Assembly (NCBI GenBank): GCA_021846965.1
Contig: JAJZWA010000011.1
Coordinates: 244-64,243 of the forward strand
DNA: 64,000 bases
Reading direction: 5' to 3'
DNA from: Pseudomonadota bacterium
GTDB taxonomy: Bacteria > Pseudomonadota > Gammaproteobacteria > Burkholderiales > Burkholderiaceae_C
The notes beneath the pieces are model-generated. The model saw nothing but the letters and a program-made list of their open reading frames with translations. It was not told the DNA's origin and ran no database searches. Shown here piece after piece: positions 1 to 64,000 of the stretch; the first letter of the stretch is position 1, and each line of letters begins with the position of its first letter. The translations under genes and the position numbers were made by a program.

Positions 1-245
1 CCCTTGGCGGCCAGCTTGATCTCCACGAAGACCAGCAGGGGCTTGTCCACGGCGGCCGCGGAGATCTGCGCGTGGTAGCCGGTGATCACCCCGTCGCGCT
101 CCATGCGCTTGACCCGCTCCGCGCAGGGCGAGTTGCTCAGGCCGACCCTGCCGGCCAGCTCGGTGATGGCGATGCGGCCCTCGCGCTGCAGGATGTCGAG
201 GATCTTGCGATCCATGCGGTCGAGCTGGTGTTTTTCGCGTTCCAT
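1..245 (-). CDS. Lrp/AsnC family transcriptional regulator (N-terminal part; runs off the window edge)
   Basis: Not in the ORF track; my translation from the CAT at 243-245 gives [59 protein letters not shown]..., the Lrp/AsnC HTH pattern. Divergent from dadA. Confidence 0.92.
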
Positions 246-363
246 GGCCCAGATCCCGGGATTTGACTGGATCTATTTACTCTCATTCTGTCATAAAACA
301 GGAAAAAACACTTCCATCAAGGCTCTACAGTCGCCCCATCCATCGATTGCTGGGGATTCGGCG

Positions 364-1656
364 ATGAAAGTGATCGTTCTCGGGGCTGGCGTGGTCGGCG
401 TCACCACGGCCTACTATCTGGCGCGCGCGGGCGCCGAGGTGACCGTGCTCGAACGCGAGGCGGGGCCTGCGCTGCAGACCAGTTTCGCCAACGCGGGCCA
501 GGTATCTCCCGGCTATTCGACCCCCTGGGCCGCGCCCGGCATCCCGTTCAAGGCGCTGAAATGGATGTTCCAGCGCCACGCGCCCCTGGCCATCCGTCCC
601 GACGGCACGCTGTGGCAGCTGCGCTGGATGGCCTCCATGCTGCGCAATTGCAACGCGGCCAGCTACGCCGTGAACAAGGAACGCATGATGCGCGTGGCCG
701 AATACAGCCGCGACTGCCTGCGCGAACTGCGTGCCGAGACCGGCATTGCCTACGAACAACGCAGCGCCGGCACCCTGCAGGTGTTCCGCAGCCGCGCGCA
801 ATTCGATGCCGCCCAGCGCGACATCGAGGTCTTGCGCGAATGCGGCGTGGAACACCGCCTGTTGCAGCGCCACGAACTCGAAGGCGTCGAGCCGGCGCTG
901 GCGCAGGCGCGCGAGCGCCTCGTGGGCGGACTGCAACTGCCCAACGACGAGACCGGCGACTGCCAGATGTTCACCAGCGCGCTCGAGCGCCAGGCCCGCG
1001 ACCTCGGCGCGCGCTTTGTCTACGGGCGCAGCGTGCAGCGCATCGAAGCCGATGCCCGACGCGTCACCGGCGTGCTGGTCGACGGCGAGATGCTGCGCGC
1101 CGACGCCTACGTGCTGGCCTTCGGCAGCTACTCCCGCGCCCTGCTGGGCCCGCTGGGCATCGATCTGCCCGTGTACCCGATCAAGGGCTACTCGCTGACG
1201 GTGCCTCTGCTCGACGAATCCCTGGCCCCGCGCTCGACGGTGCTGGACGAGACCTACAAGATCGCCATCACCCGCTTCGACCGCCGCATCCGCGTGGGCG
1301 GCATGGCCGAGATCGCCGGCTTCGACCTGCGCCTGAACCCGCGGCGCCGCGCCACGCTGGAAATGGTCACGCGCCAGCTGTTCCCGGGTGGCGACCTGCC
1401 GGCTGCCGAATTCTGGACCGGCCTGCGCCCCATGACCCCCGACGGTACCCCCGTGCTGGGAGCGACCCGCTACGCCAACCTGTCGCTGAACACCGGGCAC
1501 GGCACGCTGGGCTGGACCATGGCCTGCGGAAGCGCACGCATCGTGGCCGATCAGTTGCTGGGGCGACGCACCGACATCGAGGCGCGCGATCTCGCGCTGG
1601 ACCGCGGCAAGGGCACGCCCGCGCGCAGCCACGGCGCCGTACCGGCCACGGCCTGA
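364..1656 (+). CDS. dadA: D-amino acid dehydrogenase
   Basis: [15 protein letters not shown]-binding motif, [24 protein letters not shown] and [16 protein letters not shown]. The ATG at 364 is in frame with ORF 82..1656. Confidence 0.95.
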
Positions 1657-1674
1657 ACGCGGCGCGCGGCAGGC

Positions 1675-2670
1675 TCAGCGGACCGCGGCGCGGCGATAGG
1701 GCCGCAGCGCCGCCCGCAGGCGCAGCACCACGGCCTCGCGCAACTCGGGCGGCTCCAGCACCTCCACCTCGGGCGCGAGCTGCGCGAGCTGCTCGGCCGC
1801 GTAGTCCCCGCGCTCCAGCGGCAGCTCCAGCTCCACGCGCTCGCCCAGCGCCGGCACCGCGGCGCGCGCCACGGCCAGCGCCACCGGCCGCCCCAGCGCG
1901 CGCAGGCGCTGCAGGCCGGCCGCGCTCGCCCGCACGCGTCCGCGTTCGCGGAACAGCTGCTGCTCCAGGCGCCGCAGGGCCTCGCCCCAGTAGCGCGCGA
2001 GCTCGAAACCCGCGGGGCGCTCGAAGCTCTGGCCCTGCAGCTCGGCCGAGGTCACCGAGGCCACGCGATAGCTGCGCAGCGAGCTCTCGTCCATCGCACC
2101 GCTGAGCTGGGCCGCGGCCACGAAATACCAGCGCCCGCCCTTGAGCACCAGGCCCAGCGGGGCCACCACGCGCCGCGAGCTGCGCGTCCAGCTGCGGTAG
2201 GACATGCTCAGGAAGCGCTGCTCCCACACCGCGGCAGCCACCACCGTGAGGAACGGCGCCGGCTCCTGCTCCTCGTACCAGGACTGGGGATCCAGGTGCA
2301 GACGCGAACTCAGGCGCTGGGCCTGGCCGCGCAGCCCCTCGGGCATCGCCGCCAGCAGCTTCAGACGAGCCGAGGTGAAGCGCTCGCCCAGGCCGAGTTC
2401 GGCCGCCGGCCCGGCCAGCCCGCCCAGCAGCACCAGTTCGGCCTCCTGTGCACTGAGTCCGCCCAGGCCGGGCTTCCAGCCGCGCAACAGGCGCAGGCCG
2501 CCGCAGCGCCCGCGTTCGGCGTAGATCGGAACCCCGGCGGCGCTGAGCTGGTCCACGTCGCGGTACAGCGTGCGCAAGGAAACCTCCAGCTCCTCGGCCA
2601 GCGCGCGCGCGGTCATCGGGCCACGCGCTTCCAGCAGCATCTGGATCGACAACAGCCGGGCGGCACGCAT
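1675..2670 (-). CDS. YafY-family HTH-WYL transcriptional regulator
   Basis: N-terminal wHTH (MRAARLL...ARALAEELEVSLRTLYRDVDQLSAAGVPIYAERGRCGG) and WYL-domain core (VVAPLGLVLKGGRWYFVA...RSYRVASV), followed by a WCX-like C-terminus. Confidence 0.93.
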   Translation of the reverse strand: MRAARLLSIQMLLEARGPMTARALAEELEVSLRTLYRDVDQLSAAGVPIYAERGRCGGLRLLRGWKPGLGGLSAQEAELVLLGGLAGPAAELGLGERFTSARLKLLAAMPEGLRGQAQRLSSRLHLDPQSWYEEQEPAPFLTVVAAAVWEQRFLSMSYRSWTRSSRRVVAPLGLVLKGGRWYFVAAAQLSGAMDESSLRSYRVASVTSAELQGQSFERPAGFELARYWGEALRRLEQQLFRERGRVRASAAGLQRLRALGRPVALAVARAAVPALGERVELELPLERGDYAAEQLAQLAPEVEVLEPPELREAVVLRLRAALRPYRRAAVR

Positions 2671-2695
2671 GGTCTCGGAAGCGGGAACGAAATGT

Positions 2696-2720
2696 TGTCA
2701 CGGGATGTCAGGTATTGTCG
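2696..2720. promoter_or_regulatory. Three helically phased TGTC(A/G) direct repeats; candidate operator of the WYL regulator
   Basis: TGTCA 2696-2700, TGTCA 2706-2710 and TGTCG 2716-2720, exact 10-bp period, in the 89-bp divergent intergenic region. Confidence 0.5.
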
Positions 2721-2737
2721 CGCAGACTGCGCAGACT
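2720..2737. repeat. 9-bp tandem duplication GCGCAGACT x2
   Basis: GCGCAGACT at 2720-2728 and 2729-2737, read directly. Confidence 0.8.
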
Positions 2738-2759
2738 TCCCGATCCACAGCCGCACCCC

Positions 2760-4094
2760 ATGTCCTCCGCCCCGCCGCGCCCTCGTGCGCCTTGCGCCGC
2801 CTCCGCGGCATCGTCCCCCTCCTCCGCGTCCACGGCCGCGGCCGGCCACGCCCGTCATCTCACCCTCGCGCAAGGCACCGCGTTGTATGTGGCCGCGGTG
2901 CTGGGTACCGGCGTCATCGCGCTGCCCGCGCTGGCCGCCGCCGCGGCCGGCCCGGCCTCGCTGCTGGCCTGGCTCGCGCTGGTGGCGCTCTCGGTACCGC
3001 TGGCCGGCACCTTCGCCGCGCTGGCAGCGCGCTACCCCGACGCCGGGGGCGTGGCCACCTACGTGCGCCACGCCTTCGGCCCGCGCGCCTCCGCGGTGGT
3101 CGGCTGGTGCTTCTTCTTCGCCGTGCCGGCCGGGGCGCCGGCGGCGGCACTGTTCGCGGGCGACTACGTCGCCGCCGCCCTCGGCGGCGCGCACACGGCC
3201 TGGATCACCGCCTACGCGATGCTCGCCTCGGTGGCTGCGCTCAACGCCTTCGGCGTGTCGGTGTCGGGGCGGGTGCAGCTGCGCCTGAGCGTCTTGCTGG
3301 TGGGCCTGCTGCTGGTCGCCGTGGCGGCCTCCGCACCGCATGCCCGCCTCGCCAACCTGCACCCCTTCGCGCCCCATGGCTGGGCGGCACTGGGGCACGC
3401 GGCGGCCCTGCTGGTGTGGAGCTTCGCCGGCTGGGAGGCCATCACCCACCTGGCGGGCGAGTTCCGCAGGCCCCGCAGCGATCTTCCTCGCGCCGCGGGC
3501 ATGGCGGTGCTGATCGTCGGCGTGCTGTACCTGGGCGTGGCCGCGGCCACGATCTGCGTGCTCGGGGCAGGCGCCGCCACCAACCCGGCGCCGCTGGCCG
3601 CGCTGCTGGCCATCGGCGTGGGCGGACCGGCCTCGTGGTTCGCCGCCGCGGCCGCGCTGCTGCTGACCTTCGGCACCATGAACGCCTATTTCGCCGGTGC
3701 CGCCAAGCTCGGCGCGGCGCTGGGGCGCGACGGCGCCCTGCCGGCCTGGCTGGCCCGAGGCAGCCAGGCCGGCGACGTGCCGCGGCGCAGCCTGGGGCTG
3801 CTCGCGTTGCTCGCCTTGCTGATGATGGTCCTGGCCGGAGCCAGTGGCATCGGCGCCCCGGCCCTGGTGCTGTTGACCACCGGCTGCTTCACGCTGGTGT
3901 ACCTGCTGGGCACGGCGTCCGCGCTGCGTCTGCTGCGGCCGCGCAGCCTGGCGTGGGTGGGCGCCTGCATCGCGCTGGTGGCGGTGGCGGCGCTGCTGCT
4001 CGCCAGCGGCCGCTACCTGCTGTGGCCCCTGGCCATCGGCTGCGGCGCGCTGGCCTACCAGCGCCTGCGCCCTCTGCCGCCCAGGCTCCTATGA
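2760..4094 (+). CDS. APC-superfamily amino acid permease/exporter (YjeH-like)
   Basis: LTLAQGTALYVAAVLGTGVIALP (TM1), RYPDAGGVATY, WSFAGWEAITHLAGEFRRP (TM6) and about 12 hydrophobic segments. The start codon is uncertain (ATG 2760 chosen). Confidence 0.85.
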   Translation: MSSAPPRPRAPCAASAASSPSSASTAAAGHARHLTLAQGTALYVAAVLGTGVIALPALAAAAAGPASLLAWLALVALSVPLAGTFAALAARYPDAGGVATYVRHAFGPRASAVVGWCFFFAVPAGAPAAALFAGDYVAAALGGAHTAWITAYAMLASVAALNAFGVSVSGRVQLRLSVLLVGLLLVAVAASAPHARLANLHPFAPHGWAALGHAAALLVWSFAGWEAITHLAGEFRRPRSDLPRAAGMAVLIVGVLYLGVAAATICVLGAGAATNPAPLAALLAIGVGGPASWFAAAAALLLTFGTMNAYFAGAAKLGAALGRDGALPAWLARGSQAGDVPRRSLGLLALLALLMMVLAGASGIGAPALVLLTTGCFTLVYLLGTASALRLLRPRSLAWVGACIALVAVAALLLASGRYLLWPLAIGCGALAYQRLRPLPPRLL

Positions 4095-4160
4095 TGCTGG
4101 ATTTGGGGGAACGGTCCCGGAGACGCCGGAGGCCGTGGCCCTCCGGGCACGGAGATCCGC

Positions 4161-4904
4161 ATGAAGGACAACATCGACGGCAAGGTCGTGGTCATCACCG
4201 GCGCGAGCAGCGGCCTGGGCGAGGCGGCGGCGCGCCACCTCGCGGCGCTGGGCGCCCGCGTGGTGCTGGGCGCGCGCCGCGAGGAGCGCATTCGCGCGCT
4301 GAGCGAACAGCTGCGCAGCGAGGGCCTGCAGGCCGAGTACCTCGCCACCGACGTCACCCGGCGCGAGGACGTGGCCAGGCTGGTCGACACGGCGATCCGC
4401 GCCTTCGGGCGCATCGACGTGATGCTGGGCAATGCCGGCCTGATGCCCAACTCCCGGCTGGAGCGCCTGAAGGTCGAGGACTGGGAGCGCATGATCGACG
4501 TCAACCTCAAGGGCGTGCTCTACGGCATCGCGGCTGCGCTGCCGCCGATGCAGCGTCAGAACTCCGGGCACTTCATCCACGTCTCCTCGGTGGCGGGGCA
4601 CAAGGTGCGCGCCGGCGGCGCCGTGTACGCGGCCACCAAGCACGCTGTGCGCGCCCTCACCGAAGGCCTGCGTCAGGAGGTCAAGGGGTTCAACATCCGC
4701 ACGACCATCATCTCCCCGGGAGCGGTGGCGACCGAGCTGACCGACAGCATCACCGAGCCGGACATCCAGGCCACGATGAAAAAGGTCTACGAATCGGCCA
4801 TTTCCGCCGAGTCCTTCGCCCGTACCGTGGCCTTCGCGATCTCCCAGCCCGACGACGTGGACATCAACGAGATCCTGTTCCGACCCACCAGCCAGGAATA
4901 CTGA
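4161..4904 (+). CDS. SDR family oxidoreductase (YdfG-like classical SDR)
   Basis: [22 protein letters not shown], catalytic [14 protein letters not shown] and C-terminal [13 protein letters not shown]. Confidence 0.93.
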
Positions 4905-4913
4905 GGCCGCGGC

Positions 4914-5351
4914 TCAGTCCGGGAAGACCACGCCCTTCTTGAGGATGATGCAGCCGTAGGGCCGAGGCTCGCCGGTGGCGACCACCGCGTAGGCCTCGCG
5001 CGAACGGGCGTAGAAGGCGTGGCGCTCGATGCCGGCCAGCGTGAAGCGGCCCGGCCCCTCGTGGCGGTCGATCAGCGCCTGGCACTCGCGCTGCACCTCG
5101 GGGATGTCCGCGGGCGCGCCCACCACCTCCATGCGCAGCGCCGGCTGCTCCACGAAGCCGTCCAGGGGCATCAGCTGCAGGCAGGCGTCCAGCAGCTCGG
5201 GCAGCCCGGCGCTGTCGAATCGCAGCAGGCGCCGCGCCATGGTGGCGGCGGGATAGTTGGCGTCGACCAGGGCGATTTCGTCGCCATGCCCCATCGAGGC
5301 CAGCGCGTGCAGCAGGTCGGGGGTGTGCAGTCGGGACAGGAGCTTGAGCAT
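4914..5351 (-). CDS. RbsD/FucU family sugar mutarotase (FucU-like)
   Basis: MLK...PDLLHALASMGHGDEIALVDANYP, FYARSREAYAVVATGE and YGCIILKKGV match the FucU pattern. Confidence 0.9.
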   Translation of the reverse strand: MLKLLSRLHTPDLLHALASMGHGDEIALVDANYPAATMARRLLRFDSAGLPELLDACLQLMPLDGFVEQPALRMEVVGAPADIPEVQRECQALIDRHEGPGRFTLAGIERHAFYARSREAYAVVATGEPRPYGCIILKKGVVFPD

Positions 5352-5412
5352 CGCAGGGGTTCCTCGGAAGGTGGCGGCCCCAGGGCCGCGGGCGCGGGCC
5401 GCCGGGACCGGC

Positions 5413-6405
5413 TCAGGCCGACGGGTCCCGACGCTTGAGATAGTCGAGCATGACGGCGAGCAGGATCACGAAACCCTGCACCAGCTGGGTGTAGTACGGG
5501 GGCACGTTCAGCAGCACCAACGCATCCAGGATGGTCGCGATCAGCAGCGCCCCGATGACCGCGCCGGACACCTTGCCGCGTCCGCCGAACAGGCTGACCC
5601 CGCCGATGACCACCGCGGCGATCGCGCTCAGTTCGTCGCCGCGCCCGGCATTCGGATCGGCACTGCTGAGCTGCGCGGCGAAGACGATGCCGGCGATGCC
5701 GCTGCACAGGCCGCTGAAGCCATAGGCCACGGTGCGCAGGCGGCGCACGGGGATGCCCGACCGGTAGGCAGCGGTGCGGTTGCCGCCGACCGCGTAGACA
5801 TGCTGCCCCGACGCGGTCCTGGCCAGCCACAGCCAGGCCCCGCACACCACGCACAGCGCCAGCCAGACCTGCGCCGGGACGCCCAGCAGGCGTGCCTGGC
5901 CGATGGCATTGAAGGCATCCGCGGCAATGCCGATCGGGTTGCCCTGCGTGATGATCAGGGTCAGGCTGCTCACCACCGACAAGCCGGCCAGGGTGGCGAT
6001 GAAGTCCGTCACCCGCAGGTAGTTGATGATCAGGCCCTGGATCGCGCCCACGCCGGTGGTGGCGGCCAGCGCGCACGCCAGCGCCAGCGGCCAGGGCAGG
6101 CCCAGGCGCGCCATCAGCGCGGCCGCGACCGCGCCCGAGAGCCCCGCCATCGCCCCCACGGCCAGGTCGATGCCCGCCACCAGCACCACGACCAGCTCGC
6201 CCACCGCCATGATCACGAAGGGCGCGCTTTGCACGAGGATGCTCAGCAGGTTCGCCGTGCTCAGGAAATACGGGGTCGCCAGCGACAGCGCGGCCACCAG
6301 CACGATGAAGCCGATCAGCACGCCGTTGTCCAGGGCCAGGCGGCCGGGGCGGTGCAGCCAGACGTGGCGGCGCCCGGCCCCCGGAGTCGTTTGCAGGGTC
6401 GTCAC
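5413..6405 (-). CDS. Sugar ABC transporter permease (RbsC-like)
   Basis: GIDLAVGA, FIATLAG, YAVGGNRTAAYRSGIPV and GDELSAIAAVVIGGVSLFGGRG. Confidence 0.93.
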   Translation of the reverse strand: MTTLQTTPGAGRRHVWLHRPGRLALDNGVLIGFIVLVAALSLATPYFLSTANLLSILVQSAPFVIMAVGELVVVLVAGIDLAVGAMAGLSGAVAAALMARLGLPWPLALACALAATTGVGAIQGLIINYLRVTDFIATLAGLSVVSSLTLIITQGNPIGIAADAFNAIGQARLLGVPAQVWLALCVVCGAWLWLARTASGQHVYAVGGNRTAAYRSGIPVRRLRTVAYGFSGLCSGIAGIVFAAQLSSADPNAGRGDELSAIAAVVIGGVSLFGGRGKVSGAVIGALLIATILDALVLLNVPPYYTQLVQGFVILLAVMLDYLKRRDPSA

Positions 6406-7196
6406 GCTTTGTGTCTCCCGAACAACATCGATCGCACCACCGCGTCCTCGCCCAGTTCGGCCGGGGCGCCCTCCAGGGCCTTGGCGCCTCGCGTGAGCAC
6501 CGCGATGCGGTCGGCCACGCGCCAGACGTCGGACATGGTGTGGGTGATCAGGATCACCGCCACGCCCTGCTCGGCCAGGCGCGTGATCAGTTGAAGAATG
6601 GCCTCGTGCTCGCCGACACCGACCGCCGCGGTCGGCTCGTCCATGATGACCAGCCGCGCCCGCCAGTACACCGCGCGGGCCACGGCGACGGCCTGGCGCT
6701 GCCCGCCGGAGAGTTCGCCCACCGGACGCGCCAGGTCGGGGATGTGGATGTCGAGCTGCTCCAGCACCCTCGCGGCTTCCTCACGCATGCGCACGCGGTC
6801 CAGCATGGGCAGGCCGAGACGGCGCCGGCGGATCTCCCGGCCCAGGAAGATGTTGGCGCCGACGTCGAGGTTCTCCGCCAGCGCGAGATCCTGGTAGATG
6901 GTCTCGATGCCGAGCTCGCGCGCATGCCGCGGATCGAAGCTGCGCAGGGTCTGGTCCGCGAAGCTCATGCTGCCGCCGCTGGGCGGGTGCGCGCCCGCGA
7001 TGACCTTGATCAGCGTGGACTTGCCGGCGCCGTTGTCACCCAGCAAGGCCACGACCTCGCCCGCGCGCACGTCGAGGTCCACGCCCTTGAGCGCCTCCAC
7101 GGCGCCGAAGCGCTTGGTGATGCCCCGCAGGCTGAGCAGGACGGAGCCCTCCGCGGAGGGCTCCTGCCGCACGCGGGCGCCAGGATGCGCCGCCAT
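6402..7196 (-). CDS. Sugar ABC transporter ATP-binding protein (single NBD)
   Basis: Walker [10 protein letters not shown], signature LSGGQRQ and Walker B VIMDEPT. The 264 aa hold one NBD only. Overlaps the permease start by 4 bp. Confidence 0.93.
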
Positions 7197-7199
7197 CGC

Positions 7200-8114
7200 T
7201 CAGCGGCCGGCGACGTGCAGCTGCAGCGGCACGGCCACGAAGGGAACGCCGCCGTGCAGGTAGTCGTAGCCGGCCATCACGCCAAGCTTGCTCATCAGTG
7301 CCGGCTGCTGGCCCACGTCGAGCGCGATGCTGCCCTTCTTGACCGCGGCGATGCCGTCCGGCGTACCGTCGATGCTGGCGACCGTGACGCCCTTGGCGCG
7401 GTTCGCCGCCTGCAGCGCCTGCGCCGCGCCCAGCGCCATCTCGTCGTTCTCGGCGAACACCGCCTTCAGCCCGGCAGGATGGGCGATGAGGATGTTGCGC
7501 ATCACGTCCAGGCCCTGCTGGCGGTTGAAGTTGGCGGTCTGCCGGGCCACCACCTTGATGCCGGGGTAGGCCTTGAGCGCGGCCTCGCAGCCCTGCGTGC
7601 GTTCATTGGTGGCGGAAGCTCCCGGCACGCCGAGCAGGATCGCGATGTCGCCCTTGCCGCCGAGCTTGCGCGCGATGAAGCCGCAGGCGGTGCTGCCCGC
7701 GTCGACGTTGTCGGAGGCGAAGAAATCCAGCGCCTTGCCCTTGTCGGTGCGCCGGTCGAGGAAGATCACGGGCACGCCGGCACGGTTGGCCTCCTCCACC
7801 GCGGGGCTCATCGCGGTGGCGTCGGTCGGGTTGATCAGCAGCATGTCGACCTTGCGGGCGATCGCCGTGCGCACCTGGCCGGCCTGGGTGGTCGAGCTGT
7901 TGTTTCCGTCGAGCACCAGCAGCTTCACCCCCAGTTGGTCGGCCTCGGCCTGGGCGCTGTTCTTCATCGCCACGAAATACGGATTGTTCAAGGTCGACAG
8001 CAGCAGCGCGAAGGTGTACTGCTGCGCCGCCGACGCGGCCATGGGCATGGCCGCTGCCATCCCTGCGGCGGCGGTCAGCAGACCGCGAAGGACCCTGCGT
8101 TGGAAGGTGTTCAT
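7200..8114 (-). CDS. Sugar ABC transporter substrate-binding protein (RbsB-like)
   Basis: Signal peptide, STLNNPYF, SDNVDAG, SAATNER-type motif (GASATNERTQG), ANFNR, AENDEMALGA, IDGT and GQQP. Confidence 0.92.
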   Translation of the reverse strand: MNTFQRRVLRGLLTAAAGMAAAMPMAASAAQQYTFALLLSTLNNPYFVAMKNSAQAEADQLGVKLLVLDGNNSSTTQAGQVRTAIARKVDMLLINPTDATAMSPAVEEANRAGVPVIFLDRRTDKGKALDFFASDNVDAGSTACGFIARKLGGKGDIAILLGVPGASATNERTQGCEAALKAYPGIKVVARQTANFNRQQGLDVMRNILIAHPAGLKAVFAENDEMALGAAQALQAANRAKGVTVASIDGTPDGIAAVKKGSIALDVGQQPALMSKLGVMAGYDYLHGGVPFVAVPLQLHVAGR

Positions 8115-8165
8115 GGGTATGTCTCCTGTGATGGGCCATGGGCCCTGCTTGTGGACCGTGGCGTT

Positions 8166-9059
8166 TCAGAGCGATGCGAAGCGCCACAGCTCCTGGAATG
8201 TGGGCAGCGAGGGCTGCGCGCCCTCGCGGGTGGCGGCCAGCGCACCGTTGGCGTTGGCCAGGTCGACGGCGCGGGCCAGCGGCTGCCCGGCACTCAGCGC
8301 CCAGGCCAGCGCGCCGACGTAGGCGTCTCCGCAGGCGGTGGTGTCGACCACCTCGACCGGCAGCGCGGCGACCGAGCCCTGCCCCGACGGCCCCGACCAC
8401 ACCGAGCCGCGGGCGCCCAGGGTCACGATGACCGTCGAGCGCGGCGTGCGCAGGCTGGCGGCGACCCGCAGGGCCTCCTCGGGATGGGTCGGCGGCGGCA
8501 CGCCGAGCAGCGCGCCGGCCTCGGTCTCGTTGACCACGAGGACGTCCAGCGCCTCGGCCAGCGCGGCCGGCAGCGGCGCGGCCGGCGCGGCGTTGAGCAC
8601 GACGCGGCCGCCCCCGGCACGTACGCGGCGCGCGGCGGCGGTGACCGTGTCCAGCGGAACCTCCAGTTGCAGCAGCAACCAGCCGCCGGCGTCGAGATCC
8701 GCGGGCAGCTGCTCGGGGCCCAGGTGCGCGTTGGCGCCCGGCGCGACCACGATGCGGTTCTGGCCGCCGCGCTCCACGGTGATGAAGGCCGCGCCCGAGG
8801 GCGTGTCGACGCGCCGCACATGCTCGAGCGCGATCTCCTCGCGCCGCAGGGTCTCGTACAACGCGTCCCCGTAGGCGTCGCGCCCCAGGCAGCCGATCAT
8901 CGCCACCGGCGCACCCAGGCGCGCCGCGGCCACGGCCTGGTTCGCGCCCTTGCCGCCGGGGTGCAGGCGGTAGTCCGAGCCCAGCACGGTCTCGCCGGAG
9001 CCCGGCGCGCGCTCGACCTCGACGACCACGTCCATGTTGATGCTGCCGACCACGTTCAT
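8166..9059 (-). CDS. rbsK: Ribokinase (PfkB family)
   Basis: VVGSINMD, PGGKGANQAVAAARLG, VVNETE, VTLGARG and VVDTTACGDAY. The ATG at 9059 overlaps the LacI stop. Confidence 0.88.
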   Translation of the reverse strand: MNVVGSINMDVVVEVERAPGSGETVLGSDYRLHPGGKGANQAVAAARLGAPVAMIGCLGRDAYGDALYETLRREEIALEHVRRVDTPSGAAFITVERGGQNRIVVAPGANAHLGPEQLPADLDAGGWLLLQLEVPLDTVTAAARRVRAGGGRVVLNAAPAAPLPAALAEALDVLVVNETEAGALLGVPPPTHPEEALRVAASLRTPRSTVIVTLGARGSVWSGPSGQGSVAALPVEVVDTTACGDAYVGALAWALSAGQPLARAVDLANANGALAATREGAQPSLPTFQELWRFASL

Positions 9060-10045
9060 GCGCGAAGCTCCTGCGGCTGCAGGCTGCGGGTCGAGCCGCG
9101 CGCCACGTATTGCACCGGCAGCACCAGGTGCGTGGGCGCGCCTCCCTGGTCGCCGAGGCGGCGGTGCAGCAACTCGACGGCGCTGCGCCCGATGGCGCGC
9201 ACCGGCTGGCTGACCGTGCTCAGCGGAGGGTCCACCAGCGTGGCCCAGGGGATGTCGTCGAAGCCGATCAGGGAAAGGTCCTCGGGGACGCGGCGTCCAT
9301 GCGCCTTGAGCACGCGCAGCGCGCCGATGGCCACGGCGTCGTTGGCGGCCACGATCAGGGTGGGCCCGGCTTGCAGCAGGCGCCCCAGCGCCGCGGCGGG
9401 AAGCTCGCTGGAGTACGGGACTTCGAGGATCCACTCGGGCTGGATGTCGCCGAGCTCGGCGCACAGCGCCTCGCGGCGCTGGCGCGCGCTCACCGAATCC
9501 GCCGGCCCGGCCAGCAGCCCGATGCGCCGGTGCCCGAGTTCGCGGATGGCGCGCGCCAGCAGGCGCCCGCCCAGGCGGTGGTCCGAGCTCACGCTGTCGA
9601 ATTCCAGCAGGCCGGGGCCGACGCGGTCGATGACCACGGTGGGCCGGTAGGGCCTGGTGCGCGGCTGGCGTGTCTCCGGCACCCAGACGATCCCGTCCAC
9701 GCGCTGCTGCATCGCCGCCAGCGCCTGCTCCTCGCTCTCGCTGTCCGTTCCGGACTCGCTGAGCATGAGGCCGTAGCCGAGCTCGCGCGCGGTTTCCGCC
9801 ACGGCCTGGGCCAGCGCCGGAAAGAAGGGGTTGGCCAGGTCAGGCAACAACAACCCCAGCATGAAGTGCTGCCCCGTGCGCAGGCTGCGCGCCGAGGGAC
9901 TCGGCCGGTACCCCAGTTCGGCGATCGCGGCTTCCACCCGTGCGCGGGTCGCTGCCGACACCGGCTTGGAGCCATTGATCACATGGGACACCGTGGCGGT
10001 GGACACACCGGCCGCCTTGGCGACGTCCTCGAGGGTTGCGGGCAT
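9056..10045 (-). CDS. LacI family transcriptional regulator (RbsR-like)
   Basis: TLEDVAKAAGVSTATVSHVIN HTH, LGYRPSPSARSL hinge and VPEDLSLIGFDD...PPLSTV. Confidence 0.95.
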   Translation of the reverse strand: MPATLEDVAKAAGVSTATVSHVINGSKPVSAATRARVEAAIAELGYRPSPSARSLRTGQHFMLGLLLPDLANPFFPALAQAVAETARELGYGLMLSESGTDSESEEQALAAMQQRVDGIVWVPETRQPRTRPYRPTVVIDRVGPGLLEFDSVSSDHRLGGRLLARAIRELGHRRIGLLAGPADSVSARQRREALCAELGDIQPEWILEVPYSSELPAAALGRLLQAGPTLIVAANDAVAIGALRVLKAHGRRVPEDLSLIGFDDIPWATLVDPPLSTVSQPVRAIGRSAVELLHRRLGDQGGAPTHLVLPVQYVARGSTRSLQPQELRA

Positions 10046-10066
10046 GCGAGCCTGGTCGGAGAAAAA

Positions 10067-10080
10067 GTTAAACGATTAAC
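10067..10080. promoter_or_regulatory. LacI-family operator GTTAAACGATTAAC
   Basis: Near-perfect 14-bp palindrome centred on CG with the AANCGNTT core, 21 bp upstream of the LacI-led operon. Confidence 0.65.
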
Positions 10081-10178
10081 CGTGAAGGTTACGCAAGCCC
10101 GGCGTGGTGCGTCAAGAGGATTTGTCCTGCCGACGGGTTGCTGATGCGGCACGCGCAGTCAGGCCCGTGGCGAAGCCC

Positions 10179-10244
10179 GGCGCCGGATCGGCTCTCGCCA
10201 TGCTCCGCGGCCCTGGAGCATGGGGCGAGAGCCCCTCCGGCGCC
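10179..10244. other. Long imperfect stem-loop (REP-like, mRNA stabiliser or terminator) just downstream of the MFS gene
   Basis: Arms GGCGCCGGA/TCCGGCGCC, GCTCTCGCC/GGCGAGAGC and ATGCTCC/GGAGCAT around an 8-nt loop; no U-tract. Confidence 0.55.
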
Positions 10245-10251
10245 AGGATGC

Positions 10252-11565
10252 TCAGCCCTTCAGGTCAGCGCCCTTGGTCTCGGGCGAAGCCAGGATGGCA
10301 AGAATCGCAAGCACTGCGTAGACCATCACCAGCATGCCGATGTACATCCACGCCTTGTGAATGCCGGAGGCATGCAGGATCAGGCCGGCGATGATCGGGA
10401 TGACGCCGCCGCCATAGACCTGCGAGATCTGGTAGGCGGCACTGGCCCCGGAGGCGCGATACCGGGTCGGGAAGTTTTCGGTGTAGAAGGCCGGAATCGC
10501 CCCGTAACCGAAACCGAACACGAAACCGAAACCAATCACCTCGGCCAGCACAGCCAGCCAGAAGATGTGCATGTTGAGCAGGTAGAAGTAGGGCAAGGCC
10601 CACACCAGGAACACCACCGCCGACACCAGCAGCACCGTGCGCCGGTTGAGCCGGTCCGCCAGCTTGGCGCCGATGAACATGAACACCAGCATGGACGCCG
10701 CCGCGATCAGCCCGATGGTCTCTGCCTGGGTGCCGGTGAAGCCCACCGCCTTCATGTAGCCGGTGCCGAAGACGAAGCTGAGGAAAAAGGCCCCCCCGAA
10801 CATCGCGTTGACCAGCGACGCGCGCAGGATCCGCAGCGGCATTTCCTTCCACACCTGCAGCGCGGGACTTGCCAGCACATGGCGCTCCTTCTGGAACCGC
10901 TCGAACACGAAGCTGTCCACCGAACGCGCGCGAATGACGATGCCGACGATGGCGACGGCGAAGCCGATGAAGAAGAAGACGCGCCAGCCCCAGGCCAGGT
11001 AGTCCGCCGGGCTCATCGAGGAGCGCACGATGATCACCGAGCCGAAGCCCAGCAGCAGTCCGATGGGAATCGCGAATCCCACCCAGGCCCCCCAGAAGGC
11101 GCGATGCCTGGATTCCGCGGCCTGCTCGACCACCCAGGTCGCCGCGGTGCCGAACTCGGCCCCGAAGCTGATGCCCTGGGCGAGCCGGAACACGATCAGC
11201 AACAGCGGGGCCGCCGTGCCGATGCTGTCGTAGGTCGGCGTGAGACCGATGAGCAGGGTACTCACGCCCATCAGCAGCAATGCCCACACCATCGCGTCCT
11301 TGCGGCCGTAGCGATCGGCGATGTTGCCAAAGATGAATGCCCCCACCGGGCGGATGATGATTCCGAGCCCGTACACAGCGATGGCCGCCGCGATGGCCGC
11401 CAGGCTTGGCAGCTTGAAAAACACGCCCCCCCACACCGTGGCGGCGATGATGCCGGTGACCAGAAAATCGTACTGCTCGATGACCGAGCCGATGATGCTT
11501 GCCAGCGCCACCCGGCGGATGGCGTCCCGCGTAGGAACGGGAACTTCAACTGCGGCGTTACTCAT
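10252..11565 (-). CDS. MFS transporter, MHS (metabolite:H+ symporter)-like
   Basis: IEQYDF, RPVGAFIFGNIADRYGRK, RLAQGISFGAEFG and ENFPTRYRASG. ATG 11565 has an upstream GGAG. Confidence 0.92.
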   Translation of the reverse strand: MSNAAVEVPVPTRDAIRRVALASIIGSVIEQYDFLVTGIIAATVWGGVFFKLPSLAAIAAAIAVYGLGIIIRPVGAFIFGNIADRYGRKDAMVWALLLMGVSTLLIGLTPTYDSIGTAAPLLLIVFRLAQGISFGAEFGTAATWVVEQAAESRHRAFWGAWVGFAIPIGLLLGFGSVIIVRSSMSPADYLAWGWRVFFFIGFAVAIVGIVIRARSVDSFVFERFQKERHVLASPALQVWKEMPLRILRASLVNAMFGGAFFLSFVFGTGYMKAVGFTGTQAETIGLIAAASMLVFMFIGAKLADRLNRRTVLLVSAVVFLVWALPYFYLLNMHIFWLAVLAEVIGFGFVFGFGYGAIPAFYTENFPTRYRASGASAAYQISQVYGGGVIPIIAGLILHASGIHKAWMYIGMLVMVYAVLAILAILASPETKGADLKG

Positions 11566-11669
11566 ACTAAGTCTCCATGCAGGCACATTGCCGTTTTGAA
11601 TTTGGTTCGAACTTCTTCACGAATGATGTTGCGATCCCCCTCTTGAAACGCAGCGCAGAACCCTCCGGT

Positions 11670-12707
11670 TCAGCTTCCGTGCTCGCCCTGGATCTCCGGC
11701 ACGAACAGGTCCGTCCATCTCGTCGGCTTCACCTGGATCTCGCCGACCTTGCTCATGAATCGTGCGAAGTCCATCACGCCGACGGGCGTCGTCGAGAATG
11801 TCATCGACGGATCGGCCAGCATTCGCTCGACCATGCCGACGCTCAGCTTCGCGTGCGAGACCCTGAGATACAGTTCGGCGGCTGCGCGAGGGTTGTGCTC
11901 GATATAGGCATCCGCCTCTCGCTGCGCGGCGAGAAATGCGCTGATCAACCTGGGATTCCTTTGCACGAAATGCTTCGCGGCGAAGACCACGTCCAGCGTT
12001 ACGTGGCCCAGCACGTCCGTCGAATCCAGGATCCGATGCACCTTCGGGCTCTGCAACTCCTCGAAGGAGAACGGCGGCGAGGCGAAATGCGCATCGATCC
12101 CGCCCCTGGCCGCGAGCAGGGAGCGGACCGCAGCGGGGTGCGCAAGGGTGACCGTCAGCGAATCCAGCTTGTCGTAGTGCTCCAGACCGAAGACCTTGGC
12201 CGCGGCCATTTCCAGCGCGACCGATTCCAGCGATGTCCCGACGCCGGGAATCGCAATCCGGTCGCCCGGCCGGAAATCGGCGAGGCTCCTGATGCGCGAC
12301 CGGTTCGTGTCCAGGGACAGCGCGGCGCTGCTCAAGGCGCTGATTCCGACGACCTCGGAGCGCGGAATTCCCCGCGCCTTGGACCACAGGGTCAGAAAAC
12401 CGGGCACGCCGATCCCGGCGACGTCGAGATTGCCGGCGAGCATCGCGTCGCTGATGAGGTTGCCCCCATCGAGCACGGTCCACTGCACCCGCACATCGGG
12501 AATGCCCCTCGCCCTGGCCTGCTCTTCGATCAGGCCCTGGGACTGCATGACCATCAAGGGGAGATAGAGCAGGCCATAGCCATGGGAGACCCGAATGGTC
12601 TCGGGGGGGCTGCCGTCCATGAAATGCGCGAGCGTCGCCAGCAGCGCCGCCAGCAGCGCCGCCACCGGCGCCGCCAGCCAGCTTGCCCTGACGCGAGTTG
12701 CCGTCAT
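11670..12707 (-). CDS. ABC-type substrate-binding protein, NitT/TauT (NMT1-like) family, with no permease or ATPase gene nearby
   Basis: N-terminal hydrophobic segment, YGLLYLPLMVM, DAMLAGNLDVAG, GIDAHFASPPF and FMSKVGEIQVKPTRWTDLF. Confidence 0.85.
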   Translation of the reverse strand: MTATRVRASWLAAPVAALLAALLATLAHFMDGSPPETIRVSHGYGLLYLPLMVMQSQGLIEEQARARGIPDVRVQWTVLDGGNLISDAMLAGNLDVAGIGVPGFLTLWSKARGIPRSEVVGISALSSAALSLDTNRSRIRSLADFRPGDRIAIPGVGTSLESVALEMAAAKVFGLEHYDKLDSLTVTLAHPAAVRSLLAARGGIDAHFASPPFSFEELQSPKVHRILDSTDVLGHVTLDVVFAAKHFVQRNPRLISAFLAAQREADAYIEHNPRAAAELYLRVSHAKLSVGMVERMLADPSMTFSTTPVGVMDFARFMSKVGEIQVKPTRWTDLFVPEIQGEHGS

Positions 12708-12912
12708 GCGCGGTGGGACAATGCGGGACCTGAAGCCGCCGCGGCGCCCGGGACGGAGTCAGGCGCCCCTGGCGTGCGGACAAGCTGCATCCGGCCGCCG
12801 CGATCGTGCCTCTCGGTGCTGCGCCAGGACGCGGGCTTCCAGCTCATGCATCGTCTCCGTGGATCTTTTGTGCCCGTAGACTAGACGCGTCACCTGTTGC
12901 GAATCTGACCGA

Positions 12913-13584
12913 ATGCGCATCCTGCTCGTCGAAGACACCCTCGATCTGGGAGAAGGCGTGGTCATGCACCTGCGCCACGCGGGTCACACGGTGGACTGGG
13001 AAACCGACGGCGCGGCGGCCCGTGAGCTCGCGCTGCACGGCGACTACGACCTGCTGATCCTCGACATCATGCTCCCCGGCCTCGACGGCCTGACGCTGCT
13101 GCGCCACTTGCGGCAGGCCGGGGTGTCCTCGCCGGTCCTGATGCTCACGGCCCGGGTGGAGATCGACGCGCGCGTGGATGCGCTGGACCTGGGCGCGGAC
13201 GACTATCTGATCAAGCCCTTTTCCTTTCGGGAGCTGTCGGCACGCGCGCGGGCCCTGCTGCGCCGCCGCACGGGGGACGCCACCAACCTGCTGCGTTGCG
13301 GCGCACTGACCCTGGACCGCAAGACGCGCAGTGTCACGCTGCACGGCGAGCCCATGGCCTTGAAGCGGCGCGAAGTCACGCTGCTGGAGATCCTCGCCGC
13401 GCGTCCTGGACGCATCTTCAGCAAGGACGAGCTGATGGACCGGCTGTTCAGCATCGACGATGCGCCGACCTCGAATGCCGTCGAGCAGGTCGTGGCCCGG
13501 CTGCGCCGCAGCCTCGAGGGCACGGGCGTGGAGGTCAAGACGCTGCGTGGCCTGGGTTACCAGCTGGTCGTGCGCTCGGAATGA
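12913..13584 (+). CDS. OmpR-family response regulator (TctD-like)
   Basis: MRILLVED, LLILDIMLP (phospho-Asp), LGADDYLIKPF and winged helix ending TLRGLGY. Confidence 0.95.
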   Translation: MRILLVEDTLDLGEGVVMHLRHAGHTVDWETDGAAARELALHGDYDLLILDIMLPGLDGLTLLRHLRQAGVSSPVLMLTARVEIDARVDALDLGADDYLIKPFSFRELSARARALLRRRTGDATNLLRCGALTLDRKTRSVTLHGEPMALKRREVTLLEILAARPGRIFSKDELMDRLFSIDDAPTSNAVEQVVARLRRSLEGTGVEVKTLRGLGYQLVVRSE

Positions 13585-15041
13585 GGCTGCGTCCGCGCTC
13601 GCTGTACACGCGGCTGATGATCGCGCTGCTGGTCGTGCTGGCCCTGGCCGGTTCGGGGCTGATCTTTGCCGCGTGGTTCTACTCCGGAGTCGCCGCGGAC
13701 AGCGCGTACGACCAGGTCCTGATCAGTGGCGCCTTGCAGATCGCGGAGAACTGCTGGATGCACGATGGCGTGCTGAACGTCGATGTTCCGCTGGCCCCCT
13801 TCTCGGTGCTTTCGACGCAGGATCGGGTCTTCTACAAGGTCACCGATCCATCGCACCGCGTCGTCGCCGGCGATCCGTCCCTGCGGGTCGACGTGCCCCT
13901 GCGGGAGATCCGCCGCGGCCCGGTGGTGCGCAGCGCCCGCTTCCATGGGCAGGCGGTGCGGGTCGCCATCGTCGGCCGGCATGTGGTGGAGTCGGACCCG
14001 AACGGCTGGGCCGTGGTCGTCCTGGCGGAGACCCTGGTGGCACGCCACGCCCTGGCCGCGAATCTCACGAGAAAGGCGCTATGGATCGTGTCGTTCATGG
14101 GCCTGATCACGATCGCCGCGGTGATGCTGGCCGCCCAGCGAGCGCTCAAGCCGCTGCGCGACGTGGCACGGGCCATCGACGCTCGTGACGCCGATTCGCG
14201 CGAAGCCCTGCACGTCGATGCCCCCGCGGAAGCGGAGGTGCTGGTGCAGACGATCAACGAGTTCATCGACCGCCTGAACGCGCGCATCGCGCTCATGCGC
14301 CGCGTCATCGGTGACGTGTCGCACCAGATTCGAACCCCGCTGACCGCGATTTCCTCCCAGCTGGAGATGTGGGAGCGCGCGGACGGCGACGCGGCCCGGC
14401 AAGTGCTGGCGAATCGCATCAAGCAGCGGCTCTCCGAGGTGGGGCAGCTCTCGAGCCAGTTGCTGAGCCACGCGATGGTGCTGCACCGCGCGGAGGAACA
14501 GAGCCTGCAGCCGGTCGATGTGACGCCACTCGTACGCCTGGAGTTGATGCGTTTGCTGGAACAGCGCGCATCGGCGCAATGGAACGTGAGCTTCGACGCC
14601 CCCGAGGCTCCGGTGGTCGTGCCCTGCGACCCCGTCACCCTGAAAGAGGCCTTGCGCAATGTGTTCGTCAACGCGCTGGACTATGGGGTCCGGCAGCAGC
14701 TTGCCGTGAGCATCGTCGCCTCCGATTCCACCGCCGACATCCGTGTCGAGGATGATGGGCCCGGCATCTCCGAGACGCGGCAAGCGGCGTTGCGCACGCC
14801 CTTCACGCCGCGTGACGGCGGCCGCGATGGCGCGAGCCTCGGCCTCGCCATCGTCGAGGAGGTCTTGCGTGCGCACCACGGGGAACTTCGCTTCGAGCGC
14901 ACGGGCCAGGGACATTTCCGGGTCGTTCTCTCCCTGCCGCTCCATGGCGCCGCGGCGGCGCCCCTTCGTGCCGAAACGGGGGCGGCGCACAAGTCACCCC
15001 AGGCGGGGAGGAGCCACGACCCGGGCTCGATCGAGAGCTGA
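13581..15041 (+). CDS. Sensor histidine kinase with periplasmic sensor domain (TctE-like)
   Basis: Two TM segments, DSAYDQVL, H-box DVSHQIRTPL, N-box NVFVNALDY, G1 EDDGPGI and G2 SLGLAIV. ATGA overlap with the regulator stop. Confidence 0.92.
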   Translation: MRLRPRSLYTRLMIALLVVLALAGSGLIFAAWFYSGVAADSAYDQVLISGALQIAENCWMHDGVLNVDVPLAPFSVLSTQDRVFYKVTDPSHRVVAGDPSLRVDVPLREIRRGPVVRSARFHGQAVRVAIVGRHVVESDPNGWAVVVLAETLVARHALAANLTRKALWIVSFMGLITIAAVMLAAQRALKPLRDVARAIDARDADSREALHVDAPAEAEVLVQTINEFIDRLNARIALMRRVIGDVSHQIRTPLTAISSQLEMWERADGDAARQVLANRIKQRLSEVGQLSSQLLSHAMVLHRAEEQSLQPVDVTPLVRLELMRLLEQRASAQWNVSFDAPEAPVVVPCDPVTLKEALRNVFVNALDYGVRQQLAVSIVASDSTADIRVEDDGPGISETRQAALRTPFTPRDGGRDGASLGLAIVEEVLRAHHGELRFERTGQGHFRVVLSLPLHGAAAAPLRAETGAAHKSPQAGRSHDPGSIES

Positions 15042-15725
15042 GCGCAGCCGCTGCGCGGCCCCCGCGATGGCCGCTTCACGCGCTGCGCGCTGGGCCTGCA
15101 TGCCCGCCTGCACGGCCTGCAGCACCTGCGTAGGCGCGCGCTCCGGGCGGCCGCTGTCGAAAGGCGGTTGCGGCGCGTACTCGAGGGCCAGCTGCACCTG
15201 CTGCGCGTAGTCCTCGCCGGCCACCTCGGCCATCAGGCTCAAGGCCAGGTCGATGCCGGCGGTGACGCCGCCGCCGCTGAACAGGTTTCCGTCGCGCACC
15301 ACGCGTGCCTCGTCGGGGATGGCCCCGAAGGCGCGCAGGCCCTCGCGCCAGGCCCAGTGGCAGGCCGCGCGCCGCCCCTGCAGCAGACCGGCCGCGCCGA
15401 GCAGCAGCGAGCCGGTGCACACCGAGCTGACATAGCGAGCGCCGGCAGCCAGGCGCCGCAATTCGCCCAGGAACTCGGCATCGCCCATGGCCTGCACGCA
15501 GCCGTGGCCGCCCGGCACGCACAGCAGCGCGCAGTCGCGCACCTCGGCCAGGCGAACCAGGCCGTCGAAGCGCAGCCCCTGGGGCATGACGATGGCTTGT
15601 CCCGTGGTGGAGGCGGCCACGCAGCGCGCGCCCGGCAGGCGCGACAGCACTTCGTAGGGCCCGGTGAAGTCCAGCTGGGTCACGCCGGGATAGAGGGCGA
15701 ACACGACGAGAAAGTCCTGGCTCAT
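14994..15725 (-). CDS. DJ-1/PfpI family protein (isonitrile hydratase InhA-like)
   Basis: LDFTGPYEV, VPGG, nucleophile-elbow SVCTGS, GGVTAGID and LEYAPQPPFDSG. Confidence 0.9.
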   Translation of the reverse strand: MSQDFLVVFALYPGVTQLDFTGPYEVLSRLPGARCVAASTTGQAIVMPQGLRFDGLVRLAEVRDCALLCVPGGHGCVQAMGDAEFLGELRRLAAGARYVSSVCTGSLLLGAAGLLQGRRAACHWAWREGLRAFGAIPDEARVVRDGNLFSGGGVTAGIDLALSLMAEVAGEDYAQQVQLALEYAPQPPFDSGRPERAPTQVLQAVQAGMQAQRAAREAAIAGAAQRLRSALDRARVVAPPRLG

Positions 15726-15817
15726 GAGGGTCTCCTGGAATGCGACGAAGGTGCGACGGTCGCATGTTCGCCGCATAATGGTCCGACGCAAAGGACAAAG
15801 AACCCACCTTTCCTGCC

Positions 15818-16765
15818 ATGCGCACCATCGCCGTGCTGCTGTTCCCGGATTTCCAGATCCTCGATGCCACCGGGCCCATCGCAGCCTTCGAGATCGCCGA
15901 GCGCTACGCGCCCGGCAGCTATGCCGTGCAGCCGGTGGCGGCGCGGCCCGGGCTGGTGCGCAGTTCCTCCGGCGCGCTGCTGCAGGCGCGCGGCGCACGC
16001 GGGCTGCGCGGGGTTCACACCCTGCTGGTGGCCGGCGGCGACGGCGTGGAGGCGGCGGCGACCTGCGAGGCCACGCGGCGCGTGGTGCGCAACCTGGCCG
16101 CGCGCGCGCAACGCGTGGCCAGCGTGTGCTCCGGCGCCTATCTGCTGGCCCACGGCGGGCTGCTGGACGGGCTGCGGGCCACCACCCACTGGAGCCGCAG
16201 CCGGGATTTCGTGCGGCGCTTCCCGCAGGTGCACCTCGAGCCCGACCGCATCTACATCCGCGAGGGTCGCATCTGGACCTCGGCCGGCATCAGCGCGGGC
16301 ATCGACCTCGCGCTGGCGCTGATCGCCGAGGACCTGGGCGAGTCGGTGGCACGGCGCACCGCGCAGCAGCTGGTGTTCTATTACCGCCGCCCGGGCGGCC
16401 AATCGCAATTCTCGGCGCTGCTGGACCTGAGCACGCCGGACGGGCGCTTCGCCGATCTGCTCGCCTTCGTGCGCGCCAACCTGCGCGAGCGCCTCGCCGT
16501 GGAGGACCTGGCCGAGCGCGCGCACCTGAGCCCGAGGCAGTTCTCGCGCCTGTTCCGTGCCGAGGTCGGCCTGCCGCCGGCGCACGCCGTGGAGGCGCTG
16601 CGCGTGGAGGCCGCGAAGGCCGCGCTGGAAAGCGGTGCGGATTCGGTGCAGCGCGTGGCCGCGCAATGCGGCTTCGGCAATCCCGAGCGCATGCGCCGCA
16701 GTTTCCAGCGCGTCACGGGCGCGCCGCCGTCCGCGGCCAGGCGCCGCGCCGGTGCCCGCGCCTGA
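15818..16765 (+). CDS. GlxA/FtrA family AraC-type regulator
   Basis: DJ-1-like N-domain (SVCSGAY, ATTHW, WTSAGISAGIDL), RPGGQSQFS and C-terminal AraC HTH. Divergent from the DJ-1 gene. Confidence 0.93.
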   Translation: MRTIAVLLFPDFQILDATGPIAAFEIAERYAPGSYAVQPVAARPGLVRSSSGALLQARGARGLRGVHTLLVAGGDGVEAAATCEATRRVVRNLAARAQRVASVCSGAYLLAHGGLLDGLRATTHWSRSRDFVRRFPQVHLEPDRIYIREGRIWTSAGISAGIDLALALIAEDLGESVARRTAQQLVFYYRRPGGQSQFSALLDLSTPDGRFADLLAFVRANLRERLAVEDLAERAHLSPRQFSRLFRAEVGLPPAHAVEALRVEAAKAALESGADSVQRVAAQCGFGNPERMRRSFQRVTGAPPSAARRRAGARA

Positions 16766-16892
16766 AGCCGCCCACGCTGCTAGATTCAGCGTACCTGCGG
16801 TTCGCGCCGCGGGTGCGACGGGGGGAGCACGAGCCCCATGAACTTTCCGTGCCTCTGCTTGCGCGGAACGCCCCACGTACCGGAGTGTCTCG

Positions 16893-17894
16893 ATGTTCAC
16901 AGAAATCTCCCGGCGGTCCCGCATTCGCGAAGCGGCCGACCTGGTCTACCGCGCGATGCCGCCGACCCCGCAATACGCATGGCCCCTGCTGTGCGAGGCC
17001 CTGGGCACCCAGGTGTGGGTCAAGCATGAGAACCACACGCCCACGGGCGCCTTCAAGGTGCGCGGCGGCCTGGTGTATTTCGAAGGCCTGCGGCGTCGCG
17101 AGCCGGATTGCCAGGGCGTCATCTCGGCCACCCGCGGCAACCACGGCCAGAGCATCGGCTTCGCGGCGCGGCGCCATGGGCTCGCTGCCACCATCGTCGT
17201 GCCCCATGGCAACAGCCGCGAGAAGAATGCCGCCATGCGCGCGCTGGGCGTGGAGTTGATCGAGCATGGCGAGGATTTCCAGGCGGCGCGTGAACAGGCG
17301 CTGCGGCTGGGAGCCGATCGCGGCCTGCATGCCATTCCCTCCTTCCATGCCGATCTGGTGCTCGGCGTGGCCAGCGCATGGGCGGAGTTCCTCGAATCCG
17401 TGCCGGACCTGGATGTGCTGTTCGTGCCCATCGGACTGGGCTCCGGCATCTGCGCGGCCGCGACCGCGCGTGCCGCCCTGGGTGCGGGGCCGCGGATCAT
17501 CGGCGTGGTGTCCACCCGCGCCGAGGCCTACGCGCTGTCCTTCGAGCAGCGCCGGCCGGTGGAGGCCCCGGCCCTGACCGAAGTGGCCGATGGCATGGCC
17601 TGCCGCGTGCCCGATGCGCAGGCGCTGGAGATCATCTGGAGCCAGGTGGACGAGGTCGTGCGTGTGGACGACGAACAGGTGCTGCGCGCGATGCGCCTGT
17701 ACTACACGGCCACGCACAACATCGCCGAGGGAGCGGGCGCCGCGGCGCTGGCCGCGGCGCTGAGCCGACGCGAGCAGTTGCGCGGCCGACGTGTGGGGCT
17801 GTGGTTGAGCGGCGGCAATGTCGACCTGGATCTGTTCCGCCGCGCCATGGATCTGCCGCCCGACGAAACAGCAGCCTGGCGCCCCGCGCAGTGA
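16893..17894 (+). CDS. PLP-dependent serine/threonine dehydratase family enzyme
   Basis: KHENHTPTGAFKVRGG (PLP Lys), ATRGNHGQS, VPIGLGSG and LSGGNVD. Confidence 0.9.
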   Translation: MFTEISRRSRIREAADLVYRAMPPTPQYAWPLLCEALGTQVWVKHENHTPTGAFKVRGGLVYFEGLRRREPDCQGVISATRGNHGQSIGFAARRHGLAATIVVPHGNSREKNAAMRALGVELIEHGEDFQAAREQALRLGADRGLHAIPSFHADLVLGVASAWAEFLESVPDLDVLFVPIGLGSGICAAATARAALGAGPRIIGVVSTRAEAYALSFEQRRPVEAPALTEVADGMACRVPDAQALEIIWSQVDEVVRVDDEQVLRAMRLYYTATHNIAEGAGAAALAAALSRREQLRGRRVGLWLSGGNVDLDLFRRAMDLPPDETAAWRPAQ

Positions 17895-17912
17895 CCGCGG
17901 CGCGGCCGGGAC

Positions 17913-18773
<861 letters not shown>

Positions 18774-18930
18774 CACGGGCTCCAGGGTAGGAACGAGTTC
18801 CGGCGTGGCAGGCTCGCGGGGCCGGGCTCCCTGACATCCTAGTGCAGGGCGTCCGCGATGGTGCTGCTTCGCCGGCGCGTGCCGCTCCGGCGGCGGCAAG
18901 GGACGCGGCGCCCCCGCAGCGCGCAGCGGC

Positions 18931-21900
18931 TCAGGCCCCGGCTTCCAGGCGCGAGAGCAGCCATTGGCCGTGGGCTTCGTGCAGCGCCTGGCGTGCGGAA
19001 GCCGGCACCGCCGGCGCCTGCTCGTAATAGCGATAGATCTCGCTGCCCTGCTCGGAGGACTGCCGCAGGAAATCGAGCAGCGCGGTTCGCGCCGCGCGCC
19101 GCGCCGGATGCATGCGCCCGGGCGCAAGGAGCCAATGGTGGGCCAGCGCGCCCAGGAAGGTCGACACCGCCTGGCCGCGCCGGGGCAGGGAAAAATCCGC
19201 CCGCCATTGCGCGAAGGCGCCGGCCGGCATCGGCCGGGTGAAGGCATAGCCCTGCGCCCAGCGCGCTCCCAGGATGCGCACCACCTCCTGGATGCCCTGG
19301 TCCTCCACCCCCTCCACGATCACCGTGCGGCGCAGGTCGTTGGCCAGTTGCACGATGGAGCGAATCACGCCGAAGGTCTGCAGCGGCAGGTGCCGCAGGG
19401 TGGAGATCAGCCCCTGGTCGATCTTGATGGTGTCGAAGGGCAGCACCGAAAGACGCTGCAGGCTGCTGTAGCCGGCGCCCAGGTCGTCCATCGCCAGGCC
19501 GACGCCGATGTCGCGCAGGGCATCGATGGCGCGGGTCTGCTCGGCGCTGTCGAGGGTCTGCGACTCCAGCAGCTCGAGGCTGATGCGCGAGGCTTCGACG
19601 CCATGCCGCCGCAGGGTCTCGCGCACCCACTGGGGGCATTGCGGGTCCAGCAGCGTGGAGGGTGCCAGGTTCAGCGCCACCCCCATGCGCAGTCCCTCGG
19701 CATCCCAGCCGCGCAGCAGGGAGCAGACCTGATCGAGGCCGCTGCGGAACAGGTGGTCGAGCTCGGCGTCGCCGAGGATGGGCAGGAAGGCGCCCGGCGC
19801 CAGCACGCGCCCGTCGGGCAGCATCAGGCGCGCCAGCGCCTCGACCCGCTCGCAACGCCCGTCCAGCAGGTTGACCACCGGCTGCACGTACATGCGCAGG
19901 CCATGACCGAACAGGCTCTCGCGGCAGGCATTGGCCGCGTCCTGCGGGATGATTCCACCAGGCAGGGGCACGCGGCTGGCCTGCCACACGCGCCCGGCGT
20001 GTTGCTGCAGCGCCTTGACCGTCTGCTGCATCCAGGCGGAATCGAACTGGTGGGGATAGGCCCCGTACAGGGCCAGCACGAAACTCGGCTTGCCCTGCGT
20101 GTCCAGCACCGCGAGCGTGACCGCGCTGCGCACGCCCAGCGCCAGCATCGGCGCACGCCACTGCGCGACGCGTTCGTCGCGCGCATAGGAGGCGATGCGC
20201 TGGATGGTGGCGCCGCGCCAGGCCAGCGCGATGGGCCCGCGGCCGGTGAGCTCGCCGGGATCCAGCCGCGCCGTGTAGCGCGCGTCGCCCAGGATGCCCG
20301 AGACTTCGTCCGCGCGAGGGCCGCTGGCGGCCTCCACGGCGAACTCATTGCTGGCATTCGGGCGCAAGACCTCGCAAGCAACGATGCCGGGCAAGGCACC
20401 GATGGGCACGATCAGGTCGCGCAGCGCGTCGCGCCAGAGCGAACCGGCCGGCACCGCGTGGCCGACCAGCACGTTCTGGTAGGCGCGCACCGTGGAGGAC
20501 ATGCCGCGCAATTCGTGCTGCAGATCCTCCTGCAGCCTGTCCTCGATGACCCGCAGGATCTCCCGCCGCGTGGCCGCGGGAATGCGCGCCGCGCCCAGCC
20601 CTTCGATCACCTGCTGCCGAAAGGCCGCCATCTGGCGCACCAGCAGGCTGGGCTCGATACCCATGAGCGCCTGCTTGACCCCCACGCGCTCCGAGCGCTG
20701 CGCCAGTTCCTCGCGCGTGCGCGAGGGATCGAGCAGCTGATGCAGATGTCTGGCGTGCACGTCGCGTATGGCATCGAGCTCCTGGTCGGACAGCAGATGC
20801 ACCATCGGGGCGGCATCGTCATCGCGCGCCACCTGGGTGTAGAAGTCGCGCAGGAATCCGTCGATGGCCTGCGTGATCTGCCCGGCAAGCTCGCCGAGCA
20901 ATGCGCATGCCCGAGGTCCATGGGGGTCGGGGCGCAGGTCCTGCGACTCGTCGCCCGCGGAGCGCGCGCCCAGCTGCCACCAGCGCACACGGTCGGCCTT
21001 GCGCGCCTTCGCCTGGTACAGCGCCGCATCAGCCTTGCGCAGCAGGGAGTCGGCGTCGGACCCGTCGGCCGGGAAGACGGCCAGGCCCATGGTCATGCCC
21101 ACCGCGGCCTGAGCACCCGAGGCGAGGGCGAAGCTGCGCTCCACCGCGGTGTGCAGCCGGCGCATGACGGCATCGAGCTCGCGCAGCAGCGCCGGCTCGC
21201 TCAGATCCTCGACCACCACCACGAACTCGTCGCCGCCCAGGCGCGCCAGGAAATCCGATTCGCGCAACAGGCCGCGCATGCGCGCCGCGAACTCGCGCAG
21301 CAGCATGTCCCCGGCCTCATGCCCGTAGAGGTCGTTGACCGGCTTGAAATCGTCGAGGTCCAGAATGCCCACGGCCAGCACCGCCTCGCGCCTGCGCGCG
21401 CGCTCCAGCGCGCCTGGCAGGTGCTGCTCGAGCGCGCGGCGGTTGGGAAGCGCGCTCAGCGGATCGTGCAAGGCTTCGTAGCGCAGGCGCCGTTGCAGGC
21501 GTGCGCGCTCGGTCACGTCCTGCAGGGTCCACACGAACAAGGTGCCGTCGCCGTCGGCGGGCAATCCGAGCGAGCCGTCGCACAGCACTTCCTGGCCGTC
21601 ACGGCGCAGCAGGCGCATGTCCATGACCGAGACGGGCCCCCGCGCAGCGACCTGCGCGTACAGCCTTCCGACGCGTTCGTACTCCGCGTCGTCGGCGAAG
21701 AATCTGCGCCCCGGCTGGCCCTCGACGCTGGCGGGTCCGTCGAAGCCCAGGAGCTGCGCGAAGCGCTGGTTGGCCGAGAGCACCACGCGATCGCGCACCA
21801 TGATGATGCCGGCCAGCGTGTTGTCCAGGAGCGTGCGCTGGATGCCGGCCAGCTCCCGCTCGCGCCGCTGCGCCTCCAGGCGGTCGAGCCCGCGCGCGAT

Positions 21901-22803
21901 GTTCGCCGCCAGCTCGCCCATCAGGCCCTGCATGTCCGGAGAACAGGGTTCGACCTCGGCATGCATCGCGCCCAACACCCCCCAGGTCCGGCCGGAGCGC
22001 AGGATGGGAGCCGTGACGCGCTGCTCCTTGCGGCTGCGCAGCGTGTCATCCCCGGCGCAAGCCAGGACGTCGGCGCAGGCATCGGCGTCGGGGCGCGCCA
22101 CGTAGGCCAGCGCCAGGCCGCCGCGGTGCACCGCGATGTCGCAGACCGCCTGCAGCAAGCCGCCGGGCTCGCTCGCCACGGCGATGGCCTCCGAAGCCTG
22201 CGCGAGCATGGCGTTGAAATCGACGGCGCGTTGCAATTGGCGCCGCGTGAGCTCGAGGCGGCATGCCGTCTGCCGTGCCTGCAGCGCATGGCTGGCCTGG
22301 TCGGCCAGCGCCTGCAAGGTCTGGCGCTGCGTGGGCGAGAGCCGGCGGGGCCGGAAATCCAGCACGCACAGCGTGCCCACCTGGAGACCCTCGCTGCTGC
22401 ACAGCGCGGCGCCAGCGTAAAAACGCAGGCCGGGGGAGCGCAGCACCAGAGGGTTGTCGGCGAAGCGCGGGTCGGCGCTCGCGTCGGGCACCTCCAGCCA
22501 GCCCTCGCCGGCGATGGTGTGCGCGCACAGTGACTCCTCGCGCGGCGTCTCCCGCGGGGCTTCCGCCGGATCCAGGCCCACCAGGGCCTTGAACCACTGG
22601 CGCCTGGCGTCGATCAGCGAAACCGCGGCGACCGGCATGTCCAGCACGCGGGCCGCACAGGCCGCGAGCTGGTCGAATACCGGCTCCGGGGGCGTGTCCA
22701 GCACACCGAGCTTCGCCAGCGCCTCCAGTCGCTCGCCTTCGCGCTCGGGCATCGGGGCAGGCATCCGGGCTGGGGAATGATGCGCGTGCTGCGTCGAATT
22801 CAA
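18931..22803 (-). CDS. Multi-domain c-di-GMP enzyme: GAF-GAF-PAS-GGDEF-globin-like-GAF-EAL
   Basis: GAF (ERLEAL...[10 protein letters not shown]...LRFYAGAAL...GTLCVLD), PAS, intact RESD-x5-GGDEF (I-site and A-site), a globin-like segment (DFYTQV...[13 protein letters not shown]), GAF, and EAL ([28 protein letters not shown]). The start is uncertain: TTG at 22803 has a GGAG 6 nt upstream; alternatives are ATG 22764 and the ORF-track start 22962. Confidence 0.9.
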
Positions 22804-23056
22804 CGAGATCTCCCGCGTCAACGACAACAACCCCGTGGCACGAAAAGACCGTACCACTTTGTGCACAATCATCGCACGGCTACACGAGGATTTCACCTCA
22901 TGGCTGCCAGTTGCGTCCCCACGAGCCTGCGCAGCACGCAATTCCCGGGCCACTTCCGGCATCGCGCGGACTCATCCACAATGCGCGAATGAGTGGAAGC
23001 CGCCCGATGACTCGGGTTTACCCGCAGCCGAACTCCGTTCCCGACCCCAGCGATCC

Positions 23057-25174
23057 ATGGCCCTGCAGCGCGCACATGCCTGGCTGATGTCCCTGCGCGA
23101 CGGCTTTGTCGCGCTGCTGCCGCTGACCTTCCTGCGCGTGCTGGCCGTGCTGGCGGGCTCCTTTCCACTCCCCGCGTACCAGGCCGCGATGCGCCAGGCC
23201 TTCGGGCCCGACTGGCACACGCGCCTGGACCATGCCAACATGGCCTTCCTGGGCATTTTCGGCATCGCGCTGTGCGCGGTGAGCGCGGTGCAGCTGGCCC
23301 ACCGGCTTCCCGCTCCCGGCGGCCTGGCCGGGCGCCAGCCACCCCTGATGGTGGCCATCTGCGCGATCGTCAATTTCGTCGTGGTGTCGGCGGTGCTTCA
23401 CGGTGGAGTGGTGAACTTCGGCTTCGGCAGCATGTTCCTGGGACTCCTGATCGGCGTGGCCACGGTGGAGCTGCTGCGCCTGGCCGAGCGTTGGCGCCTG
23501 ATGGACCTGATCCGGCTGCCCTACGACACCGAGGCCTCGCTGTACCACGCACTGCGCCTGAGCCCGGCCATGGTGGCCATCGGACTGCTGATGTTCGCCG
23601 CGGCCCAGGCCTGGACCCGCCTGCCGGGGCTGGGCGCGCATCCCCTGGAGCCGCTGGTGGCCTGGGCGCAGGCACGCCAGGCAGGAGCCTGGGTGCTCGG
23701 CGTGGTCGCTGCCCTGATCAACCAGTCGTTGTGGTTCATCGGCCTGCATGGAACCATGGCCATGGACGCCTACGTTTCGCCGGATCTGTTCGCGCCGGAC
23801 GGCGCCGCCTACACGGCCACGCTGGCCTGGAGGCCGATGTTCAATGGCTTCGTGATGCTCGGCGGATCGGGGGCCACGCTGGGCCTGCTGCTGGCCATAG
23901 CCATCGGCTCGCGCGACCGCGCCCAGCGCGGCATCGCCAAGCTCGCGCTGCTGCCCTCGCTGTTCAACATCAACGACATCCTGCTGTACGGCCTGCCGCT
24001 GGTGCTCAACCCCCTGTACCTGCTGCCTTTCCTGGGCGTTCCCGTGCTGCTCACCCTGCTCGTGGTGGGCGCCACGCAAGGGGGCTGGGTGCACATGCAG
24101 GACCCCGGCCTGGTCTGGACCACCCCGGCCTTGCTGTCGGGCTGGCTGCTCACGGGATCCTGGCGCGGGGTGGCGCTGCAATTGCTGGAGATCGCGCTGG
24201 GGGCTGCCTGCTACCTGCCTTTCGTGCGCCGTGCGGACGCGCGACTGCGCCAGTCGCGCGCGCAGGCCTTCGAGTCGGCCAAGCGCGAGATCCTGGCCAC
24301 CGGCAGCGACACGCCTGCGTCGGCCTGGCACGGCCAGTCGCGCATGATCGCCCGCGGACTGCTCGACGAGCTGCGATCGGCACTGGCACGCAATCAGCTT
24401 TGGCTGGCCTTCCAGCCCATGCATGACCGCGCGGGATGGACGGTGGGTGCCGAGGCCCTGCTGCGCTGGGATCACCCCCGCCACGGCCCGGTGCCGGCCG
24501 CGCTGATCGTGCGCCTGGCCGAACAGAGCGGCGACATGCTTCGCCTGGGAGGCTGGGTGCTGGAGCAGGCCTGCGCCGCGAAGGCGCGCTGGAACCAGGC
24601 CGGATATCGCGACCTCACCATGGCGGTCAACCTGTCTCCGCTGCAGCTGACCGACCCGCTGCTGGCGCAGCATGTGCAGCGTTGCCTGCAGCGCCATGGC
24701 CTGGCCCCCGAGGAAATCGAGCTGGAGATCACGGAAACCGTCGCACTGCCCGACGGCCAGGTGGTGGACCATGTGCTGGGTGAACTCGAACGCACGGGCG
24801 TGCGCCTGGCCATCGACGACTTCGGCATGGGTTCGTCCTCGCTGCTGTACCTGCGACGCTTCGACGTGCACGCCATCAAGATCGACGGCTCGCTCACGCG
24901 CGACCTGCTGGACAATCCGACCAACGCGGACATCATCCGCACCATCGTGATGCTCGGACGCACGCGCAACGTGCAGGTCGTGGCGGAGTTCGTCGAGACC
25001 GTGCAGCAGCGCCGGGCGCTCGAGGCCATGGGCTGCGATGTGTTCCAGGGCTGGTACCACAGCGCCCCGCTCGACGAAGCGCGATGCCTGGAGTACTTTG
25101 CCGCCAGCGTCGAGCGCATGCGCAGGTCCGGCGTGCCCAGCCAGCAGGACATGACGGTCGAACTGTTGCGCTGA
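23057..25174 (+). CDS. PTS EIIC (cellobiose/ChbC-like) membrane domain fused to an EAL phosphodiesterase
   Basis: SLRDGFVALLP, WFIGLHG, GGSGATLGL and PSLFNINDILLYGLPLVLNP (EIIC), then AEALLRW, VNLSP, ELEITE, IDDFGMG, IKID, AEFVET and QGW (EAL). The start is uncertain. Confidence 0.9.
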   Translation: MALQRAHAWLMSLRDGFVALLPLTFLRVLAVLAGSFPLPAYQAAMRQAFGPDWHTRLDHANMAFLGIFGIALCAVSAVQLAHRLPAPGGLAGRQPPLMVAICAIVNFVVVSAVLHGGVVNFGFGSMFLGLLIGVATVELLRLAERWRLMDLIRLPYDTEASLYHALRLSPAMVAIGLLMFAAAQAWTRLPGLGAHPLEPLVAWAQARQAGAWVLGVVAALINQSLWFIGLHGTMAMDAYVSPDLFAPDGAAYTATLAWRPMFNGFVMLGGSGATLGLLLAIAIGSRDRAQRGIAKLALLPSLFNINDILLYGLPLVLNPLYLLPFLGVPVLLTLLVVGATQGGWVHMQDPGLVWTTPALLSGWLLTGSWRGVALQLLEIALGAACYLPFVRRADARLRQSRAQAFESAKREILATGSDTPASAWHGQSRMIARGLLDELRSALARNQLWLAFQPMHDRAGWTVGAEALLRWDHPRHGPVPAALIVRLAEQSGDMLRLGGWVLEQACAAKARWNQAGYRDLTMAVNLSPLQLTDPLLAQHVQRCLQRHGLAPEEIELEITETVALPDGQVVDHVLGELERTGVRLAIDDFGMGSSSLLYLRRFDVHAIKIDGSLTRDLLDNPTNADIIRTIVMLGRTRNVQVVAEFVETVQQRRALEAMGCDVFQGWYHSAPLDEARCLEYFAASVERMRRSGVPSQQDMTVELLR

Positions 25175-25232
25175 ACCGGCGCGCTGAACCGGTGCGCAGA
25201 ACCGGCGCGCTGAACCGGCGCGCTGAACCGGC
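25168..25232. repeat. 13-bp tandem repeat GCGCTGAACCGGC x5 (VNTR)
   Basis: Units at 25168, 25181 (last base T), 25194 (one T>A), 25207 and 25220. It fills the gap between two convergent genes and contains the EAL gene stop codon. Confidence 0.95.
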
Positions 25233-25233
25233 T

Positions 25234-27156
25234 TCAGGCCTGGGCGAGGCGCCGCACGGCATCGCGCAGGGATTCGCAGCTGAGCTCGACGCCGTGCATG
25301 GGCTCGCCCACATGCAGGCCCACGCGATTCAGCCAACCCCGGCGCCAGGGCCGCACCATCGCGACGTTGCGCCCCCGGCGTACCTCGATGCGGCTGAAGA
25401 AGGATCCCCACATATCGGTCAGGGCCATGGGGACCACCGGCACGGCCAGGCCCTCGGCCCGCGCGCGATCCAGGATGCGCAGCACGCCGGGCTTGAATGG
25501 CTGCAGCCGGCCGTCGCGTGTGATCGCGCCTTCCGGGAAGATCGCCAGCAGATCCCCGTCGCGCAGGGTGTGCAGTGCCTGCTCGAAGGCCGCTTCGTAG
25601 ACCTGGGGCTGGCACTCGCGCGGGGCCACCGGAATGGCGCGCGACAGCCGGAACAGCCAGCCGAGCAAGGGGATGCGGAAAATCTCGTGGTCCATCAGGA
25701 AGCGAACCGGGCGCGGACTGGCGGCCATCAGCAGCACGGCGTCGACGAAGCTCACGTGGTTGCACACGAGCACCGCAGGGCCCGACGCCGGGATCGCCGC
25801 CGCCCCATGCACCCGGAAGCGGTACACCAGATGGGTGAGTACCCATGCGACGAAGCGCAGCAGGTACTCGGGCACCAGCAGGAAGATGTAGGCCGCGACG
25901 GCCGCGTTGACCACGCCCATGCACAGGAACACCTGCGGGATCGACCCGCCGAGGGCGAGCAGGCAGGACGCGAAGCCTGCGCTGGCCACCATGAACAAGG
26001 CGTTGAGGATGTTGTTGGCCGCGATGATGCGCGCGCGGTGGGAGGGCTGGGCGCGCAATTGCACCAGCGCGTACATGGGCACGCTGTACAGCCCGGCGCT
26101 CAGGCTCAGCAGCGCCAGGTCGGCCATCACCCGCCAGTTCGGCGCGCCCGCCAGGAAACCGCGCAGGCCCGGCCCCGGGGGCAGCGGCAGCGAGCGCGAG
26201 GCGAAGTACAGATCGATCGCGAACACGCTCATGCCCAGCGCCCCCAGCGGAACCAGGCCGATTTCCACATGGCGTCGCCCCAGGCTCTCGCACAGCAGCG
26301 AGCCCGCACCGATGCCCACCGAGAACACCACCAGCAGCAGCGAGGCCACCTGGACATCGCCGTGCAGCACCTCCCTGGCAAAACTGGGGAACTGGCTCAG
26401 GAACACGGCGCCGAAGAACCACATCCAGCTGATGCCCAGCAGCGAGCGGAACACCACGAGATCGCCGCGCGCCAGGCGCAGGTTGCGCCAGGTCTCGCCG
26501 ATGGGGTTGGCGCTCAGGCGCAGCGCGGGATCGGTGGGCGGCGTGCAGGGAATGCGCCATGCCGCCGCGCGCCCGAGCAGCGCCAGCGCCAGGCAGACCC
26601 AGCCCACCTGCCGCGCACCGGCGGCCGGCACGGCCATCAGCAGGCCTCCGCCCAGGTTGCCGAGCAGGATGGCCACGAAGGTTCCCGTCTCGACCATGGC
26701 GTTGCCGCCGGTGAGCTCGCGTTCGTTCAGATGGGCGGGAAGATAGGCGTACTTGACGGGTCCGAACAGCGTGGAGTGCAGGCCCATGAGGAACACGCAG
26801 GCCAGCAACAGGCCCGCGGCGTGGCGCGCGAAGCCCCACGCGGCCAGCGCCATGATGGCGATCTCCAGGTTCTTGACCCCGCGGATCAGCTGGGCCTTGT
26901 CGAACTTGTCGGCCAGCTGTCCGCTGCTGGCGGAGAACAGCACGAAGGGCGCGATGAACACCGCGCCGATCCACAGGCCCGCGGTACGCGGCGGCAGCCA
27001 CTGCACCTGCAGCTGGTAGGTCAGCAGCACGGTGAACGCGAACTTGAACAGGTTGTCGTTGGCCGCGCCGAGAAACAGGCTCGCGAAAAAGGGGGCGAAT
27101 CGCCGCTGCCCGAGCAGCGCGAACTGGTGGGAGGCTTCCGGGGAAGGCGATGGCAT
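25234..27156 (-). CDS. MFS (LplT-like) - 1-acyl-glycerol-3-phosphate acyltransferase fusion
   Basis: LGAANDNLFK, GQLADKFDK and FGPVKYAYLP (LplT-like MFS); C-terminal NHVSFVD (HxxxxD) and IFPEG (PlsC-type). Confidence 0.9.
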   Translation of the reverse strand: MPSPSPEASHQFALLGQRRFAPFFASLFLGAANDNLFKFAFTVLLTYQLQVQWLPPRTAGLWIGAVFIAPFVLFSASSGQLADKFDKAQLIRGVKNLEIAIMALAAWGFARHAAGLLLACVFLMGLHSTLFGPVKYAYLPAHLNERELTGGNAMVETGTFVAILLGNLGGGLLMAVPAAGARQVGWVCLALALLGRAAAWRIPCTPPTDPALRLSANPIGETWRNLRLARGDLVVFRSLLGISWMWFFGAVFLSQFPSFAREVLHGDVQVASLLLVVFSVGIGAGSLLCESLGRRHVEIGLVPLGALGMSVFAIDLYFASRSLPLPPGPGLRGFLAGAPNWRVMADLALLSLSAGLYSVPMYALVQLRAQPSHRARIIAANNILNALFMVASAGFASCLLALGGSIPQVFLCMGVVNAAVAAYIFLLVPEYLLRFVAWVLTHLVYRFRVHGAAAIPASGPAVLVCNHVSFVDAVLLMAASPRPVRFLMDHEIFRIPLLGWLFRLSRAIPVAPRECQPQVYEAAFEQALHTLRDGDLLAIFPEGAITRDGRLQPFKPGVLRILDRARAEGLAVPVVPMALTDMWGSFFSRIEVRRGRNVAMVRPWRRGWLNRVGLHVGEPMHGVELSCESLRDAVRRLAQA

Positions 27157-27271
27157 CGCGGGCTCCTGGAACGGGACACCCGCGGCACTTTAGCCACAGG
27201 CACCCGACCCTGGAGCCGACGCTGCCAAGGCGCCCTCCTCGCCCCCTGGTGCCCCGGCGCCCGGGCTCGGC

Positions 27272-28135
27272 TCAGCGCAGCGCGCTCAGCGACAGACCCT
27301 GCTTGCGCAGGTTGCTCTGGACCGTGTCGGTCTCGCTGCGCACCTGGGCGTTGTAGTCCTGGGGACGAATGCCGGCCGGAAGGTGTTGCGACAGCACGAA
27401 ATCCGGGCGTGCCTGGGTGTCCACGAACAAGGCAAGCTGGAAGGCCTGCTTCTCATCCAGATGGGCATTGCCCAGGGGCATGTTGCCCTTCACCCAGCGA
27501 GCCAGCTTGCTCACGTTGGCCAGGCCCGCGCCGGCGTTGTAGCTGTCGGGGCCCCACAAGGGCGGAAAGCTTCCGGCCACGCCAGCACCCGTGGCGCCAT
27601 GGCAGGCTGCGCATCGTTCCTTGTACAGCCCGGCGCCGGCGAGGACATCGGCACGACCGGCTGCATGGAGCATCGCCTTGTAGGGATCGGGTGGAGCGGG
27701 CGGCGGCGGCGCCATGATCGGCTTGCCACGGTCCAGCCAGGCGATGTAGGCCGCCATGTCCACCACGACCCGGCTGTCGGTTTCGGGACGCATGCCGTTC
27801 ATGCTGCGCATGAAACAGTTGGCGATGCGATCCTCGAGGGTGATGACGGCGTTCTCGCGTTTCGAGTAGGAGGGATAGCGGCTGGCCGTGAACCGGAAGT
27901 TGCCCGGGTGATCGTTGTCGCCCCCCTCGGTGTGGCAGTTGGCGCAGCTCAGCGCGTTGCCCACGTAGGTCTTCATGTCCGGGTCGGCATCGGGGTTCAT
28001 GATCATCGCGTGACCATGCTGCACGGCCTGGCCCAGCGGGCCGGTGGGCAGGCCCGCCAGCGGGGCCGTCGCGGCGGCGGCCGAGGCCGCGCCCGTGGCC
28101 GCGAGAGCCAGCGCGAGAAGGTGGAACGAACGCAT
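27272..28135 (-). CDS. tsdA: Diheme c-type cytochrome, thiosulfate dehydrogenase (TsdA)-like
   Basis: Signal peptide; two CxxCH motifs (CANCH, CAACH); EDRIANCFMRSMNG with the heme-1 Cys ligand; FPPLWGPDSYNAGAG; NMPLG with the heme-2 Met. Confidence 0.85.
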   Translation of the reverse strand: MRSFHLLALALAATGAASAAAATAPLAGLPTGPLGQAVQHGHAMIMNPDADPDMKTYVGNALSCANCHTEGGDNDHPGNFRFTASRYPSYSKRENAVITLEDRIANCFMRSMNGMRPETDSRVVVDMAAYIAWLDRGKPIMAPPPPAPPDPYKAMLHAAGRADVLAGAGLYKERCAACHGATGAGVAGSFPPLWGPDSYNAGAGLANVSKLARWVKGNMPLGNAHLDEKQAFQLALFVDTQARPDFVLSQHLPAGIRPQDYNAQVRSETDTVQSNLRKQGLSLSALR

Positions 28136-28275
28136 CCGGATGCTCCTGGGCCAAGGATCTGCGACATGCACGCGCCCTGCGCGTGCGAACCCGAAAGTAT
28201 GGTTCAAACTGCTACATTTTCCGTTGATCGACCGCAAGGCTCGCGGAGCAACCCGGCAGCGAAACGTTACTTTTC

Positions 28276-29238
28276 ATGAACGAAGCCAACTATGACGGCG
28301 TGCTCGCCGCCGCACGCCGCCTCGAGGGGCAGGCCCACCGCACGCCCGTGATGCGCTCGCGCACCCTGGACGCCGAGCTGGGGGCCAGCGTGCACCTCAA
28401 ATGCGAGAACCTGCAGCGCATGGGCGCCTTCAAGTTCCGCGGCGCCTTCAACGCCCTGGCCAGCCTGGACCCGGCCCGGCGCAAGGCCGGGGTGGTGGCC
28501 TTCTCCTCGGGCAACCACGCGCAGGCCATCGCGCTGTCGGCCAGCCTGCTGGGCATGCCCGCGACCATCCTGATGCCCCAGGACGCACCGGCTGCCAAGA
28601 TGGCGGCCACGCGTGGCTACGGCGGAAAGGTGGTGGTCTACGACCGCTACCGCGAGGACCGCGAGCAGATCGGCCGCGCGCTCGCCGAGCGCGACGGGCT
28701 CACCCTGATCCCGCCCTACGACCACCCCGACGTGATCTGCGGCCAGGGCACCGCGGCCCGCGAACTGTTCGAGGAGGTGGGCGAGCTCGACGCGCTGTTC
28801 GTGCCCCTGGGCGGCGGCGGACTGCTGTCCGGAAGCGCCCTGGCCCGCCAGGCGCTGGCGCCGGGCTGCCAGCTGTACGGCGTCGAGCCGGAGGCCGGGG
28901 ACGACGGTCGGCGCTCGCTGCGCAGCGGCTCCATCGTGCACATCGAGACCCCTCGCACCATCGCCGACGGCGCGCAGACCCAGCACCTGGGGAACCTGAC
29001 CTTCCCCATCATCCAGCGCGAGGTCACCGACATTCTCACGGCCAGCGACTCCGATCTGGTCGACACCATGCGCTTCCTGGCAGAGCGCATGAAACTGGTG
29101 GTCGAGCCCACCGGCTGCCTGGGCCTGGCTGCCGCCCGTCGCATGGGCGCGCAACTGCGCGGCAAGAGGGTGGGCGTGGTGCTCAGCGGCGGCAACGTGG
29201 ACATGGCGCGCTTCGCCAGCCTGCTGGCGGGGGCCTGA
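28276..29238 (+). CDS. PLP-dependent ammonia-lyase (threo-3-hydroxy-L-aspartate ammonia-lyase / serine racemase-like)
   Basis: LKCENLQRMGAFKFRGA, SSGNHAQA, GQGTAA, VPLGGGGL, TIADG, VVEPTG and LSGGNVD. Confidence 0.9.
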   Translation: MNEANYDGVLAAARRLEGQAHRTPVMRSRTLDAELGASVHLKCENLQRMGAFKFRGAFNALASLDPARRKAGVVAFSSGNHAQAIALSASLLGMPATILMPQDAPAAKMAATRGYGGKVVVYDRYREDREQIGRALAERDGLTLIPPYDHPDVICGQGTAARELFEEVGELDALFVPLGGGGLLSGSALARQALAPGCQLYGVEPEAGDDGRRSLRSGSIVHIETPRTIADGAQTQHLGNLTFPIIQREVTDILTASDSDLVDTMRFLAERMKLVVEPTGCLGLAAARRMGAQLRGKRVGVVLSGGNVDMARFASLLAGA

Positions 29239-29296
29239 GCGCCGAATCGCGAAACCTTTCACCTGGAGCAAGATTCACCGTCGGAAGCGCGCCTAG

Positions 29297-30847
<1,551 letters not shown>

Positions 30848-30896
30848 ACCCGGTCGATCGCGGCGGGGGCCACAACCCTCGCTGCCCGCACGGGCT

Positions 30897-31499
30897 TCAG
30901 CGCAGGCTGCGCGGGTTGCCGCGCGGGGGCTTGGGATAGGCGGCGCCTCCGCCGGTGCGGAACAGCACGTCGGCGAGGTCGTTGGTGATGCCCCACCAGT
31001 GGGAGGCGTTGTAGTAATGGTGGTGCATGTGCGCGCGTCGCATGCGCGCGCCGTAGCGCGTGCGCGGCCGGTACGCCGAGTCGTGGTGCGAGAAATGCAT
31101 CCACTCGTAGAACACGAAATACCCCACGCTGCCCGCCATGGGAACCAGCGCGACCCGCGGGCCGAACAGCAGCGCGTAGGCGCCGTAGGTCACGGCTGCC
31201 AGGGGCACCAGGGCCCAGGCCGGCCAGAACAGGCGCGCCACCTCCCGCGGCTCGGCGTGGTGGGCGTGGTGCAGGTCGACCTGCAGCCTGCGGCGCAGGC
31301 CGTCGCGCGCCGGCAGCGGCGCATGCAGCACGAATCGATGCAGGCCGAACTCGACGAAGGGCGCCATCGCCACCGGGAGCAGCAGCAGCGGCCAGTCCCG
31401 CTCCAGCGCGCCCAGGCGCCACGCGGCAACCAGCAGCGTGACGAAGCCGAGCATCATCGCCACCACCGTGGGATGGGTCCAGAGATCGCGCCTGCGCAT
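30897..31499 (-). CDS. Fatty acid hydroxylase / sterol desaturase family membrane di-metal enzyme
   Basis: Four His boxes (HRFVLH, HHAHH, HFSHH, HMHHH) with hydrophobic segments between them. It starts 12 bp after the tpsB stop. Confidence 0.88.
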   Translation of the reverse strand: MRRRDLWTHPTVVAMMLGFVTLLVAAWRLGALERDWPLLLLPVAMAPFVEFGLHRFVLHAPLPARDGLRRRLQVDLHHAHHAEPREVARLFWPAWALVPLAAVTYGAYALLFGPRVALVPMAGSVGYFVFYEWMHFSHHDSAYRPRTRYGARMRRAHMHHHYYNASHWWGITNDLADVLFRTGGGAAYPKPPRGNPRSLR

Positions 31500-31511
31500 G
31501 AGCCGCGGAGT

Positions 31512-33191
31512 CTACAGCAGGCGCGCCGTCAGGCTGAAATAGGCCTCCGAGCCCGATTGGCCATAGACCGTGGTCTCCAGCGGGACCCCCAGGGTGAAGG
31601 CCGCGCTCACGCCCGGCCACAGGGGCCAGTTGCATCCCACGCCCACCGAGCGCAGGTCCTGGTGTCGCGGGTAGTGGTTGAACACGCCGCCCTGGTCCAG
31701 GAACACGAAACCGTCCAGCGTGGGGCCCGGCGCCCCGGTGGCGCTGGGCAGCTCGAAGCCATGGTGCAATTCGAACTGGGCGTAATAGCCGCTGGGCCCG
31801 GCCACCGCGTTGGCCGGATAACCCCGCACCGTGGTGGGCCCGCCGACCTGGAACAGCTGCCCGCCGGGGATGGTCTGCTGCGAGGACACCTGCCAGGCGG
31901 CCGAGGCCACGCCGAACAACCCCTTGGGCAGCACGCGCCGAGCGTACAGGGTCCCGCCCAGCAACTCGAAATCGCTGTGCTGCCCGCTGACCTCGCTGGC
32001 CGATTGCACGAAACTGCCGGTGAGGGTGGCGCCCGCGCTCAAGCCAGGCGCCGTGTAGCCGGTCTTCAGGCCCAGGGACTCGGTGGTTGCGCTGTCGGAA
32101 CTCACCAGGGTGTCGAGCTCGAAGGACTTGGCGTTGGCCCAGCTCAGCGAGCCGGTGCCCAGGAGGATCCAGTTCAGGCCCACGTAGACCGGCTGCGCCA
32201 GGTTGGCCGACACGCTGTTGGACCAGCCCGAGACCTGCAGCTGCTGGTAGATGCCGGAGACATCGTGGATCTTCCCCGAGCTCAGGCTGATGCCGGCGCG
32301 CCCGCCCGAGGCGTTGATGGGCAGGTTGTAGGCCAGGCTGCCCATCTCATTGCCGCGGGACTTGAGCGCGTACAGCGTGAGCCGGTCATCGATGCCCGCC
32401 GGCGCATAGAGCTGGTACAGGACTCCTGCCTCGTCGCGGCCCACGGCCGACACTCCCTGGTTGTCCAGGAACACCTGCAGGAGATTGCGCGGCGGCTCGG
32501 TGACGGCCAGCTCGATGTCGGTGAGCCCGAAACGCGCGCCCGGCTTGAGCAGCGCCTGGATGCGCGCCAGGCCCGTGTCGTTGAAACGCGCCAGATCACC
32601 GGACACCCGCGGCAGGTTCACCACCTGGCCCGGCTGCAGCGCGACGAAGGAACGCACGAAGGACGGCGCCAGGTGCCGGGTACCGCTCACCGCCAGTTGC
32701 CCCAGGCGCCCCTGCAGCACCGCGATGCGCACGACTCCGCCGGAAATGGTCTGGGGCGGCAGATAGGCCGACACCGTGACCTCGTGCTTGCGCGCCAGCA
32801 CCTGGTTCAGCTCGGCCACCATGCGGCGCAGCGTGGCGATGCTGGCCGGGCGCCCGACATGGGGCGAGGTGACCGCGTCGATCTCCCGGCGCGTCAGGAA
32901 GGGGGTGGGGTCGACGCGCACCCCCCGCAGCAGGAAGCGGGGCCCCTGCGCGCCGGACGCTGCGGGCGCCGGCGGCGTGGCCTGCAGGGGCGATGCCGGC
33001 TTGGGCAGCGCGTTGTTCTGCTCCAGCTGGTTCAGGTTGCCCTGCCCCTGCTTGTTGAGCAGGCCGGGATTGAGCGTGGGCGGCAGCGGCGTGGCGGCGA
33101 GCGCGGACTTGGCGGCGCAGCCCAGGAGCAGCGCGCCCAGGCAGCGCAGGGCCAGGACGCGCACGGAGGAGAACTCGCGCATGGGCATCAC
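31512..33191 (-). CDS. TpsB transporter (ShlB/FhaC/HecB family)
   Basis: Signal peptide; POTRA-like segments (AYLPPQTISGGVVRIAVLQGRLG); barrel start FLDNQG; conserved VRGY and FLDQG (FxDxG) motifs. The start overlaps the tpsA stop (GTGATG). Confidence 0.93.
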   Translation of the reverse strand: MMPMREFSSVRVLALRCLGALLLGCAAKSALAATPLPPTLNPGLLNKQGQGNLNQLEQNNALPKPASPLQATPPAPAASGAQGPRFLLRGVRVDPTPFLTRREIDAVTSPHVGRPASIATLRRMVAELNQVLARKHEVTVSAYLPPQTISGGVVRIAVLQGRLGQLAVSGTRHLAPSFVRSFVALQPGQVVNLPRVSGDLARFNDTGLARIQALLKPGARFGLTDIELAVTEPPRNLLQVFLDNQGVSAVGRDEAGVLYQLYAPAGIDDRLTLYALKSRGNEMGSLAYNLPINASGGRAGISLSSGKIHDVSGIYQQLQVSGWSNSVSANLAQPVYVGLNWILLGTGSLSWANAKSFELDTLVSSDSATTESLGLKTGYTAPGLSAGATLTGSFVQSASEVSGQHSDFELLGGTLYARRVLPKGLFGVASAAWQVSSQQTIPGGQLFQVGGPTTVRGYPANAVAGPSGYYAQFELHHGFELPSATGAPGPTLDGFVFLDQGGVFNHYPRHQDLRSVGVGCNWPLWPGVSAAFTLGVPLETTVYGQSGSEAYFSLTARLL

Positions 33192-36100
33192 AGCCTGGAC
33201 ACGATCAGCGCGCCGTGTTTGCGCCGAAGGCCCTCGTCCCCGCCCGGCTGCTGCAGGTCCACCGCCGGCTGCGAAGGCCAGGCGAAGCCGAAATCGCTGC
33301 CGAACAGCGGCGGCGCCTGGAACACCGAGAACCAGCTGCCCAGGCTCTGCCCGGTGTCACCGGCCAGGACCTCGGCGTCGCCGTTGCGCAGCCCGCGCAC
33401 GAAGTCGTCCACGAAATTCTGGTTCTGGATCATGCCCTTGCCCAACAGGTAGCCCAGTTGCGAGGTGGTGGTGTTGTTGACAAAGAAGGCCGTGGTCAGC
33501 GTGAGATCGCCCAGCTGGCTGAGCTGGAAGGACAGGCCCGGGTTGTAGATGCTCACGATCTGCGGCCCCGCCGGTCGCGGGGACTGGCTGTTGATGTCGA
33601 GCAACTGGTCAGGCAGGCTCAGCACCAGGTTCTGCAGGATGTAGCCGTCCAGAATGCGGAAGTCCGGAGAGTTCGACTGAATGGTGGCCTGGCTTTCGCG
33701 CAGGGAACCCAAGACCACCGGCAGGGTAGTGTCGATGGACACGCTGGCGTACAGACCCACCGACCCCTGCGGGCCGCCGAGATCGAGCTCGAAGGGCCCG
33801 GTGCTTCCGGCCGCCGGCACGATGCCGGCGATGTCGATGGTCGGCGCCGCGAAGGACGAACCCGAACCCACGGTGACCACCGGCAGGCTCAGCGAGGTCT
33901 GCGAACTCAGGTCCAGCGGGCCCCGGATGCTGAGTGCGCCGAACTCGATCGAACCCTGTGCCGTGGCGCTCAGCCCGGCATGGCCGTTCACGCTGGTCAC
34001 GCGGATGCCGCCACCGCTGGAACCCAGCACGATGTTGCCCGGATCCGTGGGCAGGCCGGTCGTCAGCAGGTCGCCCAGGGTCAGCGGCCCCGCCGCCTGC
34101 AGCGACTGCGAGCCGCCGCTGGACACCGTGCCCAGCGTGACGGCGCCGTCGCCCTGCACGCTGATGCTGCCCAGCGCCGCGCTGATGCCGGACAGGCTCA
34201 GGTCCTGCTGCGCCAGCAGGTTCACCGAGCCGTCCAGCGCGGCCACGCTTCCCGCGCCCACCGGGGCCGTGGTGATCACGTCGATGTCGCCCTGGGTGGA
34301 CGACAGGGTGAGACTTCCCGTGCCAATGATCAGGGGGTTGGGGGTCGGGCTGATGCTGTCGGCCGTGCCAGGGGCCTCGCCCGGCGCGTCGAAGGCCTCG
34401 GTGTCGGCCTCGGTCTCGTCGCCGATGCCCAGGCCCGCCTGGATGCTCACGCCGGCGCCGGGCGCGTCGGCGAGGATGTCCGTGCGCCCTGGCGCGGTGC
34501 CGGCGAGCACATGGCCGCCGGCGTCGATGAGCACCGCGCGGGCGTCGCCGCTGCCGCTGTTCAGCCCGGTGACCAGGGCGTCGCCGGTGGTGTCGATGGA
34601 GATGTCACCAACAAGGGCATCGATGCCGGACCCGTTGAGCATCTTCAGGCTATCCGCGCCCAGGGTGACCGAGCCCGCGGTGCTCAGCACCGAGCCGCCG
34701 GCGCCGAACACCTGTTCGCCGCCCGCCTGCAGCGCGACCTGTCCCAGCGCATCCACGGCGCCGGCGATGGTCGAGTCACCGGCGGACTGCAGGTTCACCA
34801 GGTCTCCGGAGTCGACGCCGCCGATCACGAAGGCATAACCGGCCGGCCCGTACAGCCACACCGATTGCCCGGGGGTGGGCGCGTCGGCGGTGATGGAGCC
34901 GCCGGCGGTCGTGACCCCGACGTTCAGCGCATCGCCCTGCGCGCCGATGGATCCGCCCGATGCGCTCAAGTCGACCTGGTCGGCGAGGATGTTCAGGTTG
35001 CTGCCCTGCCCTGCGTTCAGGATCGAACCGGGGGCGCTCAGCGAAACCGTCCCCGGGGAATAGAGGGTGCTGACCAGCGCATCCTGGGCGACCCCCATCC
35101 CGGCGGCCAGGTAGACCCCGTCCTGCGCCCGAGCGGTGATCGTGGCCCCCGAATCCAGTGCGAGGGCCAGACCACCCACGCCGCCATGGGCCAGGAGATT
35201 GCCGATGGTTCCGTCCGCCGCCTCCAGGATGATGTTCCCGGTGGCGATGTTCGATGCGCCCGCGTTGGCGATGCTGTCGAGTACCTTGATGCGGGCCTCG
35301 CCCGGCACCACGATGCTGCCCAGCGCCAGGCTACCGCGCGAGGCGACATAGGCGTTGCCGATGTCCAGCCCGCCGTTGGGCACGGCCTGGACGGACAGGT
35401 TCAGGCTGCCGCTGGCGCTGACGTTGAGCGGGCGCTTGGTCAGGATGGTCAGGTAGCTGCCCTGGGTGTAGGCCTGGCCGCTGGCCGCGGCGTCCAGAGC
35501 CGCCTGCTGCTGGGCCGACAGCGCGCTGTAGGGAGCATCCAGCGGCACGTTGGCGGTGCCTCCCGCATAGGCCACGGTCAGTTGCAGGTCGGAAGCCTCG
35601 GCCGACGCCAACTGCGCCTGCTGATCCACGCTCAGGGTGCTGGGCCGGGTGCCCGCGGCGATCACCGTCCCGTACTGGTTGTTGCTGCCGTTGCCGGTCT
35701 GGATGGTCTCGCCGACCCCCTGGCCGGCGTCCAGGCTCACCGTGCGGCCCGAGACGTTCGGCGCCTTCACCACATCGTTGGTGTTGGTCACCGTCTTGAG
35801 CAGCGCGGCCGACAGCGAGAACGACAGCTCGTCGTTGGTCCAGGTCGCACCCTGGGTCAGGCTTTGCAGCGTGGCGGCGGGCGCGTGGTACTGGTAGTTC
35901 GCGACATAGCTTGAGGTCAGGCCGCCGACCTCGCTGTTGAGGGTGTGGTATTGCTGGGTCTGCGCCTGCTCCAGGGCCGTGATGTCGACGCCCTTGTCCT
36001 CGGCGTCGAGCGCATCGCGCTGCTGTTGACTGAAGCTCACCTGGTAGTTCGGGTCGTAGCTCAGCCCGTGGTCGGGCTGGCTGAGCCGGATCGCCCAGTA

Positions 36101-39100
36101 CTGCTGGTATTCCTGAGTGACCGAACTTTGGTAGGCGGACTGGGTCTGCGCGATTTTCTGCGTGTTGGCCTGCCCAGCCGTCAGGCCCAGCGACTGCCAG
36201 TAGCTCAGCAGTTGCTGTTGCGTGCGCTGGTCGATGGTCTGCACCGGATTGTTGTCGAGGATCTGGCCCGGCGCCGACAGCGTCACGTCGCCCCCGAGGG
36301 AAACCACGGTATCGGCCAGCAGGTTGCCGCTCGGGTTGTCGGCCCACGCGCCGGAAAGGATGTCGATGTCGCCGGCGGCCTGTGCCTGCAATCCGTAGTA
36401 CAGGGTCGCGCCCTGCGCTGTGGGCGGGCCGAAGGGACGCAGGTTCTGGTCGGTGGTGAAGCCGGTGTCGACCGCCAGCGCGCCGCCGGCCACCCCGCCG
36501 AGGTCGCCGTGACCGGCATCGAGCCAGACGGCGTCGGCTCGCACCAGGGAGCCGGGGTTGGCGCCGAGAATGCCCTGGTCGGCGCTCAGGCTGACCGCGC
36601 TCTGGCCCGATGCGGCATTCGCCGAGACCTGATCCACCACGAGTTGGCCGATGCCGCTGATCGACACGTCGCCGCTGCCACCGTTCGCCCCCGCCACCGC
36701 GCTCAGGGCTCCGCCGGTGAGTTGCACCGATACCGGCGCCTGCACCGGCGCGCCGGCGGCACTGTCGGTGACCCCGCCGATCGAGCCCGCGGCCTGCAGG
36801 CCGATGTCGTGCGCCGTGATGGTCGCCCCGGTGGCGCCCGCGACGATCGAGGCGCCCGCGCCCGTGACGTTGATGCTCGTGCTGCCGGAAGCGTTGCCGA
36901 GGGCGCCGTCGAGTACCACGCTGCCAACCGACTGCACCTGGATGCTGCCAGTCGACGAACCCTGAAAGTCGATGCCGATGGGGTAGTCGGCCTTCAGCGA
37001 GGTCTTGGTGGTCTGGGTGTAGTGCTGGGTCAGCTGGTAGGTCGTGGTGTCGTTCTGGACCACGCACAAGGTGAGCCAGTTGCAGCTGCTGGAGCTGCCG
37101 GTGGCGACCTGGTTCCAGGAATCCAGGTAATAGGTGGTGGACTGCACGCTGCCCTTGCTCTCCAGCGTGGAGTTCGGCACGGTGGTGATCCCGGGGTCGC
37201 TGGTGACCACGTACTGCCCGGAGCTACCCAGGGGCGTCAGCCCGCCGCCGCCGGTCTGCGTGGAGCTCGTCGAGATGAAGCTTCCGTTGGGAAGCACCTC
37301 GCTCTGGTTGGCCGTCACCTGCACGTTGTCCACATTCGAGAACTGACCCAGGGACAGGCTGGAGGAGCCGAACAGGTTGGCCGAGGTGGTCGAGAAGTTG
37401 GTGACCTTGGTGTATTGGGTCTGGGTGGCGAACACGTACCTCGCGCCCTGGCTCAACGGGGCGTAGGTGGTGTCCCTGCCGTCGACCGACGTTCCCGGCG
37501 AGCTCACCGGATGGACCGGAAGTCCGTCGACCCCGAGGGTCGCGGTGGACACCGTGGATTGCACCTGATTCGCCGCCGGGTCGTAGGTGTACTGGGTCTG
37601 GCGCCAGTCGACCACGGAGGCGTTGTTGGGGTCGAGGCGCACGTCGGTGATCTGGATCATCCCCTCGGTGCCGCGCCCCCCTCCCGCCGTGTCGGCCCCG
37701 GTGGACAGGCTGGACAGCACGACCGGGGCGCTGGTCTGGTTCTGGATGTCGATGCTGCCGAATCCATCGAGCACCGATAGCTTGCCGGCGGTGGGCGAAC
37801 TGTCGATGATCTGACCGTAGAGCTGGATATAGCCTCCATGCACCTCGGTCGGATCGACGACGTAGCGCTGCTGCGTGGCGTCGTAGCTGGCCTGGATGGT
37901 GCTGCCCGGGCTCAGCAGCTTGTAGACGAAATTCGCTCCGCTTGTCGAATGGGCCTGGTAGTAGTCGTTGGCATACGCGGCCTTGAACTCGACCTGCCCG
38001 TTGGCCGTGTCGACCCACAGGTGGTGGCCCTGGCTGTCGGTGTTCACCAGCACCAGGCTTCCGGCGCCCGCCACCGGGTTGCTGGTGTATTGCGCGATGG
38101 TCGGGTTGGTCGAGGATTCGCCGATCGATGCCAGGTCGGAGGTCGTGAGCAGATCGCCCGATGCGATGCTCAGCGCGTTGTCGACCATGCCGCTCTGGAT
38201 CAGGCTGTTGATGTTGAGGTAGCGGGCGGCGATCGAGATATTGCCGTTGACGATCGTGCTCTGCAGCCCGGACTGGTTCGCGCAGGGGCCCGTGATCGCA
38301 TTGCCGGCGGCATCCGCGCAGGACGTGCCGGTGGTGGCCGGGTTCTGAGTCGCCGGATTGCCTCCCTGGTTGTCGATCGAATCCGTGTAGCTCGACGAGT
38401 AGTCGCCGTTGTACGCGGTGATCGACAGCGACTGCGCGTCGATGCTGCCGTCCTGGTAGATGTTTCCGTCGTAACTGACGATGGTCACCGGACCGTTGGC
38501 GTTGCTGATGGCCGCGCCCTGGTTCAAGGTGAGGTCAGGGGCGATCATCTGGTGCTTCAGGTAATAAAGCGAGCCCGAATAGTTCGAGTTGTAGTAGCCG
38601 CCATCGTTCGGGTTGTAGTTGCTGGTGATGCTGATCGCCGGCGCGGCGGAGTTGGCACGCGTGATCAGGTTCTGCGCCTCGAGATCCGATGCCGCGCCGC
38701 CGACGTTGATGGCCGTGACCTGATCAGGCGTGCTCACGTCGGTGCCGTTGAACACCACGTAGCCGGCGGCCACCGCCGGGATGGTCAGGCTGCCGATGGC
38801 CAGCGGGTTGGCGGTGTAGTTGTCGATCCGGATCAGGGCGTCGCCAGGGGCGGCGATGATCCCCTGGGCGGACGCGGTGTAGCTCGAGTTCACCGGCAGC
38901 AGCGCGTTCAACTCCGGTGTCAGCGCCGTGGTGCTGGTGGTCAGGACGTCGGCATTCAGGTTGACGTTGCCGATTCGCGCGTAGACCGGGGCGACCTGGA
39001 TTTCCAGTACCTTCACCGGGCTGGTGGCCGCGGCGACCAGGTCGCCGGCCACGGTGTTCGCCTGCGCGACGAGCTGGCTCGCGTACTGCGCCAGTGAGCC

Positions 39101-42100
39101 GGCCGTCGACGACGAAGCGCTCAGCACGCCGTAGGTGGCATGCTCGCCCAGATAGTCGGCATGCATGTTGGAGGCCAGATTCTGCAGGCCGCCGAGAGTG
39201 ACATTGTTCAGCGTGTACAGCGCGCCCGAGCCCCCCACCAGCCCGGCGTACGTGGCCTCGTCCTGATTGTGCAGCGCGTTCTGCGCATTGTTGCTGCTCG
39301 AGGCCGCGGTGATGCTTCCCTGGGCCAACGCGGACAGATCGGAATTCAGGCTCTGCGCCGCGGAGTAGATCGTGGCGGCCTGCTTGTCCTCATTCGCCAG
39401 GTTGGTGTCGATGGCTTGCAGGTCGCCGCTGATCTGGCCCTGGGCATTGGCCACCAGGGTGGCGAAATTGCCGCTCAGCGTCCGGGCGGACGTGGCCGAC
39501 GCGCCGTTCACCTGGACGGCCATGGTGGTGATGCTCGAGACCTGCCCCGTGATGTCCGTCTGCGCCTGGGTGTTCGATGCCGCCTCGTTCGTGATGTCAC
39601 CGACCGCGGTGCGCACGGACTGCTCCTGAACGCCCAGATCCTGCAGCTCGGAGTAACCCGCCGCGGCCGGGGTATTGCCGTTCGCCGCCGCGGTGTATGC
39701 GGCGTAGTTGTTCATGCCGCTGATGATTCCCAGCGCCGCATTCGCCAGCGGGACGAGGGAGTATGGCGACTGCTGGTTGAGGCTCAGGTTGTAGATGGCG
39801 GTCGCGTATTGCGCATCGTTGCCGCTGAGCGAGGTCAGCGCCACCCCCAGGTTGGCCCCGGTGAAGGACAGGATCTGCTGGTCCTGGCCGAGGTTTTGTT
39901 GCGCCGCCTGCTGCGAGGCCTGCAGGGTGCTGGACAGGACGAAGTCACCGTTGGTGTCGATGCTACCCATGCCCAGGCCGATCAGTTCCTTCTCGATGAA
40001 GTTGATCTCGTTCTGGTACGCCCCCTTGGCGATCGGGTCCTGCGAGTACTCGGCGAGCAGTTGCTGGAGGTGGTAGTAGCGCGCCACCAGATCGCCCCCG
40101 GGGGCGATGGTGGTGGTCGTGTAGCTGATGCCGTTCGAGGTTCCGGCCGCCAGGCAGGCCGACTGCGACGGATCGCAGCTTCCGCCAGCGTCCTGGGCCG
40201 AGTTCGCATAGCGGATGGTCAGGGTCTTCTGGCGCTGGATCCCGGTGTCGACCAGGCCCTGGTCCAGGATCGCGCTGCCGCCGGTCTGCGAGGTGGATCC
40301 ACCGGTGATCTTGAAGCTGACCGACCCGCCTCCGAACAGGTTGCTGACCGCGCTGGCCACCTTCGACAGCGCTTCCAGGTAGATGTTGGTGCCGGTTCCT
40401 GTGGCGGTCGTCGACATCGCCCCCTTGTCGGCCGAAATGGTGATGTCGCCGGCGGCGCTGACCCCGTAGGGCGCGCCCTGCGCCGGATCCGTCGCCCCGG
40501 CCTGGTTCGCGGGATCGGCGGCGATGGCCACCAGCGCGTTGCTGACGATGTTCGACTGGGCGTCCGGCGGCGTCGGGATCGGAATGGCCGTGTTGTTGTA
40601 GAGCTGGACTTCGGAATCCAGCGACAGGCTGGATTGCTGGCCGGTGGGGCTGTCGCCCGCGGCGATCCGCACCGTGCCGTCGGTGGGCGCCGTACCGCCC
40701 GCGGGGTAGACGCCGTGGCTTGCCTGTACCTGGGCATTGGTGCCGATGGACACCAGGTCGTTGCCGGTGTAGTCGAGATGCGCCTGCCCGGTCGGAGCGC
40801 CGGCCAGGCCGTAGGTCGAAGCATAGGCGAGCCCATACAGGCTGGCATTGCCCCAGGCGCCGATCTGGATGTCGCCGGCGTCGACCAGCAGCTGGCTCTG
40901 GTTGCCGATGGACACCACCGCGCTGTCGTTGACCGAAATGTTGTCGGACACCTCGGCCAGCGCGATCGCGCCTCCCGAGTCCATCTTGACCGACTGCTGC
41001 ACCACCGGGTCGTTGTAGGCCTCGATGAACAGCAGCGAGGGGCTGCTCGGATCGGCCTGGGCCAGCAGGTGAACGCTGGCCCCGTCGCCCACGTTGGCGG
41101 TGCTCACCAGGCCCAGCGTGGTGTCGCTGCCCGCCGCCGGGGCGTTGAGCAGGCCACCGGAACCGGATTGCACGTTCCAGCCTCCGGCCAGCGGCGCCGG
41201 CAGGCTGCCCACGAGGTTTCTGGCGTCGAGCGTGAATCCGTCGGCCACCACGTGCACCAGCGGCCCGAGATCCGCCGCGACCACGCTGTGCACCTGGTTG
41301 TCCAGGGTCGCGCCGCTGGCTCCGACGATCGCGGCATTCGTGCTGTCGACCCCGCCGCCGAAGCTTGCCGTGTGGGTGGCGGTGATGCGCACCTGCCCGC
41401 TGGGCACCGCCACGGCGAAAGTCTGCAGGGGCTGGGTGGGCGCGTTCGCCGGCGGGAGGTTCTCGATGCCCGCCTGGGTGTCGGCCTGCGACACCGTCAT
41501 GGCCTGGGCCGCCGAGCCGGCGAAGGCGGCCCCGCTGCCGGCGGTCGCCTGCGCGACATTGCCGTCGTTGCCCGCCGCGTTGACGGTCAGCGAACCGGCG
41601 CTCAGCCCGCTCATGTCGCTGAGCAGGGCATGGGTGGTGGTGGTCGATGTCGCGGTGGCCTCGTTGGCGCCCAGCGCCAGCAGGCCGGCCGCGACGTAGC
41701 CGGTGACCACCGCGGACTGCGCGGTCTGCGACTGGCCTTCGAGGTCCACCAGGCCCTGCACGTCGAAGTTGGCGTATTCGGCCGAGGCGATCGCCGAGGA
41801 TTGGTTGATGGCGCTAGCCGCGGAGGCGTTGATGCCGACGAACAGGGCTCCGGATGCGCCGCTGGCCGTCGCGCTGACCCCTTCGCTAGGAGGGCTCGCC
41901 TGCCCGAGGCCGGCATCGATGCTCAGCGAGGCCGCGTCGATGGTCGCCGTGTTGACATCGGCGCTGACCTGCGCGCCCTGCGTGGCGGTAGCCACCGACG
42001 CTCCGGCAGCGCCGAGCAGCGCCAGGGCGCCTCCGGAAGCGTTGGCGGCGACCAGGTTGTCGGCCTCGGCGCCGATGTTCACCGCGCCGGCGCTGTCGAT

Positions 42101-45100
42101 GCTGCCGTTGTCGAAAAAGGCCTGCACCTGCGGGCTCAGCGTGGCGGTCGCCACCGACCCCTCCACGGCGATGCCGATGCCGGCCGAGACCGCCAGCGAG
42201 CTCGCGTTGGCCGAATCGGTGGAGTTGGCCTGGATGTCCACGCTGCCGACCTGCGCGGTCGGCGTGCCGAAGGTGGCCGCGTCGGCCGAGGCCTGCTCGC
42301 TGCCGCTGAGCTGGGCGATGGACACCGCCGCGCCGGCCGCCATGCCGCCGGCGGCGGCGCCCGAGCCGGTGGAGTTCAGCGCGCGATTCGAGGTCGCGGT
42401 GATATCCACCTCCCCGGGGCTGGACACGCTGGCATCGGACACCGAGGCCTGGGTCTGCGAACTGTCGCCGGTGTAGGCGACCACCGCATCCGCGCCGGCC
42501 AGCAGCCCGACTCCGCCGGCGTAGCTCTGCACGCCCAGGGTGTGCTGGGTGTCCGCGCTCACCTCCAGCTGGCTGCCGGAAAGGCTTGCGCCACTGCCGG
42601 CGGCGCCCGAGACGCTCGCCGAGTTGCGGGTGTTGTCGATGGCCACGCCGACGCCCGCGCCGATGCCGACTCCGCCCGCGCCCAGCGCGCCCGACAGGTT
42701 GGACACCGTCACCTTGTCGTCCGAGGCGACCGTGATCGAGCCTCCGGCGTGCACGGTGGCGTTGCCGATGCTCGCCGAGGTGCCGGTCTGGCCCTGGCCC
42801 GAAAGCACCGCGCTGGCGCTGGTCGAGTCCTGGGTGCTCTGTGCCGACGCGCTCGCCGAGCTGACGTCGGAATTGCTCGACTGCGACAGATAGTCGTTGC
42901 CGATGGTGTTGTCGTGCATCTGCGAGTTGGCGTTGTCGCCAACCGACTGCCCGCCCGAGGAGGTGGTCAGCGCGCCGATGGTCTGGGTGTCCGAGCCGCT
43001 GCTGCCATTGGCGCTCTGGCCGTTGGAGATCGCCAGCACGTTGATGGAGGCGCCGAGCCCGAACACCCCGCCGCCCACGCCGAACACGCTGGCATCGACC
43101 GCCTTGTTGGAATACGCAGCGACCGATACCGCGCCGGCCGCGTCGACCACCGCGTTGTCGCCGATCGACGCCTGGGTGTTGCTGGTCAGCACCGCCACGT
43201 TGACCGAGCCGCCGACGCCGGCGATGCCGACCCCGGCCGAGGCGTCGACCGCGTACAGCGCGGTGTTGTCGCGCGCGGCCACGTCGACGTTCTGGCCGCT
43301 GCCCGCGCCAGGCGTCTGGGTGTTGATCCGGGCGCCGCCGTCGATGGACGCGATGGTCGTGGTCGACACGGCCTGCACCGACACCGCCCCGGCCACGCCG
43401 GCATAGGCGCCGCCAGCTCCGGCCAGCGCCAGCGAATCCAGGCTCTGCGCGGAATCGGCCGACACCAGCAATCCCTGGCCGGCGCTGGTCGCCGCGGAAT
43501 CGCCCGCGGTGTAGAGAAGGAAGGCGGAGTCGCTGCCCTGGCCACCGGCGTTGATCACTGCGCCCGATCCGACATGGGCCTCGGTGTCCTTGATCAGCAC
43601 CGCCACGCCGATGCCGGCGCCCACTCCGGCGGCGCCCCCGATTCCCGCCGAGCCGGCAGTGAGGGCGGCGTTGGTCTGGTCGTCGGCGCTCACGACCACG
43701 CTGCCGCCGGCATCGACCGTGCCGTCGATGGTCGCAAGCGTGGTGTCATCGACCACGAGCACGGTGGCCCCGCCGGCGATGCCCGCCACCCCGCCCAGGC
43801 CGGCGCTGGCCGTGAGGCCCGAGAAGTCCTCGCCCGCGTTGGCGCTGACGTCGACGTTGGACTGCGCCGCGACGCTGGCGCCTCCGTCGATGAAGGCCTT
43901 GGTCGTGTTGTCGATGACGTTGGTGAGCAGCCCGGCACCGACCCCGACCGCGCCACCGCCGCCCCCGGCGCCGGTGATTCCGCGCACGTACAGATTGCTG
44001 GCGGCGGCTACCGCCACCGATTGCGCGGCGCTCGCGCCGCTGTTGGCGCCGCCATCGACGACGGCGCCCGAGCCGATGCTGGCCTCGGTGTCGCTGATGA
44101 CCACGGGCACCGCGCCCGAGATGGCCGCGCCCACGGCGCCACCCACCGCGCCGCTGACCGCGGCCGCGTCGAGCGACGCGGTGGCCACGGCGTTCACGAG
44201 CACGCCGTGCACGTCGCGCGTGATCGGCGCCACCGTGCGCGTGACCAGGCTTCCCTGGTTGCTCCCGAGCAGGTTGTTGCCCTCGTTGAGCGCGCCGTCG
44301 GACGTCGTCGGCTGCGCCGCCTGCTGGCCGTTGAACTGGTCGCCGAAGCCGCTGGTCAGGGACTGCGAGTTGCCGTTGCCCAGCGCGCTGACCTGCGCGC
44401 CGGCGCCGATCCCGGCCAGGGTGGTCTGTTGCACCACGGAAACGCCGATCGAGGCGCCGACTCCGGCGGCGCCTCCCCCCGCGGCGCCGCCGACAACCGC
44501 GCCCAGGCCGTCGTCGTCCGAGGCCAGCACGGCGACGTTGCCATAGGCGGTCACGGTGTCGCCCGCGCCGATGCCGGCCTCGGTGTCGCCGAGCAGCACA
44601 TAAGTCTGCACGGCGCCGGCCACGCCGGCCGCGCCACCGACGGCGGCGCCCGCCACGACCGAACTCAGGGTCTCGCTGCTGGCGGCCTGCACGGTGACGT
44701 CGCCCGAACTGGCGTGCACGAGGGCGGCCGTGCCTTGCGCGCCCACGGCCTCGATTCCGATCCAGGCGTGGGTGTTCTTCTTCAGCACGTTCACGTCGAC
44801 GCCGGCGCCCACGCCGGCAGCGCCGCCTCCGCCGGCGGCGCCGGCGATGTCGCTGATGGTCGACAGGTCGCTGGCCGCCACGTCCACGGAGGCCGCGTCG
44901 ACCGTCGCGCCGTAACCGATGTAGGCCTGGGTGGTGTCGACGATGTCGCTGGAGGCCAGCGCCACCGCGACCCCGGCGCTGCCCCCGGCGGCGCCGGTGA
45001 TCACCGCCGTGCTGACGTTCTCGTCGGCGCTCGCACCCACCTGCACCGCGCCCGCGGCGCTCACGCTGGTGCCGTCGAGCATCGTGGCCTGCGTGGTGTC

Positions 45101-48100
45101 ATCGAGCACCGAGGCGGCCGCCGAGCCGCCCACGCCCGCAGCGCCGCCGACTCCGATGGCGCCGCCGACGTTCAGGATATGGGTGTTGTTGCTGGCGTTG
45201 ACGTCGACGAAACCGGTGGCGGCATCGGTGGTCGTGATGCCGACGTCCTGCCCGATGCTGGCGCTGACGGTGTCGGTCTGGGTCACCGGGGTCAGCACCC
45301 CGGACACGCCCACGTCCCCGCCGATTCCGCCGGCCACGGCGATGTTGTAGGCCACCGTCGAGGCATCGGCCTGTACGTCCAGCGAAGCCGCGGTGATCTG
45401 CGCGCCGGAGCCGATGCCCGCGGTGATGGAGTTGTCGAGGGTGGTGACCGCCGCCGTCAGGCCCACGCCCACCGACCCCGCGGCGGCGACGCCGCCGCCG
45501 ACGTTGACCACCTGCGACTGGTCCGCGGCATCGACCTCGAGCTCGCCGGAGGTCGTGATCAAGGCGTTGGAGCCGATGTTCGCCGCAGTGGTGATGACTT
45601 CGGTCAGCGGCGTGGCCACCCCGGAAATCGCCACGTCCCCGCCCGCCGATCCGGCGACGGCGACGTTGATCACGTTCTCCGAGGTGCTCGCCCCCACCGT
45701 CAGCGAACTCGCGCCAAGCACCTGGGTCGGGTCGGCCTGGCTGGAGTCGAGCAACGCCGTGGCGCCGTCGGTGATGGTGGTGGCGATCAGCGTCGCGCCG
45801 ACCCCGGCGGAGCCGCCGGCGCCGAGGCTGCCGCCGATGTTCAGCGCGCTGAAGTCGTTGCTCGCCGACACGTCGACGGCGCCGCTGGACTGGATGCTGC
45901 TGCCCGCGCCCACCGTGGCGCCGACCTCGCGCTGCGAGGTGATGAGCCCGATGACCCCGGCCACACCCGCCTCGTCGGCGGCGCCGGCGCTGAAGCCGAA
46001 CAGCTGCACGTCCTGGCTGGCCGCGGCGCCGACGTCCAGCGCGGCCGAGGATGCGATGTCCACCCCGGTGCCGAGCTGGCTCTGGATGCTGCTGTCGTCA
46101 TACAGGAAGGCGCCGGCCACGCCGACCCCCGCCGAGCCTGCCGAGGCGGCGGCACCGCCGAGCAGGGCCTTGGCCACGGTGTCGTCCGCCGCCTTCACCG
46201 ACACGCTGCCCGTGCTGTGCACCGTGGTGGATGCGCCGATGCCGGCGCTCACCGTGTTGTCCACGACCTCGACCGCGAAAGCGCCGGCAATGGCGGCGCT
46301 GTTGCCCGAAGCCGCTCCGGCGCCAGCTTCGGCGAGGAAATTGGTCTGGCCGAGCAGCGCCAGCCGCAGACCCTGGCCGGCAAGGCTGGTCAGCGTGGTC
46401 TGCAGCGTGCTGGCGTCCTGGCTCAGCGAGGTGCCCAGCTGGCTCGAGGTCGCGCTGGCCGCCGAGGAGGCGTCGCCGGCCAGCTTCGTCACCCCGCTGA
46501 GCGGGTTGTCGACCTTGTGGTTGGTCGCCGTCACGCTGAGGCTGGCGCCATGCAGGTCGTCGTTCTGGCCGACGGCGGCGGTGTAGCTGTCGGTGGAAAT
46601 CACCGCGGCGATGGACGCGCCGATGCCCACCCCCTGGTTGGACGAACTGCCGCTCCAGGCGTTGGCTGCCCAGCTGCTGGTGTTGTCGGCCTGCACCGAC
46701 AGGTCGCCCGCGGCTCCCATGCCGTTGGTGCCGGGTTGGCCGATCTGCACCTCGTCGCCGATGCTGGCCGAGGTCGACGACAGCGAGGCGGCCACGGCGA
46801 TCGACCCCGCCACCGCGACCTTGCCCGCCGATGCGCCCGACATCGCCACGGCCGAGGCGCGCGCGTCGACGAAGCCGGGATCCTGGTTCTCCGAGGAGAT
46901 CGCCTGCACTGACACCGCGCCCGGGGTGTACAGATTGGTATGACTGCCGATGCTCGCCGAGCTGGCGTTGTCGACCAGGCTGAGCGCGACGCCCACGCCG
47001 ACGCCCACCTTCGAACTGGTGTCGGTCGAGCCGTCACCCTCGGTGTACACGTCGCCCTGGTTGCCTGCCGACACCAGCACCGCGCCGCCGACGCTGATGG
47101 TGCGCCGCGCGCCCTGGGCGCCGCCGCCTATGCTCGCCTGGACCTGGTCGCCGACGATCGCCGCCCCCACTGCCGCGGCCACCGACACCTTGCCCTGGCT
47201 GCCCGAACTTCCGCTGGCCTTGCTCTGCGTCGTGCCGGAATCGCTCGCCCCCTGGCTCATCGCCGATTGCGCCTGCGAGGTGTTCAGGGTGTCGCCGCTG
47301 GCCACCGAGCCCCCACCCGAGGTGGAGTCGTTGCCGCTTTGCATCGCGCTGCTGAACTGGTTGCCGCTGGCCGAGGCCGTCGACTCGGCGTCGTAGCTGC
47401 GGCTGGAACTCGCGAGGATCTGCAGACCGGCGCCGATCGTGGCGTCGCGGTTCAGGCTGGCGGTGGTCTGCGAGGTGATCGCGCTGCCACCGCTGGTGGC
47501 GCCGAGGATTCCGGGGCCGGTGATCAACGCCACCGACCCGCCGATGGCCACGCTGCTGCCCGATCCCTTGACCGATGCGGTGGCCGTCGCCGTATTGGTT
47601 CCCTCGCTGCTGGCCGAGATGTCGACCCCGCCGGCGGTGGTGAAGGCATCGCCCGAGCCCACGGTCGCCGTCGTCGTCTCGCTGAGGATGGACATGGCCA
47701 CCACCGCGTCGACCGCGACACCCCCCGCGGCACCGGCCTGCGCCGTGCTGCTGGTGTCGGTGGTCGAACTCGCACCCACGTCCAGCGAACCCAGCGTGCC
47801 GGCCAGCGACACCTGATCGGCGATGGAGGCCTGGCTGGTCTCGGTGATGGTGTTCAGGGCCACCGAAGCGCCCACTCCCAGCTTGCCCCCGGAAGCGCCC
47901 GTGTCCGAGGGCGTGGCGCTGGCGTCGGCCTGCATCAGATTGGCCGCGCCGATATCGACCGCGCCACCATCGATGCGCAACAGCGTGCCCGAGCCCTGCA
48001 CGCTCGCGCTGCTGTCGCTCTGGATGACATTGACCGCCAGGGAGCCGGCCAGCCCGACCTTGGAGGCGCCGGCGCCCGAGGTCGCCGAGGCCGAGAACAG

Positions 48101-51100
48101 GTCCTCCCGCTCATTCACGCCGTTCTGGCTCAGGTCCACCGTGGCGGGCCCGGCGCTGCTCGAGCCCGGCACCGCCGGCGAGGCCACCCCCTGGTCGGTC
48201 TGCAGCGCCGTCAGGCTCAGCGAGCCGGCCTCGTACTGCCCGGCCGCCAGCATGCCCACGCTCGGCGCCGCCGACAGTGCCGAGCCGGCGCCCAAGGTCG
48301 CGTCGTTGACCTGGTGCGCCAGCGTGACCGCCACGGCCGCGCCGATGCCCACCGAAGTGCCGCCACCCGCCACCTGGCTGCCGTCGGCCTGCGTGCGCGC
48401 GTCCATATTGGACACCGTGCTCACGCTCAGGGCCCCGCCCGCCTTCACACCCACCGCCGCAGGGACGTAGGCCTGCACGCTCGAGTTCGCCACGTCCACT
48501 GCAATCGCCGCGGCCACCGCCACCGAGCCGTCGCTGGTCGAGCCCTGCCCGTTCTCGCTGCCCGAGGAGGAACCGTCCTGCGACTGCTGGGAGCTGCTGC
48601 CCACACCAGCATCGCCGGCCTTGGTCTCGGCACTGTCGGATTGCTTCTGGATTTTCGCGTCGACGCTGGAGTCCTCGCCCGAAGGCGCCGAACCGTCGCT
48701 GTTCGACCCATTGCCTCCGCTGGCGCTGGCCGTGGCGCTGGCCACGCTGAGCGACACCCCGGTGGCGCTGAAACCCACGTCCCCCGTGCTGTCCACGCTG
48801 GTCGAGGTCGTCGCCACCACCGAGTCGTTGATCACCGACACCGCCAGCGCCGCCCCCACCGCCGCCTTCGAGCCCGCCGCCGTCCCGCTGGCCTCCGTCG
48901 CCTCGGTGGCCGTCTGCTCCGCCGTCACCTGCACGGGGCCCGTGGCCTGCAGCCCGCCGCTCAGCGCCCCGATGCTCGCCTGCGTCTGATCGTTGACCAG
49001 CGACAGCGCCACCACCGGGGTCACCGACACCCCGCCGGCCGAACCCTGGTCCGCCTGCGTGCTCACCACATGCGAGGCATCGGCCGTCAGGCTCACCGCC
49101 CCGGCACCGCTCAGGGCCACGCCATCGGCCAGTTGCGCGTAGGAGCGCGTGGCCACGATGTTCAGCCCCACCGAGGCCCCCACCCCGACCTTGCCGCCCG
49201 AGGCGCCCGCGCCCTGCGGCAGCGCCGCCACGGTGCTCGACGTCAGATCGTCCGAGCTCAGCTGCACCCCGCCGCTGCCCCCGCTCAGGCTCAGCGTGCC
49301 CGAGGCGAGCTTCGCCACGGCCTCGCTGTCCACCAGGTCCAGAGCCAGCGAGCCGGCCACCCCCACCTTGGAGGCGCCGGCGCCCGAGGTCGCCGAGGCC
49401 GAGAACAGGTCCTCCCGCTCATTCACGCCGTTCTGGCTCAGGTCCACCGTGGCGGGCCCGGCGCTGCTCGAGCCCGGCACCGCCGGCGAGGCCACCCCCT
49501 GGTCGGTCTGCAGCGCCGTCAGGCTCAGCGAGCCGGCCTCGTACTGCCCGGCCGCCAGCATGCCCACGCTCGGCGCCGCCGACAGTGCCGAGCCGGCGCC
49601 CAAGGTCGCGTCGTTGACCTGGTGCGCCAGCGTGACCGCCACGGCCGCGCCGATGCCCACCGAAGTGCCGCCACCCGCCACCTGGCTGCCGTCGGCCTGC
49701 GTGCGCGCGTCCATATTGGACACCGTGCTCACGCTCAGGGCCCCGCCCGCCTTCACACCCACCGCCGCAGGGACGTAGGCCTGCACGCTCGAGTTCGCCA
49801 CGTCCACTGCAATCGCCGCGGCCACCGCCACCGAGCCGTCGCTGGTCGAGCCCTGCCCGTTCTCGCTGCCCGAGGAGGAACCGTCCTGCGACTGCTGGGA
49901 GCTGCTGCCCACACCAGCATCGCCGGCCTTGGTCTCGGCACTGTCGGATTGCTTCTGGATTTTCGCGTCGACGCTGGAGTCCTCGCCCGAAGGCGCCGAA
50001 CCGTCGCTGTTCGACCCATTGCCTCCGCTGGCGCTGGCCGTGGCGCTGGCCACGCTGAGCGACACCCCGGTGGCGCTGAAACCCACGTCCCCCGTGCTGT
50101 CCACGCTGGTCGAGGTCGTCGCCACCACCGAGTCGTTGATCACCGACACCGCCAGCGCCGCCCCCACCGCCGCCTTCGAGCCCGCCGCCGTCCCGCTGGC
50201 CTCCGTCGCCTCGGTGGCCGTCTGCTCCGCCGTCACCTGCACGGGGCCCGTGGCCTGCAGCCCGCCGCTCAGCGCCCCGATGCTCGCCTGCGTCTGATCG
50301 TTGACCAGCGACAGCGCCACCACCGGGGTCACCGACACCCCGCCGGCCGAACCCTGGTCCGCCTGCGTGCTCACCACATGCGAGGCATCGGCCGTCAGGC
50401 TCACCGCCCCGGCACCGCTCAGGGCCACGCCATCGGCCAGTTGCGCGTAGGAGCGCGTGGCCACGATGTTCAGCCCCACCGAGGCCCCCACCCCGACCTT
50501 GCCGCCCGAGACGCCCGCGCCCTGCGGCAGCGCCGCCACGGTGCTCGACGTCAGATCGTCCGAGCTCAGGTGCACCCCGCCGCTGCCCCCGCTCAGGCTC
50601 AGCGTGCCCGAGACGACCCTGGCCTCGGCCTCGCTGTCCAGCAGATCGGTGGCCAGCGAGCCGGCCACCCCCACGCTGGACGCGCCCGCGCCCGACACGG
50701 CCTGGGCGCTGAAGGCGTTGCCGGCGATGCCGCCGCTCATGTTCGCGGACAGGCTCAGGCTGCCGGCCTGGATGTCCTGGGCCACAGTGGCGTCGTCCGA
50801 CACATGGGCCAGGTTCAGCGCCACCGCGGCGCCGATGCCCAGCTTGGAGGTGGAGTCCCCGGCCGGCGAGCCATCGGCCAGGACCGAGGCGCCGTTGGCC
50901 GCGCTGCCGTTCAGGGAGACCTGCCCGGCCGCGGTGGCCTGGCTGGTGGAGGACATGTCCACCTGGGTCGCCGAATGCAGGTCGCTGATGGCCAGCGCCG
51001 CGGCAGCGCCCACGCTGCCGTCCGAGGTGGACAGGTAGGGCGTGTAGCTAGGGTCGGACAGGTATTGCGCGGCCTGGCCTCCCGGGTCCGGACTGGACGA

Positions 51101-53266
51101 GGCGCCGCCTTGCGAGGCCGTGGCCGCGGTGCTCATGGACAGCACGGTGGTGCCCGAAAGCATGAGGTCCCCGGCCGAGTGCACGCTGGCCGATCCGTCG
51201 ATCTCCGCGGTGGTCTGAACCTTCACGATGTTGACCGCCACGCTGGCGCCGGCCGATGCGCCCGAGGCATCTGCGGTGGCCGAGGAGCTCACGGTGTTGG
51301 TGGCGCCCAGGGACAGCAGGCTGCCGGCGCCGGTGGTGCTCACCGTCGAGCTGCCGCCGACTTCCACGCTGGACACGCTGGTGACCTGGTTCACGGCGGC
51401 CGCTGCGTCGGCCGGCAGCGACAACGTGAGCGGAAGCGCCGCGGTGCTGGCCGCTGCGGCGTTTGCGTCGGCCGACAGGGTCATCGTGCCGGAGGAACTG
51501 AGGTTGGAGTCCCCGAGGATGCTCACCGAGGCGAGCACATCCGCCGACGCGGAGGCGCCGATGGCCGTGAGCTGCTGGCCGCCACTGGCCACCGCCATCG
51601 CGCTGAGGGTTCCAAAGGCCGTGATGTCGGCGTTCTGGATGCTCACCACCGCGTGGTCGTAGGAGTTCTGCGCCAGCTGCGAAGTGGCCTGCAGGGAAAT
51701 GTTCCCTCCCTCCAGCACCGCGGCCTGCCCGCTGGTATCACCGATGGCGATTTGCGCCGCATAGCTCGGGGTGGCGTTCGCGCTGAGCTGGATGGAGCCG
51801 GCCCCGGGGCCGCTTCCGCTCAGCAGTTGCGCGCCGCCCCCGATGGTGATGGACGGGGCGCTCAGGGAAATGCTCCCGCCGCCCGTCGTGCCGCTGGCCT
51901 CGGTATCGATGACGCCGTCGGCGGCCACCGTGATGGAGTGCGAAGCCAGCAAGGTCAGGCTGCCGCCGTTGGTGGTGTAGGCGCTGTCGTTGCCGGCGTT
52001 GATCACCAGATCGATGGGGTCGATGAGCAGCGTGCCGGCACGACCGTCGGTGGCCCCGAGATTGACCTGCAGGCTGCCGAGGGTGGCCGTGTCCTGCGCC
52101 GACAACTCGATGCTGCCGGCGTTGCCGCTGGAGCCGGCCTGCGCCCGCAGCGTGGCCCCGGAGGCCACGCGCAGATCGTGCGCGGCCTTCACGGCGATGG
52201 AGCCTCCATCGGAGGCGGTGCCGGAGCCGGCCGCGCTCAGCACGCTGCTCGCCGCCACGTCGATGTCCCGCCCGGCGTGCAGGGTGATGGCGCCGGCGTT
52301 CACCCCGGGCGCGCCATCGGCGACGATCTGGCCGCCCATCCGCAGATCGCGTCCGGCGGACACGCTGACGCCGCCCGCGGAGGTCCTGGACGCCGCCGCG
52401 CTGAGCGTGCCGTCGATGGTGACATCCTGCGCCGCGACGATGCGGATGCTGCCGCCGCTGGCGACGATGGCCCCGCCTTGCGCCAGCCCCTGGGTGTTGA
52501 CGGTGGCCTGGAACAGCGTGTCGTGCTGCGCCGCCGACGGCGCCTGCGCGCTGGCCGCCGCGACCAGCACGTCGTGCGCGTAGATCTGCACGCCGCCGCG
52601 GGCGCGCACGCTTCCCTGGATCAACACCGATCCGTCGGCGGACAAGGGCACGTCGCCCGCCAGCAGACGCTGCGACAAGGCCGTATCGATATGGCCGGAA
52701 GCGTCGATCAGCTGGTCCAGCACGCCCGAGGTGGGCGTGACCACGGTGAAGCCGCCCACGTCGACCACGCCGGATCGGCCGACGATCAGCCCGTTCGGGT
52801 CGGCAAACACGACATTGCCGCCCAGCGTACCGTTCTTGTACGAGCGCAGGGTTCCCTCGATGTCCACGGGGGCGTCGCGCACGACGTTGAGCAGCGTGCC
52901 CGCGCTCGCCGGAACCAGCAGGTTGACTTGCTTGCCCGCACCGACCACGAAGCGGCTGAAACTGTTGTATCCCACGCCCGCGCGCACGGTCGCGGTGGAG
53001 ACATTGGTGATCTGCCCCGGCAGGTTCACCACGCTGGTCGCGGTGCGCCCGTCGGGCGTGATCAGATTCCCCGCGGGGGCGACGGCGGCACCGGCCCAGG
53101 AGGCCTGCGCGAATCCCATGGCCAGCGCCAGCACCAGGGTGGCCGGTGCGAGCACCTGCCCGGCGGGCAAGGCGCGGCCCCGCGCCGCCCTGCGCCCGCT
53201 GAAGGAGGACCGGCGGCGCGAGCCCGCCCCCGGCGCCGCGCGCTGGACCTTGGCTGTGCCCCCCAT
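33188..53266 (-). CDS. Giant TpsA exoprotein, leukotoxin-LktA-like filamentous adhesin (6,692 aa)
   Basis: Uninterrupted 20-kb ORF; signal peptide; TPS secretion domain (YNSFSRF...VNL...LLNVV...GNVVFADPNG, NPxG-like); long Gly/Ala/Ser/Val beta-helix-type repeats; adjacent tpsB. Confidence 0.93.
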   Translation of the reverse strand: MGGTAKVQRAAPGAGSRRRSSFSGRRAARGRALPAGQVLAPATLVLALAMGFAQASWAGAAVAPAGNLITPDGRTATSVVNLPGQITNVSTATVRAGVGYNSFSRFVVGAGKQVNLLVPASAGTLLNVVRDAPVDIEGTLRSYKNGTLGGNVVFADPNGLIVGRSGVVDVGGFTVVTPTSGVLDQLIDASGHIDTALSQRLLAGDVPLSADGSVLIQGSVRARGGVQIYAHDVLVAAASAQAPSAAQHDTLFQATVNTQGLAQGGAIVASGGSIRIVAAQDVTIDGTLSAAASRTSAGGVSVSAGRDLRMGGQIVADGAPGVNAGAITLHAGRDIDVAASSVLSAAGSGTASDGGSIAVKAAHDLRVASGATLRAQAGSSGNAGSIELSAQDTATLGSLQVNLGATDGRAGTLLIDPIDLVINAGNDSAYTTNGGSLTLLASHSITVAADGVIDTEASGTTGGGSISLSAPSITIGGGAQLLSGSGPGAGSIQLSANATPSYAAQIAIGDTSGQAAVLEGGNISLQATSQLAQNSYDHAVVSIQNADITAFGTLSAMAVASGGQQLTAIGASASADVLASVSILGDSNLSSSGTMTLSADANAAAASTAALPLTLSLPADAAAAVNQVTSVSSVEVGGSSTVSTTGAGSLLSLGATNTVSSSATADASGASAGASVAVNIVKVQTTAEIDGSASVHSAGDLMLSGTTVLSMSTAATASQGGASSSPDPGGQAAQYLSDPSYTPYLSTSDGSVGAAAALAISDLHSATQVDMSSTSQATAAGQVSLNGSAANGASVLADGSPAGDSTSKLGIGAAVALNLAHVSDDATVAQDIQAGSLSLSANMSGGIAGNAFSAQAVSGAGASSVGVAGSLATDLLDSEAEARVVSGTLSLSGGSGGVHLSSDDLTSSTVAALPQGAGVSGGKVGVGASVGLNIVATRSYAQLADGVALSGAGAVSLTADASHVVSTQADQGSAGGVSVTPVVALSLVNDQTQASIGALSGGLQATGPVQVTAEQTATEATEASGTAAGSKAAVGAALAVSVINDSVVATTSTSVDSTGDVGFSATGVSLSVASATASASGGNGSNSDGSAPSGEDSSVDAKIQKQSDSAETKAGDAGVGSSSQQSQDGSSSGSENGQGSTSDGSVAVAAAIAVDVANSSVQAYVPAAVGVKAGGALSVSTVSNMDARTQADGSQVAGGGTSVGIGAAVAVTLAHQVNDATLGAGSALSAAPSVGMLAAGQYEAGSLSLTALQTDQGVASPAVPGSSSAGPATVDLSQNGVNEREDLFSASATSGAGASKVGVAGSLALDLVDSEAVAKLASGTLSLSGGSGGVQLSSDDLTSSTVAALPQGAGASGGKVGVGASVGLNIVATRSYAQLADGVALSGAGAVSLTADASHVVSTQADQGSAGGVSVTPVVALSLVNDQTQASIGALSGGLQATGPVQVTAEQTATEATEASGTAAGSKAAVGAALAVSVINDSVVATTSTSVDSTGDVGFSATGVSLSVASATASASGGNGSNSDGSAPSGEDSSVDAKIQKQSDSAETKAGDAGVGSSSQQSQDGSSSGSENGQGSTSDGSVAVAAAIAVDVANSSVQAYVPAAVGVKAGGALSVSTVSNMDARTQADGSQVAGGGTSVGIGAAVAVTLAHQVNDATLGAGSALSAAPSVGMLAAGQYEAGSLSLTALQTDQGVASPAVPGSSSAGPATVDLSQNGVNEREDLFSASATSGAGASKVGLAGSLAVNVIQSDSSASVQGSGTLLRIDGGAVDIGAANLMQADASATPSDTGASGGKLGVGASVALNTITETSQASIADQVSLAGTLGSLDVGASSTTDTSSTAQAGAAGGVAVDAVVAMSILSETTTATVGSGDAFTTAGGVDISASSEGTNTATATASVKGSGSSVAIGGSVALITGPGILGATSGGSAITSQTTASLNRDATIGAGLQILASSSRSYDAESTASASGNQFSSAMQSGNDSTSGGGSVASGDTLNTSQAQSAMSQGASDSGTTQSKASGSSGSQGKVSVAAAVGAAIVGDQVQASIGGGAQGARRTISVGGAVLVSAGNQGDVYTEGDGSTDTSSKVGVGVGVALSLVDNASSASIGSHTNLYTPGAVSVQAISSENQDPGFVDARASAVAMSGASAGKVAVAGSIAVAASLSSTSASIGDEVQIGQPGTNGMGAAGDLSVQADNTSSWAANAWSGSSSNQGVGIGASIAAVISTDSYTAAVGQNDDLHGASLSVTATNHKVDNPLSGVTKLAGDASSAASATSSQLGTSLSQDASTLQTTLTSLAGQGLRLALLGQTNFLAEAGAGAASGNSAAIAGAFAVEVVDNTVSAGIGASTTVHSTGSVSVKAADDTVAKALLGGAAASAGSAGVGVAGAFLYDDSSIQSQLGTGVDIASSAALDVGAAASQDVQLFGFSAGAADEAGVAGVIGLITSQREVGATVGAGSSIQSSGAVDVSASNDFSALNIGGSLGAGGSAGVGATLIATTITDGATALLDSSQADPTQVLGASSLTVGASTSENVINVAVAGSAGGDVAISGVATPLTEVITTAANIGSNALITTSGELEVDAADQSQVVNVGGGVAAAGSVGVGLTAAVTTLDNSITAGIGSGAQITAASLDVQADASTVAYNIAVAGGIGGDVGVSGVLTPVTQTDTVSASIGQDVGITTTDAATGFVDVNASNNTHILNVGGAIGVGGAAGVGGSAAASVLDDTTQATMLDGTSVSAAGAVQVGASADENVSTAVITGAAGGSAGVAVALASSDIVDTTQAYIGYGATVDAASVDVAASDLSTISDIAGAAGGGGAAGVGAGVDVNVLKKNTHAWIGIEAVGAQGTAALVHASSGDVTVQAASSETLSSVVAGAAVGGAAGVAGAVQTYVLLGDTEAGIGAGDTVTAYGNVAVLASDDDGLGAVVGGAAGGGAAGVGASIGVSVVQQTTLAGIGAGAQVSALGNGNSQSLTSGFGDQFNGQQAAQPTTSDGALNEGNNLLGSNQGSLVTRTVAPITRDVHGVLVNAVATASLDAAAVSGAVGGAVGAAISGAVPVVISDTEASIGSGAVVDGGANSGASAAQSVAVAAASNLYVRGITGAGGGGGAVGVGAGLLTNVIDNTTKAFIDGGASVAAQSNVDVSANAGEDFSGLTASAGLGGVAGIAGGATVLVVDDTTLATIDGTVDAGGSVVVSADDQTNAALTAGSAGIGGAAGVGAGIGVAVLIKDTEAHVGSGAVINAGGQGSDSAFLLYTAGDSAATSAGQGLLVSADSAQSLDSLALAGAGGAYAGVAGAVSVQAVSTTTIASIDGGARINTQTPGAGSGQNVDVAARDNTALYAVDASAGVGIAGVGGSVNVAVLTSNTQASIGDNAVVDAAGAVSVAAYSNKAVDASVFGVGGGVFGLGASINVLAISNGQSANGSSGSDTQTIGALTTSSGGQSVGDNANSQMHDNTIGNDYLSQSSNSDVSSASASAQSTQDSTSASAVLSGQGQTGTSASIGNATVHAGGSITVASDDKVTVSNLSGALGAGGVGIGAGVGVAIDNTRNSASVSGAAGSGASLSGSQLEVSADTQHTLGVQSYAGGVGLLAGADAVVAYTGDSSQTQASVSDASVSSPGEVDITATSNRALNSTGSGAAAGGMAAGAAVSIAQLSGSEQASADAATFGTPTAQVGSVDIQANSTDSANASSLAVSAGIGIAVEGSVATATLSPQVQAFFDNGSIDSAGAVNIGAEADNLVAANASGGALALLGAAGASVATATQGAQVSADVNTATIDAASLSIDAGLGQASPPSEGVSATASGASGALFVGINASAASAINQSSAIASAEYANFDVQGLVDLEGQSQTAQSAVVTGYVAAGLLALGANEATATSTTTTHALLSDMSGLSAGSLTVNAAGNDGNVAQATAGSGAAFAGSAAQAMTVSQADTQAGIENLPPANAPTQPLQTFAVAVPSGQVRITATHTASFGGGVDSTNAAIVGASGATLDNQVHSVVAADLGPLVHVVADGFTLDARNLVGSLPAPLAGGWNVQSGSGGLLNAPAAGSDTTLGLVSTANVGDGASVHLLAQADPSSPSLLFIEAYNDPVVQQSVKMDSGGAIALAEVSDNISVNDSAVVSIGNQSQLLVDAGDIQIGAWGNASLYGLAYASTYGLAGAPTGQAHLDYTGNDLVSIGTNAQVQASHGVYPAGGTAPTDGTVRIAAGDSPTGQQSSLSLDSEVQLYNNTAIPIPTPPDAQSNIVSNALVAIAADPANQAGATDPAQGAPYGVSAAGDITISADKGAMSTTATGTGTNIYLEALSKVASAVSNLFGGGSVSFKITGGSTSQTGGSAILDQGLVDTGIQRQKTLTIRYANSAQDAGGSCDPSQSACLAAGTSNGISYTTTTIAPGGDLVARYYHLQQLLAEYSQDPIAKGAYQNEINFIEKELIGLGMGSIDTNGDFVLSSTLQASQQAAQQNLGQDQQILSFTGANLGVALTSLSGNDAQYATAIYNLSLNQQSPYSLVPLANAALGIISGMNNYAAYTAAANGNTPAAAGYSELQDLGVQEQSVRTAVGDITNEAASNTQAQTDITGQVSSITTMAVQVNGASATSARTLSGNFATLVANAQGQISGDLQAIDTNLANEDKQAATIYSAAQSLNSDLSALAQGSITAASSSNNAQNALHNQDEATYAGLVGGSGALYTLNNVTLGGLQNLASNMHADYLGEHATYGVLSASSSTAGSLAQYASQLVAQANTVAGDLVAAATSPVKVLEIQVAPVYARIGNVNLNADVLTTSTTALTPELNALLPVNSSYTASAQGIIAAPGDALIRIDNYTANPLAIGSLTIPAVAAGYVVFNGTDVSTPDQVTAINVGGAASDLEAQNLITRANSAAPAISITSNYNPNDGGYYNSNYSGSLYYLKHQMIAPDLTLNQGAAISNANGPVTIVSYDGNIYQDGSIDAQSLSITAYNGDYSSSYTDSIDNQGGNPATQNPATTGTSCADAAGNAITGPCANQSGLQSTIVNGNISIAARYLNINSLIQSGMVDNALSIASGDLLTTSDLASIGESSTNPTIAQYTSNPVAGAGSLVLVNTDSQGHHLWVDTANGQVEFKAAYANDYYQAHSTSGANFVYKLLSPGSTIQASYDATQQRYVVDPTEVHGGYIQLYGQIIDSSPTAGKLSVLDGFGSIDIQNQTSAPVVLSSLSTGADTAGGGRGTEGMIQITDVRLDPNNASVVDWRQTQYTYDPAANQVQSTVSTATLGVDGLPVHPVSSPGTSVDGRDTTYAPLSQGARYVFATQTQYTKVTNFSTTSANLFGSSSLSLGQFSNVDNVQVTANQSEVLPNGSFISTSSTQTGGGGLTPLGSSGQYVVTSDPGITTVPNSTLESKGSVQSTTYYLDSWNQVATGSSSSCNWLTLCVVQNDTTTYQLTQHYTQTTKTSLKADYPIGIDFQGSSTGSIQVQSVGSVVLDGALGNASGSTSINVTGAGASIVAGATGATITAHDIGLQAAGSIGGVTDSAAGAPVQAPVSVQLTGGALSAVAGANGGSGDVSISGIGQLVVDQVSANAASGQSAVSLSADQGILGANPGSLVRADAVWLDAGHGDLGGVAGGALAVDTGFTTDQNLRPFGPPTAQGATLYYGLQAQAAGDIDILSGAWADNPSGNLLADTVVSLGGDVTLSAPGQILDNNPVQTIDQRTQQQLLSYWQSLGLTAGQANTQKIAQTQSAYQSSVTQEYQQYWAIRLSQPDHGLSYDPNYQVSFSQQQRDALDAEDKGVDITALEQAQTQQYHTLNSEVGGLTSSYVANYQYHAPAATLQSLTQGATWTNDELSFSLSAALLKTVTNTNDVVKAPNVSGRTVSLDAGQGVGETIQTGNGSNNQYGTVIAAGTRPSTLSVDQQAQLASAEASDLQLTVAYAGGTANVPLDAPYSALSAQQQAALDAAASGQAYTQGSYLTILTKRPLNVSASGSLNLSVQAVPNGGLDIGNAYVASRGSLALGSIVVPGEARIKVLDSIANAGASNIATGNIILEAADGTIGNLLAHGGVGGLALALDSGATITARAQDGVYLAAGMGVAQDALVSTLYSPGTVSLSAPGSILNAGQGSNLNILADQVDLSASGGSIGAQGDALNVGVTTAGGSITADAPTPGQSVWLYGPAGYAFVIGGVDSGDLVNLQSAGDSTIAGAVDALGQVALQAGGEQVFGAGGSVLSTAGSVTLGADSLKMLNGSGIDALVGDISIDTTGDALVTGLNSGSGDARAVLIDAGGHVLAGTAPGRTDILADAPGAGVSIQAGLGIGDETEADTEAFDAPGEAPGTADSISPTPNPLIIGTGSLTLSSTQGDIDVITTAPVGAGSVAALDGSVNLLAQQDLSLSGISAALGSISVQGDGAVTLGTVSSGGSQSLQAAGPLTLGDLLTTGLPTDPGNIVLGSSGGGIRVTSVNGHAGLSATAQGSIEFGALSIRGPLDLSSQTSLSLPVVTVGSGSSFAAPTIDIAGIVPAAGSTGPFELDLGGPQGSVGLYASVSIDTTLPVVLGSLRESQATIQSNSPDFRILDGYILQNLVLSLPDQLLDINSQSPRPAGPQIVSIYNPGLSFQLSQLGDLTLTTAFFVNNTTTSQLGYLLGKGMIQNQNFVDDFVRGLRNGDAEVLAGDTGQSLGSWFSVFQAPPLFGSDFGFAWPSQPAVDLQQPGGDEGLRRKHGALIVSRL
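48057..49202. repeat. Copy of a 1,308-bp-period in-frame tandem duplication in tpsA (partner 49365-50510)
   Basis: The offset is exactly 1,308 bp (436 codons). Shadow ORFs 48445..48711/49753..50019 and 48621..48989/49929..50297 translate identically. First mismatch at 49203/50511; near-identity continues to about 49304/50612. Confidence 0.95.
49365..50510. repeat. Second copy of the 1,308-bp-period duplication in tpsA
   Basis: Matches 48057-49202 at every position I spot-checked. Confidence 0.95.
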
Positions 53267-53347
53267 CGCCCTTCCCCCCGGCGCCCTCGGCGCCCTGTCG
53301 TTGTTCTCGTCCCCCCGCGGCGGCGGGCGGATCGCATACGGCCGGCT

Positions 53348-54115
53348 TCAGCCGGCCATGCCCTCGTCCTCGGTCTGCCGGGCCTCGCCCTGGAGCGGCT
53401 CGCCCTGCACCTGCCTGCGCAGAACCTCGACCGCGCGCAGGCTGAACAAATGCGCGTAGATGGGCACCAGGAAGCCGCCGTCGCGCAGGCGCAGCCATTG
53501 CTCGGCCGACAGCGCGTCGAGCCGGGCCTCGTCGATGGTCATGAAACCGTGGATCACGGCGCTGCCTGCCTGCCCGACCGTGGTCTCGATGGTGACGTTG
53601 CGCAGCAATTGAAGCTCGTGCACCAGGGACAGGAAGGCCTGGGTCCTGGCGGCGGCCTGGTAGTACTTGTCCACCAGGTCCACGCAGCCTGCCAGCAGCG
53701 GGGTCTCCCGGCCCTCTTCGTCGAACAGCCGTGCCCCTTGCGAATCGCCCAGCAGGCCGCTGCGCTCGTCGATGCATGTGACGGGGGATGAGCCGCTGAT
53801 CTCGCCGCGCATGAACGGATAGCGCCGCACGAAGGCCGGCAGGTAGGCACCGGTCCATCGGCCCTGCTCGTCGACGAACAGGTTGCGCTGGGGACGCACG
53901 CCCACCAGAAACACCGTGGTCGGGAAGGGCTGCGCCGGTGCGAACACGATGGGCAGGTGCGCCAGCGCGGCTGCGAACTCGTCGACCACCGCGGGGATCA
54001 CATGGGTGCCCCTGCAGAAGCCAAAGCGGGTCGGCGAATCGTCCAGGCGCAGCTCGCGATGGCGTTCGCGGTTGAGCGCCACGACCGATTGATAGAACAG
54101 CGGGTTTGTCTCCAT
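53348..54115 (-). CDS. sapC: SapC family protein
   Basis: PLFYQSVVALNRERH...IPAVVDEF...LPIVF...NLFVDEQGRWTGAYLPAFVRRYPF...CIDE...RLFDEEGRETPLL, the SapC pattern. ATG 54115 has a GGGGAGG RBS. Confidence 0.88.
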   Translation of the reverse strand: METNPLFYQSVVALNRERHRELRLDDSPTRFGFCRGTHVIPAVVDEFAAALAHLPIVFAPAQPFPTTVFLVGVRPQRNLFVDEQGRWTGAYLPAFVRRYPFMRGEISGSSPVTCIDERSGLLGDSQGARLFDEEGRETPLLAGCVDLVDKYYQAAARTQAFLSLVHELQLLRNVTIETTVGQAGSAVIHGFMTIDEARLDALSAEQWLRLRDGGFLVPIYAHLFSLRAVEVLRRQVQGEPLQGEARQTEDEGMAG

Positions 54116-54155
54116 CCCCTCCCCCAAGGATTGTTCATTTTTGTGGGCGGCATGC

Positions 54156-54180
54156 CTGGAAAAGCTCATGGGCTTTCCAG
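54156..54180 (-). promoter_or_regulatory. Hairpin at the predicted 5' end of the sapC leader
   Basis: CTGGAAAAGC-TCATGG-GCTTTCCAG, 9 bp with a single bulge. Confidence 0.4.
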
Positions 54181-54189
54181 CTTCCTTCC

Positions 54190-54217
54190 ACATTAGGCGA
54201 GCCTGACGGCGTGTCAA
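54190..54217 (-). promoter_or_regulatory. Candidate sigma70 promoter for sapC-tpsA-tpsB
   Basis: Minus strand TTGACA (54217-54212), 16-nt spacer, TAATGT (54195-54190). The -35 overlaps an inverted repeat TCAAT-N12-ATTGA (54214-54235). Confidence 0.55.
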
Positions 54218-54401
54218 TGCGAACTTAACCATTGAGAAGCGACAGAGCCCACCCCCTTGTTCGCGGGGGAAAACGGGCATGCGAAATCGCCCGGACTGTG
54301 CCGGGCAGCGCGCTGCTTGGCGCAGGAACAAGCCAGGAGGGGCGACAGGAAATTGCGTCTCCATGTAAAGACGCGCCTGCGCGTTGTGACAAAGCGACGC
54401 C

Positions 54402-54436
54402 AAAAAAACGACGATCCCGCCCCTTCCACCGGGGCG
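54402..54436 (-). terminator. Possible intrinsic terminator after the P-type ATPase gene
   Basis: Minus strand CGCCCC-GGTGGAA-GGGGCG hairpin followed 9 nt later by T7. The displaced U-tract makes it imperfect. Confidence 0.35.
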
Positions 54437-54437
54437 T

Positions 54438-56834
54438 TCAGCGCAGATCGAAGCGCCTGAACACCAGGCGCTTGGCCTGGTCCAGCACCAGCGCGAAGGC
54501 GAGCACCAGCAGCAAGAGCAGGCCGATCAGCGCCAGGGGAAGCCCCGCCATCAGGATCGCACTGGCGGCCAGTCCGGACACCAGCAGGATGTCGGCGAGG
54601 CTGGCCGCGGCCAGCGCGCGCCCGGGGGCGAAGGCCCCGATGCGCCCGTCGTCGCGCAGCACGTGCACGTTGGCCTGGGTGGTGTACACCAGCAGCAGGA
54701 ACACCAGGGTCTGCATCTGCGCGGGGCTCAGGCCGAAGCGCGCGCGCGCCCAGGCATAGACCGACATCGAGAACAGCAGCGAGACCGCCGCCAGCAGCGC
54801 CGCCGCCCCCACGAGCTGCGCCACGCGCCAGCGCTGCGGGGCTGGCGCCGGGCGCACGCGGTCGACGGCGATGCTCATGGTCACGAAGTCATTGGCGAAC
54901 AGCAGCAGCACGATGAGCCGGGCGGAGATCACGAAGCCGCCGGTGAGCCACAGCCCGACGGTGAGGAACACGACGATCTCCAGGGTCTTCACGACCTTGT
55001 TGAGCACATAGGTCAGCATGCGCCGATGCACCTCGCGGCCGGCGGCCACCACGGTGAGCACCCCCGCCAGGCCGGCGTCGGTGAGCACCACGCCGGCGGC
55101 GGCCTTGGCCACGTCGGTGGCGCTGGCCACGGCGATGCCCAGCTCGGCCTGGCGCAGCGCGGGCGCATCGTTGACCCCGTCTCCGGTCATGCCGGTGACA
55201 TGCCCGAGGCGCTGCAGCGCACGCACGATGGCATGCTTGTCCTGGGGCAGCACGCGGGCGAAGATGTCGCAGTCCTCGGGATGCTCCAGATGCCCGGCAT
55301 CGGCCGTGCACACCCTTGTGCCCAGGCCGATGCGCTCGCCCACGGCGCGCGCGGTCTGCAGCGCGTCGCCGGTGGCCATGCTCACGCGCACGCCGAGCTC
55401 GCGCAGCCTGGCGATGAGTTGGGCGGCGTCCGGACGCGGCGGGTCCGACAACCCGATCAGCCCGAGCAGGCTCGGGCTGCCCTGCGGCCCCGCGGCGACG
55501 GCGAGCACGCGTGCTCCCGACGCGGCGAGCTGCTGTTCGGCCTGCTCGGCCAGCGCGCGCTGCGCGGGCTGCGCGCCGCAGCGTTCGAGCACGGCTCCCA
55601 GGGCTCCCTTCAAGGCCTGCCAGGGCTTGCCATCGAGGTCGTACACGCCTTCGCTCAGGCGCGTGGCCGGGTCGAAGGGGTGGAAGGCCGTACGCGGCGG
55701 CTGCGGCTGGGAGGGGCTCGACAGCGTCTGCTGGCGCCGGGCCCAGGCCGCCAGCACGGCCAGGTCCAGCGGGTCCTGGGTGGCCGCGTCGCTGGCCAGC
55801 GCTGCCACCCGCAGCAACTCGGACTCCGACACGCCCTCCAGGGTCTTGCAGGCATCCAGGCTGAGGGCGTTCTGGGTGAGCGTGCCGGTCTTGTCCGACA
55901 GCAGCGTGTCCATCGCGGCGGCTTCCTCCACCGCCGGGAGGCGTGTGACCAGGACGCCCTGGCGCGCCAGGCGCGACGCGGCCACCGCGGTGGCCAGGGT
56001 GTAGGTGGCCGGAAGCGCCACCGGCACGGAGGCCACCAGCAGCATGAGCGCGAAGACCAGGGTGTCGCCCAGAGGCAGCGCGTGGCGCAGGGCGTAGACG
56101 ATCACCAGCAGCACCAGCAGCAGGTCGAAGGCCACGAGGCGCTTGACGATGGAAAAGATGGTGCGTTGCATGTGGCTGGGCGCCGCGGAGCTGCGCACCA
56201 GTTCGGCCGTGCGCCCGAAGTAGGTCCGCGCCCCGGTCGCCGTCACCTCGCCGCTGGCCTCGCCCTGGCGCACGATCGAGCCGGTGTAGGCGTTCTGCCC
56301 GGACGCCGCGTCGACGGCCAGGGACTCCCCGGTGAGCGCCGACTGATCCAGCGCGACGCTGCCGTCGAACAGGCTCAGGTCGGCGGGCACGATGTCCCCG
56401 GCGCGCAGGTGCACGATGTCGCCGGGCACCAGCTGGGCAGCCGGCACGCGGCTCCAGGCCGCGTCGCGCAGCACCCGTGCGTTGACCTGCAGTTGCCGGC
56501 GCAACAGCGCCAGCGCGTCGCTGGCGCGCCGCTCCTGCACGTAGGCGACCACGGCGTTGAAGCCGAGCAGGAAGGCGATGACCAGGGCCTCCTGGTCGCG
56601 ATGCAGCAAGAGCTGCAGGACGATCACCGTCTCCAGCATCCAGGGCACCGGCCCCCACAACTTGCCCAGCAACTGCCGCCACCACGCGGTGGCGGAGGGC
56701 TCGATCGCGTTCGGCCCGAAGCGCAGCGCGCGGCGCTGCACTTCGGCGGAGGCCAGCCCGCGGCTGCGATCGGTCGGGGCCGGGGCGGACGCGGGAGTCT
56801 CGGGCGCCCCGGGAAGCTGTGCGGTGGAGGACAT
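54438..56834 (-). CDS. P-type ATPase, plasma-membrane H+-ATPase (P3A)-like
   Basis: WGPVPWMLE, GDIVPAD, DQSALTGES, ASVPVALP, SDKTGTLT (phospho-Asp), TGD, MTGDGVNDAPAL and M6 ANDFVTM. Confidence 0.88.
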   Translation of the reverse strand: MSSTAQLPGAPETPASAPAPTDRSRGLASAEVQRRALRFGPNAIEPSATAWWRQLLGKLWGPVPWMLETVIVLQLLLHRDQEALVIAFLLGFNAVVAYVQERRASDALALLRRQLQVNARVLRDAAWSRVPAAQLVPGDIVHLRAGDIVPADLSLFDGSVALDQSALTGESLAVDAASGQNAYTGSIVRQGEASGEVTATGARTYFGRTAELVRSSAAPSHMQRTIFSIVKRLVAFDLLLVLLVIVYALRHALPLGDTLVFALMLLVASVPVALPATYTLATAVAASRLARQGVLVTRLPAVEEAAAMDTLLSDKTGTLTQNALSLDACKTLEGVSESELLRVAALASDAATQDPLDLAVLAAWARRQQTLSSPSQPQPPRTAFHPFDPATRLSEGVYDLDGKPWQALKGALGAVLERCGAQPAQRALAEQAEQQLAASGARVLAVAAGPQGSPSLLGLIGLSDPPRPDAAQLIARLRELGVRVSMATGDALQTARAVGERIGLGTRVCTADAGHLEHPEDCDIFARVLPQDKHAIVRALQRLGHVTGMTGDGVNDAPALRQAELGIAVASATDVAKAAAGVVLTDAGLAGVLTVVAAGREVHRRMLTYVLNKVVKTLEIVVFLTVGLWLTGGFVISARLIVLLLFANDFVTMSIAVDRVRPAPAPQRWRVAQLVGAAALLAAVSLLFSMSVYAWARARFGLSPAQMQTLVFLLLVYTTQANVHVLRDDGRIGAFAPGRALAAASLADILLVSGLAASAILMAGLPLALIGLLLLLVLAFALVLDQAKRLVFRRFDLR

Positions 56835-56972
56835 CGAAGCGTCGGGGCTTCACCCGCGGGAAAGGAAAGCTTTCATCTTAGGATGTCCCGGGGACGCCTC
56901 GATGGGACTTCAGGGCCGCGGCGGGAGCGGCCCCTGCGGGTCCAATATTTGTTGATGATGAATTGATTTACC

Positions 56973-57812
56973 ATGAACACACCCCTCTCCCCTTCCCCTT
57001 CCGGAGACCCGCAGATGCAGCAGGGTGACAAGGCACAACGCGCGATCCAGTCCATCGAAGTGGGGGGTCGCCTTCTGCTGGTGCTGGCCGACAGCGCCGA
57101 GCCCCTGGCGCTGAAGGACCTGGCCGCGCGCGCGGGGCTGAGCGCCTCGCGCGCCCATCCCTACCTGGTCAGCTACGCGCGCCTGGGCCTGGTCGAGCAG
57201 GAGCAGCTGGGCGCTCGCTATCGCCTGGGGCCGGCGGCGCTGCGCATCGGGCTGACCTGCCTGCACCAGCTCGATCCGATGCGCGAGGCCGAGCCGGTGA
57301 TCCAGGAGCTCGCCGCGCAGACGGGGCATGCCGTGATGCTCGCGGTATGGGGCAATTTCGGGCCCACGGTGGTGCGCCTGATCGAGGCCCGCCAGGCCCT
57401 GCACATCGCCTTGCGCGTGGGCAGCGTGATGGCCTTGCTGGAAACCGCCACCGGCCGCGCCTTCGCGGCCACGCTGCCGGCCGAGCGCCTGGTCGAGCCC
57501 ACGGGCCCCTTCGGCGAGCTGAGCTCCAGCGCGCGTCCGGCGGGGCGCGCCCCTTCGGCGCGGGAGTTGCAGGCCGTGCGCGCCGAAATGGCAGGCCATG
57601 GGGTCACGCGCGCGGCGGGCAGCCCCCTTCCCGGAGTCAACGCCTTCAGCGCCGCGGTGTTCGACCATGAGGGCACGGCCGTGCTGGTGCTCACCGCGCT
57701 CGACCACGCGGATCGCCTCTCGCCGGATTGGGACGGACCCACGGCGCGCGCGGTGCGAGACGCCGCGGCGCGCATCTCCCAGCGTCTGGGACTTCGCGCG
57801 CCGGCGCGCTGA
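56973..57812 (+). CDS. IclR family transcriptional regulator
   Basis: RAIQSIEVGGRLL, LKDLAARAGLSASRAHPYL HTH, YRLGP, ETATGRAF and GVNAFSAAVFD. Confidence 0.93.
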   Translation: MNTPLSPSPSGDPQMQQGDKAQRAIQSIEVGGRLLLVLADSAEPLALKDLAARAGLSASRAHPYLVSYARLGLVEQEQLGARYRLGPAALRIGLTCLHQLDPMREAEPVIQELAAQTGHAVMLAVWGNFGPTVVRLIEARQALHIALRVGSVMALLETATGRAFAATLPAERLVEPTGPFGELSSSARPAGRAPSARELQAVRAEMAGHGVTRAAGSPLPGVNAFSAAVFDHEGTAVLVLTALDHADRLSPDWDGPTARAVRDAAARISQRLGLRAPAR

Positions 57813-57859
57813 GAAGGCCGGCGCAAGCTGGGCGTGGCGCCGGCCCGCGGGCGCCGTGC

Positions 57860-59179
57860 TCAGCGCGCTGCGGCGGGCAGCACACGCGCCGTGCACGCGC
57901 CGAACCCGATGCGCGCGGCGCCCGCCCTCTCGCACAGGCCGCGCAGCGTGATCTCGTCGCCGTCCTGCAGAAAACTGCGGCGCTCGCCTCCCGGCAGTTC
58001 GATCGGCTGCTTGCCGCCTTGCGAGAGTTCGAGCAGCGAGCCTGCCTGCTCGGGCCGCGGGCCCGACAGCGTGCCCGAGCCGAACAGGTCGCCCGGCCGG
58101 AGGGCGCAGCCACCCACCGTATGGTGGGCCACCATCTGCGCCACCGTCCAGTAGGCCGCGTCGGCGAAGTTGGAGCGACTGATGCAATGCGCGCCCAGGC
58201 CCTGCGCGCGCATGCGCTCGGTGCTCAACCAGACCTCCAGCTGCACGTCGAAGCCACCTCCTGCCTCGTCCGCCGCGCAGTGCAGGTACGGCAGGGGCCG
58301 CGGATCCCCGGCAGGACGCGACAAGGCGCGGCGGAACGGCGCCAGCGCCTCCAGCGTGACCACCCAGGGCGAGAGGGTGCTGGCGAAGTTCTTCGACAGG
58401 AACGGCCCCAGGGGCTGGTATTCCCAGGCCTGCACGTCGCGCGCGCTCCAGTCGTTGAACAGGGTCAGGCCGAAGACCTGTTCCTCGGCCCGCTCGATGG
58501 GCACGGCTTCGCCGAGGGGGTTGGCCCCGCCGATGACGATGCCCATTTCCAGCTCGAAGTCCAGGCGCGCCGTCGGGCGCAGCTCCGGGGCCTCGGCCTC
58601 GGGCGACCTGGACTGGCCCCAGGGGCGCGCGAAGGCCTGCCCGCTGGGCAGGATGGTCGACGATCGCCCGTGGTAGGCGATGGGCACCCATTTGTAGTTG
58701 GGCAGCAGCGGGTTGTCGGGACGGAACAGCTTGCCCACCGCCGTGGCATGGTGGATGCCCACGTAGAAGTCCGTGTAGTCGCCGATGGCGCAGGGCAGGC
58801 CCAGTTCCACCCGCGACTGCGGCACCAGGCAGGCAGCGAGGCGCGCCTGCGCCTCGCTGCCTGCCGCCAGGGCGACGGACAGGGCCGCGCGCAGAGCCTT
58901 GCGCGCGGCCGGCCCCAGGGCCATGAAGGCGTTGAGATCGCCCGCCGCCAGGGGCACCAGCCCGGGCGCGAGCGCGTCCGGCAGGGCCCGCGCCTCGAGG
59001 GCCAGTCGCAGGTCCAGCACCTGGTCGCCGATGGCCACGCCGATGCGCCAGGGCTGCCCTTGCAGGCGCAAGCGCCCGAAGGGCAGGTTCTGGATCGGGA
59101 ACTCGCAGCCCGGCTCGTTGGCCGAAGCCACCCAGCTGCGCAGCGCCGGGTCGTGGGTGGCGTCGATTCCCGCGCTCAT
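57860..59179 (-). CDS. fahA: Fumarylacetoacetase
   Basis: FPIQNLPFG, IGDYTDFYVGIHHA, PIAYHGRSS, LDFELE, NDWSARDVQAWEYQPLGPFLSKNF and GSGTLSG. ATGA overlap with hmgA. Confidence 0.95.
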   Translation of the reverse strand: MSAGIDATHDPALRSWVASANEPGCEFPIQNLPFGRLRLQGQPWRIGVAIGDQVLDLRLALEARALPDALAPGLVPLAAGDLNAFMALGPAARKALRAALSVALAAGSEAQARLAACLVPQSRVELGLPCAIGDYTDFYVGIHHATAVGKLFRPDNPLLPNYKWVPIAYHGRSSTILPSGQAFARPWGQSRSPEAEAPELRPTARLDFELEMGIVIGGANPLGEAVPIERAEEQVFGLTLFNDWSARDVQAWEYQPLGPFLSKNFASTLSPWVVTLEALAPFRRALSRPAGDPRPLPYLHCAADEAGGGFDVQLEVWLSTERMRAQGLGAHCISRSNFADAAYWTVAQMVAHHTVGGCALRPGDLFGSGTLSGPRPEQAGSLLELSQGGKQPIELPGGERRSFLQDGDEITLRGLCERAGAARIGFGACTARVLPAAAR

Positions 59180-60462
59180 CGGAAGCCGTCCTTCAGCGGG
59201 GCCCAGCACTCGGCGTAGGCCGTGTCCAGCGCGCCGCACTGCATCGCGTAGGCGGTGGGCTTGAAGCGCCAGCGGCTCTCGAACATGAAGGCCAGCGTGC
59301 CCTCCAGCTTGTGCGGGCCCAGCGCCGTCTGGCTGGCCTTGTCGAAGGCCTCGGCATCGGGGCCATGGGGCACCATGCAGTCGTGCAGGCTCATGCCGCC
59401 AGGCTTGAAGCCCTCGGGCTTGGCGTCGTACTGGCCATACACCAGGCCCATGAACTCGCTCATCAGGTTGCGGTGGTACCAGGGCGGCCGGAAGGTATCT
59501 TCGGCGACCATCCAGCGCGGCGGGAAGATCACGAAATCACAGTTGGCGGTGCCCGGGGTGTCGCTGGGGCTGGTCAGCACCGTGAAAATGCTGGGATCGG
59601 GGTGATCGAAGCTGACCGTGCCGATGACCATGAAGTTGGCCGTGTCGTACTTCAGCGGCACCAGGTTGCCATGCCAGGCCACGACGTCGAAGGGCGTGCG
59701 CGCCTGGCGGGTATGCCACAAGCGCCCGCCGAACTTGCGAATCATCTCGTAGGGCTGGTCCTGCGGCTGCTCGAAGGCCGCCACGGGCGCCAGGAAGTCG
59801 CGCGCGGCGGCCAGGCCGTTGCTGCCGATGGGGCCGAGCTCGGGCAGGCGGAAGGGCGCGCCGTAGTTCTCGCACACATACGCCCGCGACGGGCCCTGCA
59901 CCTTGACGCTGAAGGCGATGCCGCGGGGCAGCAGCGCGATTTCCCCCGGGCGCACGTCGAGGATGCCGAATTCGGTGACGATGCTCAGTTCGCCCTGCTG
60001 GGGCACCAGCAGCATTTCCGCATCGGCATTGACCAGCGCTCGCGCCTGCATCGACCGGTTCATCAGCACCAGGTGGGCGGCCACGCCGATCTGCGCCTCC
60101 GGATCGCCGTTGACCACGATGGTGCGCAGGCCGTCGACGAAATCCAGCGCCTGGTCGGGAATGGCGATGGGATGCCAGCGCAGCGGGTCCGGCGCCACGT
60201 CCTGGCCCTGCGCCGCCCCGCTTTTCCAGTAAGGCTGCTCGTAGGGCGCATAGGCTCCGGTCACCACCGAGGGTTGGCGACGATACACCCAGCTTCGCTG
60301 GTTCTGGTGCCGCGGCGCCGTGAAGGCACTGCCCGAGATGAGCTCGGCGTACAGGCCTCGCGGGGCGCGCTGCGGGCTGTTGCGCCCCTGGGGCAGCGTG
60401 CCGGCTTCGGCCTCGCTGCTGAACTGGTTGCCGAATCCGGCGAGATAGCTGCGTGTGTTCAT
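59176..60462 (-). CDS. hmgA: Homogentisate 1,2-dioxygenase
   Basis: YLAGFGNQFSSEA, GLYAELISGSAFTAPR, FDHPDPSIFTVLT, RPPWYHRNLMSEFMG and HGPD. Confidence 0.96.
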   Translation of the reverse strand: MNTRSYLAGFGNQFSSEAEAGTLPQGRNSPQRAPRGLYAELISGSAFTAPRHQNQRSWVYRRQPSVVTGAYAPYEQPYWKSGAAQGQDVAPDPLRWHPIAIPDQALDFVDGLRTIVVNGDPEAQIGVAAHLVLMNRSMQARALVNADAEMLLVPQQGELSIVTEFGILDVRPGEIALLPRGIAFSVKVQGPSRAYVCENYGAPFRLPELGPIGSNGLAAARDFLAPVAAFEQPQDQPYEMIRKFGGRLWHTRQARTPFDVVAWHGNLVPLKYDTANFMVIGTVSFDHPDPSIFTVLTSPSDTPGTANCDFVIFPPRWMVAEDTFRPPWYHRNLMSEFMGLVYGQYDAKPEGFKPGGMSLHDCMVPHGPDAEAFDKASQTALGPHKLEGTLAFMFESRWRFKPTAYAMQCGALDTAYAECWAPLKDGFR

Positions 60463-60482
60463 GGCCGTGGCGGTTCAGGAGT

Positions 60483-61436
60483 TCAACCTTCGAGGCTTTC
60501 CCACATCTGGCGGTCGCGCTCGGCGGTCCACACCCGCGGGTCGCGGTACCGGGTCGCCTCGTCGTAGCAGCGGGTGACGTCGAAAGGCATGCAGTGATCG
60601 AAGATCACCCAGTGCCCGTACTTGGGCTTGAGCGCGGCGTAGGTCTCCTTGTAGACGACGCCCAGCTCCTTGCCCGCGTCGGCGCCGGCCTTCACCTGGG
60701 TCCACACATCGCGGATGAAGTCCCGCGTGACCTGCAGGCCTTTTTGCACCTGGGCCTCGCCCTTGAGCGCGGGCCCGCGCCCGGGCACCAGTGCCAGGGG
60801 CTTGAGCGCGGCCAGGTTGTCCAGGGTCTGGGGCCAGTCCTGGAAGTAGGCGTCGCCCGCATAGGGGGTGGCGTCGAACTCGACCAGGTCCCCGGACAGC
60901 AGGGTGCGTTCGCCGGGCAGCCACACCACGGTGTCGCCCTTGGTATGCCCGCGCCCGAGCTGCAGCAACTGCACCTCGAGCTTGCCCAGCCACAGGCTCA
61001 TGCGCCCCTGGAAGGTCATGGTCGGCCAGGTCAGGCCGGCCGGCACGGTCTCGACATTGCGGAACAGGCGCGGGAAGCGGCCGATCTCGCTGGCCTTGTC
61101 GGCCTCTCCGCGCTCGACGATCAGGTCGTAGGTGTCCTGGCTGGCCAGGATCTGCTGCGGGGCATAGGCGCTGGCGCCGAGCACCCGCACCGCGTGGTAG
61201 TGGGTCAGCACCACGTAGCGGATGGGCTTGTCGGTGACCTCGCGAATGCGCCGGATCACGTCGGCGGCCATGGCCGGCGTGGCCTGGGTGTCGGCCACGA
61301 GCACCGCATCGTCACCGATGATGATTCCGGTATTGGGATCACCTTCGGCGGTATAGGCCCAGGCATGCTCGGAGAGCTGCTCGAAGGTCACGCGCTTTTC
61401 CACCAGATCGGCGGCGGAGGCAAAGGTCTTGGCCAT
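60483..61436 (-). CDS. Metallo-beta-lactamase-fold protein with a degenerate metal motif
   Basis: EGDPNTGII, DTQATP, THYHAVR (where HxHxDH is expected), GHTKGD, SGDLV and LVPGRG. Confidence 0.88.
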   Translation of the reverse strand: MAKTFASAADLVEKRVTFEQLSEHAWAYTAEGDPNTGIIIGDDAVLVADTQATPAMAADVIRRIREVTDKPIRYVVLTHYHAVRVLGASAYAPQQILASQDTYDLIVERGEADKASEIGRFPRLFRNVETVPAGLTWPTMTFQGRMSLWLGKLEVQLLQLGRGHTKGDTVVWLPGERTLLSGDLVEFDATPYAGDAYFQDWPQTLDNLAALKPLALVPGRGPALKGEAQVQKGLQVTRDFIRDVWTQVKAGADAGKELGVVYKETYAALKPKYGHWVIFDHCMPFDVTRCYDEATRYRDPRVWTAERDRQMWESLEG

Positions 61437-61461
61437 GGGGAGGAATCCGGGTCAGGAGTAT

Positions 61462-61499
61462 TGTTTGACATTTGCGAACGAATTCGCCTTTGGCAAACA
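61462..61499. promoter_or_regulatory. 38-bp imperfect palindrome upstream of MBL-hmgA-fahA; candidate operator
   Basis: TGTTTG...GCGAA-CGAA-TTCGC...CAAACA with a common centre at 61480/61481; 13 of 17 arm positions match. Confidence 0.55.
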
Positions 61500-61566
61500 T
61501 AAGCCCATCCCTTCCTGCTGTCAAACCCAGGCCTTTGCCGGATGCCTGGCTCGCCCCGGGGCCCGC

Positions 61567-62511
61567 TCAAGGGGCCCGCAGATCCGGCCCCTTGGGCTCG
61601 CTGTAGCCGAAGTCGTGGAACATCTTCCGGCCCTGCGGGCTACGCATGAATTCCACGAACTCCCGGGCTGCCTTCGGGTGAGGCGCGTTGTCGAGCACCG
61701 CGGCGTAGAACACCAGGGGCTGGGTCGACAGGGTCTGCGTCTTGCCGTCGGGCGCGACGATGCGGAAGTGGACTCGCCCGTACCAATCCCTGCTCAGCGC
61801 CGGGTCGCTGAGGTTCACCTGGGCCGGCAGCTTGATGTAGGGCAGCTTGTGCGAGATCACCGCGCTGAGATAGCCCGAGGAGGCGTCGATCTGGCCGCTT
61901 TCCAGGCGACTGAGCAGCGAAGGCTCGGCAAAGATCTGCGAGCTGTTGTGCTGGTAGTCCCCGAGGATCTTCGCGGCCATCCCGGGCTGCTTGTAGTAAT
62001 CCTGGGCAAGCAGCATGGTGAACACGATGTTGCGGCCCTGCGGGTCGGTGGTGGGGTCGGTACGCCCGAATCGCAGGCCCGGCTGCTCCAGCACCTCGTA
62101 CCACGCCCGCCGGCCCTCGGCCGCCTCGCGGAAGGCCTGCGCGTGCGGGCCCCGGGGACTGTAGGCGATGACCATCTGCGTGCTGGCCACCGGCACGGCC
62201 GTGCCGACCAGCCCGGCCTTTTGCAGCACCTCGACCGGCCCCGGGGTGATGGACACGAACACATCGGCCTGGATCTGCCGGTCGGCCAGCAGGTGGGCCA
62301 GGCCGTAGGCGCCGCCACCCCGTCCCTCGAAACGCACATGCGCACTGTGCTCGATCGCGGGCCCCAGGGCCTTGTCCATCAGCGCGCCCATGGAGCCCGC
62401 GTAAGCCACCGCCAGCACGGGCTGCGCGGCTTGCGCGCCGCAGCTTGCGCACACCGCGGCGACCAGCGCCGAAAGGCGGGCGGCCATCAGGACGAGGGTC
62501 TTGCGTTGCAT
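61567..62511 (-). CDS. Periplasmic oxyanion-binding protein (WtpA/ModA-like), orphan
   Basis: Signal peptide, AYAGSM, GRTDPTTDPQG, FAEPSLLSRLESGQID, KLPAQVNLSDP and AAREFVEFMRSPQG. Confidence 0.82.
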   Translation of the reverse strand: MQRKTLVLMAARLSALVAAVCASCGAQAAQPVLAVAYAGSMGALMDKALGPAIEHSAHVRFEGRGGGAYGLAHLLADRQIQADVFVSITPGPVEVLQKAGLVGTAVPVASTQMVIAYSPRGPHAQAFREAAEGRRAWYEVLEQPGLRFGRTDPTTDPQGRNIVFTMLLAQDYYKQPGMAAKILGDYQHNSSQIFAEPSLLSRLESGQIDASSGYLSAVISHKLPYIKLPAQVNLSDPALSRDWYGRVHFRIVAPDGKTQTLSTQPLVFYAAVLDNAPHPKAAREFVEFMRSPQGRKMFHDFGYSEPKGPDLRAP

Positions 62512-62700
62512 GGAAAGCTCCTGTTGTCGGCTGAGATCCGGACCATGTCCGGCGCACGGTTATGCACGGCGGAATATATCGCATGGGCATGCTGCCGCGT
62601 TCCGGCGAACACTTGGATACGTCCCGGGCGTTGCCCGGCGGTTTCCGGCAAGGGATACTGCGGGGAGCCTTCGCGGCGCCACCCTTCGAGGAGACCTGTC

Positions 62701-63270
62701 ATGCCCCGCCCGCTTCCCGCAAGTACGCCCCCCGCCAGCCCCTGCCAGGCAGTTGCGCGGGCAGGGCGTGCGCGCTCGCTGCACCCGCTGCTGGCCGTCG
62801 CTGGGGTCGCACTGGCCGCCGCCTGCAGCCTTCCCGCCAGGGCCGACACGGCGCCCGCCGGCAAGTTCAGTGCCACGGCCAAGGTCTCGTCCCTGGAACA
62901 GGCGGCAGCGCAGGGCGCCCAGGTCTTTGCCAACGACACCTTCGGCACGCACCAGACCTGGGTGCCTCCGAACGCCTTCAGCAACCACTTGATGACCTGC
63001 GCGGCCTGCCACACCGACGGCGGCAGGCCCGAGGGCACCACCCCGGCCGGGCAGCACATTCCCAGCCTGATCGGCGCTGCCGCGAAATACCCCAAGTTCA
63101 AGGGCAAGAAGCACGAGGTCTACACCCTGGAGCGCCAGATCGTGCACTGCGTGCGCGCCGGCATCCTGGGCAAGCCTCCCGCCTACGACAGCCCCGAGAT
63201 GGTCGACCTCGTGGCCTACCTCACGCAGTTGTCCAAGGGCGCCACCATGGGCGCGCAGTTTTCCAGGTGA
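62701..63270 (+). CDS. Monoheme c-type cytochrome resembling the His/Cys heme domain of SoxA/TsdA
   Basis: GAGGAG RBS; signal peptide; a single CAACH; YPKF...TLERQIVHCVRAG...YDSPEMVDLVAYLT parallels the TsdA/SoxA active-site segment. Confidence 0.8.
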   Translation: MPRPLPASTPPASPCQAVARAGRARSLHPLLAVAGVALAAACSLPARADTAPAGKFSATAKVSSLEQAAAQGAQVFANDTFGTHQTWVPPNAFSNHLMTCAACHTDGGRPEGTTPAGQHIPSLIGAAAKYPKFKGKKHEVYTLERQIVHCVRAGILGKPPAYDSPEMVDLVAYLTQLSKGATMGAQFSR

Positions 63271-63309
63271 GCCAGGCCCGCCCCGTGGCGGGGCGGCGCA
63301 CGGACCGAC

Positions 63310-64000
63310 TCACTTGACCAGGGGACGCACGGCGGTGAAGCCGCCGTCGACCGGCAGCACCTGGCCGGTGACCCGCGACGCTGCGTCCGACAGCAGCCAC
63401 TCGATGGCCGCCGCGACCTCGTCGGCGCCTTGCACGCCGCCCAGCGGGTACTGCCGAGCGGCGGCCTCGCGCTGCGCGGGCAGCTTGAGCATCCCGGCCG
63501 TCAGAGGGGTCTCCGTGAGGCCCGGCGCCACGGCGTTGATGCGCAGCCCCGAGGCCGCGTAGGTCGCCGCCGCGCTGCGCACCAGGGCCTCGACGCCGCC
63601 CTTGGCCGCCGCGATGGCTTCGTGATTGGCCGACCCCACCCGCGCCACCACGGAGCTGACCAGCACGGCCGCACCCGCCACCTGCGCCTCGCGCAGGGCC
63701 GAGGTCCAGGCTCGCAACACCGACAGCGCGCTGCCCAGGTTGACCTGCAGGATCTGCTCCCACTGCTCGGGCTGGGTACGGTGCAGCGGGGCGATGAGGG
63801 TACTGCCGACCAGATGGGCCAGCGCGGTCGGCACACCGACGCCGCGAATGCATTCCTGCACGGCCTCCTGCGCCTGCGCCGCCTGCGTGGTGTCGGCCAC
63901 GATGCGCAGTCGGGCCGGCACCTCGGCCAGGCGCTGCGGGTCGCGGCCCACCGCCACCAGCGTGTGACCGGCTTCGTGCAGGCGCTGCATCAGCGCCCGG
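63310..64000 (-). CDS. SDR family oxidoreductase, atypical (5' end beyond the window)
   Basis: AHLVGS, VNL, LVSSV, INAVAPGLTETP, SRVTGQVLPVDGG; the catalytic segment reads NHEAIAAAK. Confidence 0.85.
   Translation of the reverse strand, partial: RALMQRLHEAGHTLVAVGRDPQRLAEVPARLRIVADTTQAAQAQEAVQECIRGVGVPTALAHLVGSTLIAPLHRTQPEQWEQILQVNLGSALSVLRAWTSALREAQVAGAAVLVSSVVARVGSANHEAIAAAKGGVEALVRSAAATYAASGLRINAVAPGLTETPLTAGMLKLPAQREAAARQYPLGGVQGADEVAAAIEWLLSDAASRVTGQVLPVDGGFTAVRPLVK

Follow-up and report, generated by a model that had tools for sequence, protein, structure and literature searches.

A SapC-family gene in an LktA-type two-partner secretion cassette encodes a candidate cytoplasmic partner of a giant exoprotein

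Which genes make up the secretion system of a giant surface protein, and what would a member of the SapC family do at their head? Both questions are raised by a locus in which sapC precedes the genes of an enormous filamentous exoprotein and of its outer-membrane transporter, followed by a putative lipid-modifying gene. In the formation of biofilms and the colonisation of surfaces, giant adhesins and fibres play a central part; how repetitive polypeptides of 0.3-1 MDa are synthesised, kept competent for export and possibly modified is poorly understood. To our knowledge, SapC has remained without a function since 1998. The DNA comes from a mine-drainage bacterium.

Results

The 64,000-nucleotide stretch analysed here (the window) carries on its minus strand four co-oriented open reading frames, sapC, tpsA, tpsB and a PF04116 hydroxylase gene, with intergenic gaps of 81 bp (sapC/tpsA), -4 bp (a stop/start overlap, tpsA/tpsB) and 12 bp (tpsB/hydroxylase), exactly as described in the initial annotation of this DNA. 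No terminator-like site was found on the minus strand between these genes. The sigma70-like promoter of that annotation was not confirmed as described: the weak candidate read from the sequence (TTGACA-16 nt-TAATGT, ~54190..54217, minus strand) agrees with the consensus at 9/12 positions overall but at only 3/6 in the -10 hexamer, and a strict promoter scan reports none at this site. Metatranscriptome contigs of 90-97% identity lie over sapC, the 3' end of tpsA, tpsB and the hydroxylase gene, and one of them crosses the tpsB/hydroxylase junction (31495-31674); these contigs are short, belong to strains related to this one and could include DNA; they show expression but are not of a kind to resolve operon structure.

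The tpsB gene (31512..33191, minus strand) encodes an Omp85-family transporter with a signal peptide, a POTRA_2 domain (PF08479, E 3e-11) and a ShlB barrel (PF03865, E 8e-18), the POTRA and 16-strand barrel architecture of a two-partner secretion (TPS) transporter. Its profile matches CdiB (6wim, E 2e-40) and FhaC (4qky, E 2e-30) over near full length. The adjacency of tpsA and tpsB expected of such systems takes the form of the 4-bp overlap, and the same pairing is found in the relatives L144-L146 and L152.

The partner gene tpsA (33188..53266, minus strand) encodes a 6692-aa filamentous exoprotein of the LktA family, with a mature mass of ~637 kDa and a pI of ~4.05. A Sec signal peptide (aa 1-58, 53093..53266, minus strand) is predicted by eye from the translation, with a long basic n-region, a hydrophobic core and the sequence ASWA before GA. 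Behind it lies an FxxPxG-type TPS (secretion) domain (aa 87-237, 52556..53008, minus strand; NF012204 adhes_FxxPxG, E 1.2e-43) whose motif reads FADPNG (aa 154-159), giving the N-terminal arrangement of a TPS exoprotein. TIGR01901 is borderline for this domain (28-31 bits, cut-off 29.1), Pfam PF05860 has no match in TpsA, and a profile search of the domain against PDB sequences returned nothing. The single-sequence AF2 model of the domain is poor (pLDDT 56, residues 1-156 below 50); the top TM-score match of this low-confidence model is the HMW1 secretion domain 2odl (E=3, TM 0.34). Downstream, aa 670-3907 (41546..51259, minus strand) consist of ~42 LktA_tand_53-like repeats of ~50 aa each: NF012206 scores 113 bits (cut-off 50) over 11 stretches, and 42 of the 43 matches of an iterated custom HMM fall inside this region, which also contains a near-identical (~99%) tandem duplication of 1308 bp (48032..50645, minus strand). 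TpsA thus combines both hallmarks of the LktA family, the FxxPxG motif and the ~53-residue tandem repeats of NF012206. The remaining non-repeat C-terminal region (~2785 aa, 33191..41545, minus strand) is conserved in homologues from Alphaproteobacteria and has three pairs of closely spaced Cys; in comparison with a close relative, identity is 84-86% over 2200 aa and drops to 56% over the final 490 aa that follow them.

The first gene, sapC (53348..54115, minus strand), encodes, starting at the ATG that follows GGGGAGGGG, a protein of 255 aa that belongs clearly to PF07277 (E 2.3e-60; 204 bits against a gathering threshold of 28.9; profile positions 1-218 of 220). The protein has no signal peptide and no N-terminal extension, and its homologues align from residue 1-7, which bears out the earlier reading of SapC as a predicted cytoplasmic protein. 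Across 97 sequences with an overall identity of ~30-35%, ~16 mostly polar residues are near-invariant, among them E46, R97, R98, Y99, D116, S225, H19, H222, Y8 and Y91. In the structural comparison of SapC alone that the initial annotation had suggested, the AF2 model is confident (pLDDT 91.3) and has no match in the PDB, so that it cannot be assigned to a catalytic or a chaperone fold. The family comprises 6652 representatives at 50% identity and is made of stand-alone, single-domain proteins; no domain fusion occurs among the best 150 of these representatives, and in five longer ones only PF07277 is seen. Members of the family were previously found in clusters with TonB receptors, tryptophan halogenases and JmjC proteins, where a role in small-molecule metabolism was proposed, and the conservation pattern of SapC led to the prediction of an enzyme not yet characterised (Iyer et al. 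2010, PMC2938197).

Comparison with a syntenic relative, L147, shows where the system would begin and end. In blastn, positions 1-5906 of L147 correspond to 60338-54435 of the window and positions 5999-6615 to 31501-30885, and the gap between the two matched blocks is only 92 bp in L147. The 22.9-kb sapC-tpsA-tpsB module (31502..54434, minus strand) is therefore missing from this relative, which has the same flanks, a P-type ATPase gene and then the hydroxylase gene, with nothing between them. On this comparison the module is an indel and the hydroxylase gene part of the chromosomal backbone, and 31502-54434 is probably a discrete three-gene cassette inserted between the P-type ATPase gene and the hydroxylase gene. 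Neither tRNA, flanking direct repeats nor integrase was found at its borders.

The initial annotation had counted the hydroxylase gene (30897..31499, minus strand; it scores 49 bits, with a cut-off of 31, for PF04116, the family of fatty-acid hydroxylases and sterol desaturases) as a fourth member of the unit. On such a reading both SapC and the hydroxylase would be TPS accessories, the latter acting for instance in lipid modification around TpsB or in lipidation of TpsA. In its favour, the hydroxylase ATG follows the tpsB stop after 12 bp, no terminator lies there and a contig bridges this junction, but the comparative data already contradict it. Not only does L147 keep the hydroxylase gene in the absence of the module; in L149-L151 it adjoins the same acetyl-CoA hydrolase gene, likewise without TPS genes, and in all four relatives it occupies the same site in the chromosome. 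Conversely, the closest module-bearing relative, L143, which is syntenic and has a TpsB 96% identical to that of the window, carries the module without the hydroxylase gene, nor does this gene follow tpsB in any of the other relatives with the module that were compared (L144-L146, L152). None of the 140 fetched loci has a hydroxylase gene near TPS genes. A four-gene system is thus very improbable. The hydroxylase gene, by its distribution, predates the insertion of the module, to which it is adjacent without being a part of it, and is mere read-through neighbourhood; the gene content of the system is corrected from four genes to three.

The conservation of the link between SapC and LktA-type TPS was examined in 60 loci found via the LktA-type TPS domain (with a five-sequence TPS alignment as query) and in 80 loci anchored on SapC. 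SapC directly adjoins the LktA-type TPS gene in 20 of the 60 TPS-anchored loci, from Alpha-, Beta- and Gammaproteobacteria and Planctomycetota, often with ORF boundaries 1-100 bp apart, and the two are neighbours in 10-13 of the 80 SapC-anchored loci. In most loci sapC directly precedes the giant ORF; the order TpsA-TpsB-SapC occurs in L002, L012, L014 and L015, a giant-then-SapC order is also found, and the TPS-linked SapC proteins fall into two separate clades. The proposed retention of sapC beside LktA-type tpsA genes was thereby confirmed across phyla, and we regard the link as conserved at the level of gene neighbourhood. The stronger proposal of a SapC-dependent TPS subtype fared less well: the adjacency is conserved, but only in a subset of LktA-type TPS loci. 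In 40 of the 60, no SapC was found within 10 kb upstream, and at least 12 of these have an OmpR-type response regulator upstream instead. Therefore, either SapC is not universally required or it is encoded elsewhere.

The neighbours of SapC extend well beyond this class. In ~24 of the 80 SapC loci, a reading frame of 1200 aa or more lies within 1.5 kb of SapC. The giants found beside SapC include LEPR-XLL giants (8 loci), RTX/DUF4347 giants, a PKD giant accompanied by HlyD and a SecA paralogue, a giant autotransporter, an MBG_2 giant and, in L019, a classical PF05860 TPS protein. A SecA paralogue clusters with SapC in 8 loci. Many other members of the family lack such a neighbour. The idea that SapC serves very large surface proteins in general, already put forward from the sequence of this locus, fits these data because SapC flanks giant exoproteins with different secretion routes. 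In the literature searched, we found no paper linking SapC to TPS or TpsB and no functional work on LEPR-XLL.

Discussion

We propose that the locus is an LktA-type TPS cassette in which a cytoplasmic SapC has the giant passenger as its target ahead of export, and we consider this proposal, taken as a whole, to be probable. The cassette encodes a two-partner (type Vb) system that falls into the LktA/FxxPxG class. Judging from family membership, TpsA would be made in the cytoplasm and would cross the inner membrane via Sec; the POTRA domains of TpsB would then recognise the FxxPxG TPS domain, and TpsA would be threaded through the barrel of TpsB. Once outside, TpsA would fold into a very long, acidic beta-helical fibre consisting of the LktA-type repeats and then the 2.8-kaa C-terminal region. 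A part for this fibre in biofilm or mineral attachment, as the initial annotation proposed, is speculative. SapC, encoded by the first gene of the presumed operon, would be a dedicated cytoplasmic partner of the passenger, and its target would be the nascent or pre-export polypeptide rather than the outer-membrane machinery, since its homologues accompany T5b, T5a, T1SS and LEPR-XLL giants alike. An enzymatic or ligand-dependent activity directed at this substrate is favoured over that of a passive holdase, because ~16 residues are near-invariant in a family of such low overall identity.

The closest known system is lktBAC of Fusobacterium necrophorum, which shares the FxxPxG-type TPS domain, the LktA_tand_53 repeats and a ShlB/FhaC-type TpsB. 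The two differ in gene order (here sapC-tpsA-tpsB) and in the length of TpsA, which is here about twice as long, and LktC of F. necrophorum is a small protein not known to be related to SapC; the likeness implies no leukotoxic activity of the present TpsA. The system also resembles the classical FhaB/FhaC pair of Bordetella in that TpsB is a full-length homologue of FhaC and CdiB and that TpsA, like FhaB, is a giant, predicted beta-helical exoprotein that begins with a Sec signal and ends in a conserved C-terminal region. It departs from classical (PF05860) TPS in lacking a PF05860 match, in its borderline TIGR01901 score, in having FADPNG in place of NPNG, and in the extra gene for the predicted cytoplasmic SapC. 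A third, cytoplasmic gene whose product would act on TpsA before export recalls the logic of TPS systems with the glycosyltransferases HMW1C/EtpC or the acyltransferase CdiC; however, SapC resembles neither glycosyltransferases nor TAAT acyltransferases in sequence or fold. As in the sapCDEF locus of Campylobacter fetus, which serves type I secretion of the S-layer and provided the founding member of PF07277 (with no assigned role there either), sapC is 5' of secretion genes for a large surface protein. The partner here is nevertheless a T5b system. In a sapCDEF-type locus, sapC would have as neighbours the genes of an ABC exporter, an HlyD-type adaptor and an outer-membrane protein of the TolC type. 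No HlyD or TolC homologue was detected within the window, where a phmmer search of every ORF for HlyD, OEP and ABC proteins gave neither an HlyD nor an OEP and matched only a 265-aa ABC ATPase-like ORF (6405-7199), in agreement with the initial annotation, which had seen no T1SS here. Finally, the SapC proteins of the TonB-receptor/tryptophan-halogenase/JmjC clusters belong to the same family and have the same invariant polar residues, but their context points to small molecules or siderophores rather than to a giant protein (PMC2938197), and none of those genes is present in the window.

Several other explanations of SapC deserve attention. It could be a passive anti-folding or anti-aggregation holdase, or a SecB-like targeting factor, that maintains giant repetitive polypeptides in a state fit for export and hands them to SecA or to the ABC transporter of a T1SS. 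Its partners use several export routes and have only the cytoplasm as a common compartment, and both its clustering with SecA paralogues and its first place in the operon would suit such a task; yet the strict invariance of E46, R97, R98, D116 and S225 is more typical of an active or ligand-binding site than of a holdase surface, and no resemblance of SapC to known chaperone folds was detected. On this conservation pattern the passive holdase appears less likely than a substrate-directed activity, and we find it doubtful. Extreme gene length is the only property common to all SapC partners, and a position immediately 5' of the giant ORF would equally suit a factor that acts on expression, by an RfaH-like, anti-polarity logic, so that exceptionally long ORFs are transcribed or translated to their end, rather than on the handling of the protein. 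We give this idea little credence, given that no nucleic-acid-binding domain or fold is recognised in SapC, that other gene orders exist and that SapC also occurs without giant genes (PMC2938197). No more convincing is a purely historical adjacency, in which sapC hitch-hikes on a mobile cassette with no functional coupling to TPS: the module is an indel, so that its genes travel together, and 40 of the 60 LktA-type loci have no adjacent SapC, but adjacency kept across phyla at 35-65% protein identity, in three gene orders, with two SapC clades and unrelated classes of giants, is not the pattern expected from hitch-hiking.

TpsA itself might be a secreted cytotoxin or a contact-dependent inhibition toxin, LktA- or CdiA-like, rather than an adhesin or fibre, as the family name, taken from the F. 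necrophorum leukotoxin, and the marked divergence of its last 490 aa could suggest. However, neither a VENN motif nor a toxin domain of Pfam or NCBIfam is present in it, and the polymorphic C-terminal toxin and downstream immunity gene that define CdiBAI loci are missing as well; indeed, there is no room for an immunity-protein ORF because tpsB overlaps the tpsA stop. The C-terminal region in distant relatives is moreover homologous and not replaced. A toxin is thus unlikely, and the preferred reading remains a fibre handled in the cytoplasm by SapC.

A broader and more tentative view, to which we lend somewhat less than even weight, is that SapC may be the first of a class of cytoplasmic biogenesis factors that is new in structure, either enzymes or ligand-dependent chaperones, specific for giant repetitive exoproteins and needed by them whatever their export route (T5b proteins of the LktA and FHA types, T5a autotransporters, T1SS RTX adhesins and S-layer proteins, and LEPR-XLL giants). 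If this is true, LktA-type TPS loci would define a three-component 'TpsABS' subtype. The arrangement is carried by culturable hosts of the genera Rhizobium (Rhizobium terrae NAU-18, Rhizobium sp. RU36D), Massilia (Massilia sp. TWP1-3-3), Methylobacterium, Aquabacter (Aquabacter cavernae) and Rahnella (Rahnella rivi). SapC is now linked to giant exoproteins of several secretion pathways, and its confidently predicted fold, with no solved relative, makes it a concrete candidate for a missing factor in their biogenesis.

Results

The minus strand of this DNA (~70% G+C) carries a head-to-tail array of four ORFs: sapC (54115..53348; PF07277, E 2e-60), a 6692-codon tpsA (53266..33188; NF012204 and NF012206), tpsB (33191..31512; POTRA_2 and ShlB) and a 200-codon FA_hydroxylase gene (31499..30897; PF04116, 49 bits, cut-off 31). 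Their spacing of 81 bp, a 4-bp stop/start overlap and 12 bp is as the initial annotation had described it. The longest sapC ORF opens at TTG 54403; we place the start at ATG 54115, 3' of GGGGAGGGG, where homologues begin to align. The sigma70-like promoter proposed for these genes is a weak candidate: TTGACA-16-TAATGT is present, but its -10 hexamer scores 3/6 and a strict scan was silent. Upstream of this candidate promoter lies a GC-rich palindrome (54296-54325; 18-nt arms, 83% complementary), which could be an operator. A scan of the window revealed no terminator-like hairpin on the minus strand between the genes. Two mine-drainage metagenome runs contain 100% of the words sampled from the window, and short contigs of a mine-drainage metatranscriptome, 90-97% identical, match sapC (53325-53671, 53811-54141), the 3' part of tpsA, tpsB and the hydroxylase gene, including the tpsB/hydroxylase junction (31495-31674). 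Related alleles of all four genes are thus expressed, or at least present in that RNA library, a result that stops short of showing co-transcription.

Synteny separates the fourth gene from the other three. In L147, a syntenic relative lacking the module, an 87% identical hydroxylase gene has the same flanks as in the window, in the order HgmA, FAA hydrolase, IclR, P-type ATPase, 92 bp, hydroxylase, DUF2784, acetyl-CoA hydrolase, PALP and SoxA/TsdA cytochrome. By blastn, L147 1-5906 aligns with window 60338-54435 and L147 5999-6615 with window 31501-30885; these breakpoints define window 31502-54434 as a 22.9-kb indel, which contains exactly sapC, tpsA and tpsB and is a clean presence/absence polymorphism relative to L147. 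Conversely, in L143, a syntenic relative with the module (TpsB 96% identical), the tpsB stop is followed by 30 bp and then by sequence matching from window 30907 onward, so that 605 bp containing the hydroxylase gene are missing. Three further loci (L149-L151) carry the hydroxylase gene beside the same acetyl-CoA hydrolase gene and have no TPS genes, and no PF04116 gene was found near tpsB in the other TPS loci examined. The proposal that the lipid hydroxylase is a TPS accessory, and with it a four-gene unit, is rejected on this evidence; the hydroxylase gene is a backbone gene, now 12 bp downstream of an inserted cassette. A search of the insertion borders found neither a tRNA nor an integrase, and no repeats. 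The window copy lacks the GGAG Shine-Dalgarno present in L147 (30885-31501 against L147 5999-7003) and may now rely on tpsB read-through; DUF2784, its next neighbour in L147, is absent from the window.

Pfam and NCBIfam assignments bear out the gene names. A TpsB profile matches CdiB (E 2e-40) and FhaC (E 2e-30) over nearly the full length. TpsA begins with a long, basic predicted signal peptide ending ASWA|GA, followed at aa 87-237 by the NCBIfam domain 'leukotoxin LktA family filamentous adhesin' (NF012204, E 1e-43), with the motif FADPNG at aa 154-159; the TIGR01901 match is borderline and a Pfam search of the giant ORF gave no match. Some 42 repeats of roughly 50 residues occupy aa 670-3907 (LktA_tand_53, NF012206, 113 bits), among them a 1308-bp (436-aa) tandem duplication at 48032-50645 whose two copies are ~99% identical, reflecting either recent in-frame duplication or assembly collapse/expansion. 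The remaining ~2785 residues are non-repetitive, richer in Q/N/Y, contain three close Cys pairs and have homologues in Devosia (41%), Fulvimarina (29-35%) and Bradyrhizobium relatives. A CDI-type toxin/immunity arrangement was ruled out, since a search of this C-terminal region found no VENN motif and tpsB lies directly 3' of it. Relative to L144, another related locus, TpsA is 84-86% identical over aa 4000-6200, whereas its last 493 aa are 56% and TpsB 61% identical (window 33191-34670 and 31512-33191); the TpsA C-terminus and TpsB appear to have diverged, or recombined, jointly. Mature TpsA is a protein of ~637 kDa and pI ~4.05, with 62 Lys and 80 Arg among 6634 residues (2.1%, against 7.4% Asp+Glu), a composition that may stem from exposure to acid mine drainage.

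The adjacency of SapC and LktA-type tpsA is conserved well beyond this contig. An alignment of 30 SapC homologues gave at least 596 genomic matches; among the best 80 loci, SapC directly adjoins an LktA-type TPS domain or a close TpsB (E <1e-60) in 10, and 3 more have weaker TpsB matches, including a classical PF05860 TPS protein (L019). From the other side, SapC is immediately upstream or divergent in 20 of 60 loci retrieved by the FxxPxG TPS domain, the distance between the ORFs often being 1-100 bp; this count is a lower bound because the view extended 10 kb per side and the tpsA genes are longer. The nearest carriers are the MAGs ZJ4.bin29 and bin40 (87-89% identical); a Burkholderiales GJ-E10-like MAG has SapC followed by a 6237-aa protein, and others include Rhizobium, Caulobacteraceae, Tardiphaga, Massilia, Duganella and two Phycisphaerae (Planctomycetota). 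Gene order takes three forms: SapC-TpsA-TpsB, TpsA-TpsB-SapC (L002, L012, L014, L015) and divergent (L011, L093, L096). TPS-linked SapC falls into two separate clades of a neighbour-joining tree. In at least 12 LktA-type loci without upstream SapC, the gene directly 5' of tpsA instead encodes an OmpR-type response regulator (a Pseudomonas clade, L122, L124-L126, L129-L131, L135 and L139, plus L118, L133 and L138); a hybrid histidine kinase lies nearby in most of them (nine or 10, by two counts) and in L103. SapC-linked loci are thus a subtype rather than the whole LktA class, and the regulator-linked loci form a second one.

SapC also adjoins giant proteins of other kinds. In ~24 of the best 80 loci, SapC has an ORF of 1200 aa or more within 1.5 kb, most of these ORFs running off the locus at >3200 aa; one of 25 flagged loci (L072) was discounted, its giant neighbour being an SMC protein. 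Eight giants directly 3' of SapC carry the N-terminal LEPR-XLL domain (NF012209; L017, L031, L036, L058, L062, L068, L069, L079), some with LktA-type repeats, and in six the ORF begins 4-190 bp after SapC (L031, L036, L058, L068, L069, L079); we found no functional literature on LEPR-XLL in open-access text. Others combine DUF4347 with RTX repeats (L017, L065), have RTX repeats only (L056) or at least 12 MBG_2 domains (L007). In Aquabacter cavernae (L004, 109-16737), a PKD giant is followed by SapC, a GAF-HlyD adaptor, a daptide-type HExxH metalloprotease/PqqD/HlyD fusion and a SecA paralogue. Elements of this conserved cluster are also present in L003, L013, L040, L054, L069, L074 and L075, and its gene content resembles that of a so far undescribed system for exporting or maturing the giant protein. 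In Rahnella rivi (L077, 3-9854), the gene of a classical autotransporter (3284 aa or more, with autochaperone and beta-domain) ends 42 bp before SapC, extending the association to type Va secretion. TolC-type, ABC and radical-SAM genes are recurrent neighbours too, and the Campylobacter fetus sapC locus, an S-layer T1SS, likewise pairs SapC with a large surface protein.

Discussion

The proposal that SapC is a general accessory of very large surface proteins gains from its adjoining giants of several secretion routes, but SapC-linked LktA loci are only a subset of their class. Since these routes differ, the shared step must precede outer-membrane transport, and it is most simply cytoplasmic because T1SS bypasses the periplasm. 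Two points of the initial annotation, that SapC has no signal peptide and that a T1SS is absent, are borne out: homologue matches begin at residues 1-7, leaving no room for a signal peptide, and an ORF search of the window found no T1SS components. By analogy with its family, TpsA would cross the inner membrane by Sec, the POTRA domains of TpsB would recognize its TPS domain, and the passenger would fold outside the cell into a beta-helical fibre; comparative genomics suggests that SapC is a cytoplasmic factor directed at that passenger.

A functional link between SapC and the giant passenger is probably real. As to its nature, the family (6652 representatives at 50% identity, 2808 at E 1e-30 or better) consists essentially of stand-alone proteins of ~240-290 aa. 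In a set of 97 distinct sequences that spans every genomic context, overall identity is only ~30-35%, with E46, F58, P93, A94, R97, R98, Y99, P100, D116, F131 and S225 invariant and Y8, H19, W87, Y91 and H222 94-98% conserved. The invariant polar residues would fit an active site or a ligand site. In a different context, that of TonB receptor, tryptophan halogenase and JmjC, conservation had led Iyer et al. (PMC2938197) to predict SapC to be an uncharacterised enzyme. We therefore slightly favour, tentatively, SapC as an enzyme or ligand-dependent factor that acts on the giant polypeptide; next, as a somewhat less likely alternative, comes a passive role as holdase or targeting factor, and a role in gene expression seems improbable.

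Catalogue entries already exist for LktA-type TPS proteins and for the SapC family; in open-access text we found no publication joining SapC with LktA-type TPS or with giant exoproteins generally. As the fibre would be acidic and K/R-poor and the organism comes from mine drainage, a role in adhesion, biofilm formation or mineral attachment is plausible. The four-gene model is corrected to three genes, sapC, tpsA and tpsB, which on present genomic evidence would represent a TPS subtype of three components, one of them an accessory whose predicted fold has no match in the PDB.
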